A DNA stretch of 64,000 nucleotides from an uncultured Acidimicrobiia bacterium (GTDB lineage: Bacteria > Actinomycetota > Acidimicrobiia > Acidimicrobiales > JACDCH01), in assembly GCA_963821725.1 (NCBI GenBank), contig CAWGFA010000007.1, positions 71,914 through 135,913 of the forward strand, written 5' to 3'. How positions within the stretch are numbered: the stretch's first letter is position 1; the number at the start of each line of letters is the position of its first letter. Below, one piece after another: positions 1-64,000 of the stretch. A program made the position numbers and the translations under genes. The notes under the pieces were generated by a model. It searched no databases. It was not told where the DNA came from and was given only the letters and a program-made list of their open reading frames with translations.

Positions 1-507
1 GGCCGTCGCCGCGTCGATCACGTCACCGGTGAAGAGAAGCTCGGCGGCCCGCTCGCGTCCGACGGCGTTCGCGAGACGAGCGATGCCGGCAACATCCGTG
101 CACAGGCCGCGCAGGACGAAGAGCTCGCCGAACTTCGCCCGCTCCGACGCCACACGGATGTCGGCCATGAGCGCGAGCTCCATGCCCCAACCGACCGCCG
201 CCCCGTTGACGGCCGCGACCACCGGCACGTCCGTGTTGAGCAGCGCGTCCGCCGCCGGCGTGAGCCGCGGCACGACCTCCACGGTGCGGTCCTTGTCGCC
301 CCCACCCATGATCTGGCGCACGTCGTCGCCGGAGCAGAAGGCCGGATCCGCGCCGGTGATCACCAGACACCGGCTCGCAGTGGCTCGTATCGCGCGTTCG
401 AGCTCGTCGTAGGTCTTGAACCTCAAGGCGTTGCGCACGTCGGGTCGATTGAGCGTGATCAGCTCGACGTCGCCGTACCGAGTCACCTCGATGTCCTCGT
501 ACGTCAT
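1..507 (-). CDS. enoyl-CoA hydratase/isomerase family protein (3' part outside window)
   Basis: Manual translation from ATG at 507: MTYEDIEVTRYGDVELITLNRPDVRNAL...LVITGADPAFCSGDD...VPVVAAVNGAAVGWGMELALMADIRVASERAKFGELF, which are crotonase motifs. GGAG RBS upstream. Confidence 0.9.
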   Translation of the reverse strand, partial: MTYEDIEVTRYGDVELITLNRPDVRNALRFKTYDELERAIRATASRCLVITGADPAFCSGDDVRQIMGGGDKDRTVEVVPRLTPAADALLNTDVPVVAAVNGAAVGWGMELALMADIRVASERAKFGELFVLRGLCTDVAGIARLANAVGRERAAELLFTGDVIDAATA

Positions 508-542
508 GGACTCCTCCCCTTCTCCGCCAGCGAACTCCGGGT

Positions 543-570
543 CGATTGTGGGGCCATGGCCCCACAATCG
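543..570. repeat. perfect 28-bp palindrome in divergent intergenic region
   Basis: CGATTGTGGGGCCA|TGGCCCCACAATCG. Confidence 0.85.
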
Positions 571-602
571 CACCAACATTCGCAACAACTAGCGTCGCAT
601 GC

Positions 603-977
603 ATGCCTGACGCCATCGACCTCGTCCACGCGTTCTGCGAAGTCTGGAGCACAGGCGACCTCGACGCCATCGTCGACTTCTTCGCCGACGACGCCGTGTA
701 CCACAACATCCCCGTGGACCCGGTCACGGGTCGGGACGCGATCCGGGCGACCATCGAGGGCTTCACCGCAGGTGTCGACTCGATCGAGTTCCGAGTGGGC
801 AACATCGCCGCGTCGGGGGCCGTCGTCCTGACCGAGCGGGTCGACGTGTTCACGTTTCCCACAGCCACGATCGAGTTGCCCGTGATGGGGACGTTCGAGG
901 TGTCCGGAGACAAGATCACGGCGTGGCGCGACTACTTCGATCTGAACCAGTTCATGTCGCAGATCCCGCAGGGCTGA
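603..977 (+). CDS. limonene-1,2-epoxide hydrolase / SnoaL-like (NTF2 fold) protein
   Basis: DDAVYHNIP...VLTERVDVF...LPVMGTFEV..DKITAWRDYFD motifs. Confidence 0.9.
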   Translation: MPDAIDLVHAFCEVWSTGDLDAIVDFFADDAVYHNIPVDPVTGRDAIRATIEGFTAGVDSIEFRVGNIAASGAVVLTERVDVFTFPTATIELPVMGTFEVSGDKITAWRDYFDLNQFMSQIPQG

Positions 978-1564
978 CGTCGACGACGTATCCGGCGCGC
1001 AGGACGTCGACATTGCTGGCCGGCGTGATGACGATCGCCGTTCCCGTCGTTGGGCGGTGCACAGGCGCGCGGTAGCCGGTCGCGGGTGCCCAGTGGCGCA
1101 ACTCGTCGCCCGTGACGAGCGCAGGCGAGCCGTCGACATCGACGAACGTCCCGTTCGGCAGATCGTGCCAGGGCCTCTCGTGCAACCGCTTCGTCGCGCC
1201 CTGCGAGGCGATCATCGTGCAGCCGCGCGTCCATGTCGTCGGCCGACAGCCGTTTGCCGGACGCGGACTCCCACGCGTCCCGGTAGCGCTCGTAGTCCGC
1301 GTGGCGGCATTCCGCACACGGCCGGTGACCGGCGGCAAAGGCAACGGCCTCGTCGTAGAAGAACAGCGCCGTGTAGCGCCCTGGCTCCCACCGCGGCGCC
1401 CGCCGCCCGCGGAACTCGAGTACGCACGTGATCCAGCGCTTGCCGTTCCAGGGGCGCACGATGTCGTGGCCCCGGTGCAGGCAGCCGCGGTTGCCCATGA
1501 ACATGCCCCGCTCGTTTGCCACGATGATCTCCCCGTACGGCGTGACACGATTGCGCTCTGGCAT
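952..1564 (-). CDS. conserved hypothetical protein with Ada-like Zn-binding motif (frameshift near 1200)
   Basis: NRVTPYG..MGNRGCLH..WITCVLEF..FFYDEAVAFAAGHRPCAECR. C-terminus continues in ORF 952..1548 (DLPNGTFV...VITPASNVDVLRAGY). Confidence 0.75.
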
Positions 1565-1587
1565 GGTTCTCCTCAGGAGGCGCGCTG

Positions 1588-2121
1588 ATGTTCGATGTCG
1601 ACGAGTTGATCAAAGAGTGCGAGCGAGCCGTTCAGGAGAACGATTCGAGGCGCGCCATACGTGAGGTGCTCGATCGCACGGTCGCGGACCATTCCGCCGT
1701 TGCCGGCGCGCTCGAACACGACCGTGCAGGGCTCAACCTGCTCCATCGATCGGACACGCTGACGATCCTCAATGTCGTCTGGGCGCCCGGAATGGTCTTG
1801 CAGCCGCACGAGCACCGGATGTGGGCCGCCATCGGCATCTACGCGGGTCAGGAGGACAATGCGTTCTTCCGACGCGACGGGATCACCATCACTCGTTCGG
1901 GCGGCAAGGACCTCCACGAGACCGATGTCCTCATGCTCGGGGACGAGGCCATCCACTCGGTGACCAACCCTCGGCGGTCGCACACCGGCGCGATCCACGT
2001 CTACGGCGGCGACTTCGTGTCGACGCCCCGCAGTGAGTGGGATCCGGTCACGTTGACCGAGCAGCCCTACGACTACGAGCGGATCCTGAAGCAGTTCGAG
2101 GAGGCGAATCGATCGCTTTGA
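1588..2121 (+). CDS. cupin / cysteine-dioxygenase-like metal-binding protein
   Basis: PHEHRMWAAIGIYAGQEDN...IHSVTNP...GAIHVYGGDF. GGAGG RBS. Confidence 0.85.
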   Translation: MFDVDELIKECERAVQENDSRRAIREVLDRTVADHSAVAGALEHDRAGLNLLHRSDTLTILNVVWAPGMVLQPHEHRMWAAIGIYAGQEDNAFFRRDGITITRSGGKDLHETDVLMLGDEAIHSVTNPRRSHTGAIHVYGGDFVSTPRSEWDPVTLTEQPYDYERILKQFEEANRSL

Positions 2122-3337
2122 TCAGCACGTCGAGGCCGTGATCCCACTCCGTCGGTGAGATGGTGAGCGCGGGGGCGAGCCGCAACGTGTCGTCGACCGG
2201 GCCGCACGTGAGCACCAGGACGCCAGCGTCGAAGCAGCGCCGTTGCACTTCGAGCGCCGAGGCGCCGTCGGCGAGTTGTACGCCGATCATGAGGCCGACG
2301 CCCCTGACTTCGACGGAGCGAAGCTGCGACAGTCGGCCGAGCGCGTGCGCGCCCAGTATTCGCGCGCGCTCGTAACAGCCTTCGCGCTCGAGCACGTCGA
2401 GGGTCGCGAGTGCAGCTGCACACGCGACGGGATTGCCGCCGAAGGTCGAACCGTGCGCGCCGCGCGGCCACGCTTCCATGACCGTGCGCGGCGCGATGAT
2501 GCCGCCGAGCGGCAAGCCGCTGGCCACGCCCTTCGCGAAGAGGATCACGTCGGGGGTGACGCCGAAGGTTTCCGCCGCGAAGGGATGACCGGTGCGTCCG
2601 ATGCCGCTCTGCACTTCGTCGAACACGAGCAGCGCGCCCACCTCGGTGCAGCGATCGCGAACACCGCGCAACCACTCGACCGGCGGGACGACGTAGCCGC
2701 CTTCGCCGAGCACCGGCTCGACGATGACCGCGCCGACTGACGACGTCAGCACGTCGTCGAGTCGAGTCAACGCTCGGTCGACGTGCGAAGCGTCGCGGCA
2801 GTACGGCGCATGCTCGACGCCCGGCAACAACGGCTCGTAGCCGTCGCGGTACGCCGGCTTCGTGGTGGTCAGTGTGGTCGCGGCCAGCGTGCGCCCGTGG
2901 AACCCACCTTCGAAGGCCACGAGGCCGGGCCGGCCGGTGACCTTGCGCGCCAGCTTCACGGCGCCGTCGACCGCCTCGGCCCCGGAGTTGCAGAAGAAGA
3001 CCTGCGGCCTCTCGAAGAACGGGCAGAGCGCGCCGAGGCGCTCCGCGAGCTCGATCTGGCGCTCGTGGCGTGTCACCACCGACGTGTGCACCAACAGGCG
3101 CGCCTGCGCTTCGATCGCCGCCACCACGCGCGGATGACAATGTCCCGTACTCGTCACGGCGATGCCTGATCCGAGATCGAGGAACCGTCGCCCGTCGACG
3201 TCGATCAGCCACGACCCCTCGCCCCGGTGCGCGACGACCTCGAAGTACGCGGGAAGTACCGGCGCGACGACGTCGTCGTAGCGAGCGAGCCACGCCGCCG
3301 TGGCGTCTTCCGCAACGCGAGATCGGACCTCGGTCAT
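2048..3337 (-). CDS. class III PLP aminotransferase (4-aminobutyrate aminotransferase-like)
   Basis: NSGAEAVD, GGFHGRT, EPVLGEGG, FDEVQSGIGRTG, AKG(K), HGSTFGGNP. Confidence 0.92.
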   Translation of the reverse strand: MTEVRSRVAEDATAAWLARYDDVVAPVLPAYFEVVAHRGEGSWLIDVDGRRFLDLGSGIAVTSTGHCHPRVVAAIEAQARLLVHTSVVTRHERQIELAERLGALCPFFERPQVFFCNSGAEAVDGAVKLARKVTGRPGLVAFEGGFHGRTLAATTLTTTKPAYRDGYEPLLPGVEHAPYCRDASHVDRALTRLDDVLTSSVGAVIVEPVLGEGGYVVPPVEWLRGVRDRCTEVGALLVFDEVQSGIGRTGHPFAAETFGVTPDVILFAKGVASGLPLGGIIAPRTVMEAWPRGAHGSTFGGNPVACAAALATLDVLEREGCYERARILGAHALGRLSQLRSVEVRGVGLMIGVQLADGASALEVQRRCFDAGVLVLTCGPVDDTLRLAPALTISPTEWDHGLDVLIKAIDSPPRTASGSARSRRAARST

Positions 3338-4785
3338 GACTCCTCGAGTGGATGCGTGTCGATCTGGGCCTTCTGCAACCGGCCGGAGTGATCGACGTAG
3401 ACGGTCTTGATCTGGCTGAACTGTTCGATGCCGCGCGTGCCGGCCTCGCGGAAGCCGTTTCCTGTCCGCTTCGTGCCGCCGAACGGCAGCGGGATCTCCG
3501 CACCGATGGTCGGCGCGTTCACGTACACGATCCCGGCGTCGATGCGATCGACCGCGTGCAACGCATCGTTGATGTTCGACGTGTAGACGGCGGCGGACAG
3601 CCCGTATTCGACGCTGTTCACGACGCTGATGGCTTCTTCGAGCGGCTCGACCTCGAGCACGGCGAGCACGGGTCCGAAGACCTCCTCGGTCGCGATGCGG
3701 TGGTCCGGCTTGACGCCCGTGATCACGGTCGGCTCGACGAAAGTGCCGCCGTCACAACCGGCGACGTCGCTCCGCGCTCGCCCTCCGCACGCGACCTCGC
3801 CGCCTTGCTCGCGGGCAGCGTCGATCATGCCGACGATTCGTGTCGCCGCATCGGCCGTGATCACGGGACCGACGTCCGTGTCCGGATCGACCGGGTCCCC
3901 GAGACGCAGCTCCTGTGCTCGTTGGACGATGCGCGTCACCAGAGCGTTGGCGATGCTCGGATGTGCGATGACACGCGATGTCGAGGTGCACCTCTGTCCC
4001 GCGGTGCCGAACGCGCCGAAGATGACGCCGTCGACGACGAGGTCGAGGTCGGCGTCGGGTCGAACGATCATGGCGTTCTTGCCGCCGAGCTCGAGTGACA
4101 CCAGCTTGGGTCCTGCTTCCATCGCACGCGCCGCGACTGCCCGCCCGGCCGGTACCGAGCCCGTGAAGCTCACCGCGCCGACCCCCGGGTGCACGGCGAG
4201 CGCGGCCGCGGGTTCGGCGAAGCCGTGCACGACCTGCACGAGCCCGTCCGGCACTCCGGCGTCGATGCACGCCGCGACGAAGGCCTCGCAACACGCCGGA
4301 GCGTGCTCGGACGGCTTGATCACGATGCCATTGCCGGCGAGCAGTGCCGGAAAGACCTTCCACGAAGGGATGGCGACGGGAAAGTTCCACGGGGTGATCA
4401 GCCCGACCACGCCGACGGGCTGCCGTGTCGTCCACGCCAGCTTGTCCGCGAGCTCGGACGGAACCGTCTCGCCCCACGCCGAGCGCCCTTGACCGGCGAC
4501 GAACGCTGCCATGTCGACCGCCTCCTGGACGTCGCCTGCCGCCTCGACGAGAACCTTGCCCGCCTCCCGCGCGACGAGCCGCGCCAGTTCCGTCTTGCGG
4601 CTCGCGAGCAACGCGCCGGCCTGCGCGATCACGTCGGCCCTCCCCGGAGCAGGGACGCGCGCCCACCGCGATTGCGCAACCGCCGCTGCCGCGACCGCTC
4701 GATCGACGTCGCCGGCGGTCGCTGTGTCGAACGTGCCGATCACCTCGGCGGGTCTGGCCGGGTTGGTGGACAGGAACGACGTCAT
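3334..4785 (-). CDS. aldehyde dehydrogenase
   Basis: ITPWNFP, FTGS, LELGGKN, GQRCTS, EEVFGP, PFGG. Stop overlaps the aminotransferase start (ATGA). Confidence 0.93.
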   Translation of the reverse strand: MTSFLSTNPARPAEVIGTFDTATAGDVDRAVAAAAVAQSRWARVPAPGRADVIAQAGALLASRKTELARLVAREAGKVLVEAAGDVQEAVDMAAFVAGQGRSAWGETVPSELADKLAWTTRQPVGVVGLITPWNFPVAIPSWKVFPALLAGNGIVIKPSEHAPACCEAFVAACIDAGVPDGLVQVVHGFAEPAAALAVHPGVGAVSFTGSVPAGRAVAARAMEAGPKLVSLELGGKNAMIVRPDADLDLVVDGVIFGAFGTAGQRCTSTSRVIAHPSIANALVTRIVQRAQELRLGDPVDPDTDVGPVITADAATRIVGMIDAAREQGGEVACGGRARSDVAGCDGGTFVEPTVITGVKPDHRIATEEVFGPVLAVLEVEPLEEAISVVNSVEYGLSAAVYTSNINDALHAVDRIDAGIVYVNAPTIGAEIPLPFGGTKRTGNGFREAGTRGIEQFSQIKTVYVDHSGRLQKAQIDTHPLEES

Positions 4786-4871
4786 GTGGCTCTCCGGTGC
4801 TCTTGTTCCAATCTCAACGAGATCCGGAACATCCATTCCAACGCGATGCGCACAGGATACGTTGTCCCGCC

Positions 4872-5721
4872 ATGTCCGTGCGCGACCGGCTCCAAGAGCG
4901 ACGCGACGCACTGTCGCCGTCCGAGCGTCGCGTCGCCGCGGTCGTGCTCGACGATCCTGAAACGATCGCGTTCGGTACGGTCGCCGAGGTGGCGCGACGC
5001 GCCGGCACGGGCGGCGGCACCGTCGTTCGTCTCGCCGAACGGCTCGGCTACCACGGATACAGCGGTCTGCAAGGCGCCGTCCGGGACGACCTCGCGGGAC
5101 AACTGAGGCTGGCCAGCGAACGCATCCGCCGACCTGCCGCGCACGACGATCTCGCGTCGCGAACGATGACCGTCGAGGCCGACAACCTCGTGACGACGTT
5201 CGACCAACTCGACCGCGCCGCGTTGCGTCGAGCAGTCGCCGCCGTCGCCCGCCGCCGCAGCGCGCGTCATCGTGTTGCCGGGCGGCGCCTCGGTGGGAGT
5301 GTCGCGACAACTGTCCGACGAGCTGTCGATGCTTCGTCCGGGCGTACGGCTGGTGTCGGGCTCGCCCGTCGAGGTGGCAGCACGAACCGCTGATCTCGGC
5401 GACAACGACGTCGTCGTCGCCATCGACCTCCGGCGCTACGACGGAGCGCTGATCGACGCGACCGCCGCCGCGGTCGATGCCGGTGCGACCGTCGTCGCCG
5501 TCACGGACAGCGTCCTCTCGCCACTTGCCGCTCTCGCTGATGCGACGCTCGTCGCCGCCGTCGAGGGAGCGGGTCCGTTCGACAGCCATCTCGGTGTCCT
5601 CGCCATCGGTAACGCGCTCGTGGCGGGCGTCGCGACCCGCCTTCGTCGCTCGGCCACGGCTCGCATCGACGCCGTCGAGGACGCCTGGCACGCGGTCGGT
5701 GCCGTGGTCGACGGTCCGTAG
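4872..5721 (+). CDS. MurR/RpiR family transcriptional regulator (frameshift near 5255)
   Basis: N-terminal HTH LSPSERRVA...TVAEVARRAG..TVVRLAERLGY.GY. C-terminal SIS domain VVAVTDSVLSPLAALAD in a second frame. Confidence 0.85.
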
Positions 5722-5727
5722 TGACGA

Positions 5728-5802
5728 CCCCCATCCCGTTCTGGCGTGCATAGGCCACACGACGTGTGGGCAATGCACGCCGAAACGCCGCGGGAGGTGG
5801 GG
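5728..5802. repeat. long imperfect palindrome (REP-like hairpin)
   Basis: GGCGTGCAT-AGG-CCACAC-GAC-GTGTGG-GCA-ATGCACGCC with outer CCCCATCCCG/CGGGAGGTGGGG arms. Confidence 0.7.
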
Positions 5803-5849
5803 ATCGGGCTCGAGGTCGGACGGGATACCGCGCCTAACGTTGCGACCCG

Positions 5850-7503
5850 GTGAGTGTGCGCGGTCGCGACGTCATGCTCGAGGTGCTGCGGACCGAGGGC
5901 GTTCGCCACATCTTCGGCAATCCCGGGAGCACCGAGCTCCCGCTCATCGACGCGCTCGCGTCCGCCGACGACCTCCACTACGTGCTGGCGCTGCAGGAAG
6001 CGACTGCAGTCGGCATGGCCGACGGCTACGCGCAAGCGACCGGCCGTCCGGCGTTCCTCAACCTGCACACGTCGGCCGGTCTCGGCAATGCGATCGGCAA
6101 CCTCACCAACGCCCGCGCCTGCTCGACGCCGTTGGTCGTGACCGCGGGCCAGCAGGACTACCGGCACATCGTCACCGACCCACTTCTCGCCGGCGACCTC
6201 ACCGGGATCGCACACGCAGTGTCGAAGTGGTCGCACGAGGTCCGCACGACCGACGAGCTCGGGACCGTCTTGCGACGCGCCTTCCACGACGCGATGAGTC
6301 CGCCGGCCGGCCCGGTCTTCGTGTCCATTCCGATGGACCTGCTCGACGGATCGACGGATGCGCCTGTGCCGGCGCCGTCGACATTCCACCGCCGCCCGAT
6401 CGCCGACGGACTGGACGAGCTCGCGTCACTGCTCACATCGGTGCCCGTGGGTCACGTCGCGATCGTCGTCGGCGACGAGGTCGCGCAAGCTGATGCGGTC
6501 TCCGAAGCAGAGGCCGTCGCCGAGGCACTCGGCGCGCCCGTCTACGGATCCCCGCTGCACGGCAACGCCGTCTTTCCCCCGACTCATCCGCTGTGGAGCG
6601 GCATGCTGGCGCCCGCCGCCGCCATGATCCACGCCGCGCTGTCGGCGTACGAGCGGGTGCTCCTCGTCGGCGGAAGGGCGTTCATGGCGTACCCCTACAC
6701 GCCCGGTCCTGCGCTCCCTGAGTCCACCGAGCTGCTCCACCTTGCGCCTGACCCCTACCGACTCGGTCGCGTCTATTCCGTCGCGTTGGGCTGCTGCCGG
6801 CGATCCGAAGGCGTCGCTCGCCGCGCTGCTACCGATGATCAGCGAGCGCACCGACCGTCCCGCCGCGCGTGAGGCGATCGAGGCGGCGGCGAGCCGTCGA
6901 CAGGCGGCGATCGACGATCTCGAGACGGCCGCGTTGTCCCGGTACGGCAGCTCGCCGATGGACCCGATGGCGGCCGCTCACGCGCTCGTCCGCGCGATGC
7001 CCCCAGGCTCACTGGTCGTCGACGAGGCCATCACCACCGGCGTGTACGTGCGCGGCTTCCATCACCAATCGGTCCCGGGCCGTTACTTCTTCTGTCCCGG
7101 TGGCGGCTTGGGGTGGGGGATGCCGGCCGCCTGTGGCGTGTCGCTCGGTCACGACCGCGAACCGGTGTTGTGCGTCGTCGGCGACGGGTCGGCCATGTAC
7201 TCACCCCAAGCGCTGTGGACCGCAGCACACGAGCGACTCCCGGTCGTCTTCGCCGTCGTCAACAATCGCGAGTACCGCATCCTGAAGAACAACCTGCGCG
7301 GCATGAGCGGCGACAGCGTGCGCAACGATCGCTTCGTTGCCATGGACATCGACGATCCACCTGTCGACTACGTCTCGCTGGCGGAATCGATGGGCGTCGA
7401 CGCAACCCTCGTCGAGAAGGCGACCGACGTCGGCGACGCGGTGCGCCGTGCCCTCGACGACGGCCGCACTCACCTGCTCGAACTACCGATCGCCGCCGAC
7501 TGA
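5850..7503 (+). CDS. thiamine-diphosphate-dependent enzyme, benzoylformate decarboxylase-like (frameshift near 6790)
   Basis: FGNPGSTELP, LQEATAVGMADGYAQ, NLHTSAGLGN, GGGLGWGMP, ThDP motif GDGSAMY...VNNREY. Confidence 0.9.
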
Positions 7504-7631
7504 GTCCGAGCGTCTCAGGTCGTCCCGTCGGGTGGGGCCGAGGTTCGCGGCGTCAAGTCACCTTCCTTGATCACGGGCCGGGCCGTCTCGAGCAGTGCGA
7601 GGTTGGGGGGGTTTGCCCGAGACGGCCCAGA

Positions 7632-8240
7632 TCACTCGCTGACCGCGAGCAGGTCCCATTCGCCGAGAAGGTCGTCGAGCCGGTAGGTGCCCGCGTCCTC
7701 GAACACGAGCCCCGACTCGACGATGAGGTCCGCGAGCGCTCGGGAAACGAGCACGCGACCCGAACTCGCGACACCGCAGATCCGGCTGGCCACGTGCGCG
7801 ATGACTTCGGTGATGTCCGCATCGCGCATGCTTCCCTCGCCGGCGTGCAATCCGGCGCGGAGGTCGACGCCGACCTGGTGCAGGTCCCGCCTGATCGCCA
7901 GCGCGCACCGGATCGCGCTGTAGGCACCGGAGAATCGAACGAACGCGCCCGCGCCGCCCACCCCGAGCGATCCGTCGTATCGAGCCGCTTGACGACCCAC
8001 GATGCAGCTGGACTCCGCGAGGAGATCCGGCCACAGGCGCTCGTCGATGGGAGGAAACGCCGCGGTCGAGCGGGCGAAGCCGGTGAACAGCACTGCGGCC
8101 AGAAATCGCTCGGTCGGGTCAGGTTGCTCGCTGAGAGTCAGGTCCAGATCTGCCCCCAGCTCCTCTGGAAGGGTGGCGACGCGCAAGGGCGCGGCACGAC
8201 GTCCCCGCCACCGCCCCGCCGTGCCGCTCGCCCTTGGCAT
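7632..8240 (-). CDS. degenerate class III adenylate/guanylate cyclase-domain protein (start uncertain)
   Basis: RFLAAVLFTG...AIRCALAI...LRAGLHAGE...AHVASRI...GRVLVSRALADL...W.L matches the LipJ-type cyclase layout. Metal-binding Asp residues are absent. Confidence 0.7.
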   Translation of the reverse strand: MPRASGTAGRWRGRRAAPLRVATLPEELGADLDLTLSEQPDPTERFLAAVLFTGFARSTAAFPPIDERLWPDLLAESSCIVGRQAARYDGSLGVGGAGAFVRFSGAYSAIRCALAIRRDLHQVGVDLRAGLHAGEGSMRDADITEVIAHVASRICGVASSGRVLVSRALADLIVESGLVFEDAGTYRLDDLLGEWDLLAVSE

Positions 8241-8319
8241 CGTCGCCTGTCCCTTTTCCCAGCCGCCGACCAACGAGACGGTACGGGAGGCGACTACCCG
8301 GTGGGATCCCCAAAGTGCG

Positions 8320-8630
8320 ACAGATTCGAGCTCCACGAATCCCGGGGGCGACAACCATCTCGCCGTTGGGAGCGACACCGAACTCGCGCCGCAGGGCGAT
8401 AGGTCCGCGTTGGACGGTTCGCGTCGAGCACCCGAATCGAGACGCGATGTCGCGGACCTTGTCGCCCCCAGCAAGTAGGGCGAGTAGCTCGACATCAGCG
8501 AAACCGAGCGTAGCAAGACGTTCGGTCACAATGCGGGCATTCCCCGTGCGAGCGAGCGCAGCGAGGCCACGAACGGCCGCAGCGACGCGACCTCGGCCAG
8601 GCCGTCGGCTGTGCCGGGGTCGCACCATTG
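8320..8630 (-). pseudogene. possible small LuxR-like HTH gene remnant
   Basis: ADVELLALLAGGDKVRDIASRFGCSTRTVQR...LRREFGV within ORF 8119..8871. Boundaries approximate. Confidence 0.4.
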
Positions 8631-8782
8631 GACCTCGTCGACACAGCGGCCCGTTCGATCGGAGCCACGCTCCGACCCGTAGGCATCCGCCACTCGCGTC
8701 CCGCCAGACGCCAACCTTTCTGCGGGCGATGCGCTGCTCTCCAGCAGTTCCTCCCCATCGAGAGCTCCCACAGGAGGACGAT

Positions 8783-9193
8783 GTGAGCACAGAAGTGACG
8801 ACGTACGAGGAAGACAAGGGCTTCGGTTGGCTCTTCTTTGCGGGCACCGTGCTCGGACTTGCCGGGCTCATGCGGATCGTCGATTCGATCTGGGCGTTTC
8901 GCTACAAGGGCGCGTTGCCAGACAATCTGCAGGACGGTGTCTTCGGGGACAACCTCAAGACGTACGGGTGGGTGTGGCTCATCATCGGCGTTCTGCTGAT
9001 CATCGCCAGCTTCATGCTCCTCACGAGGTCGCAGTTCGCTCGCTGGATCGGGCTGATCATGGCCGCGATCATGGCCGTCAGCGCGATGACGTGGATGCCG
9101 TACTACCCGATCTGGGCGCTCACGTACGTCGGGATCGCGGTGCTGGTGTTCTACGGTCTCGCTGCCCACGGTGGCCGCCTGTCCGACGCCTAG
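8783..9193 (+). CDS. small 4-TM membrane protein (DUF7144-like)
   Basis: GWLFFAGTVLGLAG...YGWVWLIIG...ARWIG...WMPYYPIWAL. GGAGG RBS before GTG. Confidence 0.85.
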   Translation: MSTEVTTYEEDKGFGWLFFAGTVLGLAGLMRIVDSIWAFRYKGALPDNLQDGVFGDNLKTYGWVWLIIGVLLIIASFMLLTRSQFARWIGLIMAAIMAVSAMTWMPYYPIWALTYVGIAVLVFYGLAAHGGRLSDA

Positions 9194-9196
9194 CCC

Positions 9197-9342
9197 GGGG
9201 CCTTCGCCCCCGCGGCGCCTTCGGCGCCTGCCCCATTGCCGCCCGGCTCGTTGGCGCTCGCTCGGTCGGCCTCTGCTCGGTCCCGACAGTTGTCGAAACA
9301 TCACGCCTCCTCGGGACCGAGCAGAGCTAGCAGAACGAGCGC
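9197..9342. repeat. multi-hairpin intergenic element
   Basis: GGGGC-CTTC-GCCCC, GGCGCC-TTC-GGCGCC, and a perfect 16-bp IR CTCTGCTCGGTCCCGA (9271-9286)/TCGGGACCGAGCAGAG (9311-9326). Confidence 0.75.
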
Positions 9343-9725
9343 GAACCCCCGCCTGGTTGCGGGGGTTCTTCGATCGGCGCGTCGATGTTGTACCCGAGCG
9401 CCAGCGCGAGCACGGGCGTCGCAGCGACGACCCGCGCGATGCCGACGCTGCGCGCAACTCCTCGGAGCATGCTGATCAGCTCGTCGGGTGTCGCCCCGGT
9501 TGCGACCGCACTCTGGACGCACCGCCGGAACGTGGACTCGCCGGCTCCGGAGGCGATCAAGGCGGCAACGCGCTCGATCGCGTCCGCTCGTTCACGATTC
9601 GATCCACAGGTCCAAGCCGTCGCCTTCGTGGCGATGTCGTCCTCGGCGCGGTCAGCCGTGAGGCGGAGTCTTCGTTGCGTCGCGCCGTCTTCGTGCACGT
9701 GTGGTCCTCGTCGTCGGTGGCGCAC
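9327..9725 (-). CDS. carboxymuconolactone decarboxylase (CMD/AhpD-like) family protein, N-terminus possibly frameshifted
   Basis: VAALIASGAGESTFRRCVQSAVATGATPDELISMLRGVARSVGIARVVAATPVLALALGY. Paralog of 12088..12459. Confidence 0.7.
   Translation of the reverse strand: MRHRRRGPHVHEDGATQRRLRLTADRAEDDIATKATAWTCGSNRERADAIERVAALIASGAGESTFRRCVQSAVATGATPDELISMLRGVARSVGIARVVAATPVLALALGYNIDAPIEEPPQPGGGSRSFC
9343..9371 (+). terminator. putative intrinsic terminator
   Basis: GAACCCCCGC-CTGGTT-GCGGGGGTTC 10-bp stem followed by TTC, at the convergent gene junction. Confidence 0.5.
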
Positions 9726-9768
9726 CCGCGCGCCGAAGATGCCATCGGACCTCTCACAGGATGAGCCT

Positions 9769-9788
9769 GCATCATCCCGATCGGATGA
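9769..9788. promoter_or_regulatory. palindromic operator TCATCC-N5-GGATGA (copy 1)
   Basis: GCATCATCCCGATCGGATGA, 19/20 identical to 12532-12551. Upstream of a CMD gene. Confidence 0.7.
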
Positions 9789-9797
9789 ACAGCCCGG

Positions 9798-12067
9798 TCA
9801 GCCGCCGAGAAGACCGCACCGCCGGGCCTGTTCGATGGCGTCGTTGCGCGACGACACCGCCAGCTTCTGGTAGATCGAGATCGCCTGCGTCTTGACCGTG
9901 TTGCGCGACACGAACAGGCGCTCGCCGATCTCCGGGAAGGTCAGGTGTGTCGCGAGCAGGGGCAGCAACCGCAGCTCGGCGGTCGTGAGTGACGAGGCAC
10001 CCGGGACTCCAGGATGTATCGCATCGCACTTCGCCCGAAGCTCTTCGGCTCGGGACGCCACGAAGCCGAGGTCTGGTCGCTGCCGGACGATGTCGCGCAG
10101 GTCTCTGAGAACCGCACGGGCGCCGGCGGTGTCGGCGAGCGCTACGTAAGCCGCCGCCATCTCCAACAGAGTCTGAGCAGAAAGCGATGGCACCGCATAG
10201 GTCAACAGCGGCCGGAGCCGGGCAGCGATTGCAAGCTGCTCCTCCGCTCGTGGGATCTCACCGCGGTGCAGAAGCGTGCGCGCGTGGACGGCATACGACG
10301 AACGCCGTCGTCGCGTTGCCGATGACGTAGGTGCTGTCGAACATCGACAGCGCCTGCTCGGCGAAGCGCTCGGACTCGATCCAGTCATGGCGATCGGCGT
10401 GGATCGAGGCTCGCTCTGCCAGTGCGACCGTTGCGGCCAGGACCGCGCCGCAGTCGACGGCGACGTCATAGGCATGGGCGAAGATCGATTCCGCTCGATC
10501 GTCGTCGCCGTCCATCAGATCGGCGAGCGCCTCGAGGAGCAATGCGGTCGGACGCCACACGCTCGCCGGAGTCAACTTGTCGCGTGCCATCACTGCGTCG
10601 ACTCGCATCTGGTCGATTCCGTCGCGACACAGGAACGAGCGCAGTAGCGCGAGCCAGGCCTCGCTCGACTCACCACCGAGGCCGGGACCGCTGCTGTCAC
10701 CGGTCTCGGCGGCCGCGGCCCAGAACTCGGCTCGCCCCGGATGACCCAGCAACGCGCTCGAACAACGCCGCCTGCACCGAGATCGCCGGGTACTGGCCGA
10801 TGACGCCTCGGTGTTCGAACCAGTCGATCCAGTCTCGAACCGTCGACACCCGGCCCGTCGCATACACGGGTGTGAGGACGGTCGCCACGAGCCGCGCCGC
10901 TCGGTCGGTGTCATCCGCCCTCTGCCGTGTGTGCGATGGCGGCCTCCGTCCGTCCGTTCGCTTCACACCACGCCGACGCGCGCCGGTGCAACTCGGGAAC
11001 GAGGTCGGGCTCCCGCCGCTTGAGCTCGGCGCGAAGCATGTCGCGAAAGAGATTCTGGTAGCGGAACCACTCGCGTTGGCGGTCGAGCGCCACCACGAGA
11101 AGATTCGCATGCTCGAGCGACGCGAGCACCTCGGCGGAGCCTTCGGAGTCGAGCACGTGGTCGCACAAGGGACCGGTGAGCTCGTCGAGGATCGAGGTCC
11201 GCGTGAGGAACGTCATGGTCCGCTGGGGGAGTCGCTGGACCAGTTCGGACCGCAGGTAGTCAGCCATGAGGCGGTCGTCACCGCCGAAGAGGGCGTTCGA
11301 ACGCTGCTGGGTTCCGTCCTTGAGCGACAGCGCCGCCAGATAGAGGCCCACGGGCCAGCCTTCGGTCCGCTCGCACAGCTCCGCGATGCCGCCTTCGTCG
11401 AGCTCGACGCCCGCGCCCGACAGCAATGCGCGTGCCTCCGCAACATCCATAGCGAGGTCGGCGGCGCCGATCTCGAAGAGTTCACCTCTGCTTCGAAGCA
11501 CGGCCATCGGAAGCGGTGGATCGGTCCGGGACGCGATCACGAGCTGGGCGCCACGGGGCATGCCGACGGTCAGCTGCGCGAGCGCGTCGAGGCTGTCACG
11601 ATTCTGGAGCTGCTCGAGCTGATCGAGCACCAGCGCAGCCGGCCGTTGCATCGACGCCAATGCAGTTGTGAGGCGCGGGATCGTGTCCGCGGCGATCGAC
11701 AGACCCGGAAAGTCGAGCGTGCGGAAGATGCGCGGGTCGATGGGTTCGACCCGGTCGAGCGCGGCAGCTGCGTAGGTCAGGAAGACAGCCGGATCGTTGT
11801 CGCGCGCGTCGACGGAGACCCAGGCCACTCGCTGTGCGTCTCTCGGCCCACTGGCCGAGCAGCGTCGTCTTGCCCGCGCCCGGTGGCGCGATGACGGAGA
11901 CCACGCGAGCCTCGGGCGCAGCCATCAGTCGATCGACGAGTACGGTGCGTGCAACCGCACCAGAACGTGCGGGCGCGGGGGTGCAGCTTCGATTCGAACA
12001 ATTCGAACGTCGGCCCCCCTCGCGGCGGCGGAGCCGCTTCCTCGAGTCCCTGCAACTCGACCCCCAC
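9798..12067 (-). CDS. MalT-like (LAL/STAND) LuxR-family transcriptional regulator, several frameshifts
   Basis: ESKLHP, Walker A APPGAGKTTLL, AWVSVD..DNDP, RTEGWPVGLYLA, WFRY..LF, C-terminal HTH LTTAELRLL..LTFPEIGERLFVSRNTVKTQAISIYQKL, across ORFs in different frames. Confidence 0.88.
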
Positions 12068-12087
12068 TCTGAACGCCCGTCGGGAAG

Positions 12088-12459
12088 CTATTGCAGCAAC
12101 TCACCCCGTGCCAAGGCGGGCCCGTCGTTTTCGGCTGGATAACCGAGCGCCTCCGCCAGCACCGGCGCCGCTACCGTCACCTGCGCCGAACCGATGACCG
12201 GAATCACGGCGACCAGCACGTCGACGATTTCGTCCTCCGAGGCACCGGCTGCGAGCGCGGCGCCGACACTCCACTGATAGGTCGTCGAACGGGAGTCGAG
12301 CGCGACGACCGCAGCGAGTCGAGCGAGTGCGGTCGTCTTCGCGTCGAGCTCGACACAATCGCCGTCGAGAATCGAATCGCCGAGCAGCGATCGCACGGTG
12401 GAATCGTCGTTGATCGCGAGACGTCGCAGGAACTCCTCGTGCGGGCAGATGGTCGCCAT
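12088..12459 (-). CDS. carboxymuconolactone decarboxylase family protein
   Basis: EEFLRRLAIND...LDAKTTALARLAAVVALD...YQWSVGAALAAGASEDEIVDVLVAV.PVIG. Confidence 0.8.
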   Translation of the reverse strand: MATICPHEEFLRRLAINDDSTVRSLLGDSILDGDCVELDAKTTALARLAAVVALDSRSTTYQWSVGAALAAGASEDEIVDVLVAVIPVIGSAQVTVAAPVLAEALGYPAENDGPALARGELLQ

Positions 12460-12531
12460 GGGAGTCACCTCGCTGGACGCGTCGAGACCGAGATGGATCG
12501 CGTCAAGTAGGTGTCCGAACGCCAGGAACAC

Positions 12532-12551
12532 GCATCATCCGGATCGGATGA
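12532..12551. promoter_or_regulatory. palindromic operator TCATCC-N5-GGATGA (copy 2)
   Basis: GCATCATCCGGATCGGATGA upstream of the CMD-LuxR genes. Confidence 0.7.
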
Positions 12552-12569
12552 CCCACACCGAGTGGGCGG

Positions 12570-14118
12570 TCAGCCGTGGTTCGTGTACCCCGGGCGGATG
12601 CCGAGCGCGGCGAGGTTCGATTGCGACGGGTGAACCTGGGCGGCGGGGCCCGCGGCGAACGCGGTGAGCACGTTCGTCATCGCCCGTCGCATCGCACAGT
12701 CCTCGGGAGTTGCCTGGTTGTCCTGCGGGCACGGCGCGCCGAGGTGCGGTTCCCACCCGAAGGTCCCCGTGGCGAACACGCCCGCGCCACTCGGTGCCGT
12801 GTAGTAGGTCATGTCGGAGAAGCTGTGGCGGCCGTGGCACACGACCGGCGAGTGCGCGACGACTTCGATGTCGGCCGGCGTGGGTACCTCGGGGGTGACC
12901 CGGTCGTACTCGTTGCCGACGACGTGGGGCAGCTGAACGCCGTTCGTCCAGCCCGATCCAGCGAAGATCCACGACGACGCCTCGGCGATCACCATGGGCG
13001 CGTCGACGGGGTTGCACTCGTAGTAGTCCCCGATCATCGAGCTCTCGGGTCGCGCGTCCGGTGGATCGCGCCAACTGGTGGTCACCTGCGCGTTGTCCTT
13101 GCCGTAGAGCGGATCGTCGCTGGCGACTCGATAGTTCACCTCGTGGCGCTGGGCACCGACGTCCGACGGCTCGAGGCGTATCCGGCGGAAGCTGGCATTG
13201 GCGCCCATGAAGATGAGATTGACGCCGCGGTCGCGGGCCGCTTCGACACCGTCGCGGATCGACTTCGTCCAGTACTCGTCGTGTGTGGGCGCGACGAACG
13301 CGCGGTGATTGAGCAAGAGCTCTGGATGACTGTCGACATCGATGTCCGTGGTGTAGGAGACATCGAGGCCCATCGCCTCGACCATCCAGATGAAGTGATC
13401 TTCGCGTCCGAAGAGCTCGCCGGTGCCGTTCCCGTCGTACGGGCGGTCGAAGCTGACGACGCGGGAGCGCAGGCGCGCGTCCGCATTGGGGCCACCGCTG
13501 TAGAGGTTGGCGCCACCCCATCCGTTGTATGCCTGCCACGTCGTGACTCCGCTCGAGATGAGCACGTCGCTGTGACTGGCGTCGTCGCGCACCGTGAGAG
13601 GAACCATCGACTGCCCGCCGTCTGCGCTCATCAGCTTGAGCACGTACATGCCCGGCGTCCAGTCCTGGCCCACCACGATCTCCGTCGACTTCTGCCATGG
13701 CGCGTCTCGCATGCCGGTTGCAGGATCGACGCGCGCCGGCGCCTGCTTCACTCCCGGGACCTCGTCGCCACGCCACACCACCCTGCCGCCGACACCGCCG
13801 TACCAACCCAAGCGCACGGCCTCCACGTGGAAGGTCGGCGCGCCGGTCGAGACGTACAGCCCCACCGAATCGCCGCGCTGCGCGCTGACGTGGTCGGCCC
13901 AACCCGACACCTTCGCCCAGACGGCTGCCTCGTCCGGCACCGGCCAGCCCGGCGTACCGGGCTTTGCGTTCTCGGCCACGATCGGGTTCGGAGGCGTCGA
14001 GGTGCTGGTCGGTGCGAGCGAGTTCGGTTCCTGCCCGTCGACCTGATGACGGACGGTGCGCGCCGAGAACCGATCGACGACGAGGATGATCGCGATGGGG
14101 TGCCAGCACCGCGCACAT
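12570..14118 (-). CDS. secreted N,N-dimethylformamidase beta-subunit-like (DUF6605-type) protein, N-terminal frameshift
   Basis: AENAKPG, TWQAYNGWGGANLY, VSFDRPY, HDEYW, GVNLIFMGAN, VGNEYDR, GAGVFATGT. Hydrophobic N-terminus in another frame. Confidence 0.8.
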
Positions 14119-14353
14119 CGCGAGACCGATCCATCGCTTCGTCGTCGACCGTCGGCTCGAGGCGCCGCGGTGCGTCACGGCAATCAGCGTGGCAGAGACA
14201 CCAGCGGAATGGAACTCGAGCCGGAGCACGGAGATCTTGGGTTCGGCTCGGCAAATCTGGGTACGTTTTCGAGGATGGCGGGGAGAGAGCCTGGAGCCAG
14301 CGGCATCCGTGCCGCTGGAATGGCGAACGTTCTTGCGCAATGTCCAGACCCGG

Positions 14354-15055
14354 ATGCCGAGCGCGCTTCAAGAGCGACGCCTCGACGTCCAGCAGTGGTC
14401 GTACCGAGCACGGCGACGCCCGCACGAGAGTGAGTTCGTCGGGCTGCGGGATCTGCTGCCGCCCGATGCGACGTGCATCGACGGCGGCGCGAACCGAGGG
14501 CAGTCGATCGACTCGATTTGCACCGTCATGGGTCAGTCAGTGCGGATCACCGCGTTCGAGCCGCAGAGGACGCTGGCGTGGCGACTGATGCGCCGGTATC
14601 AGCACACGCCGGACGTGAAGATCGTGCGAGCCGGCATCGGCGACACGCGCGGAGAGATGACGCTCTACGTGCCGTCGTACCGGGGTTACCGGTTCGACGG
14701 GCTCGCGTCCACCGACGAAGCGGCAGCGACGGACTGGCTGCGATACTCGATGTGGCATTTCGATCCGTCGCTCGTGAAGGTCGCGTCGGAGCAGGTGCGG
14801 ATCGTGCGGCTCGACGATGTCGAATGGCCCGATCCGGTTCACTTCATCAAGCTCGACGTGCAGCGAATGGAACTGCCCGCGCTGCACGGAGCGAAGGACC
14901 TCTTGAGGCGGGACAAGCCCGTCCTGATGATCGAGGCGCCGGACGAGCCGATCGTCTCGTTCCTCGCCGGTCTGGGTTACACGCCGTGGTACTTCGTCGA
15001 CGGCAAGCTCACGCCGGTCCCGTGCTGGTCGCTGAACGTCCTGTTCGTCGCCTGA
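14354..15055 (+). CDS. FkbM family methyltransferase
   Basis: IDGGANRGQ, AFEPQ, RLDD..FIKLDVQ.ME...L.GA. Confidence 0.88.
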   Translation: MPSALQERRLDVQQWSYRARRRPHESEFVGLRDLLPPDATCIDGGANRGQSIDSICTVMGQSVRITAFEPQRTLAWRLMRRYQHTPDVKIVRAGIGDTRGEMTLYVPSYRGYRFDGLASTDEAAATDWLRYSMWHFDPSLVKVASEQVRIVRLDDVEWPDPVHFIKLDVQRMELPALHGAKDLLRRDKPVLMIEAPDEPIVSFLAGLGYTPWYFVDGKLTPVPCWSLNVLFVA

Positions 15056-15125
15056 GCGCGTACTCGTCCCGGCGCGCGACTCGGTTACAGCCTCGCCGGC
15101 GTCGTCCGTGTCGTGCGCCCGTCTC

Positions 15126-15581
15126 CTACCCCAACCAGATCTCTGTCGGGAGTTGCACGGACAGTCGCAGGCTCGACAGCCACAGATCAGGGCTGGCGGT
15201 TTGCAAGAGCACGGCGACGATGTCTCGCAGCGAGACCACACCTTCGCGGCCGTCCGAGAACTCGATGATCAGATGGCGGATCTCCTCATTGAGCATGACT
15301 GCCGCCGCGTCGACCAGCGCGAGGTCGGCGGCGACCCGAATGGGGTGGCGAGACGACACGGCGAGAACAGGCGCTTCAGTGGACAGCCCGGCAGCAAGCG
15401 CCCGGGTGAGATCGCGTTCGGTGGCGATAGCACCGTGCATGCCGACGAGCACGGACGACACGTTGGCGTCGCGCATGACCCTTGCCACTTCGGCGAGCGT
15501 GGCATCGTCCTCGACCCGGACCGGCTCTCGGCTGACCAGTCGACCGATGTGAGATCTCGCGTCCACTACTCGTGTTGTCAT
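15126..15581 (-). CDS. CBS domain pair protein
   Basis: EVARVMRDANVSSVLV..IATERDL...M.NEEIRHL..GVVSLRDIV. Confidence 0.85.
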   Translation of the reverse strand: MTTRVVDARSHIGRLVSREPVRVEDDATLAEVARVMRDANVSSVLVGMHGAIATERDLTRALAAGLSTEAPVLAVSSRHPIRVAADLALVDAAAVMLNEEIRHLIIEFSDGREGVVSLRDIVAVLLQTASPDLWLSSLRLSVQLPTEIWLG

Positions 15582-15694
15582 GCGATCATTCAGCGCTCGA
15601 CAAGGCGAACAGCGGTAGGGGCCAATGGCCCTAGATCGGCCGAGACGCCGACCGTCCCAGCGGATGGCCACGGCGAATACGCGACACTCGGCTG

Positions 15695-16078
15695 ATGAAC
15701 CCGTCGACCTTGGCGCCGGATCGGCTGAAGCGGTTGCGGGCGATCTGTCTCGCATTCCCGGAGACTGCGGAGCGGGTCAGCTTCGGTGACCCCAACTGGA
15801 CGGTGAACGGCAAGGGCTTTGCCGCGCAGAAGGGCAACTACGACGGCGGTCGACCCAGTGTGTGGTTCAAGCCCGCGCCGGGTGAGCAACGGATGCTGGT
15901 CGCCGCTGTCCCGGCACGGTTCTTCATCCCGCCATACGTCGGTGGCAAGGGCTGGTTGGCCATGTACCTCGACGAGCGCAAGGTCGATTGGGCCGAGGTC
16001 GCCGAGCTCATGGAGGACAGCTATCGCCAGATGGCACCGAAGCGAGCCCTGAAGGTCCTCGACGCGCAGACACGCTGA
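15695..16078 (+). CDS. MmcQ/YjbR family protein
   Basis: LRAICLAFPET.E..SFGDPNW.V.GK.FA...FFIPPYVGGKGW...DWAEVAELMEDSYR. Confidence 0.88.
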   Translation: MNPSTLAPDRLKRLRAICLAFPETAERVSFGDPNWTVNGKGFAAQKGNYDGGRPSVWFKPAPGEQRMLVAAVPARFFIPPYVGGKGWLAMYLDERKVDWAEVAELMEDSYRQMAPKRALKVLDAQTR

Positions 16079-16125
16079 GAGGGCGCGCTGTATGGGCGCA
16101 AGGAGAGAAGGGAAGGTGCCTCCTG

Positions 16126-16846
16126 GTGGATGTTCAGCGAACCGGCCGCATCTTCGGGTGGCTGTTCATCGGCACATTCGTGACGAGCATCCCGGCGCGA
16201 CTGCTCTTCGTTCACGGACTCGGCGCGAGCTGGTCCGACATGCGCTTCATCCCCGGGGCCACATCCACGACGAGCCTCAAGCTCGGCGCGGTCCTCGAGT
16301 TCGGACTGATCGTCACCCAAATCGGAACCGCAGTCGTCATCTACCCGCTCGTCAGACGGCAGAGCGAAACCGTGTCGCTCGGATACGTCACCGCTCGCAT
16401 CATGGAGTCGGTCTTCGCCGCGATCGGCCTCATCAGCATCATCTCGGTGGTGAACGTGGCGGACTCGTTGGCGTCAGCTACCGGCGTCCAGGCCACGGCA
16501 CTAGCTGCCTCAGGCGATTCGCTGGTGAATACCTACGAATGGGCGTTCCAGTGGGGACCCGGACTCGTCGCGGGAATCGGGAACGGCTTGCTGCTGGGCT
16601 ACTTGATGTACCGATCGGCACTCGTTCCGCCTCGCATGGCGTTATTGGGTCTCATCGGTGGCCCCTTGCTGATCCTTTCCTTCGTGCTGATCCTGTGCGG
16701 TGTGTACGAGAACGGTTCGGGCACTCTCTGGCCTGCTGACGCTGCCGGAGGCCGCGTGGGAGCTGTCGCTCGGCATCTATGCAGCGTGGAAGGGGTTCAG
16801 GCCGGAGAGCCCGATCGCCAGACCAGAGATGGCGATGGCTGACTGA
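16126..16846 (+). CDS. DUF4386-like membrane protein (C-terminal frameshift)
   Basis: GRIFGWLFIGTFVTSIPA..IGTAVVIYP..LGYVTARIMES..LLGYLMYRSALVPP.MA.LGLIGGP. Confidence 0.8.
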
Positions 16847-16860
16847 GGCGGTCGCCGCGC

Positions 16861-17751
16861 TCAGTTGCCGTAGTGGCGATGCTCTTCGAGGTCGGGGATG
16901 AGTCCGGGGTTCGCCGGGCGCCATCCCAGGAGTTGTTGGGTGAGCACGCTCGACGTCGGGTTGTCCAGCGGGACGACGAGCGACAAGAAGCCGAAATGTT
17001 CGCTTGCTTCCTCGGTAGTGATGCTGACGACGGGAAGGTCGAGGCGGCGACCGATGACAGCCGCGATGTCGCGAAGCGCGATGCCCTCATCGCCGACACC
17101 GTGCAGTCGTGAGCCCGCTGGGGCTGCTTCGAGAGCCAGTCGGAACAGCCTCGCGGCGTCGAGGCGATGTACGCCTGGCCACCGGTTCGCCCCGTCGCCC
17201 ACGAACGCCGATACGCCCTTCTCGCGCGCAGTATCGATGAGGCTTGTGGCCAAGCCCGCCTTGCTTTCGTCGTGCACGCACGGTGCGAGCCGCACGACCG
17301 AGGACCGCACGCCGCGCCGCGCCAACGCGATCGTCGCGTGCTCCGACGCGACTCGAGGTAATGCGAGGTCGGGCACGTCGTCTTCGGTTCCGATCCCTGG
17401 CGTGAACGCAAGCGCGAGCGTCCCTGATGTCACGACGAAGGGCTTGTCGGACCCCTCGAGCGCTGCGCCCATCGTCTCGACGGCGCGCAAGTCGGCCGCG
17501 CTCGCAGCGGCGTAGTCCGAAAAGCTGTTGTCGAACGCGAGGTGGACGATGCCGTCGGCGGTCGCGGCACCATCGCGCAGGCTGTCGAGGTCATCGACGG
17601 CTCCACGGTGCACCTCGACACCGGCAGCCGACAACGTTGCGGCGGCGTCATCCGACCGGGCCAGGCCGACGACCTCATGATCTGAATCGAGCAGTTCGCG
17701 GACGACGGCGGAGCCGATGAACCCGGACGCGCCGGTGACGAACACACGCAT
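16861..17751 (-). CDS. atypical SDR / NAD-dependent epimerase-dehydratase
   Basis: MRVFVTGASGFIGSAVV, HLAF, GDGANRWPGVHRLDAARLF. Confidence 0.9.
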   Translation of the reverse strand: MRVFVTGASGFIGSAVVRELLDSDHEVVGLARSDDAAATLSAAGVEVHRGAVDDLDSLRDGAATADGIVHLAFDNSFSDYAAASAADLRAVETMGAALEGSDKPFVVTSGTLALAFTPGIGTEDDVPDLALPRVASEHATIALARRGVRSSVVRLAPCVHDESKAGLATSLIDTAREKGVSAFVGDGANRWPGVHRLDAARLFRLALEAAPAGSRLHGVGDEGIALRDIAAVIGRRLDLPVVSITTEEASEHFGFLSLVVPLDNPTSSVLTQQLLGWRPANPGLIPDLEEHRHYGN

Positions 17752-17931
17752 GAGACGTCCTTCCTGAACGGAGAGCCGGGCTACTCCCGCTCCAGGATGC
17801 AACAAGTCACCGGAGGATGACGAAGACGCGCGCAGTTTCGCCGCGCCATGCCCTTACGCACCTCAGAGGAGGTGGACCTTGGCTCCGCACACCACTCACT
17901 GTCGCAACGCAACCGGGCGCGCGGTGGATCC

Positions 17932-18509
17932 TCAGACCAGAGGGCTCTTTTTCGCCCGAAGAAGGATCTGGTACTCGCCCAGCTCGATCGCTGCGACTGC
18001 GAAGCCGGCGTCGCGCAATCGATCTCCAACCGTTGCGGGGTCGAGCGGGATGAATGTTTCGCCTTCGTCCTCATGCCGCGACCGGACCACGTCCTGGTCG
18101 AGCGCGTCGGCGACGAGGAATGCGCCGCCAGGACGCAGCACTCGGCACACCTCGGCGAAGAGACAGTCCTGCAGCTCACGAGTCGGCATGTGGTGAAGCA
18201 CATGGAAGCAAGTGACCGACGAAATCGGTCCGCCCGCAGGCCGGTATCGGTTCCATCGCCTTGCAGGACCTCGACATTGCTGCCGGTCAGGCGGGCTGCC
18301 AGCGCACCCGCCAACGAGGCGTCCAACTCCAAGGCGGTGACGTGCGCCGCCCGTTCGCGAAGCAGGTCTGTCGTTCGCCCAGGCCCGGGGCCGATCTCGA
18401 GGACGTCGTCACCGAGATCGCCGTTGTCGGTGAGCCAGGGCAGCAGGTCCGCTCGCAGCATCTGCGCCCATGTGTCGCTCGCGAGGAACGCCAAATGCCC
18501 CGCTTTCAT
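17932..18509 (-). CDS. class I SAM-dependent methyltransferase (frameshift near 18220)
   Basis: VLEIGPGPG.TT, GDGT, then MLHHMPT...EVCRVLRPGG in the next frame. Confidence 0.82.
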
Positions 18510-18693
18510 CGCCACGAACTCGGAGTGCTCGCTTCGCCAGGCACTGTTGCGGCTGATCGACGGCACCGCGCCATTCAAGCCCTTCGGCGTTCACTCCGTC
18601 GGGCGAAGTGATCGACTTCTCAGACGACCTACCATCACGTCGTGCATGCGCTGGTGTTTGCCAGCCATCGATGCGCACTGGCAGGGTCCGTAG

Positions 18694-19476
18694 GTGGCGC
18701 TCCCGCGATATCAAGGCAAGGAAACGTTGCCTGCGTCGTATACACCGTCGGTCTTCTTGGACGCGCTCCGTGCAAGCGGCTGGGAGCCCGGTGTCGTTCC
18801 CGCCACGGTGATCTACACCTACGCCCGGTTCGAGCTGTACCTCGCCACCCAACCCAACACCTACACGCCGAACCACATGCTGGGAACCGGTCCGGGACGG
18901 TTCTTTCTCGTCGATCGCACTGACGGCACGGTGGGCATCAACTGCATGGGCACCGGTCCGTCGGCCACCGCCGCGCAGCTCGAGTTGCAGGCGGAATTGG
19001 GCGTTCGCCGCGCCCTGATCGTCGGAACCGCCGGCGGGTTGCATCCGAACCAGCAGCCGGGCGACGTCGTCGTGCCCTCGGAGGCCGTGCGGACCGACGG
19101 CACCAGCGACCACTACGCCCCCGCCGATGTCCCCGCCAGGCCGGACGAGGCGCTGGCCGGACGGCTCGACGAGTTCCTACGGTCGCGTGGTCTGGACACC
19201 TCGACGGCACCGTGCTGGACCACCGCGGCGCCGTTCCGCACGACCACCGAGGAGGTCGAGTTCTACGCGCGTCACGGCGTGCGGGCAGTCGAGGAAGAGG
19301 CCGCCGCACTGTTTGTCGTCGCCCAGGCCTGTGGCGTGCAGGCTGCGGCCGCGTTGGTCATCGACGGGATACCCACCCCGGACGGCCGCTGGGATGTCGA
19401 CCTTCGTACCGCGCAAACAGGACTTCAGCGCGTCTTCGCCGACACCATCGACTTCGCCGGGGCGCTCGATCGCTAA
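18694..19476 (+). CDS. nucleoside phosphorylase (PNP/UDP family)
   Basis: G.GPSATA..LE, VGTAGGL, AVRTDGTSDHY, WTT.APFR.T, AVEEEAAALF. Confidence 0.85.
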   Translation: MALPRYQGKETLPASYTPSVFLDALRASGWEPGVVPATVIYTYARFELYLATQPNTYTPNHMLGTGPGRFFLVDRTDGTVGINCMGTGPSATAAQLELQAELGVRRALIVGTAGGLHPNQQPGDVVVPSEAVRTDGTSDHYAPADVPARPDEALAGRLDEFLRSRGLDTSTAPCWTTAAPFRTTTEEVEFYARHGVRAVEEEAAALFVVAQACGVQAAAALVIDGIPTPDGRWDVDLRTAQTGLQRVFADTIDFAGALDR

Positions 19477-19545
19477 CGGGCCAGCAGCCGCATCGCGTGC
19501 CGCGGCAGTGCCGCGCCGCACGCACGGATCGATTCGACGACCGCG

Positions 19546-21084
19546 TCACCCGGCAATGCGTGTGGGTTGTGCGTATGCGAGCAGCGCGTCGCGGTCTGGC
19601 GCGAGCACATAGCCGGCCGCGATCGCGTGGTCGGCGTCGGCGTTGTATCGCTGGACGTAGTCAGCGCGGGACGGGTAGAGCTGTGCGAGTCGTTCGGGGG
19701 GCAACGGCTTGGTTGAACCGCTGAGCACACAGATCGTCGACGCATCAGGCGCGACCACGCCCGAGAGCACGTCGACCGGCACGTCGACCGGTGGTGTGCG
19801 GATACCGCCGACCACGATGCCGTCGGCGTCTCGCTGCACTTGTGGTTTCGCGTCCGCGGTGATCTCGTAGCGCGGCGCGCTCGGCGGCGGTGTGCCGGAG
19901 CGCACCCAGTCGACGAGTGCGTGCAGCGCCGCTTTGGCGACGACATGCATGGGGCCGTTGTTCACCGGCAGGCCGCAATCGAGTTGGTCGGCGATACCGC
20001 CCAACAGGTGGGCGTCAGCGTGCGCGGTACCAGCGACCTCCCACAACCTGAAGTACGCATCATCGGGCTGGCGAGCCGCGAGCGATCCGAGCAGCCCGGT
20101 ATCGCTCTCGGTCTGCGCATCGAGGATCGGGACGTTCTGATCGGTGCGGAAGATGGCAGGGCTACCACCCAGCGCATCAGCAATGCCCGCAGGTTGACCG
20201 GGCGCGGCCAACGGAAGACCGCTCGCGCCGCGACTGTGCACGAAATACCCGTCGAACGCCCGGGTCAGCGGCGCGACGCCATTGATGTACGTCACCAGAG
20301 CGAACGCCGACTGCGATTCTCCGGCGGCGATGAGGCGCTGCGGCTGCAAGCCACCGAGCGGCGCACCACCTTGGCGGAGGGCGCGCGCGACCTGGGTGTA
20401 GATGTCGAACGAGTACCCGTCACCGGGATGCTGCAGCGTGCCGTACCGAGCCGGGTCGATGTTGACGAGGCCTTTTCCTGCGAGATCCGACCCGCCCGGC
20501 GCCTTGACGAGCACCGGGCCGCCCATCACACCGATGAGTTGCGCGGAGACACCGACCCACACATCGCCGGCGCGCGTGATCTCCTCCTGCAGGGTGTCGT
20601 AGTCAGGTCCGGCATCGACACCGCCGCTGACATTGAGCCATTCGACGATCACCGTGCCGCTGAAGCGCGCCGGGTCCGACGGGCGCCGCACCACAACGCG
20701 CGTCCGATACGGCGCCGAACTGTCCGGCACGAAGTTCCACCTGCCATCGGAAGACAAGGCGCCGTCGGCGCGGTACGAGGTCGCCGTTCCCGATGCGACG
20801 TACTCGCCGACGTCGTAGCCGGCGGGCGCCGGCCCGTACCCCGTCGGAGCGGTTCCCCCTGGAAGGAACACACCGTTGCCGCCCTTCAGCTCTTCGGAGA
20901 GATCGGCCGCGGGGCCAGCAGGACGGTCAACCGGCGCGGCGGCAGCAGCGGCAGCAGACGACGACGACGACAACGACGACGACGACGACGCGTTACCGGC
21001 ACTCGTGCTGTGATCGCTCGAGCACGCGCCGACCCCCAGGGCGGCGACCACCATCATGGTCACAACGTAACGGGCCCTCACCAT
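19546..21084 (-). CDS. alpha/beta hydrolase domain lipoprotein
   Basis: Lipobox LGVGAC, Ser/Ala linker, YRTRVVVRRP..FSGTVIVEWLNVSGG, nucleophile GESQSA, WEVAGTAHAD. Confidence 0.87.
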   Translation of the reverse strand: MVRARYVVTMMVVAALGVGACSSDHSTSAGNASSSSSLSSSSSAAAAAAAPVDRPAGPAADLSEELKGGNGVFLPGGTAPTGYGPAPAGYDVGEYVASGTATSYRADGALSSDGRWNFVPDSSAPYRTRVVVRRPSDPARFSGTVIVEWLNVSGGVDAGPDYDTLQEEITRAGDVWVGVSAQLIGVMGGPVLVKAPGGSDLAGKGLVNIDPARYGTLQHPGDGYSFDIYTQVARALRQGGAPLGGLQPQRLIAAGESQSAFALVTYINGVAPLTRAFDGYFVHSRGASGLPLAAPGQPAGIADALGGSPAIFRTDQNVPILDAQTESDTGLLGSLAARQPDDAYFRLWEVAGTAHADAHLLGGIADQLDCGLPVNNGPMHVVAKAALHALVDWVRSGTPPPSAPRYEITADAKPQVQRDADGIVVGGIRTPPVDVPVDVLSGVVAPDASTICVLSGSTKPLPPERLAQLYPSRADYVQRYNADADHAIAAGYVLAPDRDALLAYAQPTRIAG

Positions 21085-21500
21085 GCGCGATCCCCCATGA
21101 GGAGATGTTGCCTCAAACCGTCGCGGGAAGTGACGTGCTCGCTCATCATCGGACCAGCTGTGGAAGTCGCCGACTCGCCAGCGGCGAGTGCCGGAGGTTT
21201 GTTCAGTCGCTGATTCGGGCAGGCCGATGCCATGACCGTGGGGGCACACCCGGAAACTCGGGCTGATCCCGACACCGTCCGAGTGTCCGACGTCGGGCGC
21301 AGCGTGCAGCTGCTCCAACCGGCCGGGCAGCGTCTCGTGGCCGAGTGGCTTTCGGGTTCACCGTCGTGGCCGTTGCACCGGGCCGCGTTGTCGAGCGTCG
21401 CCGTTCGCCGGCAACACCCACGACCGACCGAGTAGGTCCGGACTGGCCGCCCACGTTGCCGTGGGGTGTTGGCACCTCGCCGAGACCACGACCTCGAGAC

Positions 21501-21552
21501 GTGGAGCCCGAAGCTGGGAATCGAACCGATGACCTGCTCATACGAGTCAGCT
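21501..21552 (-). repeat. degenerate copy of tRNA-Thr(CGT) 3' half (att-like scar)
   Basis: GTGGAGCCCGAagctGgGAATCGAACcgaTGACCTGCTCAT-ACGAGTcAGCT aligns with 42540-42591 in the same orientation. Confidence 0.8.
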
Positions 21553-21592
21553 CGGCGGGCTGAGGACCAGTGACGCTTCGTGCTCGCCGGTG

Positions 21593-21961
21593 TCATCTGT
21601 CGCGGTAGAAAAACAGTGCGTTGCCGTCGGGGTCGTATCGGCCGAACTCGCGGGTCCCCCATGCCGTGTCCTCTACGTCCCGATCGGCAAACACTGATGA
21701 GCGTGCACGGAACTCTGCGAGGAGTGAGTCGGGATCGTCGACCATGAACCGGTAGATGCAACGACCACCCTCAGCCCAACCAGGTTCGGGATGGCTCTGC
21801 ATGTGGACCTCCACCCCGTCGCGTCGGAGTCCGACATAGCCCGGCGGATCATCGCCGTCGTCGAACGCGACCTCGAACCCCATCGCCTCGCAGTACCACC
21901 CGATCGCGAGGCGCATGTCGCCCACCTCGACTACCGGGTGGACCGCAAGCAATCTCGGCAT
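21593..21961 (-). CDS. VOC/glyoxalase-bleomycin resistance family protein
   Basis: VHPVVEV.DM..AI.WY...GFEV...VEDTAWGTREF..YDPDGN.LFF. Confidence 0.87.
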   Translation of the reverse strand: MPRLLAVHPVVEVGDMRLAIGWYCEAMGFEVAFDDGDDPPGYVGLRRDGVEVHMQSHPEPGWAEGGRCIYRFMVDDPDSLLAEFRARSSVFADRDVEDTAWGTREFGRYDPDGNALFFYRDR

Positions 21962-21971
21962 GCTCCGAAGT

Positions 21972-22319
21972 TTACGAGCGGCGATTGGACCGGGAATCGA
22001 GGTTCACGGTCGCCCGCCTCGCCTGCGCGACCACCATCGACCGTTGTCGCACCAGCGAAAAATGCGGATCACGGCTCAAAGTGGCGTACAGACGCGCCTT
22101 GGTTCTTCGGCGCGCGAGCACCCGGTCGGCTGCATCCAAGGCAAGCAGCTCTGCGTGCACAAGGAGCCGTCGTTGCGCATGTTCTTGCGTGTGGGCGCGG
22201 CTGATCACATCTCCATCGACGACTACAACAGCGCCGATCGGCAACTCTCCGCGGTTCAGCCCGACCCGGGCCTCTTCGAGAGCGATGCGCATCCACTGCT
22301 CGTCATCTGACGGTGACAC
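21972..22319 (-). pseudogene. truncated nucleoside/tRNA-adenosine deaminase
   Basis: DEQWMRIALEEA...GELPIGAVVV...LVHAELLAL...RLYATL, then the frame breaks before PCxxC. Confidence 0.7.
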
Positions 22320-22538
22320 GTGTGCATGATGCCGAGATGGCCGGGCACCAGTCGAGCGAGAACGGCACTAGGTCGCTCCAAATGGAACATGCTGCCGCGC
22401 AGATCGGCAGCTCGGCGTTGTCATGGGCGGCTGGTGACGCGGCTCCTCAACGTCGATCGGTGTCGTCGGGGGGTCAGCGCCGGAGCGTGGCCTCCTGAGT
22501 GCGCCCGAGCCGGCGTCATGGAGCGGCCGTCGATGGGC

Positions 22539-22991
22539 TCAGAGATCCAGGGGCGCAGCGCTGGCCACGGCGGCCGGGTTCATCCGCCACTCCTCCGGGT
22601 GCGAATCGACGTAGAGCTCGACGGCGTTGCCGTCGGGGTCGCTCACGATCAGAGCCTTGCTAACCCGGAAGTCAAACGTCGCGTGCACCGGGATGCCCTT
22701 CGCGTCGATGTCGGCCTTGGCCGTCGCCAGCTCGCTGAAAGCGTCGCCGATCTTGAACGCGATGTGATGGAGCCCGATCGACTGGCGATCCGCGCCCGGA
22801 TCACCCTGCACGAGCGCGAGGTCGTGGTGGTTCTCGCCGGTCGACAGGAACACCATCGTCCCCTCGCCGAATTCGCCGCGAGCGACCTCCCGCAGGCCGA
22901 GGACGTCGCAGTAGAACGCGCACGAGGCGTCGACGTCGCGAACTCGGAGCACGACATGGCCGACCCTCGAGATCCGAAACGCAGCGCCCAC
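22539..22991 (-). CDS. VOC family protein (extradiol dioxygenase/glyoxalase-like)
   Basis: RVGHVVLRVRDV...FY.DVLGL...NHHDLAL...GLHHIAF...DPDGNAVELYVD. Confidence 0.87.
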   Translation of the reverse strand: MGAAFRISRVGHVVLRVRDVDASCAFYCDVLGLREVARGEFGEGTMVFLSTGENHHDLALVQGDPGADRQSIGLHHIAFKIGDAFSELATAKADIDAKGIPVHATFDFRVSKALIVSDPDGNAVELYVDSHPEEWRMNPAAVASAAPLDL

Positions 22992-23195
22992 CCACGTTCT
23001 CCGTTCAATCGACTCGACGACAACTCGGTGGACAGACAGTACCTCGGTCGATGTACCACAACCTGGGCTCGGAGGCGGGTCGGACAACCTGTGGGTGTGC
23101 GGCGCCGGCGACGCCGCGCTGGGGACCCTGGTCCCGCAACATCACCACGCGGCCACAGGACCTGAGCGCCAGACCCGGCCCGGCAGACAAACGGC

Positions 23196-23453
23196 TCAGG
23201 CCGGAGGGCCGCAGGCGACGAACTTGATGTAGTTCATCGCGTCCTTGGTCGACGCGTCATTGGCTTTCGCAACATTCCCGATGCCGTTCGCGCTGATGAA
23301 CGGCGAAATGTCGTTGCCCCGGGCGGTGTAAGCCGTCGTGGTCCCAACACAATTGTTCGGAGCACCCGAACTCGCATCCGCAAACGCCGGAGCCGCAACA
23401 GCAACAACCACGGCAACCGTGAACCCGACCGTAGCTAGAAGTTTCTTCATCAT
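23196..23453 (-). CDS. small secreted protein with two Cys
   Basis: MMKKLLATVGFTVAVVVAVAAPAFA signal peptide. GGAGG RBS. Confidence 0.7.
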   Translation of the reverse strand: MMKKLLATVGFTVAVVVAVAAPAFADASSGAPNNCVGTTTAYTARGNDISPFISANGIGNVAKANDASTKDAMNYIKFVACGPPA

Positions 23454-23606
23454 CCCCACCTCCGCGAACGCTCCCGCGAGTGCCCGCACCACGAATCATT
23501 GTCTGTCGAGCGACGAACCGAAAGACCCGGTTCGAAATGACCAACTGTGGGTGACCCTTCCGGACCCATGTCGAGCCAGCAGGCCATACGCGGAAATGCC
23601 GAGGCA

Positions 23607-23763
23607 TGAGCGAACTCTGGTCGCTCGCCCGAGTCGAGCAAATGCCGCAGGTCGATACTGATGGTTCCGCCGCGGTCGCCGGCGCTCGACCCGGAGTCGG
23701 CGATGGGATCGTACGACGAGTTGCTGGCCGCGCTCCGGGGAGCTCGAGCGGCTCCGCGGTTGA
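23607..23763 (+). CDS. possible small hypothetical protein (frameshifted)
   Basis: Stitched reading MSELWSLARVEQ/CRRSILMVPPRSPALD..AM..YDELLAALR/ELERLRG*. GAGG before ATG. Confidence 0.3.
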
Positions 23764-23811
23764 CGCACTTTGGGGTATTCGGCGACCGGTCTCGGGAGTT
23801 ACGTTCATCCT

Positions 23812-23870
23812 GAGGGCTGAGCCGGGAGAGAGGCTGCCACACACCCCCCGGCGGTCTCTCGTTGCGGGGT
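23812..23870 (+). ncRNA. candidate small RNA: hairpin with C-rich (6C-like) loop
   Basis: Stem GAGAGGCTGCC/GGCGGTCTCTC (two G-U pairs, + strand specific), loop ACACACCCCCC, TACGTT -10-like hexamer at 23800. Confidence 0.35.
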
Positions 23871-23996
23871 CTCGGAGATGCGGGCGGACAGCGCGCCGGG
23901 ACCTCGGCTCGCCCTCACTCCGCCCGGTACACGGCCTTCACGATTGGTGACGATGCCCGTCTCGTCGACCGGCGCGTTTGGGCGTCAGCGAGGGAG

Positions 23997-24139
23997 GTGC
24001 AGGAGCACGTGGCGGCTCGCCTCGCCTACTTCAAGGTCCGGCGCACGTCGAGTTCCGGACCGACGACTTGCCGCGAACCGCGACCGGCAAGGTGCTGAAG
24101 CGCGAACTGCGCGATGAGCTGAGCCGAGCCGGCCGCTGA
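23997..24139 (+). pseudogene. C-terminal remnant of an acyl-CoA synthetase (AMP-binding C domain)
   Basis: VQEHVAARLAYFKV/AHVEFRTDDLPRTATGKVLKRELRDEL, the A10 motif LPRTATGKV. No upstream body. Confidence 0.75.
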
Positions 24140-24199
24140 GCAACCGACCCAACCAAAGTCGCTTTCGACGTCGAAAGACACGGCGGCCGCCTGATGGAG

Positions 24200-25521
24200 T
24201 TAGCCGAGCAGGGCCAGGATGTCGACCTGCTTGTCGTCGACAACGAACTCCGCCGTGCTCGAGTCCCAGTGACCCGTCCAGTACATCGGGTTCGACATTC
24301 CCTTGAAGATCGCGTTGGTCGACTGCTTCGACGGTGTCCACGGTGGCATGAGGTCGAACATCGGAATGTCCTTCGCGGCGTCGAAGGCCGCCTTGACGGT
24401 GGCGCGGTTGATGTCGGCGGGCTTTGCGTCTCGCATCACCTTCACGAGTGAGTACACCGCCAACCACCCATTGGTGGCCTGAGCGGTGACCGAGCCCTTG
24501 GTGAGGTTTGTTTTGCCGGCGGCTTTGAAGTCGTCCAGCATCACGTTGAAGATCGGCCATCGGGGCGAGTTCGCGACGACGGGCGGAACTGCGTCGGTGA
24601 AGGCCATGTTCGACTGGATTCCGGCGGGCAGGTCGGTGACGCCTTTCTGGGTGAGCGTCCCCCAACTGCTCGAGAACTTCAGTGGGCTGCTCAGCGAGTC
24701 GGCGGCGTCGAGGACCTGACTGGCGACGTTGCCCGGTAGGCCGAGGATCGCGCCGTCGGCGCCGTCGTTCTGGGCCTTGAGCACGAACTGAGTGAACTCG
24801 ACAGCCGTCGGCGGGATCTGAATGATCTCAAGCAGGTTCATGCCGAGGGCTTTGACGAGCGGGCCCGCGAACGCGGCCAGCGCTCCCGTTTGGCCTGTGA
24901 CCGGAACGAAGATGACGAACTTCTTGACCCCGACATTGTTGAGCGCCGGCATGCCCGCGAACAGGGTGCCGGACGCGCCCATGTTGAACTCGTAGCTGAC
25001 GGGCGAATTCCACCCCCCGGGCAGCGCCACCTGTGCGCCGACCTGCGGTAAGCCGGCCGACTCGAAGAGCTGGTACGCATCCCCCTCGCTCACCAAGAAC
25101 GTCGACGCGAGCCCGGCAACCATGCTGGCGTCTTCGGTCTCTTGGCGGGCGCACGCCAACTCCGTGGGACCGTCGCCCTTGCCGTCGCACACCTTGAGGT
25201 CCAAGCACCGGCCCGAGATGCCGCCGCGCGCGTTGAACGCTGCTACCGCCGCTTGCGTCCCGTCCACGTAGTCCTTCAGCGACGTGCCAGCGATGTCGAT
25301 TGGCTCGCTGATCCCGACGGTGACCTTGGGCTGGGAGGCGCTGCACGCCGGATCCTGCCAGCCGCCCAGCGCGACGAAGTCCGCCGCTCCCCCGCTACCG
25401 GGCGCAGGGCTGGACGAGCCGCCGCGGCCGTGTCGGTCTTCTTGTCGCTGCTGCACCCGACCACGAACGTGGCCAGCGCGACGAGCGCTGCCAGTACTCG
25501 GTAAGCGGATTTGCGTTTCAT
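24200..25521 (-). CDS. ABC transporter substrate-binding lipoprotein (LivJ-like fold), frameshift near 25430
   Basis: MKRKSAYRVLAALVALATFVVGC lipobox, AAVAAFNARGGISGRCLDLKVCD. Confidence 0.8.
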
Positions 25522-25619
25522 GTGTGTGGCCAAGCGCAGGTTTCGACGACATGGTCGTCGACGCTCACGAGGATCAATCCGTCCTTGTTCATCGGTCCCC
25601 CATCTGGTGGCGATCGACC
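25518..25619 (-). pseudogene. 5' fragment of amidohydrolase gene plus its leader (paralog of 31814-31890)
   Basis: 73/77 nt identical (25543-25619 versus 31814-31890). Reads MNKDGLILVSVDDHVVE then diverges, and its stop overlaps the SBP ATG. Confidence 0.85.
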
Positions 25620-25626
25620 GACGAGG

Positions 25627-26465
25627 TCACTCGCCGTCGATCAGGTCGGCCCAGGCGGCCTGGTGCCGACCGGTGTAGCGGGCGCCCTGGAAGCCGCCGT
25701 CGACGGCGAACACCTCGCCGGCCACGTAGCCGAGCCGCGGGCTGCCGAGCATCACGAGCGGCCACGCCTGCTCCTCGGCCCGTGCGTAGCGACCGATCGG
25801 TCCGACGGCCTGGTCCACGACCTCCTTGGTCGCGAAGTCCTGGAACGCCGGCATCATCGCCGTGTCGGTGGGCCCGGGGTTGATGCAGTTGATCCGGATG
25901 CCCGACGCCGCGAGGTCGGGGTACCAGTACCCGACCCACGCATCGACGACCCACTTCGAGAAGAGGTAGCCGCTCCAGGACCACTTCTCCTCGTTGGCCT
26001 CGAGCCACGCGACCGCCTCATCAAACCCTTCGGTCGCGAGGAGCGGTCCGATGGTCTCCATCTGGTCCCACCAGCCCGACCGCCGCCGATGACGAGATCG
26101 CCGAGATCGACGAGCCGGATCGCATCTTCGACACGAGCTGCTCGGCGAGATGACGAGCCCCGACGAAGTTCACCTTCATCGTGTCGAGCTCCGAGAACGG
26201 CGGGCCGGGCAGGCCGGCGCAGCTGAACAGGCCGTCGAGCGGGCCCTCGATCGCGGCGGCCGCTTCCTCGATCGCCGCTCGATCGCGGAGATCCACCTCG
26301 ATCGAACCGGGCTACGGGTACGACGGTGGGGTTGATGTCGATCGCCGTCACGTCGGCGCCGAGGTCGACGAGGATCTGCGCGGTCGCAGCCCCCATCCCC
26401 GATGCGGCGCCGGTGACCACCACCGCAGCACCCTGGTATCCGAGCACGTCGTCCATCGGTTGCAT
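25627..26465 (-). CDS. SDR oxidoreductase (coniferyl-alcohol/3-alpha-HSD-like), frameshifted
   Basis: VVVTGAASGMG, VNFVG, ISS, YLFSK, GIRINCINPGPTDTAM, VDGG. Confidence 0.85.
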
Positions 26466-26489
26466 TTAAGATGGTGATGACTATCTTCG
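26466..26489. promoter_or_regulatory. putative TetR operator (copy 1)
   Basis: TTAAGATGGTGATGACTATCTTcg in the 37-bp SDR/TetR divergent gap. 21 of the first 22 nt are identical to 31748-31769. Confidence 0.75.
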
Positions 26490-26502
26490 CAAGAGGAGCG
26501 AG

Positions 26503-27144
26503 ATGTCGAAGGACAGCGGCACGATTGCGAAGGCCACACGCCGGCCGCGGGGAGCGCCTCGGACGCTGCTCCTCGAGGCCGCTCGCACGCTGTTCGCCCG
26601 CCAGGACTACCGGAGCACCACCACCAAGGAGATCGCGGAGGAAGCCGGCGTCCTCGAGCATCTGCTGTTCCGGCACTTCGGTTCGAAGGCCGCCCTCTTC
26701 AACCAGGCTGTCGTCGTGCCGTTCATGCAGATCATCGACGACTTCAGCTCCAGGTGGGAGTCCTTGGTCCCGCGGCCGGAGAGCGCCGAGGCCGTCGGCC
26801 GCGAGTTCCTCGGCGCGCTCTACGACCTCTTCCTGGAGAACCGCGGTCTCCTGATGACCTTGTGGGCAGCGGACGCGCTGACCGAGGACGAGCTGGCCGA
26901 CACCGGGATCGCCGACATCGACAGCGCTATCGCGATCCTCGGCCAGCTCGGTGGGAAGGGCCTCGACATCCTCGGGATCCACGCGAACCACCAGGATCTC
27001 GCCGCTCGGTCGAACGTGGCCATGGTGGCCGGAATGGCTGCGTTCGGCGCCACGTTCTTCGGCGGAACCCGGCCACCGCGGGACGTCATCGTCGAGGAGC
27101 TCACGCAGGCCACGCTCCACGGCTTCCTCCATCGAGGCAGCTGA
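26503..27144 (+). CDS. TetR/AcrR family transcriptional regulator
   Basis: LLLEAARTLFARQDYRSTTTKEIAEEAGVLEHLLFRHFGSKAALF. GAGGAG RBS. Confidence 0.92.
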   Translation: MSKDSGTIAKATRRPRGAPRTLLLEAARTLFARQDYRSTTTKEIAEEAGVLEHLLFRHFGSKAALFNQAVVVPFMQIIDDFSSRWESLVPRPESAEAVGREFLGALYDLFLENRGLLMTLWAADALTEDELADTGIADIDSAIAILGQLGGKGLDILGIHANHQDLAARSNVAMVAGMAAFGATFFGGTRPPRDVIVEELTQATLHGFLHRGS

Positions 27145-27279
27145 CACGACGAGGACGGGCAGACCAGTGCGCTCAGCCGGCGCGACGGCGAGGGCGGGTG
27201 GCGTGCCCCGTTGCGACCCGCGGGCTCCAGTGCACCCTCGGGGCTGACAGTCAGTCGAAGACGTTCGCCGGGACGCGAG

Positions 27280-27425
27280 GCGTAGAGCGACGCGTCTCCT
27301 CGCTGCGCCGCCTGTTCGAGTCGTTCGCGGAGTGCGTCGTCGGCCGAGGGTGGAAACACCAGCTCAGTTGAGGTGGTCGTCACGACGTTGATGCCACCGG
27401 CGAGCAGTCGTTCGTAGTCGGGCAC
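27280..27425 (-). pseudogene. internal fragment of a DapB-like/amine dehydrogenase paralog
   Basis: VPDYERLLAGGINVVTTTSTELVFP...RERLEQAAQRGDASLYAS versus VPDYERILAAGVNVVTTTSTTLINP...RERLEAAARAGGASIYAS at about 29150-29300. Confidence 0.8.
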
Positions 27426-27446
27426 AGACGACCCGCTTGGGAATGA

Positions 27447-28457
27447 TCACGGTGCTCGCTCCTTGTAGCTGCGCTCAGCTGCGCGCTCGGGCGACGACAT
27501 GGACGGCTCTTTCGAGATAGGGCCAGGCGACGTCGGGTGCCAGCCCGCCGCAGAGCGGCAGCAGCGGCAGGATGGAACCGGCACGGATGAGGTCGATGGC
27601 CTCGTCGACGGTGACGATCCGATACGCAGCGGTCGTCGCGGAGCTCCTCGATGGTGGTGGCGGTGCTGATGCTGGCGACCGACGGTCTCGCCGTGGCGGT
27701 AGGACGCCGCGGTCATCGCGTCGTGCAGCAGGTGACGACCGAGTCTCGTCCCAGGCCGCGGTCGACGTCGTCGGCGACGAACATCACCGTCGCCGGCCGG
27801 GCGTCCGGGATCTGGACGAAGTCCCGGCTCGTGCCCGGCCTGCTCGGCACGCCTGCTCGTAGGCGTCGGCGAGGCCGGGCGTCGCGGATTGGGCGATCAG
27901 CCCGAGGCCGAAGCGTCCGGCCCGTCGAGCGCGCGGCGAGGCTCCCGCCGCCGATGAAGAGCTGCGGACCGCCGCTCGTCGGCGCAGGCGTGATGCGCGT
28001 CGATCGCGCGGCGTCCGCGACCTCGTCGCCGTCGCAGGAGTTCGAGCAGCATCGCCAGCTGTTGTCGGCCCGGGCGCCGCGACCTCGTCGGCTCGAGACC
28101 GAAGTGCGTCGAACTCCTCTCGTCGGTGACCGACGCCGAGGACGTACGACGACCCGACCGCGGCTGATGATGTCGAGCACGGCGATGTCCTCGGCCAGCC
28201 GGACCGGCTCGTAGAACGGCAGGACGACCGCGGCGACCAGGATCGGTAGCGTGCTCGGTGCGGGCCGCCATCGCCGCCGCGAGGACCAGATGGCGAGGGC
28301 AGGTGGCGGTCGTCCGGTCGCGTGGTGCTCGGAGAGCACGGCGACCACGGCACCGCGGCCCTCGGCCCACGCCGCCATGTCGATCGCGGCGGCGTAGAGG
28401 TCCTCGATCGGCGGCGCCCCAGTCGGGCGCCCGCATGTCGAAGCGAAGGGTGAACAT
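27447..28457 (-). CDS. LLM-class flavin-dependent oxidoreductase (many frameshifts)
   Basis: MFTLRFDMRAP, VLSEHH, LPFYEPVRLAEDIAVLDIISRGRV, GGGS..AARRAGRFGL. Confidence 0.8.
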
Positions 28458-28463
28458 CGTCGG

Positions 28464-29576
28464 TCAGACGCGGAAGGACGTGTCGGGGAACGGTGAGCGG
28501 CATCTCCAGCGACCGCAGCAGGCCAGGCTCGGCGTCGACCACGTAGGGCACCGCGTTCACGACGCGCATGGCGGTGGCCAGCATGGCGCCGGCGCCGCTG
28601 CCCATCGTCGGGATGCCCGCCTCGGCCGGGTCGTCGAGGGTCGGCGTGAACCAGCAGTCGAAGTTCGGCTTGCCTTCGAGCACGACCCGGTACGTCAGGT
28701 CGGCCTCGCCGATGGGCCAGTCGGTGCCGACGTGGCGGGCGAGGCGGGTGATGTGGTCGATGACGATCGCCTCGCGACCGTCGACGACGCCGATCGCCTG
28801 GAAGCGGATCGCACCGCTGGTGCCGGGTTCGACCGTGCCGAAGGCGGTCTCGATCGGCTGATCGGTCAGCCGCCGGTCGTAGGTCTCGCGGATCTCGTCG
28901 ATCTCGACGCCGAGACCGTCGGCGATGAAGCGGACCTGGCCCTGGAACTCGCCGGCGATGGCACCGGGCAGCATGATCCACGGCTCGAAGTCCAAGCGGC
29001 TGACCGAAGCCGAGCGCGTCGACCATGATCTCCTTGACGCCGTAGTCGTCGTAGAGCGCGATCTCGTAGCAGTGGATCTTGCAGACCGACCGGGACGCGG
29101 TGGACAGGACCAGCGGGAGGTAGTCGCACAGGAAGCCCGGGCTCGATGCCCGAGGCGTAGATCGACGCTCCCCCGGCGCGCGCCGCCGCCTCGAGGCGCT
29201 CGCGGTGCGCCGGCACGTAGGCGAACGGGTTGATCAGGGTCGTCGACGTCGTCGTGACGACGTTGACCCCGGCGGCGAGGATCCGTTCGTAGTCGGGCAC
29301 GGCGCCGGCGTCTCGGTCCGGTCCGCTCGCCGCGTAGATCACGCAGTCCGGCTCGAGCGCGAGGAGCGCGTCGACGTCATCGGTCGCCGTCACGCCGATC
29401 GGGACGCCGTTGGCCAGCTCCCCGGCGTCGCGGCCGACCTTGTCGGCGGAGTGGACCCACACCCCGACGAGCTCGAGGTCGGGTCGTTCGTTCACGGCGA
29501 CGATCGAGAGCGATCCGATCCCCCCCGTCGACCAGACGACGACGCGCTTCACGTCTCCTGATGCTGCCTCGGTCAT
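28464..29576 (-). CDS. dihydrodipicolinate-reductase-like NAD(P)H-dependent amine dehydrogenase family protein (frameshifts)
   Basis: KRVVVWSTGGIG, LELVGVWVHSADKVGRDAGEL, ASGIEPG, ATAMRVVNAVPYVVDAEPG. Confidence 0.82.
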
Positions 29577-30795
29577 GGCTGCTCCTCTTCGGTTCGGCCG
29601 GACGGGCAGGTAGCCCCACCCGCGGACGCTGGCGGTGTGGGCCATCTGCCCTCGGTCGACGTCGACGTCCCACTCCGGCCAGCGTCGCAGGATCTCCTCG
29701 AGCGCGACGCGGCCCTCGAGCCGGGCGAGCGCGGCGCCGAGGCAGAAGTGGAGCCCGTAGCCGAACGACCAGGTGCGGCGCCCTCGTCGCGGTGGACGTC
29801 GAAGCGATCGGGTTCGCGCCAGTGACGCTCGTCGCGGTTGGCGGCGCCGTTCAGGAGCAACATGATCGAGCCCTCGGGGACGATCGTCCCGTGCAGCTCG
29901 ACGTCGCGCTGCACCCACCGCGCCTGCACCGGCGACGGCGACTCGAGCCGCAGGATCTCCTCGATCGCGGTCGGGATCGAGCGACGGGTCCTCGACGAGC
30001 AGACGTCGCTGGTCCGGGTGCTGGGCGAGCAGCTGCATCGTGAACCCGATGAGGCGGGTCGCCGTCTCGTTGCCGGCGCCGGCGACCATGCTGGCGTAGG
30101 TGACGACCTCGTCTCGGGTGAGCGGACGCCGCGACCCGTCGGGCTCGTCGACCTCGGCGTTCAGCAGCTCGGTCATGAGGTCGTCGGACGGGTTCTGCGA
30201 ACGCCACTCGACGTAGTCGCCAGCACGGACAGGACCGCGTCGAACGACGACTGGTCGAACGAGATCGGCGCGCCGTCGGTGGCGATCGCGTCGTCGGTGC
30301 TCTTGCGGTACACGTCCTGATCGGCCTCGGGGATGCCGAAGAGGAAGCCGATCGTGCGCAGCGGGATCTCGACGCCGAACTCGGCGATGATGTCGAACTC
30401 GTCCCGGCCGACGGAGCGCGTCGAGCGCCCGGACGCTGTAGCTCCGCACCAGCGGCTCGAGGTCGAGCATCCGCCGGGGGGTGAAGACCCGCGACAGCAG
30501 GGCCCGGTGCGCGTCGTGGATCGGCGGATCCTCGAAGAGGAGGATCCCCGGTGGGATCTCGACCCCGGCCTTCACGATCTCGAGCACGGTGCCGCGCCCG
30601 GAGCGGTAGGTCTCCCAGTCGAGCAGCGCCGGCTTGACGTCGTCCCACCGGCTCAGCGCCCAGAACTCGTGCTCCTCGTTCCGGTACAGCGGCGCCTCGT
30701 CCTGGAGGCGCGTCCAGGTCGGGATAGGGGTCGTCGTCGATGTCGACGTCGTAGGGGTCGTAGCGGACCGCTGATGCGGGGGTCGTCGGCGTCAC
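29573..30795 (-). CDS. cytochrome P450 (frameshifts)
   Basis: YDPY...DPY, DPPIH...R, AGAGNETAT, E..R, AANRDERHW, heme motif FGYGLHFCLGAALARLE. Confidence 0.9.
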
Positions 30796-31615
30796 GCTGT
30801 CCTTCGATCGCTGGTCGTCCGGTGGCCACCGTGCGGCTGGTTCTGCACGCCGGGGAACAGCTGCTCGGTCGGGCCGGCGGTGACGTCGCCCCGCAGCTTC
30901 GTGATGAGGTGGGGCGCGAACACCGCCAGGTAGAGGACGTGGCCGACGACGACGACGGCGACGATCGACAGGAGCGCCGACGTCAGGCGGCTCGTCGTCC
31001 TCGAGTCGGCCCAGATCTCGATGACGTTGCGACCGTCCGCATCGGTCCGGCCGAGCAGGTAGGCGAACACCATCATCTGCAGCGCCATCGCGATCGCGTC
31101 GTAGACCGGGTACTGGTGCTTCGTGCCCTCGAAGATCGCGAGCCCGGGGATCACGCGGCCGTAGTAGAAGACGCCGAGGCGGGCGCCGAGCATCGCGTTG
31201 AACAGCAACGCCCACACGAAGCCGACGGCGAAGCCGACGCCCAGCAGCGCGAGCGGCCGCCGCCACCCGAACCTCGCGCTCGCCCGGCGCCCCAGCGCCG
31301 CACCGATCACCGCCGGCAGCACGAAGTAGGACGATGTAGCCGATCGGCACCGACGCCGGCAGCCCACCCCAGGTCATGTTCATCGGCCACCACGACGGCA
31401 TCCGCGGGATCGCCGGACGGGAACTGCGCGTACATCGCCCAGTCGTACGGCGCCTCGATCCACGAGATCGCGATGGCCGAGATGCACACGAGCAGCAGCG
31501 GGTGCAGGCGACGGCGCCGCCAGCTGAGGTAGATCCCGGCGACGAGGAACGCGATCCCGCCGACGTAGGCGAACGCGATCGACGCCGTCAGCAGCGGCGT
31601 CAGCTCGTCGTTCAC
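30792..31615 (-). CDS. AveC/spirocyclase-like multi-TM membrane protein (frameshifts)
   Basis: Multiple TM helices, SWIEAPYDWAMYAQF, FYYGRVIPGLAIFEGTKHQYPVYD. Shares the Y..VIP....G...Q[YF]P..[DE] motif with 38956..40087. Confidence 0.7.
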
Positions 31616-31624
31616 CCGTCGCCC

Positions 31625-31729
31625 TCACCGTCCGCGGTCGCGACGCGCTTCCGGGTCGAACCGGAGCACCAGACCGACGATCAGGACGATCACGCCGAAC
31701 AGCGTGCCGAGCATGATCGCAGCACCCAT
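31625..31729 (-). CDS. 34-aa single-TM microprotein
   Basis: MGAAIMLGTLFGVIVLIVGLVLRFDPEARRDRGR*, first gene of the leftward operon, GC-rich third positions. Confidence 0.6.
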   Translation of the reverse strand: MGAAIMLGTLFGVIVLIVGLVLRFDPEARRDRGR

Positions 31730-31747
31730 GTCCGCACCCCTTGCCGC

Positions 31748-31771
31748 TTAAGATGGTGAGGACTATCTTAA
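31748..31771. promoter_or_regulatory. putative TetR operator (copy 2)
   Basis: TTAAGATGGT-GAGG-ACTATCTTAA palindrome between the two divergent operons. Confidence 0.78.
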
Positions 31772-31840
31772 CCAACGGCGGCTTGGGTCCGTCTTGGACG
31801 CGGCGGGCCGATTGGTCGATCGCCACCAGATGGGGGACCG

Positions 31841-33131
31841 ATGAACAAGGACGAATTGATCCTGGTGAGCGTCGACGATCACGTCGTCGAGCCGCCAGAC
31901 GTCTTCGAGAAGCACCTGCCGGCGAAGTACCAGGAGTTCGCTCCGAAGCTGAAGGAGCGGGAAGACGGCACCCTCGCCTGGTACTACTACGACCACGTCA
32001 TCACCAACGTCGGGCTGAACGCGGTGGCCGGTCGACCACGCGAGGAGTACGGCATCGAGCCGACCCGCCTCGACGAGATGCGCGCCGGGCTGTTGGAACG
32101 TCGACGAGCGCATCAAGGACATGAACGCCGGCGGCGTGCTCGGGTCGCTCTGCTTCCCGTCGATGCCGGGCTTCGCCGGCCGGGTCTTCGCCTCGGCGAA
32201 CGACGACGACATCGCGACCGCGATGGTCAGGGCGTACAACGACTGGCACGTGTACGAGTGGTGCGGCACGCACCCGGGCCGGTTCATCCCGCTCGGCCTC
32301 CCGATGATCTGGAGCGCGGAGGAGACGGCCAGGGAGGTGCACCGCCTGGCCGACATGGGCTGCCACGCCATCACGTTCCCCGAGAACCCGACGCCGCTCG
32401 ATGCGCCGTCGCTCCACGATCCGTACTGGGATCCGTTCTGGCGGGCGCGCGGAGGAGCGGGGGACGGTGATCTGCATGCACATCGGCTCGTCGTCGAAGC
32501 TGGCGATGACCACGCCCGATGCGCCGGTCGACGTGTTGATCACCCTGCAGCCGATGACGATCGTGCAGGCCGCGGCCGACATCGTGTGGAGCCGGGTGCT
32601 GAAGGAGTTCCCGAACATCAAGATCGCGCTGTCGGAGGGCGGCATCGGTTGGGTGCCGTACTTCCTCGACCGCATCGAGCGCACCTACGACATGCACCAC
32701 CACTGGACCGGCCAGGACCTCGGGGGTCTGACGCCCGACGGAGCGGTTCCTGAAGAACGTGCTGCTGTGCTTCATCTCCGATCCGGTCGGGCTGCGACCT
32801 GGTCGACGGATCGGTTCGGAGAACGTCAGCTGGGAGATGGACTACCCCCACTCCGACTCGTCGTGGCCGACCGGGCCCGAGGACCTGCACCGCGACATCA
32901 CCAGGGCCGGGACTCGGCGACACCGACATCGACGAACATCACCCATCGCACGGCGATGCGTGGTTCGACTACGACCCGTTCGAGCACATCGCGAGGGAAT
33001 CGGCGACCGTCGGCGCCCTTCGCAGCCAGGCCGAGGGCCACGACGTCGCCATCCGCTCGATGGGTCGGGGAGCGATGGGCGGCAGCGGGCTCAACATCGC
33101 CGAGCTCGCCAAGACCACCGAAGGGCGCTGA
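31841..33131 (+). CDS. amidohydrolase family protein (amidohydro_2; frameshifts)
   Basis: SVDDHVVEPP, RAYNDWH..EWC, ICMHIGSSS, IALSEGGIGWVPY, WEMDYPHSDSSWP. Confidence 0.9.
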
Positions 33132-33136
33132 TCCCC

Positions 33137-34345
33137 ATGGTCGAACGCACCGAGGAGTACGGCGCCGGTCTCGCCGAGCTGATGAATCCGGAGGTGGCGC
33201 GCAACCCGCAGCCCATCTACTCGATGCTGCACGACGGGTCGCCGGTGTTCCGCCTCGACGGCGTCGGCGTCATCGTCACCACCCGCGCCGGGGTCGAGGA
33301 GGTGCTGCGCGATCCGGAGGTGTTCTCCTCGAGCACGTCCGCGCACGACCTCAAGGCGGCCCGACCGCTCATCCCGCTCCAGATCGACCCTCCCGACCAC
33401 CGCAAGTACCGCAAGATCCTCGACCCGCTCTTCGCGCCGCAGCGGATGCGCGCCAGGGAGGACCAGCTCCGTGCGCTGGCGAACGAGCTGATCGACGGTC
33501 TCATCGACGAGTCGGAGATCGACTTCGTCCAACGCTTCTCGACGCCGTTCCCCTCGCAGGTGTTCCTGGCCATGTTCGGCCTTCCGATGGACGACCTCGG
33601 GACCTTCATCGGGATGAAGGACGGCGTGATCCGGCCGGATCAGGTGGTGGGGCAGCCGTTGGGCCACCCCGACACCGAGGCGCACCAGCAGCGCACCGCC
33701 GACTCGATCTACGCGTACTTCGAGCGCGTGCTCGCGGAGCGGGGGACCGCCCGCGCCGATGATCTGCTCAGCGCCTTCCTCGATGCCGAGGTCGACGGCG
33801 AGCGGCTCTCCCACGAGGAGATCCTCGACATCTGCTTCCTGTTCCTGATCGCCGGTCTCGACACCGTGACGGCGTCGCTCGACTGCATGTTCACCCACCT
33901 GGCCGAGCACCCCGACGACCGCCAGCGCCTCGTCGAGGATCCCGACGCCGTCGCCAGCGTCGTCGAGGAGCTGCTCCGGTGGGAGACGCCGGTGATGGGG
34001 GGTGCCCGAGTCGCCACGCGCGACGCCGAGATCGACGGCTTCGCGGTGAGCGAGGGCGAGCAGGTGATGGTCCTCTTCGGAGCTGCCAACGTCGACGCGT
34101 CGGAGCTCACCTGCCCCATGGAGCTCGACTGGGACCGCGAGACCAACCGCCACCTCGCCTTCGGGGGTGGCATCCACCGGTGCGTCGGGTCGCACCTCGC
34201 CCGCATCGAGCTCCGGGTGGCCCTCACCGAGTGGCACCGTCGGATCCCCGAGTACTCGGTCGCTCCAGGAGCCGACCTCACCTTCACCGCCGGCATCCGG
34301 ACGCTGGACCGGTTCCCGATGATCCTGGGGCCGGAAGGCGCGTAG
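33137..34345 (+). CDS. cytochrome P450
   Basis: IDPPDHRKYR, AGLDTVT, EELLRWE, RHLAFGGGIHRCVGSHLARIE. Confidence 0.95.
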   Translation: MVERTEEYGAGLAELMNPEVARNPQPIYSMLHDGSPVFRLDGVGVIVTTRAGVEEVLRDPEVFSSSTSAHDLKAARPLIPLQIDPPDHRKYRKILDPLFAPQRMRAREDQLRALANELIDGLIDESEIDFVQRFSTPFPSQVFLAMFGLPMDDLGTFIGMKDGVIRPDQVVGQPLGHPDTEAHQQRTADSIYAYFERVLAERGTARADDLLSAFLDAEVDGERLSHEEILDICFLFLIAGLDTVTASLDCMFTHLAEHPDDRQRLVEDPDAVASVVEELLRWETPVMGGARVATRDAEIDGFAVSEGEQVMVLFGAANVDASELTCPMELDWDRETNRHLAFGGGIHRCVGSHLARIELRVALTEWHRRIPEYSVAPGADLTFTAGIRTLDRFPMILGPEGA

Positions 34346-34348
34346 GAC

Positions 34349-35294
34349 GTGGCTCGCCAGATCGCTCCGATCGACTTCGCCGGCCAGGTCGCCATCGTGA
34401 CCGGTGCCGGCCGCGGTCTGGGGCGGCTCTACGCCCTTGATCTGGCTCGTCGTGGTGCATCGGTCGTGGTCAACGACCTCGGCTCCTCGATGGACGGAGA
34501 CGGCCGCGACACCTCGGTGGCCGACGCCGTCGTCCGCGAGATCGAGACGGCCGGTGGCTCCGCCGTCGCGTCGCACGACTCCGTCGCCACGGCCGAGGGT
34601 GCCGGCAGCCATCGTCGCAGCGGCGACCGAGTCGTTCGGAGGGGTCGACGCGGTAGTCAGCAACGCGGGCATCTTCCAGACCCGTCCGTTCGACGAGCTG
34701 TCGGCCGACGATTGGGACCGGATGCTCCGGGTGCACCTCGACGGCGCCTTCCACGTCAGCCAGGCCGCCTACCGGGTGATGAAGGCCCAACAGGGCGGAC
34801 GGTTCGTGTTCATCGCCTCCTCCGCGGGCCTCTTCGGCCAGCCCAACTCGGGGCACTACGCAGCGGCGAAGGCCGGGATACTCGGGCTGGCGAACGTCGT
34901 CGCCATCGAGGGCGCTGAGCACGGCATCCGGGCGAACACGGTGCTCCCGTTCGGTGAGTCGCGCATGGCCACCGAGACCATCGGCGACGACGTCGACGCG
35001 GTCCGGGGCTTCCTCGACGCCATCGGACCGGAGCTGGTCGTGCCGATGGTCGTCTACCTCGCCAGCCGCTCGTGCACGTTGACGCACGAGGTGTTCTCCG
35101 CTTGTGCTGGGCGCTTCGCGAGAGTGTTCGTCGGACTGGCCGAGGGATGGGTCGCGGAGCGCGGCACATCGCCAGCGGCGGAGGACATCGCCGCGCACCT
35201 CGACGAGATCAGGGAGCCAGAGCCGTACGCCATCCCCACGTCGATAATCGACGAGGTGGCCCAGATCCTCGACCGGCTGCAGATCTCGTTGTGA
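34349..35294 (+). CDS. SDR oxidoreductase (MFE-2/3-hydroxyacyl-CoA dehydrogenase-like), frameshift near 34600
   Basis: [25 protein letters not shown]. Confidence 0.88.
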
Positions 35295-37022
35295 GCAGCG
35301 ACACCGACCTCCGCCCTCTCCAGATCCTGGCGTCTGCGATCGCCGGTCGGTCGGTGGAGGTCGCTCCGGCGACGACGGGGACACGCACGTGGACCGACGG
35401 GCGCACGATCTTCCTCGAGCGCGATGTCGCCCATCGCGACCGGCTGCGGCTGCTGGGCGTCCAGGCGTCGCTGCTGGCGGGGGGCAGCCTCGCGCCCGAG
35501 GTCGTCGCCGAGCTGGGCGGCCGGCGCGCCCTCGCTGACCGCTACCTCGCCGTCGAGGGGCACCGCGCCCTCGCCGCGAACGACGTCGCCCTCCCGCCGT
35601 GGATGCGGTCGATGATCGACCGCGCAGTGGCCGGTCGACTCGACTCGCCGGCAGCCTCCTTGGCGCTCGCCCGTCACGATCGGACCCTCCAGCCGGCGTG
35701 GGCGTTCGGCGCGATCGATGCGCGCCGGGTGACGTCGAACGTCGAGCGGGCGGGCCTGACGCGGCCGCTCGATGCGGGCTCCCGCTCCGAGCCGATCGAC
35801 CCCGCTGACCTCGAAGTGCTCGACGATGACGACGCCGAAGATGCCGCGCCCCATCTGGGCAACATGCTGTCGAGCCCCGTCGGTGGGGGCGGCGCCGTCG
35901 GGCGGCTGATCGCGAAGCTGCTGCGGCCGACCCGAGCGCGCGACGGCGGTGGGGACCCGGGCGCGGACGCCCCGACGCACCTGTCCCGGGCCCGACCGAC
36001 GGCCGGTCGGACGATGGTCTCGCTCGTGACCGGTGGTGCGACAATCGATGGGCCCGATCTGCAGGCAGCGTCGACGCACGTCTATCCCGAGTGGGACGAG
36101 CGCCGTCACGCCTACCGGCCCGACTGGTGCCACGTGCACGAGGACGTGGCCGACGCCGGCTCGGGCTCCTCCGTGGACCTGCCCGATGGTGTCGCGCTGC
36201 GGCGGGCGCTGGCGCGGCTCGGCACCGAGCTGGTGCCGTGCCGCCGGCAGCGCCAGGGTGGGGATCTCGACATCGACGCGATCGTGCAGGCGCGCGTCGA
36301 CCGCCTGGCCGGTGGGCCCCTCGTCGAGGACGTCTACATCGACAGCCTTCGACGGTCCCGCGCCCTCTCCGTGCTCGTGCTCCTGGACGTGTCGGGATCG
36401 GCCGCCGAGCCAGGGGTGGCGGGCCGCACTGTGCACCAGCACCAGCGCGACGCCGCGGCCGCGCTCGTCACCGCGCTGCACCGGCTCGGGGATCGCGTCG
36501 CGCTGCATGCCTTCAGCTCGCGTGGCCGAACTGCCGTGCACCTGACGCGCGGTGAAGGGCTTCGACGACCGCCTCGACGACGTCGTCGCCCGCCGCCTCG
36601 ACAGCCTGCAGCCCGGTGCCTTCACCCGACTCGGCGCCGCCATCCGGCACGGATCGGCGCTCCTCGAGGCCGGCGGCGGCACCCCACAGCGGCTGCTCGT
36701 CGTGCTGTCTGACGGGTTCGCGTACGACCACGGCTACGAGGGCGGTCATGGCGAGGCCGACGCCCGTCGGTCTCTCCTGGAGGCCCGTCGGCGCGGCATC
36801 GGCTGCCTGTGCCTCAGCGTGGGCGCCGACGCCGACCGCGCCGCGCTCCAGCGCGTCTTCGGCACCGCGGCCCACGCCGCTGTGCCCACCAGCGACCACC
36901 TGCCGGCGTCGATCGGACCGCTGTTCGCCGCTGCGCTGCGCTCGGCCGCGGCCCAGCGACGGAGCTCCCAGCGCACCGAGCGCACACGCGGGCGGCTGCG
37001 GATGGACCGCGGGCAACGATGA
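35291..37022 (+). CDS. NorD/CbbO-type von Willebrand A domain protein (frameshift near 36550)
   Basis: YPEWD...[49 protein letters not shown]. Confidence 0.87.
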
Positions 37023-37838
37023 CCGAGTCGACGCGGCCGTACTACGTCCCCGTCGGCAACGAGGAAGCTGTCTTCTCGGCCGCCCACCGCCAGGGGCTCG
37101 CCCTCCTGCTCAAGGGCCCGACTGGGTGCGGCAAGACGCGCTTCGTGGAGGCGATGGCGCACGATCTCGGGCGGCCGTTGATCACGGTGTCGTGCCATGA
37201 CGACCTCACCGCGGCTGACCTGGTCGGGCGCTTCCTCCTCGACGGCGGCGACACCACGTGGGTCGACGGCCCGCTCACCCGGGCGGTGCGCGAGGGAGCC
37301 ATCTGCTACCTCGACGAGATCGTCGAAGCCCGCCAGGACACCACGGTGGTCATCCACCCGCTGGCCGACCACCGCCGCCAGCTTCCGATCGACCGGCTCG
37401 GCATCGTCCTCGACGCCGCGCCCGGCTTCGGGCTGGTCGTGTCCTACAACCCCGGCTACCAGAGCGTCCTCAAGGACCTGAAGGACTCCACCCGCCAGCG
37501 CATGGTTGCCATCGAGCTCGACTTCCCACCGGCGGACGTGGAGGAACAGGTCGTCTGCCACGAGGCGGGCATCGGGCATGACCAGGCGGCGCAGCTCGTC
37601 CATCTCGCTCGACGCGATCCGCCGCGTCGAGCACGCCGGGCTGCGCGAGGTGGCTTCGACGCGGGTGCTGATCGCTGCTGGACGCCTCGTCGCCGACGGC
37701 CTGCCGCTCCTCGAGGCGGCCCGGGCCGCCGTCGCGGGACCGTTGACCGACGACCCTGCCGTGCTGGCGGGGCTCCACGAGATGATCACCAGCTACCTGG
37801 CCGACGCAGAGTCGGATGCGACCAACGGGGGGATGTAG
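37019..37838 (+). CDS. CbbQ/NirQ/NorQ-family MoxR AAA+ ATPase (frameshift near 37605)
   Basis: Walker [27 protein letters not shown], Walker [46 protein letters not shown]. Confidence 0.93.
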
Positions 37839-38952
37839 GTGGCCTACGAGAGCGATGCCGAGCCCATCAAGATGGGCTACCTCATGGACTTCCGCCTGCC
37901 GGACGGGTTCCCAGATGACCGGCGGGCGGACCTGACCGATCCGTTCGACCACGTGTTCCAGGAGGGGTTCGAGCAGGGGGTGATCGACCGGCCGGTCGAG
38001 ATCATCTACCGCGAGGTCGAAGGCTTGCCCAAGGGGTCCGTGAAGGCCGTCATCGACGCCTACGGGGAGCTCGTCGAGGAGGGCTGCCTGCTGGTCTTCG
38101 GCCCGTCGATCACCGACAACGCCGAGCCGACCAAGGTCGCGATCGAGGAGCGCTTCCGCGTGCCGGCCATCAGCGTCACCGGCTCGGAGCAGTGGCTGGG
38201 CGAGTGGACGTTCTCGTTGTCGATGGGCTCGATGAGCGACGAGCCGATCTTCTGGGCCGACCTCATCGCCAAGCGCGGCATCGACAACGTCGGTGTCCTG
38301 GTGGAGCAGTCGCTCGTCGGGGACAGCTACATCGAGCAGTTCCGACGCGCGTGCCGCACCAAGGGCATCCGCATCGTGGCCGAAGAGCAGATCCCCCAGA
38401 CGGCCAAGGACGTCACCGAGCAGGTGAAGCGGCTGCACGATGCCGGCGTCGACTCGGTCGTCCACTGCGGCTTCGGGTTCGGCGTCGTGCTCGTCGGCTT
38501 CGCGATGGAAGCCCTCGGATGGGACCCGCCGCGTTTCATGGGCACGTCGTTCCAGAACGCGTGGCTCAACGAGATCGTCTGGAACGCCATGGTCGGCTGG
38601 ATCGGCATCGACCAGTACGACGCCGAGAACCAGCGTCGGCCAGGAGTTCCTCGATCGTTACGCCGAGCGCGTCGGGCGCCGGCCGGAGTGGTGCGTACCG
38701 GTGGTGAACCGCGACCTTGCCGTGGCATTGCTGCAGGCGTTCGCCGACGCGCGACCGCTGTCGCCGGCCGGCGTCCGCGACGCGCTCGAGCGGGTGAAGA
38801 TGTTCCCCGCCGCCTCCGGCGCGCCAGGCACCCGGATCTCGTTCGGCAGGTACATGCACCGCGGGTGGATGGGTCCGGGCTACCTCGTCGCCCGGCAGCT
38901 CGATCCCGACGGCGTGACGGCCCACACGGTCGACCGCTTCGGGGAAGCCTGA
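37839..38952 (+). CDS. periplasmic-binding-protein type 1 (LivJ-like) protein without signal peptide (frameshift near 38630)
   Basis: [48 protein letters not shown]-terminus acidic and non-hydrophobic. Confidence 0.78.
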
Positions 38953-38955
38953 GCC

Positions 38956-40087
38956 GTGGCAACCACCCAGCTCGCCCCACCGGCCGTCGAAGCCGACGCC
39001 GTCCGTCCGTTCCGGCTGACGCCGGCGCGCGCTGTCGGTCTCTGCATCGTCGTCGCCGCGCTGATCGCTGTTGCGATCGCTGCTCGCCACGGTGCGGTCG
39101 CCGATCGGATCCGGAACCCGCTGGTCGACGGCGCGCCGCGCCCGGTCGAGCCGCTGTTCGGCTTCCACGGGTGGATCACGCTCCTCCAGATCGGCACCGT
39201 CGTGATGATGGTGGTCCTGGTGACCGTGTTCGTCGTCGGGTGGCGCCGCAAGCCGGGCAACCCCGTCCTGCTCATGGTGCTGGCCACCACGCTTCTCGTC
39301 TGGCAGGACCCGATCATGAACTGGGCGCCCTACGCGGTCTACAACCCGCAGCTCTGGCACTGGCCCGAGACGTGGCCGCTGGTGTCGCTGTCCCCCACGG
39401 TCGAGCCGTTCATCGTGATCGGCTACGCCACCTTCTACATGGCGCCGTTCTTCCCGGCGTCGCGGATCCAGCGACGCATCCAGGCCGGCAAGCCCCTCGA
39501 TCACTTCGTCTGGCGCCATCCGCTGATCACGCTGTCGCTGCTGATCCTGGCTATCGGGTTCGTGTTCGACGCGTTCCTCGAGATCTTCCTGGTCCGCACG
39601 CAGCTGTACATCTACTCGCACGTGATCCCGTGGGGGTCCTACGCCGCCGGCAAGTGGTACCAGTTCCCACTGCTCTGGGAGTCCGCACTCGTTGCCACCG
39701 TGATGATCCCGGCTGGCGTGCTGCTCTACAAGGACGACACCGGCAAGACCCAGGCCGAGAAGCTGGCGCAGCGGGCGGGCTGGCTCCGCACCCGGCCGGC
39801 GCTCGGCACCTTCGCCGTCATGTTCCTCGTCGTCAACCTCGGGTACTTCGTCGTACGGCGGTGCCTTCGCGCTCATGAAGGACACCGGGGCGGCGTCCTC
39901 GGTCGCCTGTCCGTGGCCGTACCCGGAGGCGAAGGTCTACGACCCGCAGGGTTTCTACGAGGAGGCCGGGCAGCAGGGCCCGTACTTCCCGGGCATCTGG
40001 TCGGGGTGGCAGAGCGCCCAGCCCGACGGGCGACCCGACGTCCATCCACCGGCCGACGGCGGGCGGTGCGGGCCCAGCGATGGCTGA
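38956..40087 (+). CDS. AveC/spirocyclase-like multi-TM membrane protein (frameshift near 39855)
   Basis: VWQDPIMNWAPYAVYNP, FDAFLEIFLVRTQLYIYSHVIP..GKWYQFPLLWE, CPWPYPEAKVYDPQG. Confidence 0.78.
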
Positions 40088-41027
40088 CCCTCGCAGCGTG
40101 GTCGTCACCGGCGCCTCGCGCGGCCTGGGGCGAGCGACCGCTGCGCACCTCCACCGCGCCGGGTGGACGGTGCTCGCGGCGATGCGCAACCCCGAACGCG
40201 ACCTCGCGGGTGTTCGGGCGGATGCAGGGGCTGTCGACGGTGACTCGCGACTCGTCCCGATCCGGCTCGACCTCGACGACGAGGCGTCAGTCGACGCGGC
40301 TGCGGGCGAGATCATCGAGCGCGTCGGCTCGCCCGACGGCGTCGTGCACAACGCCGGTGTCGCAGGAGTCGGCAGCATCGAGGAGATGCCCGTCGAGATG
40401 TGGCAGCAGATCTTCTCGACCAACCTGTTCGGTCCTGTCCGGCTGACCAAGGCGTTGCTCCCAGCGATGCGTGCCGCCGGCCGCGGTCGCATCGTGCTCG
40501 TGTCGAGCCAGGGCGCCATCCGTGGGATGCCGGCCATCGGCGCCTACTCGGCGGCCAAGGGCGCCCTCGAGCGTTGGGGCGAGTCGCTCTCTCACGAGAT
40601 CGCACCGTTCGGCCTCGGCGTGTCGGTGATCGTCGCCGGCACCTTCAAGACGGACATCCTCGAGCTCACCACCACATGGGAGGACACGAGCGGGCCGTAC
40701 GCGCCGATGCACCTCGGCCTCCGTCGCACAGGCGACCGGATCATGCGCATCGCCCGCCCTCCGAGGACCTTCGCCCCGGCCGTCGAGAAGGCCCTCGCCG
40801 ACTCCGGGCCGATCCGGCGCCGGGCCGTCGGCATCGACGCCCAGCTCCTGCACTATGGGAGCCGCTTGCTCCCGGGCCGGCTGCTCCACCGCATCACCAG
40901 CACCGCCGTGGGGATCCCCGGACCGGGTTCCTTGCGCGGCGACCCTCGCCGGCACGCCGGCGTGTTCCCCGACATCGCCGAAGCCGATGCCGGCGCCACC
41001 GATCGACACGAGGCAGGAGAACCATGA
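40080..41027 (+). CDS. SDR oxidoreductase
   Basis: TGASRGLG, HNAG, LVSS, YSAAK. Confidence 0.92.
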   Translation: MADPRSVVVTGASRGLGRATAAHLHRAGWTVLAAMRNPERDLAGVRADAGAVDGDSRLVPIRLDLDDEASVDAAAGEIIERVGSPDGVVHNAGVAGVGSIEEMPVEMWQQIFSTNLFGPVRLTKALLPAMRAAGRGRIVLVSSQGAIRGMPAIGAYSAAKGALERWGESLSHEIAPFGLGVSVIVAGTFKTDILELTTTWEDTSGPYAPMHLGLRRTGDRIMRIARPPRTFAPAVEKALADSGPIRRRAVGIDAQLLHYGSRLLPGRLLHRITSTAVGIPGPGSLRGDPRRHAGVFPDIAEADAGATDRHEAGEP

Positions 41028-42511
41028 CCGCAGGCACCACGCCCCACCACGAGTCGCGCATGCTGATCGACGGCAAGCTCGTCGAGGGTCAGAGCGGGAC
41101 GTTTCCAGTCGTCAACCCCGCGACCGAGCAGGTCATCGGCGAGGCGGGCGACGCCTCGACCGCCGACATGCAGCAGGCGATCGGCGCGGCCCGCCGCGCC
41201 TTCGACGACACCACCTGGTCGACCGATCGCGCGCTTCCGCAAGCAGTGCCTGCTCCAGCTCCAGACGGCGCTGGAGTCCGAGCAGGAAGAGCTCCGCGAG
41301 GAGCTCATCCTCGAGGTCGGCTGCCCCCGGATGGTCACACACGGCCCCCAGCTCGACGCGCCGCTCAGCGATGGCCTCCGGCACCCGATCGAGCTCATCG
41401 ACTCGTTCGCCTGGGAGGAGGACCTCGGCGATGCGATGGTCGACCTCACCGGGATGATGACCAGCCGAAAGGTGTGGCGCGAACCCGTCGGCGTTGTCGG
41501 CGCGATCGTTCCGTGGAACTACCCGTTCGAGGTCTCGATCCACAAGCTGGGCCAGGCCCTGAGCACCGGCAACACCGTGGTACTGAAGGCCGCTCCCGAC
41601 ACGCCGTTCAACGCCACTCGCATCGGTCGTCTCGTGGCCGAGCACACGGACATCCCCGCCGGCGTCCTCAACGTCGTGACGTCGTCTGATCACCTCGTCG
41701 GTGAGGAGCTCACGTTGTCCGACAAGGTCGACCTCATCTCGTTCACCGGATCAACCGCCGTGGGCAAGCGGATCATGGAGAAGGGGGCGGCGACCATGAA
41801 GCGCCTCTTCCTCGAGCTCGGCGGCAAGTCGGCCGCCGTGATTCTCGACGACGCCGACCTCGCGACGGCCACGATGATCGCCTTCGGGGTGTGCATGCAC
41901 GCCGGGCAGGGCTGCGCGACCCCCACGCGAATGCTCCTCCCCCGCTCGCGCTACGACGAGGCGGTCGAGATGCTGACGGGCATCTACGAGTCCGTCGTCC
42001 CCGGAGACCCGCAGGCGCGACGACACCCTCTGCGGTCCGGTGATCTCGGCCAAGCAGCGGGACCGGATCATCGGTTACATCCAGACGGGGATCGACGAGG
42101 GCGCCAACTTGCTGGTCGGCGGCACGGAGCCGCCGGACGGGCTCGACACCGGCTACTACGTGTCACCGTCACTCTTCGTCGACGTCGACAACTCGATGAC
42201 GATCGCCCGCGAGGAGATCTTCGGTCCGGTGCTCGCCGTGATCCGGTACGAGGACGAGGAAGACGCGATCCGGATCGCGAACGACAGCCCGTACGGGTTG
42301 GCCGGGTTCGTCTTGTCGAGCTCTCTCGATCGCTCGACGGCCGTCGCGCCGACGTCTGCGCGCCGGGACCATCGGGCTGAACGGCGGGGCCGCCTACGGC
42401 GCAGAGGTGCCCTTCGGCGGCTTCAAGGACAGCGGCGTCGGGCGCCAGAACGGCACCGCCGGCTTCGCCCAGTATCTGGAGACCAAGTCGGTGGCCTGGC
42501 CCGCCGGCTGA
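41024..42511 (+). CDS. aldehyde dehydrogenase (frameshifts)
   Basis: [47 protein letters not shown]. Confidence 0.9.
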
Positions 42512-42540
42512 GCAGCGTCGAGCTCTGACCAGGAACTTGG

Positions 42541-42616
42541 TGGAGCCCGAGAGGAGAATCGAACTCCTGACCTGCTCATTACGAGTGAGCTGCTCTGCCG
42601 TCTGAGCTACCCGGGC
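42541..42616 (-). tRNA. tRNA-Thr (anticodon CGT)
   Basis: GCCCGGG TA GCTC AGACGGCA GAGC A GCTCA CT-CGT-AA TGAGC AGGTC AGGAG TTCGATT CTCCT CTCGGGC T CCA cloverleaf. Confidence 0.97.
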
Positions 42617-42651
42617 GGGAGACGACACGGTAGTCCGGGATCGAACATCGC

Positions 42652-42719
42652 CTTCCGCCAATCTCGCTTTTTCGGAAGCAACGCGAGCTATCCTTCCGTA
42701 ATCAGCACGAAGGCGGAAG
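42652..42719. promoter_or_regulatory. two tandem palindromic sites CTTCCG-N15-CGGAAG upstream of fic
   Basis: 42652-42678 and 42693-42719, both with a 15-nt spacer. Confidence 0.6.
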
Positions 42720-42723
42720 GATC

Positions 42724-43850
42724 GTGGCCGGACGAGAACTGACGATCTCATGGCAAGGCCGGCGGGCCAAGGCATGGGTTCCTGAACCACTCGAGAGCAG
42801 GCGGCTCGTCTTGTCCGAGGCGACGGTCCGGCGAACGGAGCAGGCGGCGGCGGCCGCTCGCCGGAGCAGCGACGAGCTGCCGGCGAGATGGGAACCGCTT
42901 GCACGTCTTCTCCTTCGAGCGGAGGGAGTCGCATCGTCGTTCATCGAGGGTGTCCGAGCACCACTCCCGGATGTGGCTGCCGCAGAGCTCGACCCGACCG
43001 GCGGCGAGCCGGCGACGTGGGTAGCCGACAACCTCAGCACCGTCATGGCGGCTGTGACCGAGGCACCGACGCGCGCGGCTGTCGTTCAAGACCTTGCACC
43101 GATGGCATCGGTCGCTGATGAGCGAGGCGAGTCACCTGCCAGCAAACCAGATCGGCGCGTTTCGAACTGCCCAAGGGCTGGATCGGTGGCACCAGTCCTC
43201 TCGACGCCGCGCTGGTGACTCCTCCGCCCGGGGAGGTGTCTCGCCTCACCCGCGACCTCGTCGCGTTCGCGAACCGAACTGATGTCGATCCCATCACGCA
43301 GGCTGCGGTCGCGCACGCGCAGTTCGAGATCATCCATCCTTACGCCGACGGCAACGGCAGGATCGGGCGGGTGCTGATCGGCTGGTTGCTGACGAGGCGA
43401 CTCGATCTCGTCAGCCCTCCGCCGGTCAGCGTGCGGGTGGCCTCTGACCGAGGCGCCTACCTGGCCGGTCTCACGCAGTTCAGACTCGGTGACACAGACC
43501 CGTGGGTACGTTGGTTCGCCGAGGTCGTTCACGATGCGGCCGACGCAACAATCGATCTCGTCCGCAGGGTCGATGAGCTGCTCGGCCGATGGACCGATCG
43601 CCTGGTTGGTGTTCGCGTCGATTCGGCCGCCCGCCGCGTGTTGCCTTTGCTCCCGGAGTTCCCGGTTGTCAGCTCGGACATCGTCGCCGGCGCGCTCGAC
43701 ATCAGCGAGCGATCGGGCCGAACCGCGCTCAGCGTCTTGGCCGAGCACGGCATCGTGATCCCGTTCGGCCGTCGCTCTCATCCGGGGAGGCCGCGGCGGT
43801 GGTGGGTGGCCACCGAGCTCGTCGACCTCGTGACGAGTTGGTCGAGGTGA
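42724..43850 (+). CDS. Fic family protein with C-terminal HTH (frameshifts about 43075-43175)
   Basis: LLLRAEGVASSFIEG, AAVAHAQFEIIHPYADGNGRIGR. Confidence 0.88.
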
Positions 43851-43853
43851 GCC

Positions 43854-44921
43854 TCAGGCCGATGTCGTGACGCGAAGCACCGGAAGGCGCAGCAACAGCG
43901 CTTGCAGCAGGAGCGTCTCGTTCGGATTGCGCTCGAACGACCGATGCGCGTCGTCGACGAGCGCGATCGCCTCGACCGCGGCGCGAGGATCGAGCACCGG
44001 CGGAGACGTCGACAACGTGTCGCGGTAACTGCCCGCGAGCGTCGCGAGCCCGAACCGGATCTCGTCTGTGCGGTGCCGTCGCAGCTCCCGCCGATGGCGG
44101 TCGACGAGCTCACGCTTGCGCGACCCGCGTTCGCCATAGCGCTCGATCCGTTCCTCCAACTCCGCGACCTCGACCGCCTGACGCGCCTCCAGCGGAGCCG
44201 CCGCATCGTCGATCATCGAGCGCAGCTCGCCGATGAGTCGAGCAACGGTCGCGCCGGTGTCGTCGAGCACGTGCGGAACCGCGGCCCACGCCTGCTGGCG
44301 AAGGGAGAACCGAGGGTCGGTCGCGAGCAGTCGGGCACGTGCAAGATCACCCCCGACTGCGGCCGACACCGTCGCTGCGGTCTGCTCGTCGATGCCTTCG
44401 TCGACGAGCGCGTCCCGAAGCACCGACGGAGACAACGGGTCCACCTCGATGCGAACGCATCGCGACGCGATCGGCTCGAGCAACGCGGACACTGTCTCGG
44501 CGAGGACGACGAAGACCGTGCCGGCGGGCGGCTCCTCGATCGTCTTCAACAACTTCGCCTCGACTGCCGGCTGGACCAGGTGGAAGTCGACCAGCACCAA
44601 GACCTTGCGATCGCTCTCGACGCCGGAGCGGTTGGCCTCGCGGATGATCGAGTCGGCCTGCTCGACCGTGATGTACGGGCCGGCTCGCTCGACCTCGTGC
44701 AGGTCGGGATGCCGTCCCGAGAGCGCGAGATGAATCGCTCGCTCGGGATCGTCCGGCGCACTGGAAGCGAGCAGCGACGCAGCAAAGGCGCGCGCCAGAT
44801 CGCGCTTGCCGCTCCCGTGCGGGCCCACGAGGAGATAGGCGTGGACCGGCGATCTCGAGGCCGCCTGAAGCGCAGCCACCGCTCGCTCCTGACCGACGAC
44901 GCTCGCCCACGGATCCGTCAT
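43854..44921 (-). CDS. holB: DNA polymerase III subunit delta'
   Basis: W..VVGQ, HAYLLVGPHGSGK, HPDL, LLKTIEEPP, IASRC. topA-tmk-holB-tRNA-Thr synteny. Confidence 0.9.
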   Translation of the reverse strand: MTDPWASVVGQERAVAALQAASRSPVHAYLLVGPHGSGKRDLARAFAASLLASSAPDDPERAIHLALSGRHPDLHEVERAGPYITVEQADSIIREANRSGVESDRKVLVLVDFHLVQPAVEAKLLKTIEEPPAGTVFVVLAETVSALLEPIASRCVRIEVDPLSPSVLRDALVDEGIDEQTAATVSAAVGGDLARARLLATDPRFSLRQQAWAAVPHVLDDTGATVARLIGELRSMIDDAAAPLEARQAVEVAELEERIERYGERGSRKRELVDRHRRELRRHRTDEIRFGLATLAGSYRDTLSTSPPVLDPRAAVEAIALVDDAHRSFERNPNETLLLQALLLRLPVLRVTTSA

Positions 44922-44980
44922 GGCCGCAGTCAATCAGCCCGGACGGAATGAGGTGCGCACGCGCCACTTCCGGACTCGCC

Positions 44981-45571
44981 TCATACGGATCGCTGCAACC
45001 GGGCTTCGACCTCGGTCCACACGTGGTCGGCAACGTGGTCGACGTCGCCCGTTGCGACGATCACCACCCATCGCTCGCGATCTCGCGCCGCCAGCTCCAG
45101 GAAGCCGCTCTCGACACGCTCGTGGAAGACCTCGTCGCCGGCTTCGATGCGGTCGAGGTTGCCTTGGAGCCGCTCGCGCCGCAGCGCCGCGGGAATCGTC
45201 AACAGCACGACGAGGTCCGCCTCGGGCGCGCCGGCGAAGAGCGACAGCGATCGGACCGCATCCACATCGAGCCCTCGTCCATAACCTTGGTACGCGAGCG
45301 ACGAATAGAGATAGCGATCGGTCACCACGTGCAGGCCGCGGTCGAGGGCCGGTCCGATGACCTCGCTGCGGTGTTGCGCGCGGTCGGCCGCCATCAACAG
45401 CGCTTCTGCCCGTGGGTCGACGTCGCCGCCGTCGAGCAGCAGCGCGCGCAGCTCGGCCCCCAGTGCGGTTCCTCCGGGCTCGAACGTCAGCACCGCCCCG
45501 AGGCGCGTCGCCAGCAAGCGGGCCTGGGTCGATTTGCCCGAGCCCTCGCCGCCTTCAAACGCGATCAGCAC
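44981..45571 (-). CDS. tmk: thymidylate kinase
   Basis: IAFEGGEGSGKSTQ, EPGGT, EALLMAADRAQH, DRYLYSSLAYQG. Confidence 0.95.
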   Translation of the reverse strand: MLIAFEGGEGSGKSTQARLLATRLGAVLTFEPGGTALGAELRALLLDGGDVDPRAEALLMAADRAQHRSEVIGPALDRGLHVVTDRYLYSSLAYQGYGRGLDVDAVRSLSLFAGAPEADLVVLLTIPAALRRERLQGNLDRIEAGDEVFHERVESGFLELAARDRERWVVIVATGDVDHVADHVWTEVEARLQRSV

Positions 45572-47138
45572 CCACGTTCGCCTTCTGTGCCGACGCCATG
45601 GATCGAACCACGACCAACCCTGCGACGAAGACGATGAGCGACGCCATGTACAGCGTCAGCCGGACACCTGGCAGGAAGACCTCTTGGCCACCGGGAAGTG
45701 TGACGGTGCTGTCTGTGAACAGCGATCGGGAGATTCGGTCGAGAAGCTCCGACAGGAAAGGCCCGAGCGCGAAGGCGATCAACAGGCACAAGCGAACGAT
45801 CGTGTAGAGCGCGCTGAAGATGCGGCCCCGCAACTCGTCGTTCACGCTCTCGTGCAACAACGTGAAGCCGACGACGTAGACGGACCCCGCGCACACACCG
45901 AGTACGAACACTGGGATGAGCGCGAAGGCGAGGGTCGTCATCGATGCTGCGAAGAACAGCGAGCCCGACGCGACGAAGATCGACAGCTCGAACACGCGTG
46001 TCTTCGGCAGTCGCCCCTGTGTGACCGAGAGCAGCAAGACGCCGCCCGCGACCCCGAAGCCGAGCGCGGTGATGAACACGCCGTACCCCGCCGCACCCGC
46101 GCCGAGCACTTCCGTCGAGAAGATCGACCCGAGCGGCACCACCATTCCACCGCCGATCAAGCCGGTGGCGAGCCCGAGCATGACCGATCGAACGATCGGG
46201 TCCGAGAAGATGAAACGCCAACCCTCCTTCAGTTGTTGGAACGACTGCCCGAAGTCGACACGCTTGTCGCTGTTCTTCCTTGCTCGCGCCCGGCGCGCAG
46301 CCTCAGGCAACGCCAAGGTCGAGATCATGAATGCCGAGGTGAGGAACGTGATTGCGTCGACATAGAACGCGAGTGCCGTCTGATCGGTCTTGAGGAAGTT
46401 CAGTGTGTCGACGGTGCCGAGCCAGCGGGATGCTTGCGCGAGCAACGCGAAGAGCACGGCGGCGATCGGGAACGTGCCGTATGCCGCCGCCAGCGACAGC
46501 GAGTTCGCGGTGGTCAGCCGGTCGGTCGGAACAAGGTTGGGAACGGATGCCTCCTTGGCCGGCGACCACAGGAGCGTGCAGACCTCGAGGACGAGGGACA
46601 CGAGTACGAGGCCGAGCACGCTGTGTATGAACGGCAACGTGCAGATCATCCCCGCGCGGATGATGTCGCACGTGACCATGATCTTCTTGCGGTCGAACCG
46701 ATCGACGATGACGCCGGCGACCGGCGAGAAGAAGAAGCCGGGGATGATGCGTGCCGACATGACGAGGCCCACAGCCGCGCCGCCGGAGCCGGATCCCAAC
46801 GACGCCGCCAGGATCGTGATGGCGAGGAACCCCAACCAGTCGCCGAGCGCAGAGACGACCTGCGCGATCCACAACCGGAAGAACGCGTGACTACCGAACA
46901 GCCGAACATGCAGAGCCACCTGCGCAGGCGGCTCGACGTTCTCCTCCACGAAGCCGGGCGACGGGACGACCGGTACGTCGAGCCCAGTCGTTCCGAGCCC
47001 GACTGGACCCAAAGCGTGGTCCACGTCGTGCGCGTCGGATGGACCGGAGGAACCGCCCGGCGACTCGAGTTCTTCTGCTGATTCGGTGGACGGCGGGAAC
47101 GGATCGGCCGAAGCCCGCTTGGAGGCCGGTTCAGCCAC
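45555..47138 (-). CDS. MFS transporter (type commonly linked or fused to Tmk)
   Basis: FFRLWIAQVVSALGDW, GVIVDRFDRKKIMVTCDIIR, about 12 TM helices. Confidence 0.9.
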   Translation of the reverse strand: MAEPASKRASADPFPPSTESAEELESPGGSSGPSDAHDVDHALGPVGLGTTGLDVPVVPSPGFVEENVEPPAQVALHVRLFGSHAFFRLWIAQVVSALGDWLGFLAITILAASLGSGSGGAAVGLVMSARIIPGFFFSPVAGVIVDRFDRKKIMVTCDIIRAGMICTLPFIHSVLGLVLVSLVLEVCTLLWSPAKEASVPNLVPTDRLTTANSLSLAAAYGTFPIAAVLFALLAQASRWLGTVDTLNFLKTDQTALAFYVDAITFLTSAFMISTLALPEAARRARARKNSDKRVDFGQSFQQLKEGWRFIFSDPIVRSVMLGLATGLIGGGMVVPLGSIFSTEVLGAGAAGYGVFITALGFGVAGGVLLLSVTQGRLPKTRVFELSIFVASGSLFFAASMTTLAFALIPVFVLGVCAGSVYVVGFTLLHESVNDELRGRIFSALYTIVRLCLLIAFALGPFLSELLDRISRSLFTDSTVTLPGGQEVFLPGVRLTLYMASLIVFVAGLVVVRSMASAQKANVGADRV

Positions 47139-47201
47139 GGCTTCCGAGGTTACCGGCGCGGCTCGCGCGCTCTGGCTACCCCTCCCGGTCCGCGACCGTG
47201 G

Positions 47202-49892
47202 TCAAGACTCGGCAGTAGTCGCCGTCGTCGCAACTCTCGTGGCCGGTACCTCGTTGGCCGCCGCCTTCTTCTTGGCGGCAGCCTTCTTCACCGGCGACTT
47301 CTTCTTGGCAGCGGCCTTCTTGGCCGGCGCCTTCTTGTTGGCCGCCGCCTTCTTCGAGCTCCGCTTCGGCTTCGTCGGTGCCGTCTCGCGGCGGATCTGA
47401 AGCAACTCGCTGGCGCGCTCGATGGTGATTTCCTCGACGGTGTCGCCCTTTCGCAGCGACGCGTTGGTCTCGCCGTCGGTCACATACGGACCGAAGCGTC
47501 CGTCCTTCACCACGACGGGTTTGTCGGTGGCGGGATCGTTGCCGAGCTCGCGGAGCGGCGGCGCGGGCACGGCCCGGCGACGGCCGAACTGCTTGGGCTG
47601 AGCGAGAACGCTGCGCGCCTCGTCCATGGTGAGCGAGAAGAGCTGTTCTTCCGAGTCGAGGCTGCGGGTGTCGTCTCCCTTCTTCACGTACGGGCCGTAC
47701 CGACCGTTGGCCACGACGATGTCGACGCCGTCGTCGTCTTCGCCAACGACCCGAGGGAGGGACAACAGCCGTAGCGCGTCGTCGAGCGTGATCGTGTCGA
47801 GCGACATCGACTGGAACAGGGACGCCATCTTCGGCTTCTCGCCGTCGGGAAGCGTCTCCGCGTCGCCGAGTTGCACGTACGGACCGAAGCGTCCGTTCTT
47901 CGCGAACACCGGCAATCCCGCGTCGGGATCGAGACCAATCGGTTCGTCGCCCTTGGGTGCGTCGAGCAACTCGACGGCGCGGTCGATCGTGAGCTCGTCG
48001 AGCGCGATGCCGTCAGGCAAGGCGGCCGTGTCGTCGCCGCGCTTCACATACGGCCCGTACTTGCCGTTGCGGACGACGACGAGCTCGCCGCCTTCGTCGA
48101 CGCCCAAGGGGATCGCGTTGATCTCGGCTGGATCCGCCTCGTCGATGGCCTTGGCGCAGAGGGCCTTCACACCGGGCGTGCCGTTGCCGAACCAGAACCG
48201 CCCGAGCCACGGCTCGCGCTGCTGCTGCCGCCCCGCGATCTCGTCGAGATCGTCCTCCATGCGCGCGGTGAAGTCGTAGTCGACGAGATCGGCGAAGTGC
48301 CGTTCGAGCAGATTGACGACCGCGAACGCGTCGGTGGTCGGGACCAACGCCTGGCCCTTCTTCCACACGTAACCGCGGTCTTGGATGGTCTGCATGATCG
48401 ACGCGTACGTCGAAGGACGGCCGATGCCTCGCTCCTCGAGCGCGCGCACCAACGTCGCCTCGGTGTACCGGGCCGGTGGCTGGGTGGCGTGACCGAGGAC
48501 GTCGATGTCGGGTGCCGGCAACATCAGGCCGTCGCTCAGCTCGGGCAGCTTGGCCGAGGAGTCGCCATCGGCCTCGGCATCGTCGCCGCCGAAGCCGTAT
48601 GCCGCGAGATAGCCAGGGAAGGTGATCGTTCGGCCTGACGCGGTCCATTCGGTGGTTTCGTTCGCGGACGTCGTCGCGGCGATCCGTGCCGTCACGGTCG
48701 AGCCGCGGGCATCGGGCATCTGCGAGGCGATCGTGCGCTGCCAGATCACCTCGTAGAGCCGGAGGTCGTCGCCGCGCAACTCACCGCGCAGCTGGTCGGG
48801 AGTTCGCCACACTTCGCCCGCGGGCCGGATGGCCTCGTGCGCCTCTTGGGCGTTCTTGGACTTCCGGGTGTAGGACCGAGACGACTCAGGCAGGTACTCG
48901 GGTCCGAAGAGTTCCCGGATCTGTGATCGCGCCGCTGCCACTGCGGTATCGGACAGAGTCGTCGAGTCCGTTCGCATGTAGGTGATGTACCCACGCTCGT
49001 AGAGCCCTTGGGCCACGCGCATGATCTGTTGCGCGCTCATGCGCAACCGGCTCCCACCCACCTGTTGCAGCGACGAGGTGATGAACGGCGGCTTGGGTCG
49101 CGAGGTGTACGGCCTCGTCTCGACGGTGCGGACTGCGAACTCGGCGCCGTCGAGCCGCGCTGCCAGTCCCCGCGCCGCGGCCTCGTCGAGGACGAGGAGA
49201 TCGCCGTCGCCTCGGGGCTGGCCGAGCACGTCGAAGTCCCGTCCCTCCGCGACCTTGGCGCCGTCGACGGCGACCAGCGACGCGGTGAACGTTGGATCCG
49301 TCGGGAACGCGGCTTCGAGGTCCCAGTACGCAGCCGCGACGAAGGCCATGCGCTCGCGTTCACGTTGCACGACCAGACGGACGGCCGGCGACTGCACGCG
49401 GCCGGCAGACAACCCCGGTCGAATCTTGCGCCAGCACACCTCGGACACCGGATAGCCGAAGAGCCGATCGACGATGCGCCGGCTCTCCTGCGCGTCGACC
49501 AAGCCGTAATCGACCTCTCGCCACTGGTCGACAGCATCGGCGATCGCGTGTTGCGTGATCTCGTGGAAGACCATTCGCTTCACCGGCACCCGTGGCTTCA
49601 GCACCTCGAGCAGGTGCCACGAGATCGCTTCGCCTTCGCGATCTTCATCGGTCGCGAGGTACAGCTCATCGGCGTCACGCAAGGCTTCGCGGAGTTCCTT
49701 GATGACCTGCTTCTTGCTGGGGTGGACCTCGTAGTCGACTTTGAACCCGTTCTCGGTGTCGACGCTCAGACCCTTCGAGGGCAGGTCACGGACGTGGCCC
49801 ATCGATGCCTTGACCACGAAGTCGCGGCCGAGAAAGCCCGCGATCGTGCGCGCCTTGGCCGGCGACTCGACGATGACCAGCGATTTGGGCAT
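47202..49892 (-). CDS. topA: DNA topoisomerase I
   Basis: LVIVESPAKA, ATDEDREGE, SAGRVQS, YITYMRTDS, Toprim_C repeats GRFGPYV, Lys/Ala tail. Confidence 0.98.
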   Translation of the reverse strand: MPKSLVIVESPAKARTIAGFLGRDFVVKASMGHVRDLPSKGLSVDTENGFKVDYEVHPSKKQVIKELREALRDADELYLATDEDREGEAISWHLLEVLKPRVPVKRMVFHEITQHAIADAVDQWREVDYGLVDAQESRRIVDRLFGYPVSEVCWRKIRPGLSAGRVQSPAVRLVVQRERERMAFVAAAYWDLEAAFPTDPTFTASLVAVDGAKVAEGRDFDVLGQPRGDGDLLVLDEAAARGLAARLDGAEFAVRTVETRPYTSRPKPPFITSSLQQVGGSRLRMSAQQIMRVAQGLYERGYITYMRTDSTTLSDTAVAAARSQIRELFGPEYLPESSRSYTRKSKNAQEAHEAIRPAGEVWRTPDQLRGELRGDDLRLYEVIWQRTIASQMPDARGSTVTARIAATTSANETTEWTASGRTITFPGYLAAYGFGGDDAEADGDSSAKLPELSDGLMLPAPDIDVLGHATQPPARYTEATLVRALEERGIGRPSTYASIMQTIQDRGYVWKKGQALVPTTDAFAVVNLLERHFADLVDYDFTARMEDDLDEIAGRQQQREPWLGRFWFGNGTPGVKALCAKAIDEADPAEINAIPLGVDEGGELVVVRNGKYGPYVKRGDDTAALPDGIALDELTIDRAVELLDAPKGDEPIGLDPDAGLPVFAKNGRFGPYVQLGDAETLPDGEKPKMASLFQSMSLDTITLDDALRLLSLPRVVGEDDDGVDIVVANGRYGPYVKKGDDTRSLDSEEQLFSLTMDEARSVLAQPKQFGRRRAVPAPPLRELGNDPATDKPVVVKDGRFGPYVTDGETNASLRKGDTVEEITIERASELLQIRRETAPTKPKRSSKKAAANKKAPAKKAAAKKKSPVKKAAAKKKAAANEVPATRVATTATTAES

Positions 49893-49926
49893 TGGATCAA
49901 CACGTAGGGGCCTGAGCGCCGTCCTG

Positions 49927-50632
49927 TCAACCTGACGAACGCGGGTTCGGTCCCGACAGCGAGGCCATGTCTGCCTCCAAGGTGCTGAGAATCAAGGCCG
50001 CGAGCGCCCCTCGCGCGTGTTGTTTCGAGTGCGCGACCGCCCCCGTCCGCAGCTCGGCGAGCCGGCGCGCCGTGGCGAACGCCTCGTCGACCACGGCGTC
50101 CGCCGGCACCACACGGTCGAGATAGCCGGCCGCCGTCGCGTCCTCCGGGCCGAAGACCTGGCCGAGGAGCGCCGCGTTGAAACCCGTCGAGGTCAACCGG
50201 TAGCGGGCGAGCTCGATCGCGAACACGGGCAAACCCATGCCGATGGCGACCTCGTTCAATCCGAGCTTGTACTCGCCCGCGGCGCCGATGCGAACGTCGC
50301 TGGCGAGCAAGAGCAGCGACCCCATGGCGAGCGCGTGCCCGGTGCAGGCGCACACGACCGGCATCGGATGCGTGAACAAACGCATCAGCACTTCCGCACC
50401 TCTCGTGACCAGCTCGCGCATCTGATCTTCGCCGGAGGTCATGACCGAAAGATCGAAGCCCGCGGAGAACCGACCCGGCCGGCCGGTGAGCAACACGGCC
50501 GCACTGCTGCTCGCGCGCTCGGTTGAGTCCGGCGTCGATGCCGGCGAGGACGTCGAGTGTGATGGCGTTTGCCTTGCCGTCGTCGAGTCCGATGACCGCG
50601 ATCGAATCGTCTTGTCCGAAGGAGACCGTCAC
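49927..50632 (-). CDS. crotonase/enoyl-CoA hydratase family protein (frameshift near 50505)
   Basis: [39 protein letters not shown]. Confidence 0.87.
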
Positions 50633-50657
50633 GATCGAGGAACCTAGTGTGCGCTCC

Positions 50658-51899
50658 ATGGACTTCTCGCTGTCGCCCACCGCCAGCCGGCTCCGCGATG
50701 AGCTCGTCGAGTTCATGGAAGACCACGTCTATCCCGCCGAGCCGGTGTTCCGCGAACAGCTCGAGGCGTCAGGGGATCCGCACGCTCATCCTCCGGTGAT
50801 GGAGGAGCTCAAGGCCGAAGCTCGCAACCGGGGATTGTGGAACCTCTTCCTTCCGCACAAGACGCAGTGGACCGAAGGTCTGTCGAACCTCGACTACGCG
50901 CCGCTGGCCGAGATCATGGGGCGCTCGGGCATCGCGTCCGAAGCGTGCAACTGCTCGGCGCCCGACACCGGCAACATGGAGTTGCTCGCGATGTTCGGTA
51001 CGGCCGAGCAGCAGGAGCAATGGCTCCAACCGCTGCTCGAAGGCGAGATCCGCTCGGCGTTCGCGATGACCGAACCGGCGGTGGCGTCTTCCGACGCCAC
51101 GAACATCGAGTGCCGCATCGCGGCCGATGGCGACGACTACGTGATCAACGGTCGCAAGTGGTGGATCTCCGGCGCGGCCGACCCGCGCTGCCGCCTCTAC
51201 ATCCTCATGGGGAAGACCGATCCGGATGGTCCACGCCACGTGCAACAGTCGATGGTTCTCGTTCCGAACGACGCGCCGGGCATCACCAACGTGCGCGCGC
51301 TACCGGTGTTCGGTTACCAGGACCGTGAAGGACACTGTGAGCTCGTCTTCGACGACGTGCGGGTGCCGCGTTCGAGCATCCTCGGCGACGAGGGCGGTGG
51401 GTTCGCCATGGCACAGGCCCGACTCGGACCAGGCCGCATCCACCACTGCATGCGCACGATCGGCGCGGCCGAGCGAGCGCTCGAACTGTTGTGCCGGCGG
51501 GCGCAGTCACGCACCGCTTTCGGCAAGCCACTCGCGGAGCAGGGCGTGATTCAAACGTGGGTCGCCGATGCCCGCATCGACATCGACCAGGCGCGGCTCT
51601 ACACGTACTACGCCGCGTGGCTCATGGACACGCAGGGCAACAAGGCCGCCCGCACCGAGATCTCCGGCATCAAGGTGGCCGTGCCCCACATGGCACTGCA
51701 GATCATCGACCACGCCATTCAGGCGCACGGTGCCGCCGGTATCGGCGACGACTTCGGCCTGTCCTCGCTCTATGCGCACATCCGAACACTCCGTCTCGCC
51801 GACGGCCCGGACGAGGTGCACCGCATGACGATCGCGCGTCGAGAGCTGCGCAAGTACGCCGACGTCGGAGAAGCGGCCGCCGCGAGCCCCGCCCGCTAA
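50658..51899 (+). CDS. acyl-CoA dehydrogenase
   Basis: [59 protein letters not shown]. Confidence 0.95.
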
Positions 51900-51954
51900 T
51901 CTCCCGAAACCCCCCGGTTGCGCGCGGCCCGTCCCACGTCGGGACAGAGGAGAT

Positions 51955-52626
51955 GTGATGCGGAAGTTCTTGGCGTGTTCGCTCGTCGGTGTCGTCGTGT
52001 TCGGCGGCGTGCTGGCCGCGTGTGGTGGCGGAAGCAGCAGCAGCGGGAGCCAGCAGGAGTTCTGTGATGCGTTGAAGAAGGACGTCGGCGCGTTCAGCGA
52101 CCTGTCCGACCAATCCGACCTGACGAACTCACAGAGTCAGTCGATCGCGCAGGCCGCGTTCGACGACCTGGCCAAGAAAGCGCCGAGCGAGATCAAAGGC
52201 GACATGCAGACCGTCGCCAACGGTGTGAAGTCCGCCTTCTCGGCTGCCGATCAGTTCAGCTCGGCTGCGAAGTCGAGTGACTTCAGCAAGCTGAGTGACC
52301 TCGACAAGCAGTTCTCCGACCAGAACAAGGGGATCGACCAGGCCGAGCAGAACATCGAGAAGTACGCGAAGGACAAGTGCGGCGTCGACCTCTCGAGCAG
52401 TTCGACCTCGTCGAGTAGCACCGAGTCAGCGAGCTCGTCGAGCAATCGGTTGAGCAACCTGAGCGACCTCAGCAACCTCAGCGATCTGTCCGGCCTCACG
52501 AGCAACCTCTCGGACCTCAGCAACCTCAGCGATCTGTCCAGCCTCTCGAGCAACCTCTCGGACCTCAGCAGCCTCACGGACCTCAGCTCGCTCACGTCCG
52601 CATTCAGCTCACTGTTCAGCCGCTGA
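51955..52626 (+). CDS. lipoprotein with C-terminal Ser/Leu tripeptide repeats
   Basis: Lipobox VLAAC, EFC...APSEIKGD...YAKDKCG, GAGGAG RBS. Confidence 0.8.
   Translation: MMRKFLACSLVGVVVFGGVLAACGGGSSSSGSQQEFCDALKKDVGAFSDLSDQSDLTNSQSQSIAQAAFDDLAKKAPSEIKGDMQTVANGVKSAFSAADQFSSAAKSSDFSKLSDLDKQFSDQNKGIDQAEQNIEKYAKDKCGVDLSSSSTSSSSTESASSSSNRLSNLSDLSNLSDLSGLTSNLSDLSNLSDLSSLSSNLSDLSSLTDLSSLTSAFSSLFSR
52453..52596 (+). repeat. 3 x 48-bp in-frame tandem repeat
   Basis: Units at 52453, 52501 and 52549 encode SNLSDLSNLSDLSGLT / SNLSDLSNLSDLSSLS / SNLSDLSSLTDLSSLT. Confidence 0.9.
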
Positions 52627-52646
52627 GCGCCGCCTGTCCTCAGGCG

Positions 52647-53159
52647 CTATTCGAAGATCCGGATCTCACCCTGTGACGCCTCGACGACCGCGATCGCGGC
52701 TTCATGGAGCTGCTGGTGCAGCGTCCGGAACAGCGCAACTTCCTCGTCGAAGGTCTCGCCGTTGTCGACCTCGTCGTCGTCTCCCGCCGCCTCGCCGATG
52801 CTGAGCTGCTCGAGCGCCGCGTCCCAGTCCGTCCCCGCCACCTGACGTCGCAGCCTCAAGTCGGGTGCCTGCAGGAGCGCTCGGTCGAGGTCGTTCACGA
52901 TTGCCACAACGACATCTGTTGTCGTACGCACACCGGGCGTCGCCAACAGGCGGAGCGCTTGAAGCTTGCGCATGGCGAGTGCGGCGATCATCTCCGGGTC
53001 CCCGAGCTCGACGACAGCGGAGTCGATGTCGGCGAGATCGAGGGGCACGGATGCAGGAACGTCGAACCAGCGTCGCAGGATGGCGAACAAGTCCTCGGTG
53101 ACGTCGTGCAACGCGAGGAGCTCGTCCGGCTTCGGAATCGCTTCGATCGGGTCAGTCAT
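52647..53159 (-). CDS. hypothetical protein (acidic, helical)
   Basis: 170-aa ORF with typical high-GC codon usage. Confidence 0.75.
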   Translation of the reverse strand: MTDPIEAIPKPDELLALHDVTEDLFAILRRWFDVPASVPLDLADIDSAVVELGDPEMIAALAMRKLQALRLLATPGVRTTTDVVVAIVNDLDRALLQAPDLRLRRQVAGTDWDAALEQLSIGEAAGDDDEVDNGETFDEEVALFRTLHQQLHEAAIAVVEASQGEIRIFE

Positions 53160-53223
53160 AACGCGAACTGGCGTTCATCAGCCACACGCCGTGTGGGTAC
53201 TGCACGTCGAAACAGACGTGGGC

Positions 53224-53661
53224 TCATCGTCTCAGGTGCGCGGTGACGAGCAGTCGCACGGTCGTTCCGCCGCCCTCGCGACGGAAGTCGATCTCGTCGG
53301 TCAGCTCACGCATCAGCGGGATCCCGAGTCCGCGCTCGAACATCAGCCGCGCCGGCTTGGTCACGTCGGGATGCGGGGTGATGGCGTCGGGATCGAAGCC
53401 GCCTCCTTCATCGTGCACTTCGACAGCCACGTAGTCCGCCTCGAGGTCGCAGGTGACGACGACGGGCTCGCGCTCGAGCTCGGGCTTGCGTCGCTCGGCG
53501 TCGATGGCGTTGGCGCACGCCTCGGTGACCGCGAGACGCAGGTCTTCGATGCGACGGTCGGGCAGCTTGGAACCCGTCTCGGCGATCAACGTGACGATCG
53601 AGCGGACCAGCGACAGGAACTCCGGCCGGGCGGGAACATCGAGCTCGATGCGATCGCCCAT
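53224..53661 (-). CDS. anti-sigma factor (RsbW-like HATPase_c kinase)
   Basis: DLRLAVTEACANA, VHDEGGGFD, ERGLGIPLM..LTD. Confidence 0.9.
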   Translation of the reverse strand: MGDRIELDVPARPEFLSLVRSIVTLIAETGSKLPDRRIEDLRLAVTEACANAIDAERRKPELEREPVVVTCDLEADYVAVEVHDEGGGFDPDAITPHPDVTKPARLMFERGLGIPLMRELTDEIDFRREGGGTTVRLLVTAHLRR

Positions 53662-53670
53662 GCCGCAGCG

Positions 53671-54018
53671 TTACTCCCGAGCGCCGCCCTTGACGGCGTC
53701 TTCGACCGACGTACACAGGTCGAAGGCGCTGTCGAGCCTGGTTATCTCGAACACTTTCCGCACCCGTGGCTGGTTACAGACGATGCGGAGCTCACCACCC
53801 TCCGTGCGTGCTCGCTTCAAGACACCGACGAGCACGCCGAGCGCGGTGGAGTCGAGGAAGGTCACATCGTCGAGGTCGATGATCAGCTGCAGCTTCCCGT
53901 CGGCGAGGAGGCTGTGCAGCTTCTCGCGCAGGCTGGGAGCAGTGGCGATGTCGATCTCGCCGCTCACAGCGAGAACGGTCCACTCGCCTTCTTCGTGTAC
54001 GACGAGGCCGAGATCCAT
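53671..54018 (-). CDS. STAS-domain anti-sigma factor antagonist (BldG/RsbV-like)
   Basis: VSGEIDIATAPSLR, FLDSTALGVL, KVFEITRL. Divergent from the helicase, as at the Streptomyces bldG locus. Confidence 0.92.
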   Translation of the reverse strand: MDLGLVVHEEGEWTVLAVSGEIDIATAPSLREKLHSLLADGKLQLIIDLDDVTFLDSTALGVLVGVLKRARTEGGELRIVCNQPRVRKVFEITRLDSAFDLCTSVEDAVKGGARE

Positions 54019-54105
54019 GCAATGACGACCCTACCCGACGACCGGCAACCGCCCTGATCACACCCCTGTAACTACACCGGTGGAACGCCTAGGCTCGCGC
54101 GTGCC

Positions 54106-56399
54106 ATGGCGCTGCTCGAGCACGGTCTTGCCGTCGGCGGGCTGTCGCGCCTGCTCGCCGACCTCGAAGCGGACGGCCGGCTCGTGTACGCGGAGCGAAT
54201 CGCGCCCCGGCCGGCGCGTACGGGGGCCCCGCGACAGCCGTTGCGACCCGCGGTGCGAGAACGTCTCCCCATCGACGCGCTCTGGTCGCATCAGGCCGAG
54301 GCCATCGACCTCATCCGCGACCACCACAACGTTGCGATTGCCACCGGCACTGCCTCCGGGAAGTCGCTCTGCTATCAGGTACCAGTTTCCGAGGCGGCGA
54401 CGGATCCGATCCGTCCCGGCACGACGTTGATGGTCTTTCCGACCAAGGCGCTCGCCCACGACCAGTTGCGTGCGCTCTCGGATCTCGAGCTTCCCGGGTT
54501 GGTCGCGGCCGCGTACGACGGCGACTGCACGCCCGAGGAGCGAACGTGGGTCCGTCGCAACGCGAACGTCGTGCTGACGAATCCGGAGATGCTGCACTGC
54601 GCGTTGTTGCCACACCATGCGCGATGGGCAACGTTCCTGATGCGCCTCCGGTACGTCGTGCTCGACGAACTGCACGTGTTCCGGGGAGTGTTCGGAACCC
54701 ACACCGCGCACCTGCTCCGCAGACTGCGCCGCGTGTGCGCGTCCTACGCCGCCACGCCCAGCTTCATCGCCGCGTCCGCCACGATCGGAGAACCCGCCGA
54801 GCTGGCGACGGCGCTGTGGGGAGATGCTGTCACTGCGGTCACCGAAGACGGTTCGCCCCGCGGCGAGCGCATCGTCGCGTTGTGCAATCCACTGCAGTTC
54901 GACGACGTGCGCGTCTCCTCGCACTCCGAGACGGCAGGGCTGTTGACGTCGTTGATCTCCTCAGGCCATCGATCGATCGGCTTCTGTCGCAGCCGTCGAG
55001 GGACAGAGGTCGTCGCCGCCGACGTTCGCCGTCGTCTTCCAGACGATCTCGCCGACGTCGTTCGTCCCTACCGCGGCGGCTACCTACCCGAGGAGCGACG
55101 CGAGATCGAAGGCGAGCTGTTCGGTGGGCGACTCGCGCGGTGTCGTCGCCACCACCGCGCTCGAGCTCGGCGTCGACATCGGCGGTCTCGACGCCTGTGT
55201 GCTCGACGGGTTCCCGGGCACGATCGCGTCGATGCGCCAGCAGATGGGGCGCGCCGGCCGAGAGCGGCAGGAGTCCCTGGCGGTTCTCGTCGCCGGACAG
55301 GATCAGCTCGATCAGTGGCTGATGGCCCATCCCACGGAAGTGATCACCCGGCCACCAGAGCCGGCAGTGATCAATCCGTCCAATCCCTTCATCCTCCTGC
55401 CGCATCTCGGCTGTGCGGCGTTCGAACTGCCGTTGACACCTGGGGACGAGCGCTGGTGGCCGGACATCGACGACGCGGTGCGGTCGCTCGTGCTCGACGA
55501 CCGCCTGAAGGTTCGCCAACCCACATCACGCCGTCCGTCCGCCCACCGCCGTCTGGGCAGGTCGTGGCTTTCCCGCGCACGGCATCGGACTGCGCTCGGG
55601 ATCGACGTGCGACTATCGCATCGTCCGCGACGACGACACGCTCGTGGGCACCGTGGACGAAGCCCGGGCCTTCGAAATGGTCCATCCCGGTGCCGTCTAC
55701 ATGCATCAGGGCACGACGTACCGGGTCGTCGATCTCGATCTTCAGGACCGGCTGGCGACGGTCGAGATGTGCGACGGCACCGAGTACACCGTCGCCCGCA
55801 CCGATGTCACGATGCGAGTGCTGAGTCGTGACCGTTGCCGCGCGGTCGGCCGCGCCGGGCTCCATCTCGGATCGATCGAAGTCGCGTCACAGGTCACGGG
55901 ATATCAGCGGAAGGCAATCGCGTCCGGAGAGGTGCTCGGCACCGAAGCGCTCGACCTGCCTCCGTCGCGACTGGTGACCCGCGGCGTCTGGTACACGGTG
56001 GAGCCGTCAGATCTATCCCTGGCCGAGGTCGCACCGGGGGCGTGGCCAGGAACGCTGCACGCAGTCGAGCACGCAGCCATCGGCATCCTCCCCTTGTTCA
56101 CGATCTGCGATCGGTGGGACGTCGGGGGCGTCTCGACCGCTCGCCAAGCGGACACGCAGTTGCCGACCATCGTCATCTACGACGGCTATCCCGGTGGCGC
56201 AGGTATCGCGGAACTGGGGTATGACGCGGCCGACCGACATCTCGCGACGACACTCGAAGTGATCGAGGGATGCGGATGCACTGACGGATGCCCGTCGTGC
56301 ATCCAGTCACCGAAGTGTGGCAACTGGAACGAGCCGCTCGACAAGGCAGGGTCGGTCGCCTTGTTGCGTCACCTCCTCGATCATCGGCCGAACCGCTAA
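54106..56399 (+). CDS. DEAD/DEAH-box helicase with DUF1998 (Hrq1/SftH-like), frameshifts near 55135 and 55530
   Basis: TGTASGKS, DELH, SAT, TTALELGVDIG, QQMGRAGR, C.CTDGCPSCIQSPKCGN. Confidence 0.93.
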
Positions 56400-56440
56400 C
56401 ACGCTCTCGTCAGTTCTCGGCGGTCCTCGAACATCGGCGA

Positions 56441-56833
56441 TCATTCGACTCGCATGGTGGCCTCGCCTTCGAGGTGGACCTCGCCGATGAGGCCGCCGAT
56501 GAGCGGTACATCCGTCGGCGCGTCGTAGGTCACCCGTACGGTGACGTGACTCCCGCGGAGACCGCGGCCTTCGACGTCGACACGCATGCGCGTCGCGTCG
56601 AGCGAGGACGCGTGTTCCGCTGCGTCAACCGCGGCACTGGGGTCGGGATCGACGGCCACGGCCCGCGCTGCCTCGCGGGCCGCGTGCGTCACCAGCACCT
56701 GCGCTCGGACGAGGATGCCCACCTGTACGACCGCGAGGAGAAGCAGGGCGACGAAGGGCAGCACGAGTGCGGCCTCGACCGTTGCTTGACCCCTCGTATC
56801 GCGGCAGGCCCCGGACGCCGGCGCGTCGTTCAC
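56441..56833 (-). CDS. tadE: TadE family pseudopilin
   Basis: RGQATVEAALVLP...AAREAARA. Confidence 0.85.
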   Translation of the reverse strand: MNDAPASGACRDTRGQATVEAALVLPFVALLLLAVVQVGILVRAQVLVTHAAREAARAVAVDPDPSAAVDAAEHASSLDATRMRVDVEGRGLRGSHVTVRVTYDAPTDVPLIGGLIGEVHLEGEATMRVE

Positions 56834-57030
56834 AGCTTGGACAGCACGTGATCGATCACCGCGTCGAACAGTTGGGTGATCTTGCCGGACTTCGTGGCCC
56901 ATGCGACGAGCACGAGCGCGACCGCGGCGGCGCCGAGCAACACCAATGCGTACTCGGCCGTGGTCTGGCCGCGGTCCTCACGTCGCAATCGAAGCGATTG
57001 CACTTGCAGATGCACGAACACAGACAGCAT
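56830..57030 (-). CDS. Flp pilin (DUF4244-like)
   Basis: DRG|QTTAEYALVLLGAAAVAL, a class III signal with E5/Y6. Confidence 0.87.
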   Translation of the reverse strand: MLSVFVHLQVQSLRLRREDRGQTTAEYALVLLGAAAVALVLVAWATKSGKITQLFDAVIDHVLSKL

Positions 57031-57077
57031 GAAGACTCCCGTTGGTCGAGTGTCCGCGAGCGCGGACACTGCACACG

Positions 57078-57722
57078 TCAATCGAGGCTCAGCGACCCGA
57101 GGGCGCCGGCGAGCAAGGGCGCGACCGTGAGCGCACCGAAGGCGGGGAGGATGCACAGCACCAGGGGAAACAACAGCTTTACTGGCACGCGCCGTGCTGC
57201 TTCTTCCGCGCGCCGGCGGCGATCGAGGCGGGCCTCGCCAGCCAGACGTTCGAGTGCGGGCAAGAGAGGCGTGCCATACCGCTCGGATGAGACAAGAGCG
57301 CTGACCAGGGGATGCACGTGCTCACCGGTCATGGCGGGAAGCTGGTCGAACGCGTCGGCCACGCCGATACCCCGCTCGATGCGAGCCACGACTCCGGTGA
57401 GCGGATCTGCCCACGACGGTGGTGCCCGACTCGCAACCGCGACGACGGCCAAGCGCAGGTTGAGCCCGCTGCCGATCGCCAGAGTGAACAGATCGACTAC
57501 GTCGGCGAGCTCTCGAGCGGAGGTCGCGACCGCCCGGCGGCGACGGCGACGCGTGCGCACACGGACACGAAGCTCGACGAGTTGCGCGGCACGCGGCAGA
57601 CGAAGCGGACCGCGGACAGCCAGCCCGGGCAACCCACGTCGAATCGCGCGTGGGCGTACGACGATCAAGACCATGAGCAACCCGACGAACCAGGCCATGC
57701 CGAACCACGCCGGAACCCTCAT
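57078..57722 (-). CDS. tadC: TadC / T2SS F-family protein
   Basis: LADVVDLF.LAIGSG, ERYGTPL...L.RLA.EAR, VKLLFPLVLCILPAF. Confidence 0.85.
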   Translation of the reverse strand: MRVPAWFGMAWFVGLLMVLIVVRPRAIRRGLPGLAVRGPLRLPRAAQLVELRVRVRTRRRRRRAVATSARELADVVDLFTLAIGSGLNLRLAVVAVASRAPPSWADPLTGVVARIERGIGVADAFDQLPAMTGEHVHPLVSALVSSERYGTPLLPALERLAGEARLDRRRRAEEAARRVPVKLLFPLVLCILPAFGALTVAPLLAGALGSLSLD

Positions 57723-58483
57723 GGGATCGCCGCCAGCCGGTGCATCCAAGCCGCACCCACGCCGTCGAGCACGACGCCGACGACGAGGCAGGCCATGCCC
57801 GCGGGAGTCCGCAACAAGAAGTCGATCGTGCGCGGCTCGAGCGCCGCGGCGATGACCGCGAACCCCAACGGTGCGACGCCGATCACGACCGCGGAAGCAC
57901 GAGCCTGGCTCGACAGCGCCCGGACCTCGCGTCGCACTGCGTTGCGGTCTCGCAGCGTCGCGGCGACACCGTCGAGCGAGCGCGCCGCGGCGCCACCGAG
58001 CTCTGCCGAGAGCGCGAGCGCGGCACCCGTCAGGCGAACGCCGTCGCCGGTCATCGAGGACGTCCACGCGTCGATGGCGTTGACCAGCGGAACACCTCGC
58101 TCTGCCGCGACGACCAGCGCGTTGATGCTCTCGCGCAACCGAGGTGGCACGTTCGCGGTCGCCTCGGACAATGCGATGCGCAACGAAGTCCCGGATCGCA
58201 GGGACCGGGCGGTGGCTTCGAGCAGGTTGGGCAACGCGAGGTCGACCTGCAGCGCTGCTCGCCCTCGCAAGGCGCCCAAGGCGACCCATGCGCCGACGAC
58301 CGACGCGATCGCGGTCACGGCTGCCATCGACCACCCACCGACCGCGAGCGCGAGCAACTCAGCGGCTACCACGACACCGGCGGCCACTCGAAGGACGATG
58401 TCGTTCGACCACGGGAGGGCGGCGTCGTCGAGGCGGCGCTCGATGCTTCGCCGCAAGCCTGACGCGCCCATCATCGCAGCCAC
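57719..58483 (-). CDS. tadB: TadB / T2SS F-family protein
   Basis: LPNLLEATARSLRSGTSL, GGAAARSLDGVAATLRDR..VRREVRALSSQARAS. Confidence 0.85.
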   Translation of the reverse strand: MAAMMGASGLRRSIERRLDDAALPWSNDIVLRVAAGVVVAAELLALAVGGWSMAAVTAIASVVGAWVALGALRGRAALQVDLALPNLLEATARSLRSGTSLRIALSEATANVPPRLRESINALVVAAERGVPLVNAIDAWTSSMTGDGVRLTGAALALSAELGGAAARSLDGVAATLRDRNAVRREVRALSSQARASAVVIGVAPLGFAVIAAALEPRTIDFLLRTPAGMACLVVGVVLDGVGAAWMHRLAAIP

Positions 58484-59664
58484 CTCGCATCCGCCGGCGG
58501 GCCCGGTGCTCGCATCGTTCGATGCGGCAACGACTGCAGCACGCCGTCGACTGCGAGCAACCGGACCCGCTCGGCCGCGGACGCCGTCGTCACCTCCGCC
58601 ACCTGTGTGACCTGTCTCGAGCCGTCACCCGCTCGGACGATGTGCACCACGAGATCGACGGCGGCCGACAACTGCTCGCGCACTGCTTCGAGCGGTAGCG
58701 CGACGTCGCTCATCAACACCATGGTCTCCAACCGCCGCAACGCGTCCGGCGGCGAGTTCGCGTGACAGGTTGACAGCGAGCCTTCGTGCCCGGTGTTCAT
58801 CGCTTGGACCATGTCGAGGGCTTCGCCGCCCCGCACTTCGCCGACGATGATGCGGTCAGGGCGCATACGGAGCGCGTTGCGGACCAGCGAGCGGACCGTC
58901 ACCGAGCCGAGCCCGTCGGCGTTCGCAGGGCGCGCCTCGAGGCGTACGACGTGCTCGCCGGGAAGGCGCAGCTCGGCTGCGTCTTCGACGGTCACGACGC
59001 GCTCGCCCCGAGGAATGCCTGCCGCGAGCGCATTGAGCAACGTCGTCTTGCCTGCCCCGGTTCCGCCGCTCACGATGATGTTGCTTCGTCGCCGGACGGC
59101 CCAGTCGAGCAATTCGGCGATCGCCGGCGCGCACAGCTCGCGCAACTCGATCGGGCGGGCGCGGAATCGCCGGATCGTGACGCACGGACCGTCGACGGCA
59201 AGCGGCGGGATGACGACGTTGACCCGTGAGCCATCGGGCAGGCGGGCATCGATGACGGGACTCGTTCGGTCGACGCGGAGTCCCAACGGCGTGACGATCC
59301 GTTCGATCAGCTGGTACACGTCGCGGGCGCCGAGCCGGAGATCCGTGCGTTCGAGTGCCCCCTGACGCTCGACCCACACGGGACCGGAGCCGTTGACCAT
59401 GACCTCGGTGATCTCGGGATCACCGAGCAGGGGCTCGAGTGCGTCGAGTCCGGTGGTACGAGCGAGGATCCGATCCACGAGATCCTCGAGAACCTCGGCT
59501 CGAGCGAGCGGATGCTCGCGCCGAGCGAGACGAGCGACGTCTTCTCTCGTCGTCGCCACGCGCGTGTCGTCGATCGCAACACGCGCATGCAGCGACTCGA
59601 TCATGCCGTCCAGACCGTCGCCCACCCTGACTCCGCTACGGTCCGGGTCGCGCTCAGGCAGCAT
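58471..59664 (-). CDS. tadA: CpaF/TadA pilus assembly ATPase
   Basis: DARLPDGSRVN, GGTGAGKTT, EDAAEL, ALRMRPDRIIVGEVRG, AMNTGHEG. Confidence 0.95.
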   Translation of the reverse strand: MLPERDPDRSGVRVGDGLDGMIESLHARVAIDDTRVATTREDVARLARREHPLARAEVLEDLVDRILARTTGLDALEPLLGDPEITEVMVNGSGPVWVERQGALERTDLRLGARDVYQLIERIVTPLGLRVDRTSPVIDARLPDGSRVNVVIPPLAVDGPCVTIRRFRARPIELRELCAPAIAELLDWAVRRRSNIIVSGGTGAGKTTLLNALAAGIPRGERVVTVEDAAELRLPGEHVVRLEARPANADGLGSVTVRSLVRNALRMRPDRIIVGEVRGGEALDMVQAMNTGHEGSLSTCHANSPPDALRRLETMVLMSDVALPLEAVREQLSAAVDLVVHIVRAGDGSRQVTQVAEVTTASAAERVRLLAVDGVLQSLPHRTMRAPGPPADARWLR

Positions 59665-60325
59665 GACGCAGCTCCCGCTCGAGCGTGCGCGGCAACCTGC
59701 TGGCCAGCAACCCGGCGTCGACGGCCCGGGCCACCTGTGCCGTGACGCTCACCGCCGCTCGCACCGGTGCGCCGAGAACTTCTTCGACGTCCGAGGGCGT
59801 CAGGGCGCGACCCTCTTCGACCACGAGCACCACACCGGTCGGCCGTATCGGCGCGCGCACCGCTCGACGCAGGGCAAGGAAGCACGGCCGTACGACGAGC
59901 AGCGAGTGGTCGGCGTTGGCCGCGACTGCGGCGACGAGCTCGGTGCGGCCCGTCGGTGCATCGGCGCCGACGCATCCGCCGTCCACGACGACCGAGCGCG
60001 GATCGGTGGCGAGCAACGCGGCGAGCGCCGAGGATCGCGACAAGTGCGGCTCGCCGTTGCCGCGCGGCAGCAATGCCAGCCCAGGACGGACCGGGATCTC
60101 GACGCGGGCGAGTCCGTCAGCGGGGACGTGCTCGCCTCCGTCGAGCCAATCGGCGACGCCCGAGCCAGCGGGTTCGTCCGCCAGTCCGAGCACCGCCGGA
60201 ACGTCACCCGCAAGATCCACGATGAGCGCGCCGGCCGGACATGACCTGCTGAGCACCACCGCAAGCGCCGCCGCCACGACGGTGGTGCCGGATCCACCCT
60301 TCGACGACCAACAACACACGAGCAC
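59654..60325 (-). CDS. CpaE/Ssd-like (MinD/ParA) pilus-associated protein
   Basis: VLVCCWSSKGGSGTT, SLLVVRPCFLALRRA, VARAVDAGLL. GGGAGA RBS before GTG at 60325. Confidence 0.85.
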   Translation of the reverse strand: MLVCCWSSKGGSGTTVVAAALAVVLSRSCPAGALIVDLAGDVPAVLGLADEPAGSGVADWLDGGEHVPADGLARVEIPVRPGLALLPRGNGEPHLSRSSALAALLATDPRSVVVDGGCVGADAPTGRTELVAAVAANADHSLLVVRPCFLALRRAVRAPIRPTGVVLVVEEGRALTPSDVEEVLGAPVRAAVSVTAQVARAVDAGLLASRLPRTLERELRHAA

Positions 60326-60420
60326 GCTTCTCTCCCACGCGCGACAAACGACCGAGACGTGAGGGAAGCGAAGCCCGAAGGCGAGCCGCCGGCACCCGAA
60401 GGGGGCGTACCGGTGACGGC
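60326..60420 (-). promoter_or_regulatory. structured 5' leader of tad operon
   Basis: Two C-UUCG-G tetraloop hairpins plus CGCUUCCCUCACG complementary to the RBS region CGUGGGAGAGAAGCG. Confidence 0.5.
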
Positions 60421-60426
60421 AACCCC

Positions 60427-60454
60427 ACCCTACGCAGGTGGTGTGACACCGACA
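60427..60454 (-). promoter_or_regulatory. putative promoter TGTCAC-N10-TAGGGT (RecA-NDp/PafBC-like spacing)
   Basis: Minus strand TGTCGG TGTCAC ACCACCTGCG TAGGGT. Confidence 0.45.
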
Positions 60455-60467
60455 AGAGGTGCTGTGC

Positions 60468-61330
60468 TCAGGCGGCGTCGAGAACTCGTTGGCGTCGGGC
60501 CCGCACGGTGTCGGCCGGCCATGGTGGACGTCGGCGGGGGTGTGCAGCGCGATGCCGGAGTGGCGGTGGTGGTGGTTGTAGTGCTCGAAGAAGCTGTCGA
60601 CGAAGGCGCGGGCGTGGGTGATGGAGGCGAACCGTTTCGGGAACGTCGGGAAGTACTTCAGCGTCTTGAAGTGGGCTTCGCTGAACGGGTTGTCGTTGGA
60701 TTGGTGGGGCCGGGAGTGGGATTGCAGCACGCCGAGATCGGCGAGGAGCTGGGTGACGGTCTTCGAGGTCATCGATGTGCCCCGGTCGGCGTGCAGGGTG
60801 AGCCGGCCGTTATCGATTGGTTGTTGGTAGACGGTGTCGGCGATGAGCTGTTCGGCGAGTCGAGCTGATTCGCGTGACGCGACGAGCCAGCCGACGGCGT
60901 AGCGGCTGTAGACGTCGAAGATGACGTAGAGGTGGAACCAGTTCCACTTGTAGGGGCCGGCGAGTTTGGTGATGTCCCAGGACCACACTTGGTTGGGGCC
61001 GGTGGCGACCAGCTCTGGTTTGACCGTCGGCGGCCGGCGAGCCTGGGCGCGTCGTTCGCGGACCTGGGCTCGAGCGCGTAGGAGCCGGTACATGGTCGAG
61101 ATCGACGCCAGGTAGACGTCTTCGTCGAGCAGCGTGGCCCAGATCTGGGCGGGGGCCTGGTCGCAGAACCGTTCGCTGTTCAACACGTTGACGATCGCGT
61201 CTGCTTCGGTGTCGCTGAGCGCTCGGGGTGAGCGTGGTCGGGGAGGGGGCGGGCCGTGCATCGGTCGGCGGGTGCGGTAGTGGCTGGCCCGGGACCGTCC
61301 CAGCGCTTGGCACGCGGTCTTGCGCGCCAC
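60468..61330 (-). CDS. IS3-family transposase OrfB (rve integrase core), 3' truncated, start uncertain
   Basis: DDE motifs WDIT, HADRG, PFSEAHFKTLK. Confidence 0.88.
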
Positions 61331-61377
61331 GCCTGCGTCGACGAGCTCGTCGACGCCGGTGTCGAGGACGGCGGTGA

Positions 61378-61768
61378 CTACTCGTCGGTGGCCGCGCTCT
61401 TCGAGATGTCCTCCAAGAGCGCGTGCACTTTTCCCTGGACCTCGATGATCACCTCGGCCTGGGCAAGCTTGGTGCGCAGCCGTTCGTTCTCGGCTTTGAG
61501 TCGCGCCACCTCGCTCCTTGACGGTCCGCCCCGACCGCCGTCTGAGCGGCCGACCGCCGCTTTCAACAGACCCTGTCGGTGCTGGCGGCGCCAGTCGGTG
61601 AGCAGACTCGAGTACAAACCCTCGCGGCGCAAAATGGCGCCCTTCTCGCCGGACTCGGTGCAGGCGTCGTACTCGGCCAGGATGGCCAGCTTGTATTCGG
61701 CTGTGAACACCCGCCGGACAGGGTGGCGAACGCGGAGGTCGGCCGCTGCCGTCACTGGAGACGCCATC
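61378..61768 (-). CDS. IS3-family transposase OrfA
   Basis: HTH region followed by coiled coil EVARLKAENERLRTKLAQAEVIIEVQGKVHALL. Confidence 0.85.
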
Positions 61769-61933
61769 GTCGATATGCCAAGTATCGGCGCGGTCGCCGC
61801 CGAGTGCCGGCGGGTCCCTAGCGGGACCGACGCCGGCCGTGCTCCTGCTCGGCTCCGAGCGCTCGCTTCAGTGTCAGGACCGTTCATCGGGCGGACACCG
61901 GTTGGTGATGTGGCCCCGTTAGGGTCGCGACGC

Positions 61934-62950
61934 GTGGAGGCTGCGTTCTTCGACCTCGACAAGACCGTCATCGCAAAGGCGTCGATGGTCGCGTTCGGAC
62001 GTCCCTTCTACCGCGAGGGACTGATCACTCGGCGGCTGTTGCTCCGCGCGTTGTACGGCCAGCTCGTGTACATGCACCTCGGTGCCGACGAAGCCAGGCT
62101 CGCTCGCATGCGCGATTCCGTGCTGGCGCTCACGAAGGGGTGGCACCAGGAGCGCGTCCGCGAGATCGTCGAGGAGACCCTTGATGCCGTGGTCGAGCCG
62201 ATCGTCTACGACGAGGCACTCGAGCTCATCCGACAACACCGCGAGGCAGGTCGGCCGGTCTACATCGTCTCCGCGTCACCCGACGAGATCGTGGCGCCGC
62301 TCGCGCGCTACCTCGGCGTCGACGGCTACCTCGCGACCCGCAGCTCGGTCGACGAGGACGGCCGATACACAGGAGCTACGGAGCTCTACTGCTACGGACC
62401 GCAGAAGGCCGTGGTCATGGTCGAATTCGCGGCGGAACGGGGTATCGACCTCGCAGCTTCCTATGCGTACAGCGACTCGGCGACGGACATACCCATGCTC
62501 GAAAGCGTCGGCCACGCGACCGCGGTCAATCCCGATCGCGAATTGCAGCGAGCGGCTCGTGAGCACGGATGGGAGATTCGGACCTTCACGCGCCCCGTGC
62601 GGCTGCGCGATCGAATGCCGACACCTCGACCGGGACCGACGACCGCGGTGGGGGGGTTGGTGGCGGCGGCGATCGGCGGCGGTGTGCTCTGGTGGTGGTT
62701 GCGGCGCGACCCCGGCGGTACCACGAAACGTACGGCCGGACGGTCTGCAGCAGTTGATGCTACGCGGCGCGCACCTTTCGGGCGGCGAAGGCAGCGAGCG
62801 CGACAAGAACGACAACGAGAAGCAGCTTCTTCATGGCGGCGGATCTTAGATCGGTCGTCACCGTCGCGCTCCGCCCCCCGATCCGGAGATCGCGGGTCGG
62901 GCACGAGCCTGCCGCGACGGGTTCGCGGTCGTCTGCCACTGCTGAGCTGA
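61934..62950 (+). CDS. HAD-IB (SerB-like) hydrolase, true stop probably near 62757
   Basis: AAFFDLDKTVIAK, IVSAS, K, YAYSDSATDIPML..VG..AVNPD. Conserved neighbour of the ssd/tad locus. Confidence 0.9.
   Translation: MEAAFFDLDKTVIAKASMVAFGRPFYREGLITRRLLLRALYGQLVYMHLGADEARLARMRDSVLALTKGWHQERVREIVEETLDAVVEPIVYDEALELIRQHREAGRPVYIVSASPDEIVAPLARYLGVDGYLATRSSVDEDGRYTGATELYCYGPQKAVVMVEFAAERGIDLAASYAYSDSATDIPMLESVGHATAVNPDRELQRAAREHGWEIRTFTRPVRLRDRMPTPRPGPTTAVGGLVAAAIGGGVLWWWLRRDPGGTTKRTAGRSAAVDATRRAPFGRRRQRARQERQREAASSWRRILDRSSPSRSAPRSGDRGSGTSLPRRVRGRLPLLS
62760..62834 (-). CDS. 24-aa hydrophobic microprotein
   Basis: MKKLLLVVVLVALAAFAARKVRAA*. Confidence 0.5.
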   Translation of the reverse strand: MKKLLLVVVLVALAAFAARKVRAA

Positions 62951-62954
62951 GCCG

Positions 62955-63587
62955 ATGATCGAGAACGCGGTCAACGCTCTCGGCGACGCGGTCGACCCAT
63001 GGGGCTACCTGCTGCTGTTCACACTGTGCCTTCTCGAAGCGTCCGCTTTCGTCGGTTTGTTCATTCCGGGCGAGACCGCGTTGCTGATCGCCGGCGTGCT
63101 CGCGCAGGAAGGAAAGCTGACGCTCGCGCTCTGCATCGTGTGCGCGGTGCTCGGCGCAATTCTCGGCGACTCGCTCGGTTACGAGATCGGACGTCACGTC
63201 GGACCTCGACTCCGCTTGACGTGGTTCGGCCGCAAGGTCGGTGAGAATCGATGGGACCGCGCGCACGAGTATGTCCATCGCCGGGGCGGGGTGGCGGTCT
63301 TCTTCGGGCGATTCATCGGCGTGCTCCGCGCGGTCGTGCCGGCCATCGCCGGCGATGCGCGCATGCCGTACGGGCAGTTCTTGCTGTGGAACGTTCTCGG
63401 CGCGATCGTCGCAGTTCCAGCTGTTCTCATCGTCGGCTACCTGGCGGGCTCGTCGTACAAGGCAGTCGAGGCGCGCCTGGGGCAGGTCTCGTATGTGTTG
63501 CTCGGTCTGGTCGTCGCTGCCTTCATCGCCCGAGTCGTCATCACCAAGCGCCGAGAACGGCAAGCGGAGCAGTCGAGGCGTCAATGA
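62955..63587 (+). CDS. DedA family membrane protein
   Basis: LEASAFVGLFIPGET, GAILGDSLGYEIGR, VFFGRFIGVLRAVVPAIAG. Confidence 0.93.
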   Translation: MIENAVNALGDAVDPWGYLLLFTLCLLEASAFVGLFIPGETALLIAGVLAQEGKLTLALCIVCAVLGAILGDSLGYEIGRHVGPRLRLTWFGRKVGENRWDRAHEYVHRRGGVAVFFGRFIGVLRAVVPAIAGDARMPYGQFLLWNVLGAIVAVPAVLIVGYLAGSSYKAVEARLGQVSYVLLGLVVAAFIARVVITKRRERQAEQSRRQ

Positions 63588-64000
63588 CGTGAGCGCCACC
63601 AACTCGACGCCCAGTTCGCCACCCGCGACCCGAGCTCCAGCAGCGCGCCGGCAACGGCGATGATTCCGATGACCGCCATGCACACGACGAGCCCGGGAAG
63701 ATGCAGTGTGAAGTACGTCCGCCTGCCCGGCGACGCCAAGACGATCACGAACAACCCGATCATCAGCGCGATCATCGCGACACGGGCGCGTGTGAGCGGT
63801 CGAGCGACGATCGTCAGCACCCAGGTCGCGACGCCGAACAGAACGAGCGTCGCCACCGTGCGGCACTCGTCGAGGCTCAGCCCCTCTTGGCGTGCCATCT
63901 CGTAGCCCGCGAACGTCGCGCCTGCAGCAACGAAACCTGCGGGAAGCGCGAAGCCGAGGACTCGAGCCAGGAAGCGCGGTTCGACGCGTTGCTCGCCCGG
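63581..64000 (-). CDS. C-terminus of cation-transporting P-type ATPase (CtpE-like), 5' part outside window
   Basis: PRFLARVLGFALPAGFVAAGATFAGY...RTVATLVLFGVATWVLTIVARP...RRTYFTL. Confidence 0.7.
   Translation of the reverse strand, partial: PGEQRVEPRFLARVLGFALPAGFVAAGATFAGYEMARQEGLSLDECRTVATLVLFGVATWVLTIVARPLTRARVAMIALMIGLFVIVLASPGRRTYFTLHLPGLVVCMAVIGIIAVAGALLELGSRVANWASSWWRSRH

Follow-up and report, generated by a model that had tools for sequence, protein, structure and literature searches.

The NorQ/NorD chaperone pair loads iron into nitric oxide reductase, and in the tailoring of avermectin AveC acts together with a P450 (AveE) and an SDR (AveF). NorQD is proposed to bind acidic surface residues of cNOR via its MIDAS, and its known client is a membrane protein that is reached from the cytoplasmic side (PMC13036017). 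PMC9976466 describes NorD and CbbO as having N-terminal domains that are unrelated to each other and specific for their targets. According to PMC13303154, AveC, the founding member of its family, is a catalytic spirocyclase/dehydratase, and there is no solved AveC structure for comparison.

Here we compare these systems with a divergent gene cluster in a window of 64,000 nucleotides from a soil Acidimicrobiia-type draft assembly (4.19 Mb, 38 contigs, 72% complete), which does not belong to a mycobacterium. The cluster had been predicted to be uncharacterised, and no characterised counterpart was found in the literature searched or in the PDB.

Organization of the gene cluster

A Pfam search of the window found all gene classes listed in the original prediction, at about the places claimed for them. 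The rightward arm (+ strand) consists of Amidohydro_2, P450, SDR, VWA, AAA_5, Peripla_BP_6, AveC_like, SDR, and Aldedh genes. The leftward arm (− strand) begins with a 34-amino-acid hydrophobic microprotein, followed by four genes with Pfam matches: AveC_like, P450, DapB_N/DAP_DH_C, and Bac_luciferase. A satellite unit carries a TetR_N gene on the + strand as well as a split SDR gene and a Peripla_BP_6 gene on the − strand.

Among the enzymes of the rightward arm, P450 number 2 (33137–34345, 402 amino acids, p450 E = 4e-25) is intact and matches a P450 of genome G037 in one frame (69% identity over 398 amino acids); its closest solved relatives are CYP125, CYP101D5, CYP143, and P450cam. SDR2 (40080–41027, adh_short E = 6.1e-45) is also intact, with a single-frame match to its ortholog. 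The amidohydrolase (Amidohydrolase_2, PF04909, E = 3.8e-10; 31843–33131) is spread over at least three frames, and SDR1 (34370–35294, adh_short E = 5.1e-30) has a frame break at about 34606. The aldehyde dehydrogenase (ALDH; 41009–42514, limits approximate) gave Aldedh matches in three frames, with breaks at about 41233, 42014, and 42348. The best NCBIfam match of its G001 ortholog is the Rv0768-type family TIGR04284 (698.8 bits, E = 3.9e-210), at a score below the family cut-off of 775 bits; the model is of the type "hypoth_equivalog," the function of the Rv0768-type family being itself hypothetical.

The leftward enzymes are all split between frames, so that their limits are approximate. P450 number 1 (29590–30790) has a C-terminal p450 match (E = 5.2e-10) and shares 70% DNA identity with G004 across 29615–30763. 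The NAD(P) dehydrogenase of the DapB_N/DAP_DH_C type (28470–29555) matches DAP_DH_C in one frame (E = 1.8e-11) and DapB_N in another (E = 8e-05), and the luciferase-like monooxygenase (LLM; 27450–28465) matches Bac_luciferase (E = 2.2e-07) over profile positions 19–177 only. In the satellite unit, the solute-binding protein (24200–25552, − strand; PF13458, E = 1.7e-25) is encoded by an open reading frame of 450 amino acids with an approximate N-terminus, and the SDR (25627–26465, − strand) lies in two frames, with its N-terminal adh_short piece in 25857–26465 and its C-terminal adh_short_C2 piece in 25630–26169.

In line with the expectation that the locus contains no PKS or NRPS, the contig yielded no ketosynthase match, and a search of the 72%-complete genome turned up no condensation domain. 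Genes next to the cluster have housekeeping roles, coding for a DNA polymerase III delta-type subunit and for topoisomerase I.

Origin of the frameshifts

At each of the eight mapped break sites, the window carries one base more than the contigs of independent soil runs, of which between one and four showed the difference at a given site. The base is absent in all four runs at 34606, 37611, and 38634 and in three or four of them at 41233, 42014, and 42348, whereas at 31331 and 31411 it is absent in the run X4 contig only. Comparison with G037 orthologs placed additional breaks at about 36555 and near the 3' end of the AveC2 gene. The frameshifts are thus most likely assembly errors; given that the extra single bases are missing from independent soil contigs, the cluster is probably intact in nature and the system probably functional in this organism. 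A set of decaying pseudogenes with real frameshifts appears very improbable to us, even though the breaks amount to about one per kilobase across the cluster while rpoB is a single open frame of 1282 amino acids, the breaks sit outside long homopolymers, and the soil contigs come from relatives approximately 95–99% alike rather than from the assembled strain. These contigs lack exactly one base at the mapped sites, with all four runs agreeing at four sites, three of the four at one, and a single run at the two AveC1 sites. Every change has the same direction, which is the signature of error. Frame splits also affect genes for cytochrome oxidase subunit I outside the cluster, and the assembly is only 72% complete despite its mere 38 contigs. 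Repair of the frameshifts, originally proposed as a first step, proved unnecessary, because intact orthologs are available in G037 and G005 for study of the system.

The NorQ/NorD-type pair and the binding-protein-fold protein

The vWA protein (35318–37022, + strand, VWA_2 and VWA matches, break at about 36555) and the MoxR AAA+ ATPase of the NorQ/CbbQ type (37025–37808, + strand, AAA_5 E = 2.9e-32, break at about 37611) had been assigned to the NorQ/NorD type, and searches with their G001 orthologs supported this assignment (E = 1.3e-90 against solved NorQ and 5.2e-41 against solved NorD). The AAA+ protein aligned with NorQ over its full length (residues 2–256 of 260). The vWA protein carries a DxSxS MIDAS motif and aligned with NorD over residues 220–541 only, corresponding to the linker and VWA part; its first approximately 220 residues did not match NorD. 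As in the NorQ/NorD system, the two genes are adjacent to each other and to a gene for a membrane protein. Unlike in that system, their order is D then Q, their neighbors are AveC-like, PBP-like, P450, SDR, and ALDH genes, and nitric oxide reductase genes were found neither in the cluster nor among its recurrent neighbors. The cluster NorQ-type gene was the only one found in the genome. The ATPase of the CbbQ/CbbO Rubisco activase belongs to the same MoxR subfamily (PDB 6l1q and 5c3c, E of about 1e-88), and that system, as described in PMC9976466, shares the logic by which the N-terminal domain of the vWA adaptor sets the target. The recurrent neighbors of the cluster, unlike CbbQ/CbbO, provide no Rubisco or carboxysome context, and when the vWA sequence was searched against the PDB, only two NorD-type chains and no CbbO chain were returned.

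The downstream PBP-like protein (37839–38952, + strand, break at about 38634) has a type I PBP fold (Peripla_BP_6, PF13458, E = 2.5e-14). It shares the two-lobe fold of LivJ/LivK-type binding proteins of ABC importers (TM of about 0.78, Foldseek E down to 3e-19) at an identity of only 13–18%, and a sequence search of the PDB yielded no solved relative at E of 0.01 or better. Unlike LivJ/LivK-type proteins, it lacks a signal peptide, the start coinciding with the conserved N-terminal motif in 44 of 44 orthologs. Mean column identity among orthologs was 76%, and clustering of neighboring open reading frames revealed no ABC transporter genes recurring near the cluster core.

AveC-like membrane proteins and the microprotein

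Both membrane proteins were confirmed as AveC-related, with PF17198 scores of 195 and 189 bits against a cut-off of 26.6. The shorter, AveC1 (30792–31615, − strand, approximately 260 amino acids, E = 8.5e-56), is interrupted by single-base frame breaks at about 31331 and at about 31411 and aligned with its G037 ortholog in three collinear tblastn pieces. The longer, AveC2 (38956–40036, + strand, end approximate, E = 1.4e-57), is 65% identical to its G037 ortholog, with frame changes close to the 3' end. AveC of Streptomyces avermitilis thus belongs to the same Pfam family as both proteins, and it works with a P450 and an SDR, the same three families that sit together here. Unlike the AveC system, the cluster lacks a polyketide synthase context, as judged by the ketosynthase search of the contig and the condensation-domain search of the genome, and, unlike AveC, the AveC-like subfamily is tied to NorQD, the PBP-like protein, and a microprotein. 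The latter is a 34-amino-acid single-helix membrane protein (MGAAIMLGTLFGVIVLIVGLVLRFDPEARRDRGR) encoded just upstream of AveC1 (31625–31729, − strand); in 17 of 18 loci a homologous small open reading frame adjoins the AveC1-type gene, mostly 8 nucleotides upstream.

The structure model of AveC2 showed seven helices with high confidence (pLDDT of 92.6), and a structure search found no match of its fold among solved enzymes. K and R together accounted for a fraction of 0.21 of the residues in the N-terminal part and in loops 2, 4, and 6, compared with 0.07 in loops 1, 3, and 5 and the C-tail. On the predicted sidedness, loop 6 would be cytoplasmic; it contains a near-invariant acidic R-D-D-x-G motif (D in 44, D in 43, and G in 47 of 48 sequences). 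Further near-invariant polar residues are D115, N119, H132, Y154, D202, and D326. Near-invariant residues are located mostly on the predicted outer face, in loop 3, the ends of helices 3 and 5, and the C-tail. AveC2 contains no His-rich or Cys-rich metal-site motif and just one near-invariant His.

Conservation and distribution

We collected 80 loci by similarity to AveC2, of which 59 were well flanked (at least 5 kb on both sides). Given this choice and the many related genomes, the loci are not independent, and their counts are to be read accordingly: NorQ was present in 55 of the 59, NorD in 53, the PBP-like gene in 47, and a P450 gene within 10 kb in 58, with the order vWA-AAA-PBP-AveC retained in 39. 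SDR2 (34/59), ALDH (20/59), and AveC1 (15/59) were less frequent. Unbiased clustering of open reading frames recovered the same families. The conserved core has five parts, a NorD-like vWA protein, a NorQ-like AAA+ protein, the PBP-like protein, a seven-helix AveC-like protein, and a P450; SDR and ALDH genes usually follow it, and AveC1 with the microprotein is a frequent addition. The amidohydrolase, DapB-like, and LLM genes are variable accessories, with fragments at 40% identity or more in 6, 5, and 2 of the 80 loci, respectively; contigs of all four soil runs skip the amidohydrolase gene, with 31771 joined to 33038 and 1266 bases passed over. The predicted co-occurrence across genomes thus held for the core, whose genes are linked in many genomes, mycobacteria included, but conservation does not extend to the whole of the 18-kb cluster.

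The module is common to hundreds of bacterial species, its carriers including Acidimicrobiia, Mycobacterium, Mycolicibacterium, Nocardia, Frankia, Ketobacter, Binatia, and Gemmatimonadaceae. Orthologs of AveC2 (at least 58% identity), the PBP-like protein (at least 73%), and NorQ (at least 82%) occurred in the same 5 of 41 related genomes. Another genome, G010, carries on one contig a divergent AveC-like gene and, at a distance of approximately 1.3 kb, a NorQ gene with 71% identity, and G009 (97% complete) has two AveC-like matches at 30–35% identity and no NorQ match at E of 1e-30 or better. Four well-flanked gammaproteobacterial loci contain NorQ, NorD, and AveC2 and lack the PBP-like gene. 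The Ketobacter version of the cluster holds a FadL/TodX outer-membrane channel and also a DAP_DH_C protein.

Operator-like palindrome and TetR regulator

The predicted palindromic operator at 31748 was present as an exact match to TTAAGAT-N10-ATCTTAA (TTAAGATGGTGAGGACTATCTTAA; 31748–31771) in the divergent promoter region between the arms. A second copy (26466–26489) between the satellite SDR and TetR genes bears out the idea that the satellite unit shares the operator, with the reservation that this copy has two mismatches. These two matches in the window compare with 0.00 expected (100 shuffles). The TetR-family regulator (26503–27144, + strand, TetR_N E = 4.5e-16) is intact and 60% identical to a G037 TetR over 201 amino acids in one frame. 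The other loci, 1.6 Mb in all, gave five more matches with up to two mismatches; they represent four other genomes, because L017 and L025 both contain one and the same G037 site. The palindrome was within 1.5 kb of a TetR, AveC1, or P450 gene in all three annotated loci, and beside AveC1 in L078.

Proposed function

We tentatively propose, with a probability of about 0.42, that the cluster is a TetR-repressed divergent island that serves to process oxidatively, and most likely to degrade, a membrane-partitioning hydrophobic compound. The steps below are drawn from family membership and gene order. The AveC-like proteins would perform acid/base chemistry of the AveC kind on a membrane substrate, such as cyclisation, ring opening, dehydration, or hydration; the original prediction of a catabolic role with isomerase/hydratase activity for these proteins is kept here as a hypothesis. 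The P450s would hydroxylate the substrate, the SDRs and ALDH would convert alcohol to aldehyde to acid, and the PBP-like protein might hold a lipophilic intermediate in the cytoplasm. The NorQD-like machine may treat the AveC-like protein in the way that NorQD treats membrane-bound nitric oxide reductase: its MIDAS site would dock from the cytoplasm onto the near-invariant acidic R-D-D-x-G loop, and the AveC-like protein would then be opened or matured at the expense of ATP, through insertion of a metal, cofactor, or ligand. Regulation would fall to the small TetR protein, which would bind the palindrome at both promoters and be released by the substrate or an intermediate. The FadL/TodX channel of Ketobacter speaks for a hydrophobic substrate. 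Against this reading, the near-invariant residues of AveC2 lie mostly on the face predicted to be outside, whereas NorQD, the PBP-like protein, P450s, SDRs, and ALDH are cytoplasmic; AveC2 lacks a typical His/Cys-rich metal motif; and AveC-like genes can exist without NorQ, as in G009.

The P450 neighbor is as constant (58/59) as NorQ (55/59), and co-occurrence therefore leaves the client of the NorQD-like pair unsettled. The pair might serve the P450 or the PBP-like protein, with the AveC-like protein a mere membrane anchor or substrate channel. The absence of an obvious metal-binding motif from AveC2 fits such an arrangement, as does the 76% mean column identity of the PBP-like protein, which is more what one expects of an enzyme, or of a subunit of a complex, than of a protein that simply binds a ligand. 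We nevertheless consider it unlikely, given that the four gammaproteobacterial loci retain NorQ, NorD, and AveC2 without the PBP-like gene. To our knowledge, well-studied P450s all fold and acquire haem without NorQD-type chaperones. In addition, AveC2 has a conserved acidic loop predicted to be cytoplasmic, and the known NorQD client is a membrane protein approached from that side (PMC13036017). The core could otherwise be a device for uptake or extraction, with the AveC-like protein as conduit, the PBP-like protein as cargo receiver, and the NorQD-type pair as ATP motor, oxidation following afterwards. A binding-protein fold is usually linked to transport and is here cytoplasmic without recurrent ABC transporter genes, the AveC2 fold matches no solved enzyme, and FadL/TodX is linked in Ketobacter. 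Yet this role seems unlikely, since near-invariant Asp, His, Asn, and Tyr residues in AveC2 suit catalysis. We know of no MoxR/vWA system that drives transport. None is described in the portions of the NorQD papers used here (PMC13036017 and PMC9976466), and AveC itself is catalytic according to PMC13303154.

Rather than degrading an imported compound, the cluster might tailor a lipid of the cell's own membrane or envelope, or else a secondary metabolite assembled by genes at another place in the genome. The families of avermectin's AveC, AveE, and AveF are co-located here, and the neighboring DNA polymerase III and topoisomerase I genes are of a housekeeping kind. The AveC role invoked is that given in PMC13303154. 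The contig gave no ketosynthase match and the genome no condensation domain, and we regard tailoring as rather unlikely: TetR control, ALDH, and the FadL/TodX link are more typical of accessory catabolic islands, as is the patchy spread of the module across 5 of 41 relatives and to Ketobacter, Binatia, and Gemmatimonadaceae.

Gene content of the cluster and its surroundings

Contig 7, from which the window is taken, belongs to a 4.19-Mb genome that comprises 38 contigs and is scored as 72% complete. Its GC content is approximately 0.64 to 0.73, and simple ORF lists were full of spurious frames; Pfam profile scans were run on stop-to-stop ORFs of the window, and they bore out the gene list of the original prediction. 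From 31.8 kb, the plus strand carries, in order, genes for Amidohydro_2, a P450, an SDR (SDR1), a vWA protein, an AAA_5 ATPase, a Peripla_BP_6 protein (PBP-like), an AveC_like protein (AveC2, E = 1.4e-57), a second SDR (SDR2), and an aldehyde dehydrogenase (ALDH). From 31.7 kb, the minus strand carries a 34-amino-acid hydrophobic microprotein, identified from the sequence, followed by a second AveC_like gene (AveC1, E = 8.5e-56), a P450, a DapB_N/DAP_DH_C dehydrogenase, and a luciferase-like monooxygenase. Further to the left lies a satellite unit, in which a TetR gene on the plus strand diverges from SDR and Peripla_BP_6 genes on the minus strand. The right flank is of a housekeeping nature (a DNA polymerase III delta-type gene, an MFS transporter, and topoisomerase I), and a weak Fic_N match under the cut-off (E = 5.9e-4) was seen just right of the cluster at 42634–43215 (plus strand). 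At 12573–14174 (minus strand), a strong match was obtained to the N,N-dimethylformamidase beta-subunit-like C-terminal domain DMFA2_C (E = 3.7e-111), and an FkbM-type methyltransferase gene (14090–15052) adjoins it.

Conservation and distribution of the core module

The AveC/DUF5135 family comprises 371 clusters at 50% identity. A scan of reference genomes with AveC2, with one genome per species, gave 248 stretches, 231 of which were confirmed as relatives, and the best 80 of these 231 loci were fetched. According to their titles, eight of the 80 are from outside Actinomycetota: five from Ketobacter or other gammaproteobacteria and one each from Binatia, Gemmatimonadaceae, and a deltaproteobacterium. 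Neighbors were counted by tblastn with the cluster proteins at an identity of at least 40%. Among the 80 best loci, the AAA+ (NorQ-like) protein was present in 70, the vWA (NorD-like) protein in 65, and the PBP-like protein in 64, followed by SDR2 (45), SDR1 (38), ALDH (29), AveC1 (19), and the small TetR of the window (11). When only the 59 loci flanked on each side by 5 kb or more were kept, the 21 dropped loci being short or at a contig end, the counts were 55 for NorQ, 53 for NorD, 47 for the PBP-like protein, 58 for any P450, 34 for SDR2, 20 for ALDH, and 15 for AveC1, with the gene order vWA-AAA-PBP-AveC kept in 39 of the 59. The expectation that the cluster co-occurs in other genomes thus held for its core genes but not for the amidohydrolase, the DapB-like dehydrogenase, or the luciferase-like monooxygenase, query fragments of which matched in 6, 5, and 2 of the 80 loci, respectively.

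Clustering of all 1340 called ORFs, in which the window was not used as a reference, recovered the same families and revealed as further recurrent neighbors a nitroreductase (15 loci), a SnoaL-like protein (10), and an acyl-CoA dehydrogenase (9). It also turned up a 424-amino-acid protein with two TetR_N domains (57 loci, L025–L104), which is the most frequent regulator in the vicinity of the core and is distinct from the small TetR of the window. The PBP-like gene was absent from all four well-flanked gammaproteobacterial loci; AveC2, SDR2, NorD, and NorQ were kept in these loci, and AveC1 was found in two. One Ketobacter locus additionally contained a FadL/TodX outer-membrane channel, a P450, and a DAP_DH_C dehydrogenase.

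As a check independent of the choice of loci, orthologs of AveC2, the PBP-like protein, and NorQ were sought in 41 related genomes. All three fell in the same five genomes: that of the window (G000) and four others (G001, G004, G005, and G037). In another relative, G010, one contig carries a divergent AveC-like gene and, approximately 1.3 kb away, a NorQ gene with 71% identity; G009 has AveC-like genes at 30–35% identity and no NorQ at an E value of 1e-30 or better. No other NorQ-type gene was found in the genome of the window, and plasmid records gave no AveC2 match by tblastn. Metagenome-assembled genomes of Acidimicrobiia and Actinomycetota make up both the relatives of this genome and the named records in which the nearest copies of the cluster occur; the organism is not a mycobacterium.

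AveC-like membrane proteins

Both membrane proteins proved to be AveC-related, as had been predicted: AveC2 scored 195.2 bits and the COOH-terminal piece of AveC1 189.4 bits against PF17198 (AveC_like), for which the gathering cut-off is 26.6, and they were the only matches in a whole-genome scan. Functional AveC, a spirocyclase/dehydratase, works on a polyketide intermediate within a PKS cluster, whereas no ketosynthase match was found on the contig of the window, no condensation domain was found in the 72%-complete genome, and the cluster is wholly occupied by other gene families.

Orthologs of AveC2 are 362 to 377 amino acids long, and a model of that from G037 showed seven long helices with a pLDDT of 92.6. 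Charge counts across 48 family members favored an N-in, C-out topology, in which the loop bearing the near-invariant R-D-D-x-G motif is cytoplasmic. Most of the other positions that hardly vary (D115, N119, W120, H132, W137, Y154, D202, and D326) lie towards the outer face, and no metal-binding motif was evident in AveC2. AveC itself is described as being without a solved structure in the available text of PMC13303154. A PDB sequence search with AveC2 gave nothing at an E value of 1 or better, and a Foldseek search with the model gave a best E value of only 0.12, with no convincing solved counterpart. In a wide search with VIA-align, the best match was a mycobacterial Insig homolog (4xu4_A; Z = 6.0, 135 residues aligned, rmsd of 4.1); given that this Z score is under the significance guidance for helical bundles, we do not claim that the two are related or that the fold is new. 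The best ESM Atlas scores outside PF17198, 0.78 and 0.75, were to unnamed clusters and serve as leads only. Complex prediction for AveC2 with the PBP-like protein gave a score of 0.22 against a mark of 0.32, which is evidence neither for nor against binding.

The NorQD-like pair and accompanying proteins

The ortholog of the AAA+ protein in G001 matched solved NorQ (9qhd_A) with an E value of 1.3e-90 over residues 2–256 of 260, which assigns it to the NorQ/CbbQ group; CbbQ is matched nearly as well. The protein has the Walker motifs GPTGCGKT and hydrophobic-DE. Its gene abuts that of the vWA protein in the window, and the latter protein has a MIDAS-type DVSGS motif. The G001 ortholog of the vWA protein matched NorD (9qhd_G) with an E value of 5.2e-41, residues 220–541 aligning to 319–643. 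In contrast, no counterpart of the NH2-terminal domain of NorD was detected in residues 1–219 by PDB sequence search. The NH2-terminal domains of NorD and CbbO are described, in the available part of PMC9976466, as unrelated and target-specific. Unlike NorQ/NorD, whose client is encoded by norCB, the core has no gene of the haem-copper oxidase family among its recurrent neighbors, and the COX1-family matches of the genome are on other contigs than the cluster. For NorQD, the accessible text of PMC13036017 proposes MIDAS docking on acidic surface residues of nitric oxide reductase, with ATP-driven twisting that opens the client for metal insertion.

The model of the PBP-like protein (pLDDT of 89.2) showed a two-lobe Venus-flytrap fold of the LivJ/LivK type, and it matched LivJ, LivK, and aromatic-acid binders by Foldseek with E values of 3e-19 to 1e-15 and TM scores of 0.7–0.78 at 13–18% identity. 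Type I periplasmic binding proteins are exported and partner an ABC importer, whereas the PBP-like protein is without a signal peptide, with 44 of 44 orthologs starting at a conserved motif, and no ABC genes are among the recurrent neighbor families of the core. Mean column identity of the PBP-like protein is 76% across phyla, and a PDB sequence search with it gave nothing at an E value of 0.01 or better.

The P450s of the cluster are ordinary class I enzymes with CYP125, CYP142, CYP143, and CYP101 as the nearest groups. For the ALDH, the nearest family is the Rv0768 type (TIGR04284), although the G001 ortholog scored 698.8 bits, under the cut-off of 775.

Microprotein and putative operator

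In 17 of 18 loci, an AveC1-type gene is immediately preceded by a small ORF homologous to the 34-amino-acid peptide, in most cases at a distance of 8 nt; these loci include those of Mycobacterium, Parafrankia, and Ketobacter. The palindrome TTAAGAT-N10-ATCTTAA is present at 31748–31771, between the two main arms, and a copy with two mismatches is present at 26466–26489, between the TetR gene and the satellite SDR. The two matches in the window compare with 0.00 expected from 100 shuffles, consistent with the suggestion that the satellite and main promoters share an operator. With up to two mismatches allowed, the 1.6 Mb of fetched loci contained five matches, two of which (L017 and L025) represent the same site of G037. 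In L025, L052, and L096, the palindrome lies no more than 1.5 kb from a small TetR gene and from an AveC1 or P450 gene; the copy in L078 adjoins AveC1. The regulator of the window has a TetR_N domain (E = 4.5e-16), with the inverted repeat at its own and putative target promoters. On these comparisons, we take the microprotein and the operator-like palindrome to be real features, with binding of TetR being predicted.

Proposed mechanism

The component parts come from known families, and their combination matches no described system in the literature and PDB searched. For AveC-like or AveC-family proteins, the literature search returned only a taxonomic signature paper (PMC5819568). No paper was found under DUF5135 or PF17198 in the literature searched, which also gave nothing relevant for NorQ/vWA with P450 or in Mycobacterium operons. 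To our knowledge, MoxR/vWA chaperone pairs are common and few have known clients. We presume that the cluster is a further case of such a pairing of chaperone and client, in which the client would be a membrane protein of the AveC family, set inside a P450/SDR/ALDH oxidative module.

These comparisons establish which gene families are present, that they are closely and widely linked, where the operator sites lie, and what topology is predicted. In the mechanism that we propose, TetR would repress the pathway, the AveC-like proteins would act within the membrane on a hydrophobic substrate, the P450s would hydroxylate it, and the SDRs and ALDH would oxidize it to an acid, with the PBP-like protein holding an intermediate in the cytoplasm. 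By analogy with the proposed action of NorQD on nitric oxide reductase, the NorQD-like machine would act on the AveC-like protein, for which the conserved acidic cytoplasmic loop of AveC2 is a candidate docking site. NorQD-type machines might then have a third client class beside nitric oxide reductase and Rubisco, namely a seven-helix AveC-like protein without a solved counterpart fold. This protein, the microprotein, the cytoplasmic binding-fold subunit, and a P450 would make up an ATP-matured, membrane-embedded, possibly metal-dependent enzyme complex that attacks a common hydrophobic natural compound in soil Actinomycetota and some hydrocarbon-degrading Proteobacteria. We hold this reading tentatively, at a probability of roughly 0.3. 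Against the proposed mechanism are the lack of an evident metal motif in AveC2 and the position of most of the conserved AveC2 residues on the side away from the cytoplasm, as well as the finding that a P450 is as constant a neighbor as NorQ (58 versus 55 of the 59 well-flanked loci). The idea that the cluster opens spiroketals in sapogenin catabolism was left unsupported; no steroid-ring genes are among the recurrent neighbors. A paper on diosgenin in Mycolicibacterium HK-90 describes a steroid cluster, SCG-2; a term search of its main text turned up no spirocyclase, membrane protein, or "hypothetical" entry, and its gene list, in a figure and supplements outside the search, may still hold an AveC-family gene (PMC10880577).

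A conserved and genetically tight pairing of NorQD with an AveC-like protein would provide a new, tractable client for MoxR/vWA pairs and, outside avermectin-type biosynthesis, would open the AveC/DUF5135 family to functional study for the first time. The core module, whose function we infer, is well defined, widespread, and open to experiment.

Frameshifts and the amidohydrolase gene

Nearly every cluster gene in the window is split over frames. With the use of tblastn and intact orthologs from relatives, breaks were located at approximately 31331 and 31411 in AveC1, 34606 in SDR1, 36555 in the vWA gene, 37611 in the AAA+ gene, 38634 in the PBP-like gene, and 41233, 42014, and 42348 in the ALDH gene. 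Comparison of AveC2 with the intact G037 protein showed that the frame is kept to approximately residue 344 and changes only close to the 3' end; a break at approximately 39660 suggested by the G001 ortholog was rejected because the G001 gene is itself shifted there. G001 is 96% complete in six contigs, and its AveC2 ortholog (L014:2015–2947, on contig C4) is out of frame past approximately residue 240, which may be either an assembly frame error or a real break.

Breaks of this kind might reflect errors of assembly or decay of the genes. The rpoB gene of the genome is a single open frame. Genes of the cytochrome oxidase subunit I family on other contigs (C27:94782–96123 and C21:141669–142783) also fall into several frames, adding to the evidence for indel errors assembly-wide. 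The breaks lie outside long homopolymer runs, a check that does not discriminate error from decay, and ORF coverage based on GC3 per 10 kb did not set the cluster region apart from the rest of the genome. Twenty soil or rhizosphere runs from 20 studies each hold 33–47% of the sampled words of this DNA; with close relatives of the DNA in these runs, the pathway may matter for soil turnover of some abundant hydrophobic compound. Contigs from four of the 20 runs were aligned to the window and were mostly 95–99% alike. Exactly one base was missing from the run contigs at 34606, 37611, 38634, and 42014 (at sole depth, in all four runs or nearly so), and one base was missing at 42348 in four runs, at 41233 in three, and at 31331 and 31411 in one. 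For the vWA site and the AveC2 3' end, the gap counts of spanning contigs would likewise fit breaks. Among the indels listed, with 11 further ones outside that list, the extra base was always on the side of the window. Given this uniform difference, we conclude that the frameshifts are assembly errors and the genes intact in the natural population, with a small doubt remaining because the contigs come from close relatives that are not provably the same strain. Assembly errors behind the apparent pseudogenes of this draft genome are relevant to anyone annotating it.

The same contigs revealed a larger difference. In all four runs, a contig joins 31771 straight to 33038, with sides of 128–255 bases, and skips the 1266 bases at 31772–33037. 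The amidohydrolase stop codon is at 33129–33131, just ahead of the P450 start at 33137, and approximately 90 nt of the 3' end of the amidohydrolase gene are kept upstream of the P450 gene in the contigs of the relatives. This retained 3' end makes the gap look like a deletion in the relatives rather than an insertion in the window. Judged from these alignments, the amidohydrolase appears as an optional part of the cluster, subject to a whole-gene presence/absence polymorphism.

In the satellite binding protein (approximately 24203–25552, minus strand), the first ~70 residues look non-native and of low complexity ahead of a possible lipobox-like Cys, and there could be another indel near the 5' end of its gene. 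One run had a 12-base insertion behind 42535. Summed contig depth at 42006–42600 was 127–221 in all four runs, compared with approximately 5–30 elsewhere, probably as a result of a conserved end of the ALDH gene or of a repeat common to other organisms.
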